A DNA stretch of 30,996 nt from contig JAYOTF010000034.1 of the NCBI GenBank assembly GCA_038150265.1, positions 1 to 30,996 on the forward strand, in the 5' to 3' direction. A program made the position numbers and the translations under genes. The DNA comes from Deltaproteobacteria bacterium. GTDB lineage: Bacteria > SAR324 > NAC60-12. Below are positions 1-30,996 of this stretch, one piece after another (within the stretch, counting starts at the first letter, position 1; each line of letters opens with the position of its first letter). The notes beneath the pieces were generated by a model. That model made no database searches. It was not told the origin of the DNA and saw only the letters and a list, made by a program, of their open reading frames with translations.

Positions 1-430
1 ATAACGATACCGCCGGTGTCGTTGTCGTCGGTTACGACAACAGCTCCTCAGAGGCAGGCACGGACAACGGCAGCCTCGTGCTGCGTCTGCAAAGCCGGCC
101 GTTTGACAACGTGACGGTCTACCTGCAGCAATCCGGAGGTGCCCAGCTCGGCCTGGTCCTCAGTCCTGCCAACCTGACCTTTACCAACAGCACCAACCAC
201 TGGAATACGGCCCAGACCGTTCAGGTGACCTCGGTGGACGACTCGGTGGATGAAGGCCGCCGTGGAGTGGACAACCAGACCTTTGCGCTGTCCCTGGACA
301 ACATTACTGTCACATCGGGTGTGACGGAAGATGCCAAGTTTGTGGATAACGTCTCAGCGACTGGAAAACTGGTGGGCCTGAGTGGAGCCCTTGTGGACAA
401 CCTGACGGCCCTCAGCCTCGACAATGATAC
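1..430 (+). repeat. Intragenic module repeat, near-identical in blocks to 796-1220
   Basis: 1-105 matches 796-900 (offset 795) apart from a few synonymous changes. The blocks 'cccagaccgttcaggtgacctcggtggacgactcggtggatgaaggc' and 'tcagcgactggaaaactggtgggcctgagtgg' occur in both copies. Confidence 0.85.
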
Positions 431-3400
431 GGCTCGGGTTCGGGTCACCGTTACGGACGCTGCTGCCGCTGAGTCCGGTGACAATGCGACGATCTCGGTC
501 CGTCTCGAGAGTGAGCCCTACGACAACGTCACACTTTCGGTTCAGGACAACTCGACCCTCACGCTGATCGGGCTACAGGCGACCGATCCCACGACCCTGA
601 CCTTTGGGCCTGGAAACTGGAGCACGGCTCAGACCTTCACGCTGGTTCCGGAGGATGATGCCTATGACGAAGGGGCGTTTGGTCCCGACAATCAAAGCTT
701 CCTGATCTCCCTGAATACGGTCACGAGTGGGGATGCCCTCTACAACGGGGATAACGCGACACGCTACAGCGACAACGTGACCATTCAGGTGGAAGACAAT
801 GACACCGCCGGTGTCGTCGTTGTGGGGTATGACAACAGCTCCTCAGAGGCGGGCACGGACAACGGCAGCCTCGTGCTGCGTCTGCAAAGCCGGCCGTTTG
901 GCTCCGTCACGGTCAACCTGCAGGTGCTTGCCCCACGTGCGGATCACGCCCTGACCCTCACGCCCGACAACCTGACCTTTACCAACAGCACCGGTAACTG
1001 GAACACGGCCCAGACCGTTCAGGTGACCTCGGTGGACGACTCGGTGGATGAAGGCGCGTACGGCCTGGACAACCAGACCTTTGCGCTGGCACTGGACAAC
1101 CTGACGGCCGACAACGCCTCAGATGCCAAGTTTGTGGATACGGTCTCAGCGACTGGAAAACTGGTGGGCCTGAGTGGGGCCCTTGTGGACAACCTGACGG
1201 CCCTCAGCCTTGACAATGACACGATGGGAATCGTGGTGGTGGCAACGGACAATGCGTCAAGCGAGTCCGGAACCCTCGGCACGCTGCTTGTTCGCCTCCG
1301 GAGCCGTCCGTACGACACCCTCACTCTGGATCTGGAAGCCGATAACGGGACCCGCTCCTTCTTCGATGGCAGCTCCGTAGTCACCGGGTTGCGGCTCTCG
1401 CTGGACAACACGAGCTTCAGCCAGTCTGGGGTATCGCTGAGCTTTGACAACGGCACCGATAACTGGAGCACGGCCCAGACCATCTGGGTGCAGTCCATTG
1501 ACGACTCGGTGGACGAAGGCGTATCGGACAACCAGACCTTCCATTTCTGGCTCCGTCAGACAACGAGCAACGCGAGCGAAGACCATCTCTACGACAACAA
1601 CACGTTGGCGCAGCAGAACCTGAATCTGAATGTCCTCGGTGCGCTGACGGACAACCTGTCGCTTGTTTCCACCGACAACGACTCGGTGGGCATTCGTCTC
1701 GCCTACGGCACGAATCCGGGGGACAACGTCTCCACCGAGGCTGGCGACAACGGGAGCTTCACGGTCTACCTGAGCAGCCGTCCGCTGGACAACGTCACCC
1801 TCTTCTTCAGTGACAACGACACGACCGGCCTGAGCCTGGGCCTGACCTTCACCCCGGACAACCTGACCTTCACGGGAGCGGGAGACAACTGGACCACGGC
1901 TCAATCCATCACCTTCGGGTCCCAACCGGATTCGGTAGACGAAGGCGCCCAGGGGCCGGACAACCAGACCTTCACGGCTTGGGTGTCTCAGGTGAGCAGT
2001 GCCGATGCCCTCTACAATGGGGACAACGGCACGGCGGTCAGCGACAATCTGACGGGCCTGGTCTCCACGGACAATGACACCGTTGGCGTTCTTGTCTCAA
2101 TCAGCGATAACGTTTCGACGGAGGCTGGAGACAATGCGACCTTTACGGTCCGGCTTCAGAGCCAGCCCTATGACACCGTGACCCTGCGGGTCCAGGGCGA
2201 CAACGCCACCAGCGCCAACGGAGACTCCCTGGGCATCTGGGTCACTCCGGACAACCTGACCTTCGCCAGGAACAACTGGACTCAGCCTCAGACGGTCACG
2301 GTGGTCTCTTGGGACGACCTGGTGGATGAGGGCCTGTGGGGCGCGGACAATCAGACCTTCCTCGTCACGCTGGTCTCCAGCAGTGACAACTACTCGGCCA
2401 CTGGGATGCTTTACGACAACCTGACGGCAACGCGGTTGATCCTTGGTGGCAACGAAGTCGACAACCTCTCGTTTGTCTCCACCGACAACGACTCGGCGGG
2501 CATCCGCCTGGCTTATGGCACGAACTCGGGGGACAACGTCTCCACCGAGGCCGGTGACACCGGGTCCTTCACGGTTCGGCTCAATAGCCGTCCGCTGGAT
2601 AACGTCACGCTCTCCTTCAGTGACAACGATTCCTCTGGCCTGAGCCTGGGACTCAGCATCTCCACCCAACTCACCTTCACGGGCATTTCGGACAACTGGA
2701 GTCAGCCTCAGGCGGTGTCCTTCAGTGCCCATGAGGATGCCTATGACGAAGGCGCGTGGGGCGCGGACAACCAGACCTTCACGGTTTCGGTGGTGAACAT
2801 TGCCAGCGCCGACGCCCGTTACAACGGTGACAATGCCTCACAGGTGAGCGACAACCTGACGGGGCTGGTCGCCACCGACAACGACAGCGCCGGGGTGGTT
2901 GCAGTGCTGGACAACACGTCCAAGGAGTCTGGCGACAACGGGACCCTCACGGTCCGCCTGCGCAGCCGTCCGTTTGACAACCTGACCGTTGCCTTCTGGG
3001 CGGACAACGCCTCCGGACGGGGCGTCTTCCTGAGCCCAGATCGTTTGGCCTTTGACAACGGCACGTGGAACACCCTCCAAACCATCCAGGTGGTCTCCAA
3101 TGATGACCAGGTGGATGAAGGCACCCAGGGCCCCGGGGACAACCAGACCTTTGCGGTCCGGCTGGACGCCATCACGGTGGACAATGCGACCTGGGATGCC
3201 TTGTATGACACCACGACCGTGGCCTTCCTCAACCTGGGGAGCCTGAAGGATGCGTATGACAACAATACCTTCCTCGTGGCTTCAGAAGACAATGACACCG
3301 CTGGGCTGAACGTGACCGCGTCCGACCTCGTGGTCCGTGAGGATCACACGGATAACGCGACCCTGACGGTGACCCTGAACAGTGAGCCTGATGATAACGT

Positions 3401-6400
3401 CACGGTCTCCTTCAATTCCGACAACGTTACCTATGGCGGTGCCGCCTTCCCGGAAACCCTCACCTTTGGCCCCGGTAACTGGAGTGCCGCTCGGACGGTG
3501 ACCATTGTGGCGACCGATGACTCTGTTGATGACGGGCGAGACCTGACTGGGGACAACACTACGTTTGTCATCCGTCTGGACAACACATCCTCTGCCGGTG
3601 ACTCCAAGTACGCCCTCGGCAGTGTGGTGCTCACAGGAACGGAAACCGACAACCTGACCTTCACGGCCATTGATAACGACACTGTCGGCATCCGCCTGGT
3701 GGCCACCGACAACACTACCTCGGAAGACGGCACCGATAACGGCACCCTGACCGTGATCCTCAATAGCCAGCCCTGGCCGGGGGAAACGGTGACCGTGACC
3801 CTCAAAGGGGTGGGAAGTGACAATCTGATCGCCACCAACACGAGCTATGGCCTGAGGCTCAACAGCAGCGAACAGCCGGTACTGACCTTTGACAACAGCA
3901 GCTGGAACAGCGCGCAAACCTTAACCGTGAGCGCGTTTGATGACCAGGTTGATGAAGGATCGGTGGGACCCGATAACCAAACCTTCACGGTGGGCGTGCT
4001 GAGCTCAGCGAGCACGCTGGGGGCCGGGACCAAGTATGATAGCGACAACCTGACGACCACTTACGGCGGGACGATGACCTCTGCTGACTACTGGGTCGAA
4101 GACAATGACACAAGGGGCCTGCAGATCACCATTGCGGGTAACCCCTTTAACTTGGATAACTCAACCTTGCAGGTGTTTGACAATGGGACCTCATCTCCTT
4201 ACCGGGTGAGAGAGGATCAGTCCGACAACCTCACCGTGACGGTGGTACTGAACTCAAAACCCACCGGGAACGTGAACCTCAACTTTGAGGTGGTGGACAA
4301 TGCCACCTATCAGGCAAATGATGCGACCGGTAACCCAGAGATTTCCCTGGATACGTACTCGCTGACCTTCCGCACCACGAACTGGTCCACGCCTCAAACG
4401 GTGATTGCTTCGGCCAATGATGAGTCCTTCGACTTGGACAACAAGTCCTTGGTTGTGGCGTTCTCAAGTTCGGGAGGCACCGGCTCCTTGTACGGGGGGA
4501 ATGATGGGCTGCAGGGAGAAATCCATCTGATCAAGGTGGACAATGATACCTCCAGTGTGGTTCTGACCACTCCTGACAATGCGACGTCGGAGGATAATGC
4601 CAGCAACACAGGTACGGTTCAGATTGCCCTGACGTCACGACCGCTCTATGACATGGTTGTGAAGCTCCAGTCAGACAACACGACCGCAGGAGTGGTCTTC
4701 CCGGGTGACAACGACACGGTGGTGTTCAGCTCGGACAACTGGACCGCGCGGACGCTCACCTTCCAGGCCGTTGATGATGACTTGGATGAAGAGGCACGGG
4801 GGGCCGACAATCAGACCTTCCACCTCTCCATTCTCCGGATCTGTAGCAACACGGCAGCGGTAAACTCCAATAAAGACTCCAGTACGACCACCTTGCTGAA
4901 GCAAGTCAACGAGGAAGCCGGCTACTCCTGTACCTCTGATGCAACGGACAAGTATTCGGCCCTTCAGTCTGTTGACAGCTACACCGACAACGTCTCCGTC
5001 TGGGCTGAGGATAACGACACCGCCCAGGTCCTGTGGACGCTGGTGGGGGGCGACAATGCCACGTCTGAGGACAACGCCAGCAACACGGCGGTGATCTCTG
5101 TGGTCCTGAAGAGCCAGCCGTACGACAACACCACAGTCACCCTGCTCAGCAGTGACAACGTGACGGGCTTCACGCTCTCAGGCACCGAGCTGGTGTTTGC
5201 TCCGGACCAGTGGAACACGACCCAGTCCGTCACCCTCACGGCCGTGGATGATGCCTACGATGAAGGCGCATGGGGATTCGACAACCAGACCTTCCGGATC
5301 TTCGTGGACAACGTTACCAGCACCGATGGCCTGTATGACCTGTCGACCGCGTTAGGTAACGGAGAGGACCTGCTGGCTGCTGATAACGGCAGCGGGACCG
5401 CTGTGCTCGGACAGGACAACTTCAGCATTGCCGTGCTCGACAACGACAGCGCTGGAGTGGTGGTGGTGCTCGACAACACGTCCAGGGAGTCTGGCGACAA
5501 CGGAACCCTCACGGTCCGCTTGCGGAGCCGCCCGTTTGACAACGTGACGGTCGTCTTTACGGCCGACAATGCCTCCGGTTTGGGCGTCTACCTGAGTCCG
5601 GATAACCTGACCTTTGGCTCGGACAATGCCTCGGGCCGGGCCTGGAACCAGTCGCAGGTCATTCAGGTGGTTTCCCATGTGGATCATGTGGATGAGGGCA
5701 CCCAGGGGCGTGGCGACAACCAGACCTTTGCCGTCACCTATGACTCCACCGCTGTCGCCGATGCGTCTGCGGATGGGCTCTATGACAACACCACCCTGGC
5801 CTTCCTCAACCTGGGAAGCCTGAAGGCTGCATACGACAACAACACCTTCCTTGTGGCCTCCGAAGACAACGACACGGCCGGGTACCGCCTGGCTTATGGG
5901 GACAACGTCTCCACGGAGGCTGGCGACACCGGCTCCTTCACGGTTCAATTGACGAGCCGTCCGCTGGATAACGTCACCCTCGTCTTCAGTGACAATGATA
6001 CCTCCGGACTGGGGCTGGGCCTGACCTTTGTGCCCGATAACCTGACCTTTGACAACAGCACCGACAACTGGAGCACGGCCCTGACCGTGTCCTTCCAGGC
6101 CACCGACGATGCCTATGACGAAGGCGCGTGGGGCGTTGACAACCAGACCTTTACCGCCTTTGTCAGCAGCGTCACCAGCGTGGATCCGTTCTACAATGGC
6201 GACAATGCGAGCAACCAGGCGGACAACCTGACGGGGCTGGTCGCCACCGACAACGACAGCGCCGGGGTGGTTGCAGTGCTGGACAACACGTCCAAGGAGT
6301 CTGGCGACAACGGGACCCTCACGGTCCGCCTGCGCAGCCGTCCGTTTGACAACCTGACCGTTGCCTTCTGGGCGGACAACGCCTCCGGACGGGGCGTCTT

Positions 6401-9400
6401 CCTGAGTCCGGCCTCCCTCAGCTTTACCGACAATGCGACCAGCTGGCAAACCGATCAGGTCATCCAGGTGGTCTCCAATGACGACCAGGTGGATGAAGGG
6501 GATCAGGGCGTGGATAACCAAAGCTTTGCCGCTCGCTTGGACGCCATCACGGTGGACAACCAGTTGGATCCCCTGTATGGCGACACCACCGTGGCCTTCC
6601 TCAACTTGGGAGGCCTGAAGGAGGCGTATGACAACAATACCTTCCTCGTGGCCTCTCTGGACAACGACACCGCACAGGTGCAACTGGTCAGTCTGGGGAA
6701 CAACAGCACCAACGAGGACCTCAGCGACAATGATACCTTCTCAATTGTCCTGACCGCGCAGCCGCGGGGCACCGTGACCGTTCACCTCCTTAGCAGTGAT
6801 AATGCAACTGGAGGGGACGTGCTGCCAGACAACCGGTCCCTGACCTTTAGTGGAACCAACTGGAGCCAGGCGCAGACCGTGACCGTCACGGCCGCCCAGG
6901 ACTTCATTGATGAGGGGTTGCAAACAACCTTTGACATCTCCATTGACAATGTCACCAGTGACAATGCCTCTGACATGTACGCCCAGACTGCGCTTCTGGA
7001 CAACAAGTCGCTGTTTAGTGGTGGGACGGACAGTCTGACCCTGACTGCGGTGGACAACGACACCATTGGCATCACCCTGACTCGGGTCGGAGGGGACAAC
7101 ACCACCTCGGAGGGGGGAGACAACGCCACCTTCACGGTGACCCTGAACAGTGAGCCGCGGGGTAACGTGACCCTCACACTCGGAGACAATGATACCTCGG
7201 GTCGAAACCTGGGGCTGGCTCTGAGCCCGGATAACCTGACCTTCACATCAAGTGACTGGAACACGCCGCAGACGGTAACGGTCTCCGCTCAGGATGACTC
7301 GGTTGATGAGGGCGTGAGGGGGCCGGACAACCAAACCTTCCTGGTCTCGGTGACAAGCCTCAGCGGCCCTAGCGGTTATGAGTACGAAAGCCTGTCATAT
7401 TTCACAGCGCGTGGGGGACAGGCGGACAACCTGACCTTCCTGGCCGAAGACAACGACACTGCCGCCGTTCGCTGGAAGCTGGTTGACGGAAGTGCCACAG
7501 AGGCAGGGGACCAGGCTTCCATCCTGGTGTACCTGACGAGTGCGCCGACTGATGGAGACAACGCCACCGCAGTGGATAACGTCACCGTTAACCTGAGCAG
7601 CAGCGACAACACGACCGGCTTCAACCTGGTCTGGAACGGCACCAGTGCCTTGACCCAGGCCCTGACGTTCGACAGCTCTGCTAACAACTGGAGCACGGGG
7701 CAAACGGTCACCCTGGTGGCCGTGGATGACGCCTACGATGAAGGAGCGCTTGGAGCCGACAACCAGTCCTTCCTCATCCAACTCGTCAGCACCAGCTCAG
7801 CGGATGCGCTGTATGACAACGCCTCCAGGCCTCTTGAAGGCGATAACGGCACCGGTACCTTCACTGCGGGTCTGGATAACTTCACCATTCAGGTCCTGGA
7901 CAATGACACGGCAGGCCTCGTCCTGACGGTCAACGCCTCTGACAACGCCTCCAAGGAGTCTGGCGACAATGGCACGATCCAGGTCCGGCTGCAGAGCCGC
8001 CCGTGGGACAATGTGACCACGACCTGGACTGCGGACAACGCGACCGTCACTCTGGCAGACGGGACGGAGGTGCCGACCGGACTGTTCCTCAGCCCCACCA
8101 CGCTGACCTTCGGAACCGATAACTGGAGCAGCGTCCAGACCCTGACGGTGGCCTCCTACGTCGATCACCTCAGTGAAGGGGCTCCGGGAGTCGACAACCA
8201 GACCTTCAACGTCTGGCTGGTCGCCTCCGACAATACCAGCAGTCAGGATGGACTCTATGACAACAACAGCCTGGGCCTGAGTCTGGGAGGAGCCCTGGTG
8301 GATAACGTCAGCATGGCCTCTCTGGACAACGACAGCGCCGGGGTCCTCTGGAGCTTCACGGACAACTTCACCCGAGAAGACAACGCCACGGACAACGGCA
8401 CCTTCGTGATCCGCCTCCGTTCCCGGCCGCACGACAACCTCACCGTTGCCCTCCGCGTCCAGAACATCCTGGCGGAAGATGGCTCGGATCCCGTGGATAC
8501 CGAGGTGACCTTCGACAACACGACGGTCGCCTTCTCCACCGTGGCGCAGTTCACGTCCTCCAACTGGAATCAGGACCAAACCGTGACCTTCTGGGCCATT
8601 GACGACAACGTGGACGAGAACACCCTCGGACCGGATAATCACACCGTGACCCTGTTCGTGGACAACGTCACCGCTGACAATGCCAGCACCGATGAGCATT
8701 ACGTCTACGACGCGGTCAACAACCGCAGCTTTGGGGTGGATAACCTCACCGCCGAGGTGGCCGACAATGATACGGCTGGAATTGCGTTGAGCTGGGCAAC
8801 GGACAATCAAACTACCGAGGCCGGTGGTACCGCTACGGTGAGCGTCCGTTTGAAGTCTCGCCCTTTCTTGTCAGACGGTTCATCCATCACCGCCCTCTTG
8901 AAAATCAATGGTGGCCTCCAGGGGAACGCTTATCTGCGAAGACCTGCAAATGCGACACTCCTTAGCTTGGGACCGAATCTGGGTGATTCATTTAAAGATG
9001 GTGACTTGGGCTTCTATGGATATGTCGAGCTCCCTGTTTTAACGTGGAACTCTTTTTCCTCTCCTCAAACAATTGTTGGTCTGGATAACCTGATCGACGA
9101 TGGTGACCAGGTGAGTAAGGTAAGTGCTTCAGTGAACCTGGCTGTGAGTAGCACAAACTTCAACAAAACGGATCCTATCTATGCTTCACTCATCGGTGAT
9201 AATGTCTCCAGCGAGTTGACCTTCACGAACGTGGACAACGAAACCACGCTTGCGATGGTCCTCTCCAAAACGAGTGTGAGCCCGTCTGAGAATGGCACAA
9301 CGGACAACTTCACAGTGGTCCTCAACCAGCGCCCAGGTGACAACCTCACGGTGACGTTCAGTGACAACTTCACCTACTCCAATGAGATTGGAGGGTTGAG

Positions 9401-10457
9401 CGATCTGCACTTCGAGACAACAGGGCAGGATAACTACACGGTCACGGTCCAAGGCTCATCAATCGTAGTGACAGCAACTCCCACCGGAACCTGGGGCACG
9501 CCTCAGACGGTGGTCGTGACGGCGGTCGATGACAACCGGTCCGATGGCGACCAGACGGCGACGTTGACGCTTTCGGAAGCCAACGGCGGGGTGGACAACG
9601 CCACGGTGTCCGTGACCACGGTGGATGATGAACCGGCTGCAGGAGTGGTCTACAGCTGGCTCAACAGCGACAACTTCACGGCTGAAGGGGGGCAAGCCGC
9701 CGAGCTGCTCATCAACCTGACCAGCTCACCCTTCAATCAGGGGACAGGTGCCGGAGACAACGCGACGGTGTTCCTCAACGTCCGTGGCAAGGACAACCAC
9801 TCGGTGTCCTTCAGCTCCGATAACCTGACCTTCACGTCGACCGACTGGAGCACGCAGCAGACGGTGACAGTGACCGCCGTAGACGATCACTACGATGAAG
9901 GGGTGAATGGCTCCGATAATCAGAGTTACCAGATCTACATCGACAATGTCACCAGCGGCGACTCCGTCTATGCGGCTGTGACCGCCTTCACGGGTCCGGA
10001 TAAGGCGACGGTTGTTGTTGAGGACAATGACCTGGCTGGCATCGGTGTGGAACTGATTGCCAACCAGTCGGATAACACGACCTTTGCCCTCAACGTCTTC
10101 CTCCTGTCGCAGCCGACGGATAACGGGACGGTTACGGTCAGCTTGACTGGGTTCGGAGCCAACACGCGCTTTGACAATGCCAGCGACCTGACAACGGCTG
10201 CGGCGACTCGGGACTTGACCCTGACCTGGGCCGACAACGCCACCGTTTATCTGACCAATACCAGTCAGAATCTGGATAACGAGTCCGATGACGATGACGG
10301 CATCAGTGACGGCTGGACGCTCTTCAGCTTCTCCGGGACGGCCACAGCCGGTGATGCAAACTACAATGGCAAGCAGATCGCCAAGACGCTGATCCGGGAC
10401 GTGAACACCGGCGCCATCTACACGGACTTTGACAATGGAACCTCTTTGCCGAAGTAA
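3..10457 (+). CDS. Giant repetitive surface protein/adhesin, 5'-partial (>3480 aa), ~25 tandem Calx-beta/cadherin-like modules, D/N/T/S/V-rich
   Basis: The frame is open from base 3 (NDTAGVVVVGYDNSSSEAGTDNGSLVLRLQ), so the GTG at 78 is internal and the true start lies upstream of the window. Modules recur as E.GD..T..V.L.S.P...V...LTF...NW...Q.V.V...DD..DEG...DNQTF and end in DND(T/S)xG. This resembles Calx-beta-like Ca-binding beta-sandwich repeats of large secreted proteins. Stop TAA at 10455-10457. Confidence 0.85.
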   Translation, partial: NDTAGVVVVGYDNSSSEAGTDNGSLVLRLQSRPFDNVTVYLQQSGGAQLGLVLSPANLTFTNSTNHWNTAQTVQVTSVDDSVDEGRRGVDNQTFALSLDNITVTSGVTEDAKFVDNVSATGKLVGLSGALVDNLTALSLDNDTARVRVTVTDAAAAESGDNATISVRLESEPYDNVTLSVQDNSTLTLIGLQATDPTTLTFGPGNWSTAQTFTLVPEDDAYDEGAFGPDNQSFLISLNTVTSGDALYNGDNATRYSDNVTIQVEDNDTAGVVVVGYDNSSSEAGTDNGSLVLRLQSRPFGSVTVNLQVLAPRADHALTLTPDNLTFTNSTGNWNTAQTVQVTSVDDSVDEGAYGLDNQTFALALDNLTADNASDAKFVDTVSATGKLVGLSGALVDNLTALSLDNDTMGIVVVATDNASSESGTLGTLLVRLRSRPYDTLTLDLEADNGTRSFFDGSSVVTGLRLSLDNTSFSQSGVSLSFDNGTDNWSTAQTIWVQSIDDSVDEGVSDNQTFHFWLRQTTSNASEDHLYDNNTLAQQNLNLNVLGALTDNLSLVSTDNDSVGIRLAYGTNPGDNVSTEAGDNGSFTVYLSSRPLDNVTLFFSDNDTTGLSLGLTFTPDNLTFTGAGDNWTTAQSITFGSQPDSVDEGAQGPDNQTFTAWVSQVSSADALYNGDNGTAVSDNLTGLVSTDNDTVGVLVSISDNVSTEAGDNATFTVRLQSQPYDTVTLRVQGDNATSANGDSLGIWVTPDNLTFARNNWTQPQTVTVVSWDDLVDEGLWGADNQTFLVTLVSSSDNYSATGMLYDNLTATRLILGGNEVDNLSFVSTDNDSAGIRLAYGTNSGDNVSTEAGDTGSFTVRLNSRPLDNVTLSFSDNDSSGLSLGLSISTQLTFTGISDNWSQPQAVSFSAHEDAYDEGAWGADNQTFTVSVVNIASADARYNGDNASQVSDNLTGLVATDNDSAGVVAVLDNTSKESGDNGTLTVRLRSRPFDNLTVAFWADNASGRGVFLSPDRLAFDNGTWNTLQTIQVVSNDDQVDEGTQGPGDNQTFAVRLDAITVDNATWDALYDTTTVAFLNLGSLKDAYDNNTFLVASEDNDTAGLNVTASDLVVREDHTDNATLTVTLNSEPDDNVTVSFNSDNVTYGGAAFPETLTFGPGNWSAARTVTIVATDDSVDDGRDLTGDNTTFVIRLDNTSSAGDSKYALGSVVLTGTETDNLTFTAIDNDTVGIRLVATDNTTSEDGTDNGTLTVILNSQPWPGETVTVTLKGVGSDNLIATNTSYGLRLNSSEQPVLTFDNSSWNSAQTLTVSAFDDQVDEGSVGPDNQTFTVGVLSSASTLGAGTKYDSDNLTTTYGGTMTSADYWVEDNDTRGLQITIAGNPFNLDNSTLQVFDNGTSSPYRVREDQSDNLTVTVVLNSKPTGNVNLNFEVVDNATYQANDATGNPEISLDTYSLTFRTTNWSTPQTVIASANDESFDLDNKSLVVAFSSSGGTGSLYGGNDGLQGEIHLIKVDNDTSSVVLTTPDNATSEDNASNTGTVQIALTSRPLYDMVVKLQSDNTTAGVVFPGDNDTVVFSSDNWTARTLTFQAVDDDLDEEARGADNQTFHLSILRICSNTAAVNSNKDSSTTTLLKQVNEEAGYSCTSDATDKYSALQSVDSYTDNVSVWAEDNDTAQVLWTLVGGDNATSEDNASNTAVISVVLKSQPYDNTTVTLLSSDNVTGFTLSGTELVFAPDQWNTTQSVTLTAVDDAYDEGAWGFDNQTFRIFVDNVTSTDGLYDLSTALGNGEDLLAADNGSGTAVLGQDNFSIAVLDNDSAGVVVVLDNTSRESGDNGTLTVRLRSRPFDNVTVVFTADNASGLGVYLSPDNLTFGSDNASGRAWNQSQVIQVVSHVDHVDEGTQGRGDNQTFAVTYDSTAVADASADGLYDNTTLAFLNLGSLKAAYDNNTFLVASEDNDTAGYRLAYGDNVSTEAGDTGSFTVQLTSRPLDNVTLVFSDNDTSGLGLGLTFVPDNLTFDNSTDNWSTALTVSFQATDDAYDEGAWGVDNQTFTAFVSSVTSVDPFYNGDNASNQADNLTGLVATDNDSAGVVAVLDNTSKESGDNGTLTVRLRSRPFDNLTVAFWADNASGRGVFLSPASLSFTDNATSWQTDQVIQVVSNDDQVDEGDQGVDNQSFAARLDAITVDNQLDPLYGDTTVAFLNLGGLKEAYDNNTFLVASLDNDTAQVQLVSLGNNSTNEDLSDNDTFSIVLTAQPRGTVTVHLLSSDNATGGDVLPDNRSLTFSGTNWSQAQTVTVTAAQDFIDEGLQTTFDISIDNVTSDNASDMYAQTALLDNKSLFSGGTDSLTLTAVDNDTIGITLTRVGGDNTTSEGGDNATFTVTLNSEPRGNVTLTLGDNDTSGRNLGLALSPDNLTFTSSDWNTPQTVTVSAQDDSVDEGVRGPDNQTFLVSVTSLSGPSGYEYESLSYFTARGGQADNLTFLAEDNDTAAVRWKLVDGSATEAGDQASILVYLTSAPTDGDNATAVDNVTVNLSSSDNTTGFNLVWNGTSALTQALTFDSSANNWSTGQTVTLVAVDDAYDEGALGADNQSFLIQLVSTSSADALYDNASRPLEGDNGTGTFTAGLDNFTIQVLDNDTAGLVLTVNASDNASKESGDNGTIQVRLQSRPWDNVTTTWTADNATVTLADGTEVPTGLFLSPTTLTFGTDNWSSVQTLTVASYVDHLSEGAPGVDNQTFNVWLVASDNTSSQDGLYDNNSLGLSLGGALVDNVSMASLDNDSAGVLWSFTDNFTREDNATDNGTFVIRLRSRPHDNLTVALRVQNILAEDGSDPVDTEVTFDNTTVAFSTVAQFTSSNWNQDQTVTFWAIDDNVDENTLGPDNHTVTLFVDNVTADNASTDEHYVYDAVNNRSFGVDNLTAEVADNDTAGIALSWATDNQTTEAGGTATVSVRLKSRPFLSDGSSITALLKINGGLQGNAYLRRPANATLLSLGPNLGDSFKDGDLGFYGYVELPVLTWNSFSSPQTIVGLDNLIDDGDQVSKVSASVNLAVSSTNFNKTDPIYASLIGDNVSSELTFTNVDNETTLAMVLSKTSVSPSENGTTDNFTVVLNQRPGDNLTVTFSDNFTYSNEIGGLSDLHFETTGQDNYTVTVQGSSIVVTATPTGTWGTPQTVVVTAVDDNRSDGDQTATLTLSEANGGVDNATVSVTTVDDEPAAGVVYSWLNSDNFTAEGGQAAELLINLTSSPFNQGTGAGDNATVFLNVRGKDNHSVSFSSDNLTFTSTDWSTQQTVTVTAVDDHYDEGVNGSDNQSYQIYIDNVTSGDSVYAAVTAFTGPDKATVVVEDNDLAGIGVELIANQSDNTTFALNVFLLSQPTDNGTVTVSLTGFGANTRFDNASDLTTAAATRDLTLTWADNATVYLTNTSQNLDNESDDDDGISDGWTLFSFSGTATAGDANYNGKQIAKTLIRDVNTGAIYTDFDNGTSLPK
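2850..3034 (+). repeat. 185-bp exact direct repeat, copy 1 (copy 2 at 6222-6406)
   Basis: Base-by-base comparison shows identity from gacaacctgacggggctggtcgcc to ggcgtcttcctgag. The tract spans a module boundary. Confidence 0.92.
6222..6406 (+). repeat. 185-bp exact direct repeat, copy 2 (copy 1 at 2850-3034)
   Basis: Identical to 2850-3034 at offset 3372. A third, diverged copy lies at about 5440-5600. Confidence 0.92.
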
Positions 10458-10460
10458 GCG

Positions 10461-11321
10461 ATGATGCGTTGGATTGGACTCTTTCTGCTCGCCGTGGGGT
10501 TGGGGGCTGGAGCGTGGTGGTACCTGGTGCCACCAACGTTTGAACTCCAGGTCACGGTTCTGGATGCCACCACCGGCGAGGCGCCGGATGAAACAGGTCC
10601 GGATGTGGCTCAGTTTCAGGTCCGGCTCTCCAAAAACCCCCGGGCGTCGGTGACCCTGCAGCTCACGAGCTCCGACCCGGAGCAGGGGACCCCGGAACGC
10701 TCGACCCTCACCTTTACCGAGGACAACTGGGACCGTCCGCAAACGGTCACCGTCCTGGGAACGGATGAGTTTCTCGACGATGGCGATGTGTCCTATCAGG
10801 TGCGGCTCTTCTGGGAAGATCCAGGCACCGACCGCAAGGCTGAGGCGGTGGTGGACCTGCTGGGACTGGATGACGACGAGAAGCAGATCCTCATTGGCTT
10901 CCTGCCCTCGTCTCAGCCGGACGAGGCGCGTCTGCAGGTGAGTTTGGCCACGCAGCCCGTCACCCCGGTGGAGCTGTGGGTCAGGGGCGGCGAGTCGAGC
11001 TGGAAGCACACTGGCCTCACGGGGCAGGAAGACGCCTTCCGAGCCGTCGCGTCTCCAGGCGTGCTTCAGTTTGATGCCAGCAACTGGCAGATCCCGCAGG
11101 TGGTGACCCTTCGGTCCCGAACGGGGTCGCTGGCCACGACAACCGACGCCGAAGCCCGCCAGAACTACGACTGGGTCATCCGCAGCCGCTCCGTGCAGCT
11201 GGAGTGGCTCAAGGTCGTGGTCCTTCAGCCTCATGACTCGGGGGATTACCGCAACTACAGCCACTCGGTGTTGCTCAATCCCAGCCGTTGCCTCCGCTGC
11301 AACCGCCCCCCTGCTTCCTGA
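10461..11321 (+). CDS. Membrane-anchored or secreted protein with about two Calx-beta-like modules, related to the upstream giant protein
   Basis: N-terminal hydrophobic segment (MRWIGLFLLAVGLGAGAWWYLV). It shares module motifs with the giant protein: FQVRLSKNP, LTFTEDNWDRPQTVTVLGTDEFLDDGD, LQFDASNWQIPQVVTL. It begins 3 nt after the giant gene stop. The start is ATG 10461 or ATG 10464. Confidence 0.75.
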   Translation: MMRWIGLFLLAVGLGAGAWWYLVPPTFELQVTVLDATTGEAPDETGPDVAQFQVRLSKNPRASVTLQLTSSDPEQGTPERSTLTFTEDNWDRPQTVTVLGTDEFLDDGDVSYQVRLFWEDPGTDRKAEAVVDLLGLDDDEKQILIGFLPSSQPDEARLQVSLATQPVTPVELWVRGGESSWKHTGLTGQEDAFRAVASPGVLQFDASNWQIPQVVTLRSRTGSLATTTDAEARQNYDWVIRSRSVQLEWLKVVVLQPHDSGDYRNYSHSVLLNPSRCLRCNRPPAS

Positions 11322-11606
11322 CCCCTTCCCTTTTCATTCTCCAGAGACCGGACGGTCCGGCCACGATTTCGCACAGCTCAGCGCCGGCTGACGGCGGCCC
11401 TGACGCGACTCCTGATCGTTGGCAAAAGGAGCGCGAGGGTCCGGCGTCCGCCTCCCCCGGTGAGCCGCCCCCGGTTGGATCACTCTGAGGTCGAGGCGCC
11501 CCAAAAATCCTTTCAGAAAAGCTCGTCATTATTCCTCCAAAAAACGTGTTCAGTTGCAGGTTCCTCCCCCCAATCCCGGGAACTTGTCGTAAATCTCAAA
11601 TTTTTA

Positions 11607-11635
11607 TTGACACCATCCAAATCGACCTCTAACGT
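11607..11635 (+). promoter_or_regulatory. sigma70-type promoter for the agl/glg operon
   Basis: Perfect -35 TTGACA (11607-11612), 17-bp spacer, -10 TAACGT (11630-11635), with an AT-rich UP-like tract upstream (aaatttttat). Confidence 0.75.
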
Positions 11636-11661
11636 TAATTCCCAGACCCTTTCCCCTCCTT

Positions 11662-11679
11662 ATCCAAAACGTTTTGGAT
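11662..11679. promoter_or_regulatory. LacI/GalR-family operator (AglR-like)
   Basis: Perfect 18-bp palindrome ATCCAAAACGTTTTGGAT with the central CG and AAAnCGnTTT core typical of LacI-family sites. It lies ~20 nt downstream of the predicted TSS of a sugar operon. Confidence 0.75.
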
Positions 11680-11747
11680 GTGAAGGTGGAAGGGCCCCGG
11701 ACTGCAGAGGGCAGGGTCGGGATTCGTTCAACAAACGGGAGATCGAG

Positions 11748-13067
11748 ATGAAGAAATTGATGAAGTCGATGCTGGCCGCTGTGGCCACGGTGGCTTTGAC
11801 CTCCGTTGCTTTGGCCGGAGGACATGGAGGTTACAAGGGACCCGACCTGACGGGGCAGACGGTGACCATTGCTGGTCCGTGGCTGACGGCAGACGAAGCG
11901 AGCTTTGACAAGGTGATTGCCGCATTTGAAAAAGCAACGGGGGCGAAGGTGGAGTACAGTGGCTCCGACAGCTTTGAGCAGCAGATTGTGATCGACATCA
12001 AGGCCGGAAGCCCGCCGAACATTGCCGCCTTCCCGCAGCCGGGACTGGCGGCCAACATGGCGGCGATTGACGGACTGGTGCCGCTGGGCAACGACGCGGC
12101 ACAGTGGGTCCGGGACAACTACGCAGCCGGGCAGTCCTGGGTGGACCTGGGCACGTACCAGAACAAGGCGGGTCAGGACCAGTTCTACGGCTTCTTCTAC
12201 AACGTCAACGTCAAGTCTCTCGTCTGGTACGTTCCGGAGAACTTTGAAGCCGCTGGCTACGAAGTCCCGAAGACGATGGAAGACCTGATTGCCCTCAGTG
12301 ACCAGATCGTCAAGGACGGTGGCACCCCGTGGTGCATCGGCCTGGGTTCTGGAGATGCCACGGGCTGGCCGGCAACCGACTGGGTGGAAGACATCATGCT
12401 GCGCACGCAGACTCCGGACGTCTATGACGGTTGGGTGACCAACAGCGTCAAGTTCAACGACCCCCGTGTCGTCAACGCCATTGAGACCTTCGGGAAGTTT
12501 GCCAAGAACGATGACTACGTGGAAGGCGGCTCCCGTGCCGTGGGCGCCACCGACTTCCGGGACAGCCCCAAGGGTCTGTTCTCGGTTCCGCCGAAGTGCT
12601 ACATGCACCGCCAGGCCAGCTTCATCCCAGCCTTCTTCCCGGAAGGGGTGGAAGTGGGAACCGACGCGGACTTCTTCTACTTCCCGCCGTTTGCCGCCAA
12701 GGCTGCCGAGCTCGGCAATCCGGTCCTCGGAGGCGGAACCCTGCTGGCCATCACCAAGGACAGCGAAGCGACCCGCGAGTTCATGCGCTACCTCCAGCAC
12801 CCGATGTCTCATGAGATCTGGATGGCGGAAGGCGCGTTCCTGACCCCGCACAAGGGGGTGGATGTGGCCAAGTATCCGAATGCGACTCAGCGCAAGACCG
12901 GTGAGATTCTGCTGAATGCCACCACCTTCCGCTTCGATGGATCGGACCTGATGCCGGGAGCCATTGGGGCCGGCGCCTTCTGGAGCCAGATGGTCTTCTA
13001 CGTCAGCGGCGCCTCCGCTCAGAAGGCTGCGGATAACATCCAGAACACCTGGGACTCCATCAAGTAA
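11748..13067 (+). CDS. aglE: Alpha-glucoside ABC transporter substrate-binding protein
   Basis: Start reassigned to ATG 11748 (RBS GGGAG at 11737-11741), giving signal peptide MKKLMKSMLAAVATVALTSVALA. Motifs GSPPNIAAFPQPG, KSLVWY, PWCIGLGSGDATGWPATDW, CYMHRQASFI and FRFDGSDLMPG match the AglE family. Confidence 0.88.
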   Translation: MKKLMKSMLAAVATVALTSVALAGGHGGYKGPDLTGQTVTIAGPWLTADEASFDKVIAAFEKATGAKVEYSGSDSFEQQIVIDIKAGSPPNIAAFPQPGLAANMAAIDGLVPLGNDAAQWVRDNYAAGQSWVDLGTYQNKAGQDQFYGFFYNVNVKSLVWYVPENFEAAGYEVPKTMEDLIALSDQIVKDGGTPWCIGLGSGDATGWPATDWVEDIMLRTQTPDVYDGWVTNSVKFNDPRVVNAIETFGKFAKNDDYVEGGSRAVGATDFRDSPKGLFSVPPKCYMHRQASFIPAFFPEGVEVGTDADFFYFPPFAAKAAELGNPVLGGGTLLAITKDSEATREFMRYLQHPMSHEIWMAEGAFLTPHKGVDVAKYPNATQRKTGEILLNATTFRFDGSDLMPGAIGAGAFWSQMVFYVSGASAQKAADNIQNTWDSIK

Positions 13068-13094
13068 TCCCAGAGCCATCCCTTCTTGAGTACC

Positions 13095-13114
13095 AACCGG
13101 GCTTCGGCCCGGTT
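13095..13114 (+). terminator. Intercistronic hairpin after aglE (mRNA stabiliser or partial terminator)
   Basis: AACCGGGC-TTCG-GCCCGGTT is an 8-bp stem with a C(UUCG)G tetraloop and only a weak pyrimidine tail. Confidence 0.65.
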
Positions 13115-13144
13115 CCTTCCCATGATCCCTTCAGGAGAAAAATC

Positions 13145-14158
13145 ATGGCCGATCAGATTCTGAGCGCGTTTACGGCCGTTTTCTTAGGTGTGGGAGCCTG
13201 CCTGTTTTACTTTTGGGGCAGCAACTTCCTGCTGGACCGCCTCCTGGCCGACCGGTCTGGCGCAGGCGGACACGTCATCAGCCGTGACGCGCAGCGCGAT
13301 GCCATTCGCCCCTGGCTCTTCATCCTTCCGGCAGCGTCCATCCTGTTCGTTTACCTCATCTACCCCGTTTATGAAACCGTTCGCCTGAGCTTCTACGACT
13401 CCATCGGAGAGAACTTCGTGGGGTGGAGCAACTACTCCTGGGCGGTCAGCAATCCCCAGCTGGTACAGGCCATTGGCAACAATGCCCTCTGGCTGGTGGT
13501 GGTGCCGTCGCTGAGTGTGGCCTTTGGACTGCTGGTGGCAGTTCTGGCGGACCGTGTCTGGTGGGGAACAGCAGCCAAGTCACTGATCTTCATGCCCATG
13601 GCGATCAGCTTTGTCGGAGCAAGTGTGATCTGGAAATTCGTGTACGACTACCGGGCGGCAGGGAGCGACCAGATTGGCATCCTCAACGCTGTGGTGGTGG
13701 CCCTCGGAGGCGAGCCCCAGACCTGGATCAGCCTGCCGTTCTGGAACAACCTCTTCCTGATGGTCATCCTCGTCTGGATCCAGACGGGCTTTGCCATGGT
13801 CATCTTCAGTGCGGCCCTGCGTGGGGTTCCGGAAGAGACCCTGGAGGCGGCTCGCATTGATGGCGCCAACGAGGTGCAGATCTTCTTCAAGATCATGATC
13901 CCGCAGATCATGAGCACCATTGTGGTGGTCTGGACCACCATCACCATCATTGTCCTCAAGATCTTTGACATCGTGCTTGCCATGACCAATGGGCAGTGGG
14001 GAACCGAAGTGCTGGCCAACATGATGTACAACTGGATGTTCCGGGGCGGAGGCGATTCCGGACGGAGCAGCACCATTGCCATTTTCATCATGATTGCCGT
14101 CATTCCGATCATGATCTGGAACATCAAGAAATTCCGTGAAGAGGAGAAGGCCCGATGA
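13145..14158 (+). CDS. aglF: Alpha-glucoside ABC transporter permease
   Basis: Multiple TM segments, EAA loop ([14 protein letters not shown]), [29 protein letters not shown] upstream. Confidence 0.88.
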
Positions 14159-15306
14159 AGATTCCTGTCCTCAAGATGACCCCCGGACGCCTGCTCACGC
14201 ACATCGGACTCCTGACCCTGGTCCTGATGTGGATCCTCCCCACCGTGGGCCTGCTGGTCAGCTCCTTCCGAGACAAGGATCAGCTTGCAGCAACCGGTTG
14301 GTGGACGGCGCTTTCCACGTCTCAGCAAAATGGCCAGGGCCGCACGGCTGCCGCAGACGAAATGGTGGCAGCAAACGGGCAGTACGTCATCTCCGGCAAC
14401 CTGCTCGAAAAACCGGGCCAGACGATCCTGACCTTCAACACCAACTTCCGGGACCTCAGCGCCTACCAGGCTGGGGAAACCATGGCGCTGAAGGACGGCA
14501 GCCGCCTCACGGTGGAAGCCGACGGCGCCTACCGCTGGGAGGCGGACCAGCCCATTGAGGCCAAACGCGGAAAGCGGATCTTCTTTGTCGCAGAGACGCC
14601 GCCGATGTTTACGATCTCCAACTACATTGAGGTCCTCAACTCCGAAGGCATCGGCCAGTCGTTCATCAACACCTTCGTGGTCACCATTCCGGCCACCATC
14701 ATTCCGATTGCCATTGCCGCCTTTGCCGCCTATGCCTTTGCGTGGATGGAGTTTCCCGGAAGGCAGGTGCTGTTTGTCGTGGTGGTGGGCCTGCTGGTGG
14801 TGCCGCTGCAGATGTCACTGATTCCTCTGCTGCGCATGTACAACACGATCGGGGAGTTCTTTGACGCGGCCTCGAAGTCGTATCCCGGCATCTGGCTCGC
14901 ACACACCGGGTTTGGCCTGCCGATGGCCATTTACTTGCTTCGGAACTACATGGGCACCTTGCCCAAGGACATCATTGAGTCTGCCCGGATGGACGGTGCC
15001 ACCCACTTCCAGATCTTCACGAAGCTCGTGGTGCCGCTTTCGGTGCCCGCGCTGGCCTCGTTTACCATCTTCCAGTTCCTCTGGGTGTGGAACGACCTGC
15101 TGGTGGCCCTCGTCTTCCTGGGCAAGTCGGACGATCAGATTGTGCTGACCTCGAAGATGCGCGAGCTACTGGGGTCTCGGGGAGACAACTGGGAAATCCT
15201 CACCAGCAGCGCCTTCATTTCCATCCTGGTGCCCCTCATCGTCTTCTTTGCGCTCCAGCGTTACTTCGTCCGTGGACTGGTGGCCGGTTCCGTGAAGGGG
15301 GGGTGA
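14155..15306 (+). CDS. aglG: Alpha-glucoside ABC transporter permease
   Basis: ATGA overlap with aglF, EAA loop ([13 protein letters not shown]), [34 protein letters not shown], and the large extracytoplasmic insertion typical of AglG. Confidence 0.88.
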
Positions 15307-15371
15307 TTGCAGAACGCAAGCGGGCGCTCCACCGCCGGGGGCCCGGAATTTCATGACTCGCATTTCTTACG

Positions 15372-17588
15372 GTGACCATGCCTGCACCTACGCCTGTTGA
15401 GGCCTTTCAACGCTTAGCCTCCGGAGACCTCCACGACCCGAGGTCCTTTTTGGGATTCCATGAGGTCGCGTCTCCAGAAGGAGCCCGGCAGTGGCTGGTC
15501 CGGGTGTGGGAACCGGAGGCCACGGCCGCCTCCCTGCGCTGGGGCAGCGGCAAGCCGTTACCGATGGAGCCTGTGGCCCCGGGAGTCTTTGAGTGGGTGG
15601 GGGCGCCGCGGAAGGCACTCAAGCCCTACCGAGTGTCCCTGACGTATCCAAACGACGCCACCCATGAGCGTTTTGATCCGTACTACTTCCCCACACGCTT
15701 CTCAAGCCTCGACCAGCACCTCTTTGGCGAGGGGCAGCACTACCGCCTCTTTGACCGCATGGGCGCGCATGTCCATGAAGAAGAAGGCGTTTCCGGAACC
15801 TGGTTTGTCGTCTGGGCGCCCAACGCGCAGCGCATCAGTGTTGTGGGCGACTTCAATCAGTGGGATGGCCGCCGGCACCCCATGCAGTCCATTGGCAGCA
15901 GCGGAGTGTGGGAGCTGTTCCTTCCCGAAGTTGGAGCCGGAGCGCTCTACAAGTTTGAGCTGAAGACACGAGAGGGGGCGCTGCTGCTGAAGTCGGACCC
16001 CTTTGCCTTTGAGGCCGAGCTCCGCCCCTCAACCGCCTCCCGGGTGCTGGCTCCGGATGCCTACGCGTGGCAGGATCAGGCGTGGATGGAAACCCGGCGC
16101 GTCCGGAACCCGCTGGAGCAGCCGATCAACATCTACGAGGTCCACCTGGGGTCGTGGCGCCGGGTTCCGGAAGAAGGCAACCGCTTCCTCACCTACCGTG
16201 AGGCCGCCGAGCAACTCATCCCCTATGCCCAGGAAATGGGCTACACGCACCTGGAGCTGCTTCCGGTCTCGGAACACCCCTTTGACGGCTCGTGGGGGTA
16301 TCAGGTGACCGGCTACTTTGCTCCGACGTCGCGTTTCGGAACCCCCGATGACCTGAAGTTCTTCATCGACCAGTGCCATGCCGCCGGCCTGGGGGTCATC
16401 CTCGACTGGGTCCCCGGACACTTCCCCAAGGACTCCCATGGCCTGGCCCGCTTCGACGGCACCGGGCTTTATGAGCATGAGGACACGCGGCAGGGCGAGC
16501 ACAAGGAGTGGGGAACCCTCGTCTTCAACTACGAGCGCAATGAGGTCCGCAACTTCCTCATTGCCAGCGCCCTCTACTGGTTTGAACAGTACCACATCGA
16601 CGGCATCCGGGTGGACGCCGTGGCGTCCATGCTCTACCTCGACTATGGCCGCAAGGAAGGAGAGTGGGTGCCCAACGCGTACGGTGGCCGTGAAAACCTG
16701 GGGGCCATCCAGTTCTTCCGGCAGCTTCATGAGGCGCTCTTCCGCGAGTTTCCGGGCATCCTTTCCATTGCCGAAGAATCCACGGCGTGGCCGGGGGTGA
16801 GCCAACCCACCTACGTGGGCGGCCTGGGCTTTAACCTGAAGTGGAACATGGGGTGGATGAATGACACCCTCAAGTACATGGCCAAGGATCCGGTGTACCG
16901 CCGCTACGAACACCACTGGATCACCTTCTCACTGGTGTACGCCTTCAGCGAAAACTACGTCCTGGCGATTTCGCATGACGAAGTGGTTCATGGCAAGGGT
17001 TCCCTTTTGGACAAAATGCCCGGGGATTTTTGGCAAAAACGCGCCAACCTGCGCCTGTACCTGGGGTTCATGATCTGCCACCCCGGCAAAAAGTTGCTGT
17101 TCATGGGACAGGAGTTTGGGCAGGGCCGGGAGTGGAGTGAAGCCCGGAGCCTCGACTGGCACCTGCTGGATGTTCCGGAGTTTCAGCAGCTCCAGGCCTG
17201 CAGCCGGGCCCTGAACCACCTCTACCAGCAGCAGCCCGCGTTGTTCCGGAACGACTTCGATGGGTCCGGATTCCGCTGGATCGACCTTCATGATTCGGAA
17301 AACAGTGTCCTCAGCTTTGTGCGCCTCCCGGAACCCGGCAGCTCGGCAAAGCCGCTGGTGTGCCTCTTCAACTTCACACCGGTGCCACGAAATGACTACA
17401 TCGTGGGTCTTCCGGAAGAGGGGACGTATGAGGTGCTGTTTGACAGCGATGCGCCAGAGTTCGGAGGCGCCGGTTACCGGACGCAGCAGGAGTGGGTGGC
17501 CGAAGCCGAAGCCTGGCAGGGGCAGCCGGCGCGGACGGCGATCGACCTGCCTCCGCTGGGTTGTCTGATTCTTGCTTCAAAGGGGTGA
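15372..17588 (+). CDS. glgB: 1,4-alpha-glucan branching enzyme (GH13_9)
   Basis: VWAPNA, IYEVHLGSW, EHPFDGSWGYQ, DWVPGHFPKD, and catalytic motifs DGIRVDAVASMLY, IAEEST, SHDEVVHGKGSL. The start is GTG 15372 or ATG 15378. Confidence 0.96.
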   Translation: MTMPAPTPVEAFQRLASGDLHDPRSFLGFHEVASPEGARQWLVRVWEPEATAASLRWGSGKPLPMEPVAPGVFEWVGAPRKALKPYRVSLTYPNDATHERFDPYYFPTRFSSLDQHLFGEGQHYRLFDRMGAHVHEEEGVSGTWFVVWAPNAQRISVVGDFNQWDGRRHPMQSIGSSGVWELFLPEVGAGALYKFELKTREGALLLKSDPFAFEAELRPSTASRVLAPDAYAWQDQAWMETRRVRNPLEQPINIYEVHLGSWRRVPEEGNRFLTYREAAEQLIPYAQEMGYTHLELLPVSEHPFDGSWGYQVTGYFAPTSRFGTPDDLKFFIDQCHAAGLGVILDWVPGHFPKDSHGLARFDGTGLYEHEDTRQGEHKEWGTLVFNYERNEVRNFLIASALYWFEQYHIDGIRVDAVASMLYLDYGRKEGEWVPNAYGGRENLGAIQFFRQLHEALFREFPGILSIAEESTAWPGVSQPTYVGGLGFNLKWNMGWMNDTLKYMAKDPVYRRYEHHWITFSLVYAFSENYVLAISHDEVVHGKGSLLDKMPGDFWQKRANLRLYLGFMICHPGKKLLFMGQEFGQGREWSEARSLDWHLLDVPEFQQLQACSRALNHLYQQQPALFRNDFDGSGFRWIDLHDSENSVLSFVRLPEPGSSAKPLVCLFNFTPVPRNDYIVGLPEEGTYEVLFDSDAPEFGGAGYRTQQEWVAEAEAWQGQPARTAIDLPPLGCLILASKG

Positions 17589-17622
17589 ACCCCGCTGCTC
17601 AACCTTAGCCTGAAAAACGTCT

Positions 17623-20133
<2,511 letters not shown>

Positions 20134-20172
20134 CCGTTACCCTGTCCCCCCTCTTTTGCACTGGAATTGATC

Positions 20173-21813
20173 ATGAGCAATCCGAACTGGTGGAAGTCCG
20201 CTGTTTTCTATCAGATCTACCCCCGGAGCTTCCGGGACGCCAACAACGACGGCATCGGTGACCTCCGGGGCATCGCGGAGCGCCTCGATTACCTCAACGA
20301 CGGTCAGGGCGGGGGACTGGGCGTGGATGCGCTCTGGATCTCTCCCTTCTTCACGTCCCCAATGGCCGATTTCGGCTATGACGTCAGTGACTACTGCGAC
20401 ATCGACCCCATCTTCGGCACCCTTGAGGACTTTGATGCCCTGGTGGCCGCCGCTCATGAACGGGGCATCAAGGTGGTGCTGGACCTGGTCCTCAATCACT
20501 CCTCCGATCAGCACCCGTGGTTTCAGGAGTCTCGCCAGAGCCGCGACAACCCCAAGTCCGACTGGTACGTCTGGGCCGATCCGAAGCCGGATGGCACGCC
20601 TCCGAACAACTGGCTCAGCCTCTTTGGGGGGCCGGCCTGGACGTTTGACGAGGCGCGGGGGCAGTACTACATGCACACCTTCCTCAAGGAGCAGCCGGAC
20701 CTCAACTGGTACCATCCGGAGGTCCGGGACGCCCTGGCCGAGGTGGTGCGGTTCTGGATGAGGCGCGGGGCCGATGGCTTCCGCCTGGATACCGCCAACT
20801 TCTACGCCCATGACGAGCAACTCCGGGACAACCCGGCGCGTCAGTCCGATGCCCCGCTGCTGGAAACCGACAAGGGGGAGAATCCGTACTTCCGGGATTT
20901 CCTCACCACCTACTCCAAGGACCGTCCGGAAAACTTCGGCTTCATCCAGTTCCTCCGGAACCTCTTTGACGAAGGCGAGGCCATGACCTCCATTGGCGAA
21001 ACCGGAGGCTTCCCCGACCTGGAAACAGCGGTCCGGGTGGCGGCTGAGTACGCGCATGGCACCGACCGCCTGCACATGGCCTACAGCTTTGCTCTGCTCA
21101 ATGACCGGGTGGATCGCGACTACCTGGCCGAAGTGGTGCAGTTGACCGAAGCGCACATTGCCGATGGCTGGCCCTGCTGGTCGCTGGGCAACCACGACTG
21201 CCCTCGGCTCTTCTCCCGTCTGCAGGTGGCAGACAAACCGGGGTACCAGGCGATGCTGCTTTCGCTCCTGCTCTGCCTGCGGGGCACGCCCATTCTCTAC
21301 TATGGAGACGAGCTGGATGTGCCGGAGTACCCGATCACCCGCGAGGAGCTGCAGGATCCCTACGGCATCAACATGTGGCCCGATGTCATTGGGCGAGACG
21401 GGTGCCGCACACCGTTCCCCTGGTCGAAGACGGCTCCGCAGCAAGGCTTCAACGAAGGCGCCAAGCCATGGCTTCCGGCCCGGGCGCCCCAGACGCTCGA
21501 AGACGCCGAGCACGACCCGCACAGCACCCTGAAGGTTCTGCGCGAGATGATCCGGATCCGCAAGCAATCGCCCGCTTTGCAAACCGGAAGCTTCCGGGTG
21601 GTGGACGGCACGGAGCCGTACGTCTTCATCCGGGAGGCCCCAGAGGAAACCTGCCTCGTGGCCGCCAACCTCACGGGAGCCCCCCAGACGGCGACGGTGC
21701 CCTTTGAACACCTTGAGGATCAGACGCCACCAGCGCTGGTGCAACGGGGTGCGTTTCAAGGAGGAACCGTCACCCTGCCGCCTTATGGACTCTTCATTGG
21801 CAGAAAGGCCTGA
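20173..21813 (+). CDS. aglA: Alpha-glucosidase (GH13, AglA-like)
   Basis: WWKSAVFYQIYPRSF, DFGYDVSDY, DLVLNHSSDQHPWF, QPDLN, catalytic DGFRLDTANFY, GET and NHD, and GRDGCRTP. ATG 20173 is preferred over TTG 20167. Confidence 0.88.
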   Translation: MSNPNWWKSAVFYQIYPRSFRDANNDGIGDLRGIAERLDYLNDGQGGGLGVDALWISPFFTSPMADFGYDVSDYCDIDPIFGTLEDFDALVAAAHERGIKVVLDLVLNHSSDQHPWFQESRQSRDNPKSDWYVWADPKPDGTPPNNWLSLFGGPAWTFDEARGQYYMHTFLKEQPDLNWYHPEVRDALAEVVRFWMRRGADGFRLDTANFYAHDEQLRDNPARQSDAPLLETDKGENPYFRDFLTTYSKDRPENFGFIQFLRNLFDEGEAMTSIGETGGFPDLETAVRVAAEYAHGTDRLHMAYSFALLNDRVDRDYLAEVVQLTEAHIADGWPCWSLGNHDCPRLFSRLQVADKPGYQAMLLSLLLCLRGTPILYYGDELDVPEYPITREELQDPYGINMWPDVIGRDGCRTPFPWSKTAPQQGFNEGAKPWLPARAPQTLEDAEHDPHSTLKVLREMIRIRKQSPALQTGSFRVVDGTEPYVFIREAPEETCLVAANLTGAPQTATVPFEHLEDQTPPALVQRGAFQGGTVTLPPYGLFIGRKA

Positions 21814-21818
21814 CCGCT

Positions 21819-22997
21819 TTGCCTCCTCCCAATCGTGAAACCCGGCGGGTGCGCTGGGCGGTTTCTGCCATCTTTTTGTCCAATGGCCTCAGCTTCGCGT
21901 CGCTGGTGCCCCACTTTCCGTGGCTCAAGGAAAAGCTGGAGCTGACGGAGGCGACCATGGGGATTGCGCTGCTCTTCCCGGCCATTGGCGCGGTGACCAT
22001 GATGCTGGTGACCGGGCGGCTGATCCAGCGGCTCGGCAGCAAGCCCCTGACGGTGGCCGGCGCGCTCCTCCTGCAGGTCGCGGTTCCCTTGATTCTGCTG
22101 ATGCCCAACCTCTGGGCGTTGGCGCCGCTGCTCATTGCCGTCGGAGCCATGATCGGGATGATGGATGTGGCCATGAATGCCCAGGCGGCGGCTGTGGAGC
22201 AGCGTTACGCTCGTCCGATCATGTCTTCGTTCCATGCGACCTGGAGCCTGGGCACCCTCGTGGGAGGAGCGTCGGCCAGCCTCTTCCTGCACTACGGCCT
22301 GACTCCGCTGGAACACGTCTCGCTCATCGTTTCCGGACTGATGGTCCTCATCTTCGCCGTCTCGCGTTTCCTGCTTCTGAAGGAAGAGGACATTCCGGGA
22401 GAAGACGCCCCGCTGTTTGCCTTTCCGAAAGGCATTGTGCTGGCAATGGGCGTGCTGGCGATGCTGGGAATGGTGGCCGAAGGCGCTGCCACCGACTGGT
22501 CGGCGATTTACGCCCGGACGGTGCTGGAGGTCTCTCCGAGTGATGCGGCTGCGACCTTCACGGCCTTCACCCTGACGATGACCCTGGGGCGCTTCACGGG
22601 CGACTGGCTGGTGCATCGGCTGGGGCGCCCGCTCATGGTTCGGCTGGCGGCAGGCGTGGGCGCAGTGGGGCTCGGCATCGGCCTGGGCATTGGTACGCTG
22701 GAGTCCGCGTGGTTTGGCTTCGCCTGCCTGGGCTTCGGCCTGGCCAATGTGGTCCCGATCCTCTTCAGTGCAGCGAGCCAGATCCCGGGCGTGTCAGCCG
22801 GAACCGGCATTGCCGGGGTGGCAACCCTGGGGTACGGAGGGTTCCTCTTTGGTCCTCCGCTGATTGGCTTCACCGCTGAGTGGCTGGGCCTCCGGAGCGC
22901 CTTGTTCCTCATTGTGCTGTTCTGTGCGGTCTTGGGGCTGGCCGCTCCTCGCCTGCTGGGGCCGTCCTCACGTCCTGCTGCGGTCGCGGGTTCATGA
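21819..22997 (+). CDS. MFS transporter, YbjJ-like
   Basis: About 12 hydrophobic segments. Motifs MDVAMNAQ, MSSFHATWSLG, EGAATDWSAIY, MTLGRFTGD and GYGGFLFGPPLIG. TTG start 5 nt after the aglA stop. Confidence 0.85.
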   Translation: MPPPNRETRRVRWAVSAIFLSNGLSFASLVPHFPWLKEKLELTEATMGIALLFPAIGAVTMMLVTGRLIQRLGSKPLTVAGALLLQVAVPLILLMPNLWALAPLLIAVGAMIGMMDVAMNAQAAAVEQRYARPIMSSFHATWSLGTLVGGASASLFLHYGLTPLEHVSLIVSGLMVLIFAVSRFLLLKEEDIPGEDAPLFAFPKGIVLAMGVLAMLGMVAEGAATDWSAIYARTVLEVSPSDAAATFTAFTLTMTLGRFTGDWLVHRLGRPLMVRLAAGVGAVGLGIGLGIGTLESAWFGFACLGFGLANVVPILFSAASQIPGVSAGTGIAGVATLGYGGFLFGPPLIGFTAEWLGLRSALFLIVLFCAVLGLAAPRLLGPSSRPAAVAGS

Positions 22998-24937
22998 GGC
23001 CCCCCGCTCATCCGGAGCGCGCTGCGCTCAGCCTGAACCGCCTCCAGCCCCGTTGGCAGCAGCGGTTCCTGCAGTTGCCTCAGGCCACAGACGCCCGCTG
23101 GCACGAGCTGTGGGCCCGGACGGAAGCACAATTTCCGCGTTTCTTTTCCCTCTTCCATGCGCTCTACGGGGAGCGTTACGACTTCTTCTACCACCTCGAA
23201 GAAGCAGTCTTTGACGCCCTGCAAGCGGGTCTGAACCGCTCCACGGACCTGCAGCAGCTCGATCAGGCGCGGCTGGCCAATCCACGCTGGGCGCAGGAGC
23301 CACGCATGCTGGGCGCCTCCGGATATGCCGACCTTCAGGCCGGCGGACTCTCGGGCATCCGTCAGCAAATCCCCTACTATCAGGAACTGGGGCTGACCTA
23401 CCTGCACCTGATGCCCCTCTTTGCCCGTCCAGACGGCGAGAACGATGGCGGCTATGCGGTCAGCAGCTACCGAGACGTCCACCCTCCGCTGGGAACGATG
23501 GCCGATTTGCAGCAGCTTGCCGAGGAACTCCGGGAGGCTGGGATCAGCCTGGTGGTGGACTTCATCTTCAATCACACCGCTCACGATCACGAATGGGCCC
23601 AGCGCGCCCAGGCGGGAGATCCGGAGTTTCAGGCGTACTACTGGTTGTTGGACGAGGAAGCCGAAGTGCAGGCCTGGCAGCAGCACCTGCGTCTGATCTT
23701 TCCCGACCGCGGCGGGAGCTTCACCTGGTGTGAGTCTGCCCGGAAGTGGGTGTGGACAACCTTCTTCGAGTTTCAGTGGGACCTCAACTACAGCAACCCG
23801 GCGGTCTTCCGGAGCATGCTGGGCGAGATGCTCTTTCTGGCCAACCAGGGAGTCGAGATCCTGCGCATGGACGCGGTGGCCTTCATCTGGAAGCGCCTGG
23901 GGACCGACTGCGAAAACCAGCCGGAAGCACACTGGATCCTCCAGGCCTACAACGCCCTGTGTGCCATTGCGGCGCCGTCTCTGCTGTTGAAATCGGAAGC
24001 CATTGTGCATCCGGATGAAGTCGCCCGCTACATCCGCCCGGATGAGTGCCGCCTGAGCTACAACCCGCTCCTGATGGCCCTGCTGTGGGAGGCGTTGGCC
24101 ACCCGGGACACGCGCCTCCTGAGTGCCTCCATGCGGGCGCGCTTTCCCATTGACCCCGAATGCGTGTGGGTGAATTACCTCCGCTGTCACGACGACATCG
24201 GCTGGACCTTTGATGATGCGATTGCCGCAAAGCTGGGCATCGATGGCGCCGGTCACCGACGCTTCCTCAACGACTTCTACACCGGACGCTTCTCGGGAAG
24301 CTTTGCCCGTGGGCTGCCGTTTCAGGAGAACCCCCTCACCGGCGACGCTCGCATTTCCGGAACCCTCGCCTCGTTGGCAGGGGTGGAAGCCGCACTGGCG
24401 GCCGATGACTCGGCGGCGCTGGAGATGGCTCTGCAGCGCATCCTCATGCTCTACGGCATCATCCTCAGCATTGGCGGCCTCCCGCTCCTGTACCTGGGAG
24501 ACGAGACCGGCATGCTCAACGACTACTCCTACGTTCAGGATCCGACACACGCCGAAGACAGCCGGTGGGCACACCGTCCACAGCGGGACTGGGACGCGGA
24601 ATCCGCCTTGCTCCGGAATCCGGAATCGTATGCTGCTCGCCTGCGTCGTGGCCTGGGGGAGCTGATTCAGCGACGCCAGACCCTGCCCTTTCTGGCAGAA
24701 GGCCCAACCGCGTTTCCGGAAGTGGGCAATGCCCATGTCTTCGCCTATCAACGCCGCAGCACCGCCGGAAACTTTCTCGCCCTCTGCAACTTCACGGAGC
24801 GTCCGCAGCCCCTCACCGCCAATGCCCTGCGGCTCCTCGGCTTCTCCGGAACCGTGACCGATGTGTGGGCGGAGGAGCCCCTGCCGCTTGCCTCCGGGCT
24901 CCTGCTGCGTCCCTACCAAACCCGCTGGCTGACCTGA
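22994..24937 (+). CDS. Amylosucrase / sucrose hydrolase (GH13_4)
   Basis: Start reassigned to ATG 22994 (ATGA overlap with the MFS stop). GH13_4 signatures: GLTYLHLMPLF, DGGYAVSSYR, DFIFNHT, QWDLNYSNP, RMDAVAFIWK, KSEAIVHP, YLRCHDDIGWTF, RISGTLASLAG, DSRWAHRP. Confidence 0.9.
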   Translation: MRPPAHPERAALSLNRLQPRWQQRFLQLPQATDARWHELWARTEAQFPRFFSLFHALYGERYDFFYHLEEAVFDALQAGLNRSTDLQQLDQARLANPRWAQEPRMLGASGYADLQAGGLSGIRQQIPYYQELGLTYLHLMPLFARPDGENDGGYAVSSYRDVHPPLGTMADLQQLAEELREAGISLVVDFIFNHTAHDHEWAQRAQAGDPEFQAYYWLLDEEAEVQAWQQHLRLIFPDRGGSFTWCESARKWVWTTFFEFQWDLNYSNPAVFRSMLGEMLFLANQGVEILRMDAVAFIWKRLGTDCENQPEAHWILQAYNALCAIAAPSLLLKSEAIVHPDEVARYIRPDECRLSYNPLLMALLWEALATRDTRLLSASMRARFPIDPECVWVNYLRCHDDIGWTFDDAIAAKLGIDGAGHRRFLNDFYTGRFSGSFARGLPFQENPLTGDARISGTLASLAGVEAALAADDSAALEMALQRILMLYGIILSIGGLPLLYLGDETGMLNDYSYVQDPTHAEDSRWAHRPQRDWDAESALLRNPESYAARLRRGLGELIQRRQTLPFLAEGPTAFPEVGNAHVFAYQRRSTAGNFLALCNFTERPQPLTANALRLLGFSGTVTDVWAEEPLPLASGLLLRPYQTRWLT

Positions 24938-24954
24938 ACGGCTGCACTTTGCAG

Positions 24955-24983
24955 TTGCGTCCGCCGCCTTTTTTGCATAAATT
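24955..24983 (+). promoter_or_regulatory. Candidate sigma70 promoter for the paa operon
   Basis: TTGCGT (24955-24960), 17 bp, TAAATT (24978-24983), in the 88-bp gap before paaA. Confidence 0.5.
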
Positions 24984-25000
24984 AACCAAACGTTCGGTTA
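24983..25000. promoter_or_regulatory. TetR-family PaaR-type operator
   Basis: Imperfect palindrome TAACCAAACGTTCGGTTA (16/18 symmetric). The core ACCAAACGTTCGGT fits the ACCGnnCGnnCGGT pattern I recall for PaaR sites, with one mismatch. It overlaps the predicted TSS, and a TetR gene lies in the operon. Confidence 0.7.
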
Positions 25001-25025
25001 TTCAATTGGTGAAAGGAGGATCTGC

Positions 25026-26003
25026 ATGGAACAACAGAAGCCCGTCTCTCAGGCTCCCGCAGCGGTGGTCCCGGCCACTCCCGACCCCCGGGAAGCCGAA
25101 TTTGAGGCTCGGATTGCGCGAGGAGAGAAGATTGAGCCCAAGGACTGGATGCCGGAGCGGTACCGTCGGCAGTTGGTCCGGATGATGGCTCAGCACGCCC
25201 ATTCCGAGGTGGTGGGCATGCTTCCGGAAGGGAACTGGATCACCCGGGCTCCATCGTTGCGGCGCAAGATGGGCCTGCTGGCAAAGGTGCAGGACGAAGG
25301 CGGTCACGGCCTCTACCTCTACTGTGCTGCCGAGACGCTGGGGGTGGACCGGGCGGACCTCGTGGACGAGCTGCTGGAAGGCAAGGCCAAGTACTCGAGC
25401 ATCTTCAACTACCCGACCCTGACGTGGGCGGATATCGGGGTGATTGGCTGGATTGTCGACGGAGCCGCCATTGTCAACCAAACGATGCTGGCAAAGGGCT
25501 CCTATGGCCCCTATGCCCGGGCGATGGTCCGGGTGTGCAAGGAAGAGAGCTTCCACAAGAAGCAGGGCTACGAGATGGTGACCGCGCTGGCACAAGGAAC
25601 GCCGGAGCAGAAGCAGATGGTGCAGGACGCCCTGAACCGCTGGTGGTGGCCGTCGCTGATGATGTTTGGCCCGCATGACCAGCAATCCAGCAATTCTGAT
25701 GAGTTGATGCGCTGGAGGGTGAAGCTGCAAAGCAACGACACGCTCCGCCAGCGTTTTGTCAACCAAACCGTCAATCAGGCCCGGGCCATTGGCCTGACCC
25801 TTCCGGATCCGGATCTGTGCTTCAATGAAGAAACCGGAAACTGGGAATTCGGGGCCATCGACTGGGCTGAGTTCAAACGGGTCCTGAACGGCCAGGGGCC
25901 GTGCAACCGCGATCGCCTTCGGGCCCGTCGCAAGGCCCATGAAGAAGGGCGCTGGGTCCGGGAGGCCGCGCTGGCGTATGCTGAAAAACATCAGGTCAAT
26001 TGA
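25026..26003 (+). CDS. paaA: 1,2-phenylacetyl-CoA epoxidase, catalytic subunit A
   Basis: [36 protein letters not shown], di-iron ligands QDEGGHG and [27 protein letters not shown]. Confidence 0.96.
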
Positions 26004-26014
26004 AGGAGGAATGC

Positions 26015-26302
26015 ATGGAAGCCACTGCTGATCGCTGGCCCGTTTGGGAAGTCTTTGTGCAGGAGAAGAGCGGTGCGCCGCATGAGCACGCCGGGAGTGT
26101 GCATGCTCCGGATGCGACCCTGGCGTTGCAGAATGCCCGAGACACCTATGCCCGTCGGTCCGGATGCAGCCTCTGGGTGGTGCCGTCGGAGGCCATCACG
26201 GCGAGCACCCCGGAAGACAGCCCGATGCTGTTTGACTCGATTGCCGACAAGGTTTACCGCCACCCGCAGTTTTACAAGATCCCCCGCAGCGTGAGGCTCT
26301 GA
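26015..26302 (+). CDS. paaB: 1,2-phenylacetyl-CoA epoxidase subunit B
   Basis: WPVWEVF, HAGSVHAPDATLALQNARDTYARR, SLWVV, KVYRHPQFY. ATG 26015 follows RBS AGGAGG. Confidence 0.93.
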   Translation: MEATADRWPVWEVFVQEKSGAPHEHAGSVHAPDATLALQNARDTYARRSGCSLWVVPSEAITASTPEDSPMLFDSIADKVYRHPQFYKIPRSVRL

Positions 26303-27072
26303 TGGAACTTTCGGACACGCAGCGGCCGGCGCTTTTTTCCTACCTGCTCCGGCATGCGGATGATCGCCTCATCCTGGGGCACCGCCTTTCCGAGTGGTGT
26401 GGGCATGCGCCAATTCTTGAAGAAGACCTGGCGCTGGCCAACATTGCCCTTGACCTGATTGGGCAGGCTTCCAACCTCTACCAACTGGCGGCGGCGGTAG
26501 AAGGCGCGGGGCGCTCTGAAGACGACCTGGCGTTTCTGCGCAACCCTGACGAGTTCCGGAACCTGCAGCTGGTGGAGCAGCCGAATGGAGACTTTGCCAT
26601 GACGCTGATGCGGCAGTTCCTCTTTGACGCCTACGATGTCCGCTTCCTGGAACAGCTGCAGCAGTCGTCACATCCGGAGCTGGCAGGCATCGCCGGGAAG
26701 GCGTTCAAGGAGGCACAGTACCACCTCCGGCACAGCCAGCAGTGGATCCTTCGTCTGGGAGACGGCACCCCCGAAAGCCATGAGCGGGCGCAGCAGGCGC
26801 TTGAGGAACTGTGGCGCTTTGCGCATGAGCTTTGCGAAGCCGATGAGCTGGACCGGGAGTTGGCGGCAGCTGGACTGGTTCCGGATCTGGCTGCACTGGC
26901 CGACTCCTGGAGGCAGCAGGTCACGGAAGTCCTGGCGGCGGCCACTCTGGCGCTGCCTCATGATCCCTACCAGGCCTCCGGAAGCCGGCAGGGCCGTCAC
27001 ACCGAACACCTGGGGTACCTGCTGGCGGAAATGCAGGTGCTGCCTCGCAGCTACCCTGGCGCCCAGTGGTGA
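26302..27072 (+). CDS. paaC: 1,2-phenylacetyl-CoA epoxidase subunit C
   Basis: DDRLILGHRLSEWCGHAPILEEDLALANIALDLIGQA, LVEQPNGDFA, HTEHLGYLLAEMQ, PGAQW. TGATG coupling with paaB. Confidence 0.95.
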   Translation: MELSDTQRPALFSYLLRHADDRLILGHRLSEWCGHAPILEEDLALANIALDLIGQASNLYQLAAAVEGAGRSEDDLAFLRNPDEFRNLQLVEQPNGDFAMTLMRQFLFDAYDVRFLEQLQQSSHPELAGIAGKAFKEAQYHLRHSQQWILRLGDGTPESHERAQQALEELWRFAHELCEADELDRELAAAGLVPDLAALADSWRQQVTEVLAAATLALPHDPYQASGSRQGRHTEHLGYLLAEMQVLPRSYPGAQW

Positions 27073-27557
27073 GCGCTGCAGACTTTCCGGAAGGGGCTCC
27101 TCCAGCGCCTTCCGAGGCCGGGGTCTGGGAGCTGCTGGAAGCCGTGCCTGATCCGGAGATTCCAGTGGTCAGCATTGTGGACTTGGGAATCGTCCGGAAG
27201 GTGGAGTGTGCAGGCGCAGCCGTGACGGTGACCCTGACTCCGACCTATTCCGGCTGCCCGGCAACCCGCGCGATTGAGCAGTCGGTCCGGGAGCAGCTGC
27301 AGACTCACGGCATCGAGGCTGCTCTGAAGACGACTTTTTCCCCTCCCTGGACCACCGATTGGATCCGTCCGGCTGCCCGGGAGCGTCTCAAGGCATACGG
27401 CATCAGTCCGCCAGAACGCCGACGGGGGCCCCTGCCCTGCCCCTTTTGCGAGTCACTGGAAACGCAACTCCAGAGTGAGTTCGGCTCCACCCCCTGCAAG
27501 GCCCTGCACCGCTGCAAGAGCTGCCTCCAGCCCTTTGAACAATTCAAGTGCGTTTAA
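27069..27557 (+). CDS. paaD: 1,2-phenylacetyl-CoA epoxidase subunit D (PaaD/PaaJ, SufT-like domain plus Cys motif)
   Basis: VPDPEIPVVSIVDLGIVR, TPTYSGCPA, PPWTTDWI, CPFC...FGSTPCKALHRCKSCLQPFEQFK. GTGA overlap with paaC. Confidence 0.93.
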   Translation: MSAADFPEGAPPAPSEAGVWELLEAVPDPEIPVVSIVDLGIVRKVECAGAAVTVTLTPTYSGCPATRAIEQSVREQLQTHGIEAALKTTFSPPWTTDWIRPAARERLKAYGISPPERRRGPLPCPFCESLETQLQSEFGSTPCKALHRCKSCLQPFEQFKCV

Positions 27558-27558
27558 G

Positions 27559-28191
27559 ATGGCCCGCACCCGAGCCAAGGATTATGAGGAAAAGCGGGCG
27601 CTGATCCGGACCCGTGCGGTGGAGCTGTTTGCCGAGCATGGGTTTGCGAACACGTCCATCGCCATGCTGGCGTCCGCATGCGGAACCTCCAAGGCGTTGC
27701 TGTACCACTACTACAGCAGCAAGGAGGCCCTGCTTTATGAAATCTTTGAGCACCACACCCGGACCCTGCTCGACATCTTCAGCGACGTTCAGCGCCAGCG
27801 CCTTTCGCCTCCGGAGGCCCTGCGCGCCGGGCTTCGGGAGCTGATGCGCGTTTACCAGCAGGCGCAGAAGACGCACCTGGTGCTGCTGTACGACCTCAAC
27901 CGTCTGCCTGAGGAGGAGCGCGAACGCATCGCGCAGCGGGAGCGAGAGGTGGTGGCCGGCCTTGCTGAGCTGGTGGATCCGCTGGCAGCGGAGGTGCTGC
28001 AAAAACAGCCTGAGTGGCGCAAACCGATTGCAATGACGCTCATGGGCATGATCAACTGGACCTTCACCTGGCTCCGGCAGGAGGGGCCGGTTTCCCACGA
28101 ACAGTATGCCGAATTGGCCGGGACGATTTTCCTCGAAGGCATCGCTGCCCTTCCGGCTGCTCCCTTGTTTTTGAAAGAAGAGGACCCATGA
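27559..28191 (+). CDS. TetR/AcrR-family regulator, probable PaaR
   Basis: Start reassigned to ATG 27559 (MARTRAKDYEEKR). HTH segment AVELFAEHGFANTSIAMLASACGTSKALLYHYYSSKEALL and KstR2/PaaR-like C-terminus GMINWTFTW. It is embedded in the paa operon. Confidence 0.85.
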   Translation: MARTRAKDYEEKRALIRTRAVELFAEHGFANTSIAMLASACGTSKALLYHYYSSKEALLYEIFEHHTRTLLDIFSDVQRQRLSPPEALRAGLRELMRVYQQAQKTHLVLLYDLNRLPEEERERIAQREREVVAGLAELVDPLAAEVLQKQPEWRKPIAMTLMGMINWTFTWLRQEGPVSHEQYAELAGTIFLEGIAALPAAPLFLKEEDP

Positions 28192-28973
28192 GTTACGAGA
28201 CTCTGTTATTTGACCAAAAAGCGGGCTATGCCGTTGTGACGCTCAACCGTCCGGACCGCCTCAACTCCTTCACCTCACAGATGCATGAGGAACTGCGGGA
28301 CGCGGTTTCCCGGATTGAAAACGATTCCAGCATCCGGGCCATGATTCTGACAGGGGCCGGGCGGGGCTTCTGTGCCGGGCAGGACCTCAATGAACGCAAA
28401 GGGGCTGAAGAAGCGCTGGACCTGGGCAAGACGCTGGACACGAACTACAACCCGCTGGTCCGTCGGCTCCGGCAGCTGCCGATTCCGATCATTACGGCCA
28501 TCAACGGCATTGCTGCAGGCGCAGGCGCCAACCTGGCCCTGGCGGGAGACCTGCTGATGGCGGCCCAGTCGGCCCAGTTCATTCAGGCCTTTTGCCGCAT
28601 TGGACTGATTCCGGACTGTGGCGGGACCTTCTTCTTGCCCCGTCTCATCGGCGAAGCCAAGGCCAAGGCCCTGGCGCTGACGGGTGAGGCGATTTCGGCA
28701 GAAACAGCGGAGCGCTGGGGCCTGATCTGGAAGGTGGTGGAAGACGACGCGCTGATGCGAGAAGCCCATCAGCTGGCGGCCCACCTGGCAACGCAGCCGA
28801 CCCGGGCCCTGGCCTCCATCAAGCAGGTGATGCAGGCCTCGCTGCAAAATAACCTCGACGCTCAGCTGGATCTGGAGCGTGATGTGCAACGAGAACTGGG
28901 AACCTCTGAAGACTTCCGAGAAGGCGTCCTGGCCTTTTTGGAAAAACGCCAACCGAATTTTTCCGGACGCTGA
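28188..28973 (+). CDS. paaG: 2-(1,2-epoxy-1,2-dihydrophenyl)acetyl-CoA isomerase (crotonase fold)
   Basis: Start ATG 28188 (ATGA overlap). TLNRPDRLNSF, TGAGRGFCAGQDL, YNPLVR, NGIAAGAGANLALAGD, FIQAFCRIGLIPDCGGT (PaaG-type Asp). Confidence 0.9.
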   Translation: MSYETLLFDQKAGYAVVTLNRPDRLNSFTSQMHEELRDAVSRIENDSSIRAMILTGAGRGFCAGQDLNERKGAEEALDLGKTLDTNYNPLVRRLRQLPIPIITAINGIAAGAGANLALAGDLLMAAQSAQFIQAFCRIGLIPDCGGTFFLPRLIGEAKAKALALTGEAISAETAERWGLIWKVVEDDALMREAHQLAAHLATQPTRALASIKQVMQASLQNNLDAQLDLERDVQRELGTSEDFREGVLAFLEKRQPNFSGR

Positions 28974-28980
28974 AGCCCCT

Positions 28981-29766
28981 GTGAATCTTGAAATCCTGAG
29001 CCGGTATCCGGCTACGCCGTCGTCTTTGCCTCCGCTGGTGCTCATTCATGGCGCTTTCACGAATGCCTCCTGCTGGGAGCACTTCCTGGATTTTTTTGCT
29101 GCAGAAGGGGTGGAGGTGCATGCCCTCAGCCTCCGGGGGCACGGCTTGAGCGAGGGCTGCCTGGATGCCTCTGGGGTGCCGGATTATGTGGCTGACATCA
29201 AGCAGGTCGCGCAGTCGCTCAAGCAGCCCCCGCTGCTCGTGGGGCATTCCATGGGGGGCTACCTGGCGCAGGTGTATGCCCGCCAGGAGGAGGTCGCCGG
29301 ACTGGTGCTGATGGCATCGCTTCCGCCGTGGGGCCTGGGGATGGTGCTGGGGCACATGTCGGTGCTGTATCCGTGGGAGTGGGCCCGCTTCCTCAACTAC
29401 AGCTGGCTTCCCAGAAAGGTGGGGCTGCAGGATCCCTTCTGGCAGGTGATCCTGGGGAAGCAACCGGACCCGGCCTGGGCCGAGCGCTGGGAGCCGCAGC
29501 GAGAATCATTCCGGAGTGCTCTGGAGCTGAGTGTGCCCCTGCTGAGCCCATGGACGCAACCGGAGGTTCCGGTGCTGGTGATGGGCGCGTCCGGAGACAA
29601 GCTGATTCCCCCTCCCCTGACCCAGGCAACGGCGCGGGCGTATGACGCCGAGCTACAGTTGTTTGAAATGGAAGGACATGCCATGATGCTGGATCAGCAA
29701 TGGGGAGAAGTTGCCACCTCCTTGCGTCACTGGATGACCCGTGTCGGGAATGCCGCCGTGGCTTAA
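28981..29766 (+). CDS. Alpha/beta hydrolase (esterase/lysophospholipase-like)
   Basis: Probable GTG start at 28981. LVLIHGAF oxyanion motif, SLRGHGLS, nucleophile GHSMGG, D in GDKLIP and H in GHAMML complete a catalytic triad. Confidence 0.85.
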   Translation: MNLEILSRYPATPSSLPPLVLIHGAFTNASCWEHFLDFFAAEGVEVHALSLRGHGLSEGCLDASGVPDYVADIKQVAQSLKQPPLLVGHSMGGYLAQVYARQEEVAGLVLMASLPPWGLGMVLGHMSVLYPWEWARFLNYSWLPRKVGLQDPFWQVILGKQPDPAWAERWEPQRESFRSALELSVPLLSPWTQPEVPVLVMGASGDKLIPPPLTQATARAYDAELQLFEMEGHAMMLDQQWGEVATSLRHWMTRVGNAAVA

Positions 29767-29834
29767 GGATTGATCATTCGTGGCGTTCATGAAATAAGTA
29801 AGCCCCAAAGCGCTAACTTGCCCAAGGATGATTC

Positions 29835-30996
29835 ATGAAGTTAAGACCATTCCTCTCCGCCTTGGTGATTGGAGTTTTGCTCTACTCCTTTCCCGCCCAA
29901 TCGGCCAGCCGCATCAACAGCACGGTTCTCAAAGGGATTGTCGATCGCTTCGTCTCCATTCACTATGCGCAGACGCCTCTGAATGATGAGATTTCGCAGA
30001 AGACTTTTCATAATTACCTGACGCGCCTGGACCCCGGACACTACTACTTCCTCGAGTCGGATGTGGCGGAGTTCCAGAAGTACGAGCTGGAGCTCGATGA
30101 CCAACTCAAGCGCGGAGATGGCAGCTTTGCCGATGTGGTCTTCTCGCGCTTCAAGACCCGCCTGTCGGAGCGGCTGGAGGCCCTGGAATCGTTTGGTCCG
30201 GATGAGTTTGACTTCAGCAAGGACGACGAGTGGCAGATCGACCGCAAGGAAGCCCCCTACCCCAAGGATGAGGCCGAAGCCGAGCAGGTGTGGCGGACGA
30301 AGGTCAAGTTTGACATGCTCACGCTCAAACTGGCCGGCAGCACGCTGGAAGAAGGTCACGAGCGCCTCGTCAAGCGCATCCGGGGCCTCTGGAAGGACTA
30401 CTCGCAGTATGACGACGACGATGTCCAGTCGATGCTCATCAACGCCCTGACGGCCGCCTACGACCCGCACTCCTCCTACCTGCCGCAGCAGGAACTCCAG
30501 ACCTTTGACATTCAGATCAAGCTTTCGCTGGAAGGCATTGGGGCGGTCCTCCGCTGGGAAGATGGCTACACGGTTGTCAACTCCATTGTTCCGGGAGGCG
30601 CTGCTGCCCGTCATGGCAAGCTCAAGGTGGAAGACCGGATCATTGCCGTGGGGCAGGGCGACGAGCCGTTTGAGAGCGTCATTGACATGCGCCTCAACGA
30701 TGTTGTGCAGCTCATCCGGGGCGAGCGTGGAACCAAGGTTCGGCTGCAGGTGCTCCGGAAGAGCGAAAAGGGCTTTGACACCCTGACCTTTGCCATCATC
30801 CGAGATCGAGTGGTGCTCAAGGACGGAGAAGCCAAGGCCGAGGTATTTAGCCCACAGGCCAACGCGGAGAAGGGCCCGGAAGCCTACCGCATCGGGGTCA
30901 TTGAGTTGCCGTCCTTTTATGTCGATTTCAACGACCGGCGCAAGAACCCCCGGAACTACAAAAGCTCGTCCCGTGACGTCATGCAGCACCTGGAGG
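29835..30996 (+). CDS. prc: Carboxy-terminal processing (tail-specific) protease, S41A, 3'-partial
   Basis: Absent from the ORF track because it has no stop in the window. Manual translation from ATG 29835 (RBS AAGGA) gives signal peptide MKLRPFLSALVIGVLLYSFPAQSA, then HYAQTPLNDEIS, YLTRLDPGHYYFL, YDPHSSYL, LSLEGIGAVL, a PDZ segment (IVPGGAA...EDRIIAVGQG...DVVQLIRGERGTKVRLQV) and IGVIELPSFYVDF. Confidence 0.92.
   Translation, partial: MKLRPFLSALVIGVLLYSFPAQSASRINSTVLKGIVDRFVSIHYAQTPLNDEISQKTFHNYLTRLDPGHYYFLESDVAEFQKYELELDDQLKRGDGSFADVVFSRFKTRLSERLEALESFGPDEFDFSKDDEWQIDRKEAPYPKDEAEAEQVWRTKVKFDMLTLKLAGSTLEEGHERLVKRIRGLWKDYSQYDDDDVQSMLINALTAAYDPHSSYLPQQELQTFDIQIKLSLEGIGAVLRWEDGYTVVNSIVPGGAAARHGKLKVEDRIIAVGQGDEPFESVIDMRLNDVVQLIRGERGTKVRLQVLRKSEKGFDTLTFAIIRDRVVLKDGEAKAEVFSPQANAEKGPEAYRIGVIELPSFYVDFNDRRKNPRNYKSSSRDVMQHLE

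Follow-up and report, generated by a model that had tools for sequence, protein, structure and literature searches.

In an uncultured marine SAR324 bacterium, a giant acidic protein is crowded with D-N-x-S/T motifs. These are most likely sites of sugar attachment that a PglB-like enzyme recognises, following a rule that has not been described for bacteria; the literature searched contained no sequon with Asp at -1. The window, meaning the whole stretch of DNA that was analysed, is 30,996 nt long (Deltaproteobacteria bacterium, SAR324; NAC60-12; assembly GCA_038150265.1, contig JAYOTF010000034.1, positions 1 to 30,996, forward strand), and the host genome, labelled G000, is 97.8%-complete. The argument draws on four features of the window:

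3..10457, + strand: C-terminal 3484 aa of a giant acidic protein, a stop-free translation with 195 D-N-x-S/T and 30 other N-x-S/T
420..9233, + strand: array of predicted Calx-beta-type beta-sandwich modules (Pfam, AlphaFold2, Foldseek), ~125-155 aa each, some split into shorter pieces
8763..10454, + strand: C-terminal 564 aa of the giant protein, degenerate or non-standard modules, 66% identity to G002:C7 and 50% to G001:C30
10461..11321, + strand: downstream gene, 286 aa, N-terminal membrane anchor and two Calx-beta-like modules, D-N-x-S/T absent

Because the window begins at the contig start, the frame 3..10457 is open at its 5' end and the N-terminus is cut off. The DNA itself is genuine: it was recovered in contigs of four public runs from three studies (28 to 30 of 30 bins, at least 95% identity), and the indels against these contigs are all of 9 bases. 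The encoded protein is very acidic (D+E 480 vs K+R 122). Its C-terminal 564 aa served as the anchor for finding true orthologs, and the C-terminal region is still sequon-rich, with 20 D-N-x-S/T between residue 3001 and the end. The G001 ortholog extends upstream into parts matching host contig C61, whose first ORF begins MMTSK...LLFGLLAC. The best explanation, which we consider probable when taken jointly with the N-glycosylation proposed below, is that 3..10457 encodes the distal, outer ~3500 residues of a ~6000-residue lipoprotein built of Calx-beta-type modules. The gene at 10461..11321 is also present after the G001 ortholog; a Pfam search with its product gave no match, and its modules, which lack D-N-x-S/T, offer a comparison with the giant protein from within the same locus.

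A preliminary description of this DNA had reported 13 DN dipeptides in the first ~240 aa, all followed by x-S/T. A recount gave 12, and every one of them does precede x-S/T; the NLT, NST and NWS reported from the same region were seen as ANLT, TNST and GNWS, a DNGT is indeed present close to the C-terminus, and the extrapolation to ~200 sites was correct. Computed directly over the 3484 residues, there are 314 Asn, 225 N-x-S/T (x not P) and 200 DN, of which 195 (97.5%) lie within D-N-x-S/T. Across 2000 residue shuffles D-N-x-S/T occurred on average 7.9 times (sd 2.7, max 18), giving an enrichment of ~25-fold, and N-x-S/T 70 times (sd 7, max 94); a binomial test on the 200 DN, with S+T at a fraction of 0.229, gives p 1e-116 for D-N-x-S/T. 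Among the 225 sequons, position -1 is D in 195 and E in 1, position -2 is D in 2 and E in 9 (D/E in 11/225), and position +2 is T in 147 and S in 78, while the 30 sequons without Asp at -1 are about half of the number implied by the shuffle means. The signal is at the level of protein and is no DNA repeat, given that the motif is written with each of the four D-N codon pairs (121, 39, 30 and 5 times) and with ten different S/T codons, and that GAYAAY, present 200 times in frame 0 of the ORF, is absent from frame 1 and was counted just 3 times in frame 2 and 2 times on the reverse strand.

The hallmarks of a sequon were scored on 1311 DN from 23 DN-rich proteins. Here Pro at +1 was observed 2 times where 48.8 were expected (p 3e-19), Pro at +3 fell to 0.35x expectation, Pro at -2 was 2.4x enriched, and Thr outnumbered Ser at +2 (763 vs 439). 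Asp precedes 1201 of the 1584 N-x-S/T in these proteins, 7.7x expectation, and Glu is not accepted like Asp, since N-x-S/T follows in 25/73 EN vs 1201/1313 DN. This SAR324 subclade appears to follow an acceptor rule in which Asp is required at -1, instead of the D/E at -2 of Campylobacter.

The motif is retained in orthologs. In G001:C30, a 3833-aa frame, 220/225 DN fall within the motif, and in G002:C7 85/91 do. Alignment to the G001 ortholog (53% identity, 195 sites) showed conservation of D at 79%, N at 82%, the S/T class at 85% and x at 63%, against a background of 50% for non-motif residues and 39% for Asn outside the motif; the residue at the S/T position is identical in only 59%, reflecting interchange of Ser and Thr. 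In the comparison with the G002 ortholog (67% identity), 86% of 81 sites retain the motif in full. These alignments of true orthologs indicate purifying selection on the motif, whose conservation lies far above background. The motif also occurs in unrelated host proteins (FG-GAP-like, alpha/beta-hydrolase, NHL-like and cadherin-like), and a lipobox (L-x-x-C, judged by eye) was seen in nine other motif-rich ORFs with intact N-termini. Genome-wide, the enrichment proposed in the preliminary description was borne out for two classes of protein: 301/320 DN of giant proteins and 22/44 of a crude lipoprotein class lie within the motif, compared with 108/858 (12.6%) in other ORFs (Fisher p 8e-9 for the crude lipoprotein class).

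The modules in 420..9233 are bounded by 27 DN[DE][ST] motifs and carry a mean of 8.9 D-N-x-S/T each. Pfam Calx-beta (PF03160) matched one of four pieces of 484-500 aa (E 1.5e-6, 28.6 bits vs a cut-off of 27), and the whole 3484-aa protein had no Pfam match at E 0.01. An AlphaFold2 model reached pLDDT 83.5, and the first eleven Foldseek matches were Ca-binding (Calx-beta) domains of NCX/CALX or whole NCX1 (best E 1.9e-5). The Pfam match on one piece, the model and the Foldseek search together predict a Calx-beta fold for the modules. When 146 modules were aligned, the motif began in ~20 columns, at least 15 different columns being filled, mostly in loops, in agreement with the earlier proposal that the motifs occupy many non-homologous positions; 116/142 sequon Asn (82%) lie in predicted loops or insertions, vs 58.5% of all residues. 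The boundary DNDT calls for a correction to that description: it is the ancestral Calx-beta D-D/N-D motif, the sole motif column common to relatives without the trait (19/68 of their modules), and may be structural or Ca-binding. In ~15 further columns the motif is found in the trait clade only. Genomes without the trait have S-G, G-T, A-D and similar at the motif columns of homologous modules and average 0.63 motifs per module, nearly all boundary DNDT, vs 8.9 here. The homologous modules therefore do without the motif, and the fold has no structural need of it.

The host genome also contains an enzyme of the kind sought. The gene at G000:C23:2656-4851 encodes what, from sequence and a predicted model, is a divergent PglB-type oligosaccharyltransferase (OST; STT3/AglB/PglB, GT66) with predicted transfer activity; for an HMW1C-like enzyme, PF13844 (GT41/HMW1C) gave no match at E 0.01 in the host genome and did give matches in control genomes. 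A phmmer comparison with C. lari PglB (E 6e-7) produced four collinear stretches in which DTDML, TIxE and WWDxG are aligned. The top Foldseek matches were 5ogl, 6gxc and 3rce (E 2e-13 to 3e-11, TM ~0.5), with STT3 of yeast and mammals and AglB of A. fulgidus ranking next, and the predicted model (pLDDT 61.8, a low to moderate confidence, with the periplasmic part 492-615 poor) has the STT3/AglB/PglB-like overall fold of a multi-pass membrane domain and a periplasmic C-terminal domain. Identity to PglB is ~17% over the structural alignment, and the NCBIfam PglB model scored 54 bits against a cut-off of 1300 bits. Among 8000 candidates scored, 205 homologs were found at E <= 1e-3, and PF02516 or PF21436 was present in most of 120 homologs among the matches listed.

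At the family's second DxD motif (external loop 2), the enzyme has GRIDTDML opposite YYDTDML in the C. lari PglB sequence, and R184, D186 and D188 do not vary across 21 homologs. The TIxE motif of external loop 5, which holds the catalytic Glu, reads TISE where PglB has TIME (T317, I318, S319 and E320 invariant), and the WWDYG motif, which binds the +2 Ser/Thr, reads WWDFGY where PglB has WWDYGY (W502, W503, D504 and G506 invariant). In external loop 1, whose first acidic residue is D56 in C. lari PglB, MMTTLDAPFW, with D62 invariant, resembles MITTNDGYAF of that enzyme, but the low-confidence HMMER alignment puts these stretches out of register. HDGGS aligns with the DGGK motif, the Lys not being kept. 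The invariant D591-M592-x-G594-K595 reads MxxK and combines elements of two motifs, MI (MxxI) and DK (DxxK), on the definitions given in the available portion of PMC8342417, in a region that no solved-chain alignment spans. The position of PglB Arg331, the reader of the -2 Asp, aligns to Ile or Gly within a genus stretch LPGIL that lacks Arg, which fits the lack of a -2 rule. No residue reading Asp at -1 was found in the OST, nor did the SAR324 enzymes prove to have a basic residue of their own that could do so.

In the host genome no glycan genes lie beside the OST and there is no pgl cluster; its neighbours encode an adenosine deaminase, an FAD oxidase and a protein of HlyD type. Of eight related loci examined, one, the SAR324 locus L061, has the OST within a glycan cluster (oxidoreductase, GT1, UDP-GlcNAc 2-epimerase, OST, WecA-like initiating transferase), and in four of the eight scanned (L058, L059, L060, L063) the neighbours with a Pfam match are housekeeping genes. 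A CDP-alcohol phosphatidyltransferase occupies one side of the OST in four of the loci other than L061, and in two of these RuvB adjoins the OST.

Distribution was surveyed in 88 genomes of the phylum. A clustered-DNxT DNA pattern, which gave 71 matches vs 0 for a control pattern in the host genome, was raised only in genera g1, g2, g4, g11 and g12, and the OST was found only in these genera plus one weak match elsewhere. In an RpoB tree these genera group as a single clade, and the co-distribution of motif and enzyme is therefore a single evolutionary event and not a replicated association. Within the clade the OST was detected in 14/36 genomes (g11 3/18, g2 3/9); it is missing from G056 (5-contig, 86% complete) and from G014 (99%-complete), whose lipoproteins are 78-100% D-N-x-S/T. 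Absence from draft assemblies is weak evidence, because OST genes are often at contig ends or split and because the L061 OST and both flanking genes are jointly missing from four other g11 assemblies. Outside SAR324, records of Deferribacter, Nitrospirae and Gemmatimonadaceae that carry OST relatives gave no clear motif signal (motif vs control 4 vs 0, 6 vs 4 and 0 vs 0). The only other GT-C candidate met, a PMT/ArnT-like one, occurs in 8/88 genomes, is absent from g1, g2 and g12, and is broken in G056.

These observations bear on three other ways of reading the motif. It is rather unlikely that a different enzyme modifies it, either by O-glycosylating the Ser/Thr with recognition of D-N or by modifying Asn without PglB. 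Such an enzyme would account for the motif-retaining assemblies of the clade in which no PglB homolog was detected and for an OST without an adjoining pgl-type cluster in the host genome, and the general O-glycosylation motif of Bacteroidetes likewise has Asp just before the modified residue. However, the motif is a canonical N-sequon with strict exclusion of Pro at +1 and a preference for Thr, no GT41/HMW1C-like enzyme was found in the host, the PMT/ArnT-like candidate is absent from three of the five motif-bearing genera, and the missing OST genes weigh little for the reasons given above. We regard as improbable an OST with a relaxed N-x-S/T rule, where the -1 Asp would be selected for a turn exposing the Asn, for Ca2+ binding near the glycan or for protease resistance. 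The 30 sequons without Asp, the failure to find a SAR324-specific basic residue and the Desulfovibrio PglBs, described as relaxed in the available portion of PMC4894442, are in its favour; the enrichment of Asp, the inability of Glu to substitute and the deficit of non-D sequons argue against it. Moreover, D and N are conserved almost equally in orthologs, which would be the expectation for two parts of a single recognition element.

That the motif is unmodified, a structural or Ca2+-binding element of an acidic repeat protein spread by repeat homogenisation, seems to us very improbable. The boundary DNDT, the acidity of the protein and the repeat nature of the modules, because of which the motif counts are not independent, would all suit such an origin. 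Yet the ~15 clade-specific columns would not, nor would the same fold without the motif in relatives and in the neighbouring 10461..11321 gene, nor its recurrence in unrelated folds but only within lipoproteins and giant proteins. Ser and Thr swap while x varies and Pro is excluded at +1, whereas a Ca site would need no +2 hydroxyl at ~20 different places of the fold.

We return to N-glycosylation, an interpretation of the preliminary description that is partly supported; each of the computational checks that it proposed gave a result in its favour. Probably, the 195 motifs are acceptors for periplasmic en-bloc transfer by the single-subunit PglB-type OST onto the ~6000-residue lipoprotein. 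According to this model, a glycan would be assembled on undecaprenyl phosphate, flipped to the periplasm and transferred to the Asn of loops as long as the Sec-exported lipoprotein is still unfolded and accessible. The lipoprotein would then arrive at the cell surface with its membrane-proximal ~400 residues bare and one glycan per ~18 residues on its distal modules, a dense sugar coat. The analysis shows the statistics of the motif, how it is conserved and restricted to lipoproteins, that the OST is present and which family it belongs to, and the clade common to both; occupancy of the sites, the action of this OST, the nature of the glycan and exposure at the surface are inferred, and the product would form the mucin-like sheath proposed earlier. 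SAR324 ranks among the abundant groups of bacteria in the dark ocean. The fuller proposition, that a SAR324 subclade has its own D-N-x-S/T code, with the acidic requirement of the PglB-type enzyme shifted from -2 to -1, and a coat of megadalton lipoproteins bearing several hundred N-glycans each, we judge to have an even chance of being right. If true, no bacterial protein yet described would match these lipoproteins in density of N-glycosylation, and the OST would be a naturally orthogonal glycoengineering tool.

Among known systems, the general O-glycosylation motif of Bacteroidetes, D-(S/T)-(A/I/L/V/M/T), is phylum-wide, is found in many exported proteins and places Asp immediately before the modified residue; it is O-linked and has three residues and no Asn, whereas here there is a full N-sequon with Pro exclusion. 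Calx-beta domains (PF03160; NCX1 CBD1/CBD2, PDB 2DPK, 2FWS) have the same predicted fold, and the modules retain the acidic boundary motif as well as the conserved D-D..E strand, but the loops of each module bear an additional ~9 D-N-x-S/T and the Pfam score is barely at the cut-off. The HMW1C/NGT adhesins resemble the giant protein as large bacterial surface proteins with many N-x-S/T sites; as described in the available portions of PMC5303269 and PMC6025236, their cytoplasmic GT41 enzyme, whose gene was not found in the host genome, adds single hexoses to giant adhesins. Trypanosoma brucei TbSTT3A prefers acidic acceptor regions (PMC5724017, available portion), and the proposed SAR324 site choice would similarly depend on acidic residues around the sequon, with a fixed Asp at one position here and a diffuse charge preference in the eukaryote. 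Closer are the Desulfovibrio PglBs, from the former Deltaproteobacteria, which in the available portion of Ollis et al. (2015; PMC4894442) dispense with D/E at -2 and are relaxed at -2, -1 and +1, with a residue other than Arg at the Arg331 position in D. desulfuricans and D. vulgaris. The SAR324 OST shares the lack of Arg331 and of a -2 requirement, but its natural substrates imply a new, strict -1 requirement, and that portion of PMC4894442 describes no natural hyper-glycosylated substrate for the Desulfovibrio enzymes. The Campylobacter jejuni and C. lari PglB system (PDB 3RCE, 5OGL, 6GXC) has the same predicted single-subunit, periplasmic OST fold with DxD, TIxE and WWDxG in common, and it too extends N-x-S/T by an acidic residue and targets many exported proteins and lipoproteins. 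In contrast to it, the SAR324 enzyme is ~17% identical, lacks the Arg331 equivalent and has no pgl cluster in the host genome, and the acidic residue of its putative sites is Asp only, at -1 (D/E at -2 in just 11/225 sites), with hundreds of such sites per protein.

The giant ORF of the window, which spans bases 1 to 30,996 of contig C34 in the source genome (G000; 3.39 Mb, 87 contigs, 97.8% complete), carries the motif Asp-Asn-x-Ser/Thr (D-N-x-S/T) far more often than its composition would yield. Its 314 Asn residues include 225 N-x-S/T sequons, compared with 70 ± 7 expected from 2000 residue shuffles, and 195 of its 200 DN dipeptides lie within D-N-x-S/T, where the same shuffles gave 7.9 ± 2.7 and a maximum of 18. 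The excess over shuffled sequence anticipated in the preliminary description was therefore borne out; its statement that the first 240 residues hold 13 DN dipeptides, all followed by x-S/T, was correct as to context (12/12) but not as to count, which is 12. The residue at −1 of the sequons is Asp in 195 of 225 cases and Glu in one, and Asp or Glu occupies −2, the position used in Campylobacter, in only 11. The motif draws on every one of the four Asp-Asn codon pairs and on ten Ser/Thr codons. GAYAAY is found 200 times in the reading frame, the two remaining frames together hold three copies and the reverse strand two; the pattern is one of protein and not of DNA. Nearly the whole gene was covered by contigs of four public runs from three studies, at ≥95% identity and with 9-base indels only. 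A look for RNA data sets containing window 6500-10457 brought up none. The features concerned are as follows.

Window 3..10457, + strand: giant ORF encoding 3484 residues, open at the contig start.
Window 10461..11321, + strand: membrane-anchored protein of 286 aa with an N-terminal membrane anchor, two Calx-beta-like modules and zero D-N-x-S/T.
G000:C24:1-2777, − strand: giant lipoprotein piece with a sequon-free zone of ~420 residues beside the lipid anchor.
G000:C61:3227-6559, − strand: giant lipoprotein piece with the same kind of zone.

The ORF is cut by 27 DN[DE][ST] boundaries into modules of ~125–155 aa. No Pfam match was obtained for the whole ORF at E 0.01, and one 500-aa piece just reached the Calx-beta cut-off. 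A strict coverage filter left 6 modules, and 70% coverage, giving 131, was adopted. The model built on the 146-module alignment was a beta sandwich (pLDDT 83.5), whose first eleven Foldseek matches were NCX/CALX Ca-binding (Calx-beta) domains or whole NCX1. The longest homologues in genomes G001, G002, G005 and G023 were rejected as orthologues (~27% identity, 12–15% site retention) because they are paralogous arrays, and true orthologues were found instead with the C-terminal 564 aa. The one in G001 is 53% identical across all 3484 residues and has 220/225 DN in the motif. Because it runs on upstream into sequence matching segments of contig C61 of the source genome, whose first ORF starts with a lipoprotein signal, the window ORF probably makes up the distal ~3500 residues of a ~6000-residue lipoprotein. 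The first ~420 residues of the N-terminal piece (C61) and of the C24 paralogue hold 0–1 sites, with density climbing beyond, as if the coating were meant for the distal part only.

The Calx-beta-type fold has no need of D-N-x-S/T, since it occurs without the motif both in motif-poor relatives and in the downstream 286-aa protein. The gene for the latter begins 4 bases past the giant ORF stop and has a similar counterpart downstream of the G001 orthologue, and the protein may act together with the giant protein in anchoring or assembly. Motifs number 8.9 per module in the window, 3.0 in relatives bearing a putative oligosaccharyltransferase (OST) and 0.63 in motif-poor relatives without a detected one. 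In the motif-poor modules nearly all are the boundary DNDT (19/68 modules), which corresponds to D-D/N-D of Calx-beta, and the other motif columns are filled by S-G, G-T, A-D, S-D and similar pairs. Motifs start at about 20 columns of the 146-module alignment. When sites of 16 window modules were mapped onto the model, 116 of 142 sequon Asn (82%) fell in loops or insertions, compared with 58.5% of all residues, in line with the surface-loop placement predicted beforehand; many lie one or two residues ahead of a strand start or past a strand end.

Sequon-like behaviour was assessed by pooling 23 motif-rich proteins (44,940 aa, 1311 DN); these had been picked for motif richness, and so only features other than S/T at +2 count as independent tests. 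Pro at +1 of DN was seen twice where 48.8 were expected (p 3e-19), Pro at +3 stood at 0.35 times expectation and Pro at −2 was enriched 2.4-fold. The +2 residue was Thr 763 times and Ser 439 times. At the 195 sites compared with the G001 orthologue, D was kept in 79%, N in 82% and the S/T class in 85%, with the S/T residue itself unchanged at only 59% of sites and x at 63%, against a background of 50% for other residues and 39% for Asn outside the motif. The closer G002 orthologue kept the whole motif at 86% of 81 sites.

Across the genome, a crude ORF call (2836 ORFs) placed 459 of 1405 DN within D-N-x-S/T. Eight giant or contig-edge ORFs accounted for 301/320 and the crude lipoprotein class for 22/44, and the proportions were 12.6% (108/858) in ORFs with no predicted signal and 12.7% (22/173) in the loose signal-peptide class. 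The motif-enriched ORFs include unrelated folds, and a lipobox could be read by eye in nine of them, wherever the N-terminus was intact. In a lipoprotein at G000:C69:2242-3492 (− strand), the lipobox is immediately followed by three tandem DDSSLDNSSV repeats, and a zinc-protease-like HExxH motif lies close to the C-terminus.

The preliminary description had proposed a search for PglB/STT3/AglB machinery, and a divergent candidate was indeed found through a weak STT3 match.

G000:C23:2656-4851: putative PglB-type OST of 731 aa.

It aligns with C. lari PglB at E 6e-7 in four collinear stretches that include the DTDML, TIxE, WWDxG and DGG motifs, and its model, of moderate confidence only, retrieved 5ogl, 6gxc and 3rce first in Foldseek, followed by STT3 and AglB. 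Among 8000 candidates scored, 205 homologues reached E ≤ 1e-3, and PF02516 or PF21436 was present on most of the 120 listed. The closest matches are from SAR324 cluster bacteria or "Deltaproteobacteria bacterium"; others at 33–41% identity come from Deferribacter, Calditerrivibrio, Nitrospirae, Gemmatimonadaceae and others. The OST motifs are invariant across 21 aligned homologues, as is D-M-x-G-K-Y-x-A-[IL] at residues 591–599, a putative Ser/Thr-pocket motif whose residues resemble a cross between the MI motif of bacteria (MxxI) and the archaeal/eukaryotic DK motif (DxxK). A D-N-x-S/T also lies in the OST itself, just ahead of the catalytic loop with TIxE, and its periplasmic domain has a conserved NNTSPE stretch; since most of the 21 homologues retain the two, the enzyme may be its own substrate. 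The position of PglB Arg331, which PMC4894442 describes as binding the −2 Asp, is not Arg in this enzyme. Comparison of 26 SAR324 with 13 outgroup OSTs for a residue reading Asp(−1) revealed no basic residue peculiar to the SAR324 enzymes; the positions that did stand out were P64, M189, W341 and a few more.

Genomes were grouped by OST presence and giant homologues were sought with a motif-poor query (residues 1–470 of the C24 protein). Homologues in OST-bearing genomes had 84–96% of DN in the motif (G001 122/140; G002 118/131; G005 72/86 and 37/44; G019 46/48; G023 51/54 and 59/68), whereas those in G004, G008, G009, G010, G011, G017, G030 and G039 had 8–53%, at a 3- to 10-fold lower DN density. 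Exceptions ran in both directions: G013 (49/54), G024 (20/24) and G018 (8/9) are motif-rich with no OST detected, and G020 has an OST but a homologue with 0/6. A DNA pattern of two D-N-x-T within 1–11 codons was also counted in 88 genomes of the phylum, with the reversed pattern as control. It gave 71 matches in the source genome (control 0) and 65 and 80 in sister genomes, and was raised only in five genera (g1, g2, g4, g11 and g12), being at control level in all else. The OST profile detected the enzyme in 15/88 genomes (g1 3/3; g4 3/3; g12 2/3; g2 3/9; g11 3/18; one weak match in g37, 5e-8). The five genera form one clade in a quick RpoB tree (12 rows, SH-aLRT 94), bar one row that is regarded as a wrong-frame artefact; G019, G025 and G026 sat on very long branches, probably from a wrong long frame picked in the locus, and their placement was left aside. 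Motif and OST thus share one clade, which counts as a single evolutionary event and not as replicated evidence.

The main weakness of the enzyme–motif link is that no OST was detected in most g11 and g2 assemblies, including the 5-contig G056 and the 99%-complete G014. Lipoproteins of the OST-less assemblies, these two among them, still have 78–100% of DN in D-N-x-S/T, with the exception of a 966-aa G012 protein (0/10). Several detected OST genes are split or cut by contig ends. One SAR324 record (L061:24-6914) holds a compact glycan-assembly cluster around the OST, in the order GFO-type oxidoreductase, GT1, UDP-GlcNAc 2-epimerase, OST and WecA-like transferase, and four other g11 assemblies lack the OST together with both flanking genes, which suggests that this block either varies or assembles poorly. 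STT3-family matches in OST-less g11 genomes brought up another enzyme, a PMT/ArnT-like GT-C without the WWD motif, which was rejected as the clade-wide enzyme because it was found in only 8/88 genomes. Its gene in G056 (G056:C3:678032-680051) is broken by several stop codons; the G018 and G012 orthologues are intact. A GT41/HMW1C-like transferase was considered as well, and no GT41 gene was found in the source genome.

The sole Bac_transf gene of the source genome, for a WcaJ-like transferase (C1:188938-190341), sits amid unrelated genes, and a WecA-like homologue fragment ends contig C43 with no glycan-related genes beside it on the assembled side. None of the OST neighbours is a glycan gene, and Pfam-matched neighbours in four other SAR324 loci are housekeeping genes. 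Directly downstream of the 286-aa gene, window 11460-21813 holds an ordinary block for sugar uptake and glycogen (a solute-binding protein, two ABC permeases, GlgB, glycogen phosphorylase and alpha-amylase), after which come genes for paaA/C/D, TetR and enoyl-CoA hydratase; no link between the block and the motif was seen.

We consider it reasonably likely that the D-N-x-S/T sites of the giant lipoprotein are N-glycosylation acceptors for a PglB-type OST requiring Asp at −1. By analogy with established PglB systems, the lipoprotein would be exported by Sec, receive glycans in the periplasm and then be displayed at the surface. To our knowledge, N-glycosylation in bacteria has been described for little beyond Campylobacterota and a few Desulfovibrio, and SAR324 is a widespread marine phylum without a cultured model. 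The acceptor rule in those two groups is D/E-x-N-x-S/T or relaxed. Deep-sea vent PglBs, including that of Deferribacter desulfuricans, were reportedly studied by Mills et al. in 2016, work that may be relevant to which sequon the closest cultured relatives prefer. Our searches of the literature on D-N-x-S/T, extended or novel sequons and metagenomic or deltaproteobacterial PglB turned up no description of an Asp(−1) sequon, and those on SAR324 with glycosylation or OST none of protein glycosylation; PMC6025236 speaks of "differing sequon recognition" in some deep-sea vent PglBs. If the proposal is right, Asp(−1) would join the two existing acceptor rules as a third and strict one, deduced from the native substrates of 36 genomes, and SAR324 would be shown to have a general N-glycosylation system. 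The make-up of the cell surface could then also be explained, with giant lipoproteins carrying ~1 sugar site per 18 residues that would matter for grazing, phage adsorption and particle attachment. The enzyme–sequon pair would be testable, the prediction being glycan on the Asn of D-N-x-S/T peptides and mostly bare Asn in other contexts, and in glycoengineering it could be combined with C. jejuni PglB free of cross-talk.

The proposed system resembles the Campylobacter pgl pathway in its overall working, and the OST shares with its family the DTDML, TIxE and WWDxG motifs and the predicted fold. It departs from the Campylobacter-type sequon rule in that D/E is rare at −2 of the sites and the enzyme has no Arg331, and from the pgl arrangement in that the OST of the source genome lies outside any glycan cluster.

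Follow-up and report, generated by a model that had tools for sequence, protein, structure and literature searches.

The hexamer TCCGGA outnumbered every other hexamer in the genome of a Deltaproteobacteria bacterium (SAR324; NAC60-12; GCA_038150265.1), in all codon phases and in coding and non-coding DNA alike, and its copies were spaced with a period of 10.45 bp. This hyperabundant, helix-phased word suggests a protein that reads the chromosome through it.

The window, that is, the whole stretch of DNA analysed, comprised 30,996 nt of contig JAYOTF010000034.1, forward strand. A sequence-only reading had described in it a highly iterated palindrome with about 70 sites (72 counted) against about 10 expected. 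An exact search returned 72 sites, and none of 100 dinucleotide-preserving shuffles reached that number (mean 11.06, sd 3.13, maximum 22). The three codon phases that it had reported were confirmed within ORF 3-10457 (TCC-GGA at 132, xxT CCG GAx at 647 and xTC CGG Axx at 1297), and the two tandem arrangements were real (sites at 24612 and 24619, and at 25802 and 25808). The phase tally, obtained by summing per-gene rows in which two sites of overlapping ORFs count double, was 19 TCC-GGA, 16 xTC CGG Axx and 37 xxT CCG GAx. Sites were present in 16 of the 17 listed ORFs, the exception being one ABC permease (14155-15306) with zero sites, and the giant ORF had 1.2 sites per kb, while the density reached up to 6.1 per kb in PaaD. 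The features of the window are as follows:

132..30759, no strand: 72 copies of TCCGGA in an array of 2.32 per kb across the genes of the window (exact search)
1266..1302, no strand: TCCGGA pair with a 31 bp offset (3 helical turns) within the giant ORF (site list)
6390..9994, no strand: the genome's longest interval without TCCGGA, 3,611 bp from site to site, in the giant ORF
24612..24624, no strand: two TCCGGA with a 7 bp offset, TCCGGAATCCGGA (site list)
25802..25813, no strand: two abutting TCCGGA, 6 bp offset, TCCGGATCCGGA (site list)
26107..26164, no strand: two TCCGGA with a 52 bp offset (5 turns) in the intergenic spacer that separates the two PaaA/PaaC genes
27152..27198, no strand: TCCGGA pair with a 41 bp offset (4 turns) in PaaD (site list)

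The pair in the paa spacer comprised the only sites of the window outside every listed ORF. The 3,611-bp gap is within chance, the expected longest gap being ~3,208 bp and the probability of such a gap 0.27.

The whole genome (3,393,712 bp, 61.3% GC, 87 contigs, 97.8% complete) contained 9,711 TCCGGA sites, one per 350 bp. The word ranked first among all hexamers by count and by observed/expected ratio (O/E), and the next palindrome was CTGCAG with an O/E of 3.15. Over the whole genome the O/E of TCCGGA was 8.7 under the mononucleotide model and 7.6, 3.95 and 2.39 under the models M1, M2 and M3. The signal did not reduce to the shorter words CCGG (1.36x) or TCCGG (3.11x) and, given CCGG, the interaction between the two flanks had an odds ratio of ~2.0, as derived from the count table. 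Sites were spread nearly evenly (632 windows of 5 kb, mean 14.5, variance 16.5, zero empty), and even an accessory retron locus showed normal density.

The genomic counts in the three codon phases were 1,996, 2,299 and 4,169, with excesses of 3.9, 3.2 and 5.2 over synonymous shuffles. Of the 20,535 amino-acid contexts that permit the word, 8,464 (41%) were filled by it. TCCGGA encoded 33.7% of serine-glycine dipeptides, where 8.1% would be expected, and GGA was the glycine codon in 69% of cases after TCC, in 42% after TCT and in 16-25% after TCG, TCA, AGC and AGT. The claim of a HIP1-like, frame-independent signature at the DNA level holds for all phases, for intergenic DNA, in the context-dependent choice among synonymous codons, and for most genera of the family.

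That the excess is a by-product of codon, dicodon and amino-acid usage together with shorter-word bias has a negligible probability. The O/E fell to just 1.22 under M4, the maximal-order Markov model, and to 1.34 and 1.61 with both flanking dicodons fixed, but these nulls hold five of the six letters and so absorb most of any hexamer signal. The permissive peptides were also more frequent, by a factor of ~1.65, than codon-order shuffles predict (2,031 vs 1,230). On the other hand, the O/E was 4.17 over synonymous-codon shuffles (8,464 vs 2,031 ± 34, 20 replicates) and 6.9 over codon-order shuffles; intergenic segments shorter than 200 bp were equally enriched (O/E 7.3-7.6); and the most over-represented dicodons, TCC-GGA in first place and NNT-CCG, are themselves fragments of the word. 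Relatives with orthologous proteins show no signature or the opposite phase, and the helical phasing resides in which permissive contexts are filled. The by-product explanation was rejected on these non-coding, shuffle, phasing and comparative data, and an excess remains after control for codon and dicodon usage and shorter words.

The site-to-site spacing of TCCGGA was periodic at 10.45 bp (range 10.3-10.45 bp). Spectral power at 10.5 bp was 57, against 12.6 for the runner-up and a median of 3.3, and no other hexamer among the 521 tested had a comparable period of ~10.5 bp. The relative amplitude was 0.32 at 12-100 bp, and the phasing decayed by ~300-400 bp. It was seen in every spacing class modulo 3, and its amplitude was 0.16-0.17 for the 1,729 pairs not within one gene and 0.18 within genes. 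Permissive contexts alone gave a power of 5.6 and observed sites 54.4; when occupancy was shuffled among contexts of the same class, the power averaged 4.1 with a maximum of 12.45 in 200 trials. The period sits in synonymous codon choice and not in protein sequence. Repeated or duplicated DNA does not account for it either: of 936 contexts, 898 were distinct, over 77 contigs, and flank identity was 0.347 for in-phase pairs and 0.334 for random pairs.

No general oscillation of bases or dinucleotides was detected around the sites (relative amplitude ≤0.02), so that the hexamer itself is the phased element. Cross-phasing with TCCGGA was absent for 12 other palindromes and for eight of nine one-letter neighbour pairs, CCCGGA/TCCGGG being the sole neighbour word in phase with it (power 14.2). 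After control for context, pairs were depleted at short range (ratio 0.16-0.31 at 11-16 bp, mean 0.56 over 12-30 bp) and then peaked at 1.26-1.52 near 30.5, 42, 52, 62, 72, 84 and 95 bp; the first clear preferred spacing genome-wide was 30-31 bp. This profile looks like a footprint combined with a preference for one face of the helix.

The survey of the lineage covered 45 genomes of the family in 12 genera, with the reversed word as control. TCCGGA was enriched in 8-9 of the 12 genera and absent as a signature from the remaining ones. Ratios were 2.6-32x in most genomes of genera g1, g11, g19, g4, g6, g3 and g10 (1.6x in three incomplete g11 genomes), 0.8-1.2x in g2 (9 genomes), g5 and g8, and 1.4x in g9. 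In eight genomes of the sister family, for which TTCCGGAA alone was counted, five gave unremarkable ratios (0.9-2.4x) and three showed depletion.

The phase also differed among lineages. Whole-turn spacing was found in the source genome (G000) and in genera g11 and g4, and half-turn spacing in the congener G001 and in genus g19. Pairs at 31-33, 36-38, 41-43 and 46-48 bp numbered 96, 64, 129 and 52 in the whole genome of G000, 20, 63, 22 and 57 in that of G001, and 14, 159, 17 and 148 summed over g19; the ratio of pairs at 41-43 to those at 46-48 bp was 512:160 summed over g11 and 57:22 in g4. Phasing is conserved across genera of differing GC content, as in G021 (g11, 43% GC; period 10.3-10.45, amplitude 0.97) and G051 (g19, 57% GC; period 10.25-10.45, amplitude 0.55), and in both 0 of 500 block shuffles reached the observed value. 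It was weak in the congener G002 (109 vs 83 pairs in four windows), where 34 of 500 shuffles matched the 400-kb spectrum. Since the phase of protein-mediated looping depends on geometry, a lineage-specific phase would fit a reader whose assembly geometry evolves.

Individual sites turned over rapidly: 45% of those of the source genome were shared with G002 and 30% with G001. In the comparison with G002, restricted to cases with identical non-third positions, TCCGGA was kept at frequencies of 0.50, 0.69 and 0.49 in the three phases (0.42 for other hexamers) and ranked mid-table (236 of 578, 84 of 557 and 238 of 561 hexamers), without conservation above control words. Any selection would accordingly have density and phase as its targets, and this is more difficult to prove. 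Single-letter differences between orthologs fell on the outer letters in 149 of 344 cases (G002) and 329 of 555 cases (G001), one third being expected by position.

Among the three mechanisms that the sequence-only reading had offered, binding by a nucleoid protein gains most, on account of the helical phasing, and methylation-directed repair is left without support. It is proposed, at somewhat below an even chance, that TCCGGA is a selected recognition word for a putative self-associating DNA-binding protein. Such an abundant protein would read the word on duplex DNA genome-wide, probably as a symmetric dimer contacting neighbouring bound copies. Selection would hold the density high (~one per 350 bp, 41% of the protein-permitted places) and neighbouring copies in a fixed rotational relation, individual sites coming and going, and whole or half turns would reflect the geometry of the assembly. 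Counting against this reading, no gene that tracks the signature, whether methylase, restriction enzyme or other, was found, individual sites are not conserved above control words, and phasing in G002 is weak. In addition, one complete phage record of 110 kb carried 3.3 TCCGGA per kb with no detectable phasing, so that enrichment and phasing may have separate causes, and the enrichment itself may have a mutational or repair origin.

In methylation-coupled biased mismatch repair, as in Elhai's model for HIP1, a methylase would mark TCCGGA, or CCGG at its core, and near-cognates would be converted into the word by short-patch repair guided by methylation or by sequence. A cognate methylase is reported to accompany each cyanobacterial HIP (PMC4390886), and the outer-letter bias, as in HIP1, and the in-phase CCCGGA/TCCGGG also favour this model. 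Two N4/N6-type (PF01555-type) methylases with an SPPY motif are encoded in the source genome, but neither tracks the signature across genomes: one is retron-linked and present in G000 and G001 only, and the other occurs across the order, in 49 of 64 genomes, among them members of non-signature genera and genomes depleted in TCCGGA. No nuclease-like gene was recognised adjoining either of them. The orphan C5 methyltransferase and Vsr-like endonuclease looked for were not found in the 97.8% complete genome (0 matches to PF00145 and PF03852), which also had no matches to PF02384 and PF07669. Deamination neighbours were not depleted (O/E 2.57 for TCTGGA/TCCAGA and 1.34 for TTCGGA/TCCGAA), and a repair bias predicts neither the 10.45-bp phasing nor the phase difference between congeners. 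This model is considered unlikely. An equally improbable explanation is a self mark for DNA uptake or recombination, similar to DUS/USS or Chi, as lately proposed for HIP1. Natural transformation of Synechococcus 7002 is reported to be enhanced by methylated HIP1 (bioRxiv 10.1101/2024.09.10.611283), and HIP1 abundance to correlate with T4SS proteins (PMC13756078). The near-even spread, which extends to the accessory retron locus, and the host-like density in some complete phage records agree with such a mark. ComEC is encoded in the genome, but it was found in all 12 genera, whether they carry the signature or not, and so does not discriminate. Against such a mark, uptake and Chi signals are read while DNA is being translocated, and they leave the helical phasing, the 11-16-bp exclusion zone and the lineage-specific phase without a reason.

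Intrinsic DNA mechanics, in which an anisotropically flexible or bent TCCGGA tunes curvature or supercoiling through phased copies and needs no dedicated reader, is quite unlikely. It would account for a period equal to the helical repeat and for a decay over ~one to two persistence lengths, and also for two possible rules, as bends would add up at whole-turn spacing and cancel at half-turn spacing. A purely mechanical code would, however, be expected to be degenerate, whereas W/S and dinucleotide periodicity around the sites, phasing of other hexamers and cross-phasing of the 12 palindromes and eight neighbour pairs were all absent. Defence-related marking, by which a two-site (looping) nuclease or surveillance system would read the density or geometry of TCCGGA as self and genome spacing would adapt, is very improbable. 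The phages with host-like density would fit mimicry of such a mark, and G017, an order relative outside the family, strongly avoids the word (TTCCGGAA, 6 vs 199 for the control), so that the order does contain systems that act on it. Nevertheless, no candidate system was located, and searches for the Cfr10I/Bse634I and NgoMIV families, in which the positive controls were silent, returned no match, a weak negative. TCCGGA is what we take to be the recognition site of the type II enzymes BspEI/AccIII/Kpn2I; hosts usually avoid such targets, whereas here these six letters form the commonest hexamer, and the word is not avoided in this genome, nor did the two family searches point to a cognate endonuclease.

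Comparison with known systems places TCCGGA closest to HIP1 (GCGATCGC) and the alternate cyanobacterial HIPs (Elhai 2015, PMC4390886; Xu et al. 2018, PMC5861425), which are likewise short GC-rich palindromes, the most over-represented of their length, frame-independent, found both inside and outside coding DNA, lineage-wide with exceptional members, biased in their outer letters and of putative function. Unlike the HIP1 octamer, TCCGGA is a hexamer of a non-cyanobacterial, uncultured lineage, and no methylase was found to track it. HIP1 sites are reported to be conserved above controls (Xu et al. 2018), and TCCGGA sites are not; the periodicity reported for HIP1 is 10-90 kb, against 10.45 bp here. 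In a limited test with four cyanobacterial genomes, HIP1 showed no comparable helical phasing (195:166 pairs at 41-43 vs 46-48 bp).

DUS of Neisseria, USS of Pasteurellaceae and Chi are also genome-wide, even, lineage-specific self-marking words, at ~one per 0.3-1 kb. DUS and USS are asymmetric 8-12-mers and Chi is strand-oriented, their receptors or enzymes are known, and we know of no helical phasing between their copies; TCCGGA, similarly short, evenly spread and lineage-specific, is in contrast a symmetric, helically phased hexamer. Very-short-patch repair by Dcm/Vsr in E. coli likewise raises the frequency of a palindrome, the methylated CCWGG, by a DNA-level process, but its effect is small, and its three hallmarks (C5 methylase, Vsr and depletion of the T-neighbour) were not found here. 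SeqA reads hemimethylated GATC pairs on one helix face, and LacI, AraC and lambda CI form phase-dependent DNA loops whose phase is set by protein geometry. The likeness would lie in cooperative binding that depends on the rotational setting of two copies of a short palindrome, but these systems work at operators and origins or move with the replication fork, and show no 8-fold genome-wide excess of a word and no genome-wide phasing.

To our knowledge, highly iterated palindromes, known essentially from cyanobacteria, have puzzled researchers for thirty years; TCCGGA is one in an unrelated, uncultured lineage. It adds a physical clue with no counterpart for HIP1 in the limited test, namely helix-locked spacing, located in synonymous choice, whose register differs between close relatives. 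A puzzle of word abundance becomes testable through a reader protein, methylation, and the genes by which whole-turn and half-turn genomes differ. At four in ten permissive positions codon choice can give way to a DNA-level code, with consequences for models of codon usage, for binning and taxonomic signatures, and for predicting the hosts of phages that bear TCCGGA. Tentatively, and as a possibility short of likely, the chromosome may carry a sequence-addressed bacterial chromatin, in which an abundant protein would bind TCCGGA ~every 350 bp and stack or bridge, and with which a rotational code would have co-evolved, its register switching between whole and half turns at least two times in the family as the assembly geometry changed. 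In that case a specific DNA word, TCCGGA and perhaps also others of the HIP type, would for the first time be seen to organise a whole bacterial nucleoid.

An exact search of the window (contig C34, 1-30996) returned 72 copies of TCCGGA, at positions 132 to 30759, in agreement with the earlier by-eye count; dinucleotide-preserving shuffles contained 11.06 ± 3.13 copies (maximum 22), and 72 was reached in 0 of 100. The hexamer is present in all three codon phases, as the sequence-only reading had claimed, and in 16 of 17 ORFs, and the spacer between the paa genes holds two sites. The gene content of the window was ordinary and is detailed below.

Genes of the window
3-10457, + strand: ORF of 3,484 aa, no Pfam match, open at the contig start
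Other genes: sugar ABC transporter, GlgB, GlgP, alpha-amylases, MFS transporter
Other genes: PaaA/C/D, TetR, enoyl-CoA hydratase, hydrolase, partial tail-specific protease

The 3,484-aa ORF had 1.24 TCCGGA per kb, about half the genome mean, and contains the longest site-free gap of the genome. The window was found in estuary and aquatic metagenome sequencing runs, and no RNA runs containing it were listed.

The source genome, assembled into 87 contigs with 3,393,712 bp and 61.3% GC, contained 9,711 copies of TCCGGA, one per 350 bp, making it the top hexamer by count and by observed/expected ratio. This ratio was 8.7 on mononucleotide composition, 7.6 at order 1, 3.95 at order 2, 2.39 at order 3 and 1.22 at order 4; values close to 1 were obtained only with nulls in which five of its six letters are already included. 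The signal does not reduce to CCGG or TCCGG (1.36 and 3.11 against 8.7), a reduction that the sequence-only reading had considered, and the next palindrome was CTGCAG (3.15). The flanks given CCGG interact (odds ratio about 2.0 in the NCCGGN table), and thus the unit is the whole hexamer; a longer motif was rejected, as the positions outside it hold no more than 0.08 bit each. Site-free "foreign" islands were also rejected, as the poorest 5-kb window had 3 copies and the longest gap was within chance.

Genes were called with our own crude iterative codon-model caller (2,557 genes, 2.88 Mb); the set is incomplete and some real genes are missed. The called genes contained 1,996 copies as TCC GGA, 2,299 as xTC CGG Axx and 4,169 as xxT CCG GAx, occupying 8,464 of 20,535 permissive amino-acid contexts (41%). 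Synonymous codons were shuffled within each gene, keeping protein sequence and codon usage (20 replicates), which gave 2,031 ± 34 copies vs 8,464 observed, an excess of 4.17x (3.9, 3.2 and 5.2x by phase); codon-order shuffles (20 replicates) gave 1,230, a 6.9x excess. With both dicodons fixed the excess was still 1.34x and 1.61x, and the over-representation did not, therefore, dissolve into codon, dicodon or shorter-word bias. TCC-GGA was the most over-represented dicodon (5.88x); NNT-CCG pairs, themselves fragments of TCCGGA, came next. Ser-Gly was encoded as TCCGGA in 33.7% of cases vs 8.1% expected, and the GGA share of Gly codons was 69% after TCC, 42% after TCT and 16-25% after TCG, TCA, AGC or AGT. 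Segments below 200 bp without gene assignment (54% GC) showed 7.3-7.6x. The enrichment is a DNA-level property. Along genes, the first tenth contained 603 copies, the middle tenths about 880 each and the last tenth 779.

The distances between TCCGGA copies in this genome oscillate, with peaks near 31, 42, 52, 63, 73, 84, 94, 105 and 114 bp. The spacing spectrum peaked at 10.45-10.5 bp with a power of 57-59; among the 521 hexamers with enough pairs, the next best power was 12.6, the median 3.3 and the 99th percentile 8.7. Relative amplitude fell from 0.32 for spacings of 12-100 bp to 0.15 (100-200 bp) and 0.11 (200-300 bp); the oscillation was gone beyond about 400 bp. The 10.45-bp signal was seen in each distance class modulo 3, and amplitude was alike in same-gene pairs (0.18) and in 1,729 pairs not within one called gene (0.16-0.17). 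Compared with a null in which occupancy was redistributed within each class of permissive contexts, pairs at 11-16 bp were excluded (ratio 0.16-0.31), pairs up to 30 bp were rare (0.56), and beyond 30 bp the ratio swung from about 0.5-0.7 to 1.3-1.5.

Several sources of this phasing were rejected: repeats (898 of 936 contexts were distinct, from 77 contigs), local duplication (flank identity 0.347 in in-phase pairs vs 0.334 in random pairs) and protein periodicity (the permissive contexts are without periodicity, power 5.6). In 200 trials of the same redistribution the power averaged 4.1 and never exceeded 12.45, vs 54.4 observed, and together with the non-periodic contexts this indicates that the phasing is written in synonymous codon choice. 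Bases and dinucleotides around TCCGGA showed no general oscillation (relative amplitude ≤0.02), and a 10.5-bp code of that kind was discarded as well. Among nine one-letter neighbour pairs, only CCCGGA/TCCGGG kept step with TCCGGA (power 14.2, amplitude 0.065), and none of twelve other palindromes did.

Phase was compared among relatives (genera labelled g1 to g11 and g19, with the source genome in g1) by counting pairs at a whole-turn spacing (41-43 bp) and at a half-turn spacing (46-48 bp).

TCCGGA pairs at 41-43 : 46-48 bp
Source genome, whole genome: 129:52
Congener G002, whole genome: 67:39
g11, summed genomes: 512:160
g4, summed genomes: 57:22
Congener G001, whole genome: 22:57
g19, summed genomes: 17:148

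Two added windows confirm the alternation, the counts at 31-33/36-38/41-43/46-48 bp being 20/63/22/57 in G001 and 14/159/17/148 in three g19 genomes (G050, G051 and G052 summed); alternation was weak in G002 (42/44/67/39). The g11 genome G021 (43.4% GC, observed/expected 8.5) had a period of 10.3-10.45 bp, amplitude 0.97 and phase near 0°. For the g19 genome G051 (56.7% GC, observed/expected 7.6) these were 10.25-10.45 bp, 0.55 and -140° to -172°, with spacing peaks at 27, 38, 47, 59, 68, 77 and 89 bp; the observed power was matched by 0 of 500 block shuffles in each of the two genomes. Spectra of 400-800-kb samples of G001 and G002 were not significant (27/500 and 34/500 shuffles reached the observed power), and thus their phase rests on the whole-genome window counts. 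Taken together, window counts and spectra place whole turns in the source genome, g11, g4 and, weakly, G002, and half turns in G001 and g19. Opposite registers therefore occur within one genus, as the half-turn G001 is a congener of the whole-turn source genome.

Alignments of the source genome showed nucleotide identities of 82% to G002 (third positions 62%) and 74% to G001 (third positions 53%), and TCCGGA sites in the aligned DNA were common to G002 in 499 of 1,117 cases (45%) and to G001 in 484 of 1,623 (30%). Conservation of the sites in relatives, which the sequence-only reading had named as a check, was not exceptional: conditioned on four identical non-third positions, TCCGGA was kept in G002 at 0.50, 0.69 and 0.49 in the three codon phases vs 0.42 for other hexamers, and was no outlier. 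Where orthologous sites differed by a single letter, the outer letter was the one most often changed (43% with G002, 59% with G001), and T/C was the main exchange. Low sharing and ordinary retention indicate that density and phase are maintained and individual sites replaced.

The family was surveyed in 45 genomes with AGGCCT, TCCGGA reversed, as comparison word; these genomes are related and the counts are thus not independent.

TCCGGA/AGGCCT ratio by genus
g1: 3.9-5.9x
g11 (18 genomes): 6-32x in most, 1.6x in three incomplete genomes
g19: 14-30x
g4: 3-8x
g6: 4.5-4.7x
g3: 3.8x
g10: 2.6x
g7: 1.8-2.5x
g9: 1.4x
g8: 1.2x
g5: 0.9x
g2: about 1.0x in 9 of 9 genomes

In a sister family the count of TTCCGGAA was unremarkable or depleted. 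The 3.0-Mb genome G017, of the same order and another family, had 6 copies of TTCCGGAA vs 199 of the reversed control; avoidance this strong would fit a restriction system directed at the word in that genome.

Concerning the orphan methyltransferase suggested by the sequence-only reading, no C5 type was found; two PF01555-type SPPY methylases are present, and neither tracks TCCGGA. One lies in locus L001 (contig C45, 1404-5096), where a retron-type reverse transcriptase precedes it and an ORF without family follows.

ORFs of locus L001
35-1444: retron-type reverse transcriptase (NCBIfam retron St85 family, E 4e-59)
1441-2217: SPPY methylase, 258 aa
2224-3159: ORF without any family, 311 aa

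This locus looks like an accessory defence locus and its TCCGGA density was normal; its methylase was rejected as agent, being present solely in the source genome and G001. The second SPPY methylase (L002 on contig C51; L038:451-2643 in G002; orthologues L039-L042 and L163-L178) shows vertical inheritance through the family, occurs order-wide in 49 of 64 genomes and has weak similarity to DNA cytosine-N4 methylases. Its charged N-terminal tail measured 264-368 aa in g1, 196-223 in g19, 143-210 in g11, 99 in g9, 55 in g2 and 44 in g5, and tail length appeared to follow signature strength inside the family, not outside. Since the protein occurs order-wide regardless of the signature, with long frames also in genomes without TCCGGA or depleted in it, this lead was dropped. 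An RR(S/A)ASQ motif is conserved in the protein, which in some genera also bears a highly charged repeat tail of 150-370 aa (EDRPRR in g1, DSKYKGGRD in g11); in motif IV the residue before PPY is C, N or R within g19, and g3 has TAPPA. The Cfr10I/Bse634I and NgoMIV families gave no match in searches whose controls were also silent. No reader or writer of TCCGGA was found among the candidates searched.

With respect to HIP1, the highly iterated palindrome of cyanobacteria, Elhai (PMC4390886) describes cognate methylases and deviations biased to outer letters, Xu et al. (PMC5861425) site conservation and a 10-90-kb periodicity, and two recent papers a link to natural transformation (bioRxiv 10.1101/2024.09.10.611283; PMC13756078). 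In four cyanobacterial genomes HIP1 pairs at 41-43 : 46-48 bp were 18:26, 57:56, 54:45 and 66:39; in these two 3-bp windows HIP1 thus differs from TCCGGA in lacking phasing of its strength. No work joining SAR324 with TCCGGA was found in the literature, and no publication on TCCGGA as a genome signature was among the matches listed.

A scan of viral contigs showed that phage records rich in TCCGGA exist. In the complete phage record G065 (L294-L299, behind L222; 110,271 bp, 66.8% GC) TCCGGA was the top hexamer, with 364 evenly spread sites, 3.3 per kb and an observed/expected ratio of 9.7, and no helical phasing was significant; AGGCCT had 0 sites and GCCGGC 399. No tie of such phages to the source genome was found, with no blastn match and no methylase in common. 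In the 249-kb viral record G064 (behind L194) most of the 88 copies were packed at 9-/18-bp steps at about 74-79 kb, which probably reflects a gene built of tandem repeats and not a genome-wide signature.

Repair bias is a possible cause of the enrichment itself, but it predicts neither the phasing nor its inversion. Repair by Vsr and a C5 methylase was rejected: the Vsr-like endonuclease mentioned by the sequence-only reading was not found in the 97.8% complete source genome, nor were PF00145 C5, PF02384 or PF07669 methylases, and neighbour words are not depleted. Marking for uptake or recombination could also account for the enrichment, but not for phasing or inversion; ComEC, present in 12 of 12 genera, did not co-vary with the signature. 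Intrinsic DNA mechanics and defence-related marking are likewise possible origins of the abundance of the word, but phasing and its inversion are predicted by neither of them.

The phasing shows that TCCGGA copies within one to a few hundred bp of each other on the duplex are "seen" jointly. The exclusion zone at 11-16 bp is footprint-like, and the rotational preference differs between lineages. The simplest agent would be a symmetric, self-associating DNA-binding protein, and the assembly geometry of this putative binder would set the preferred register.
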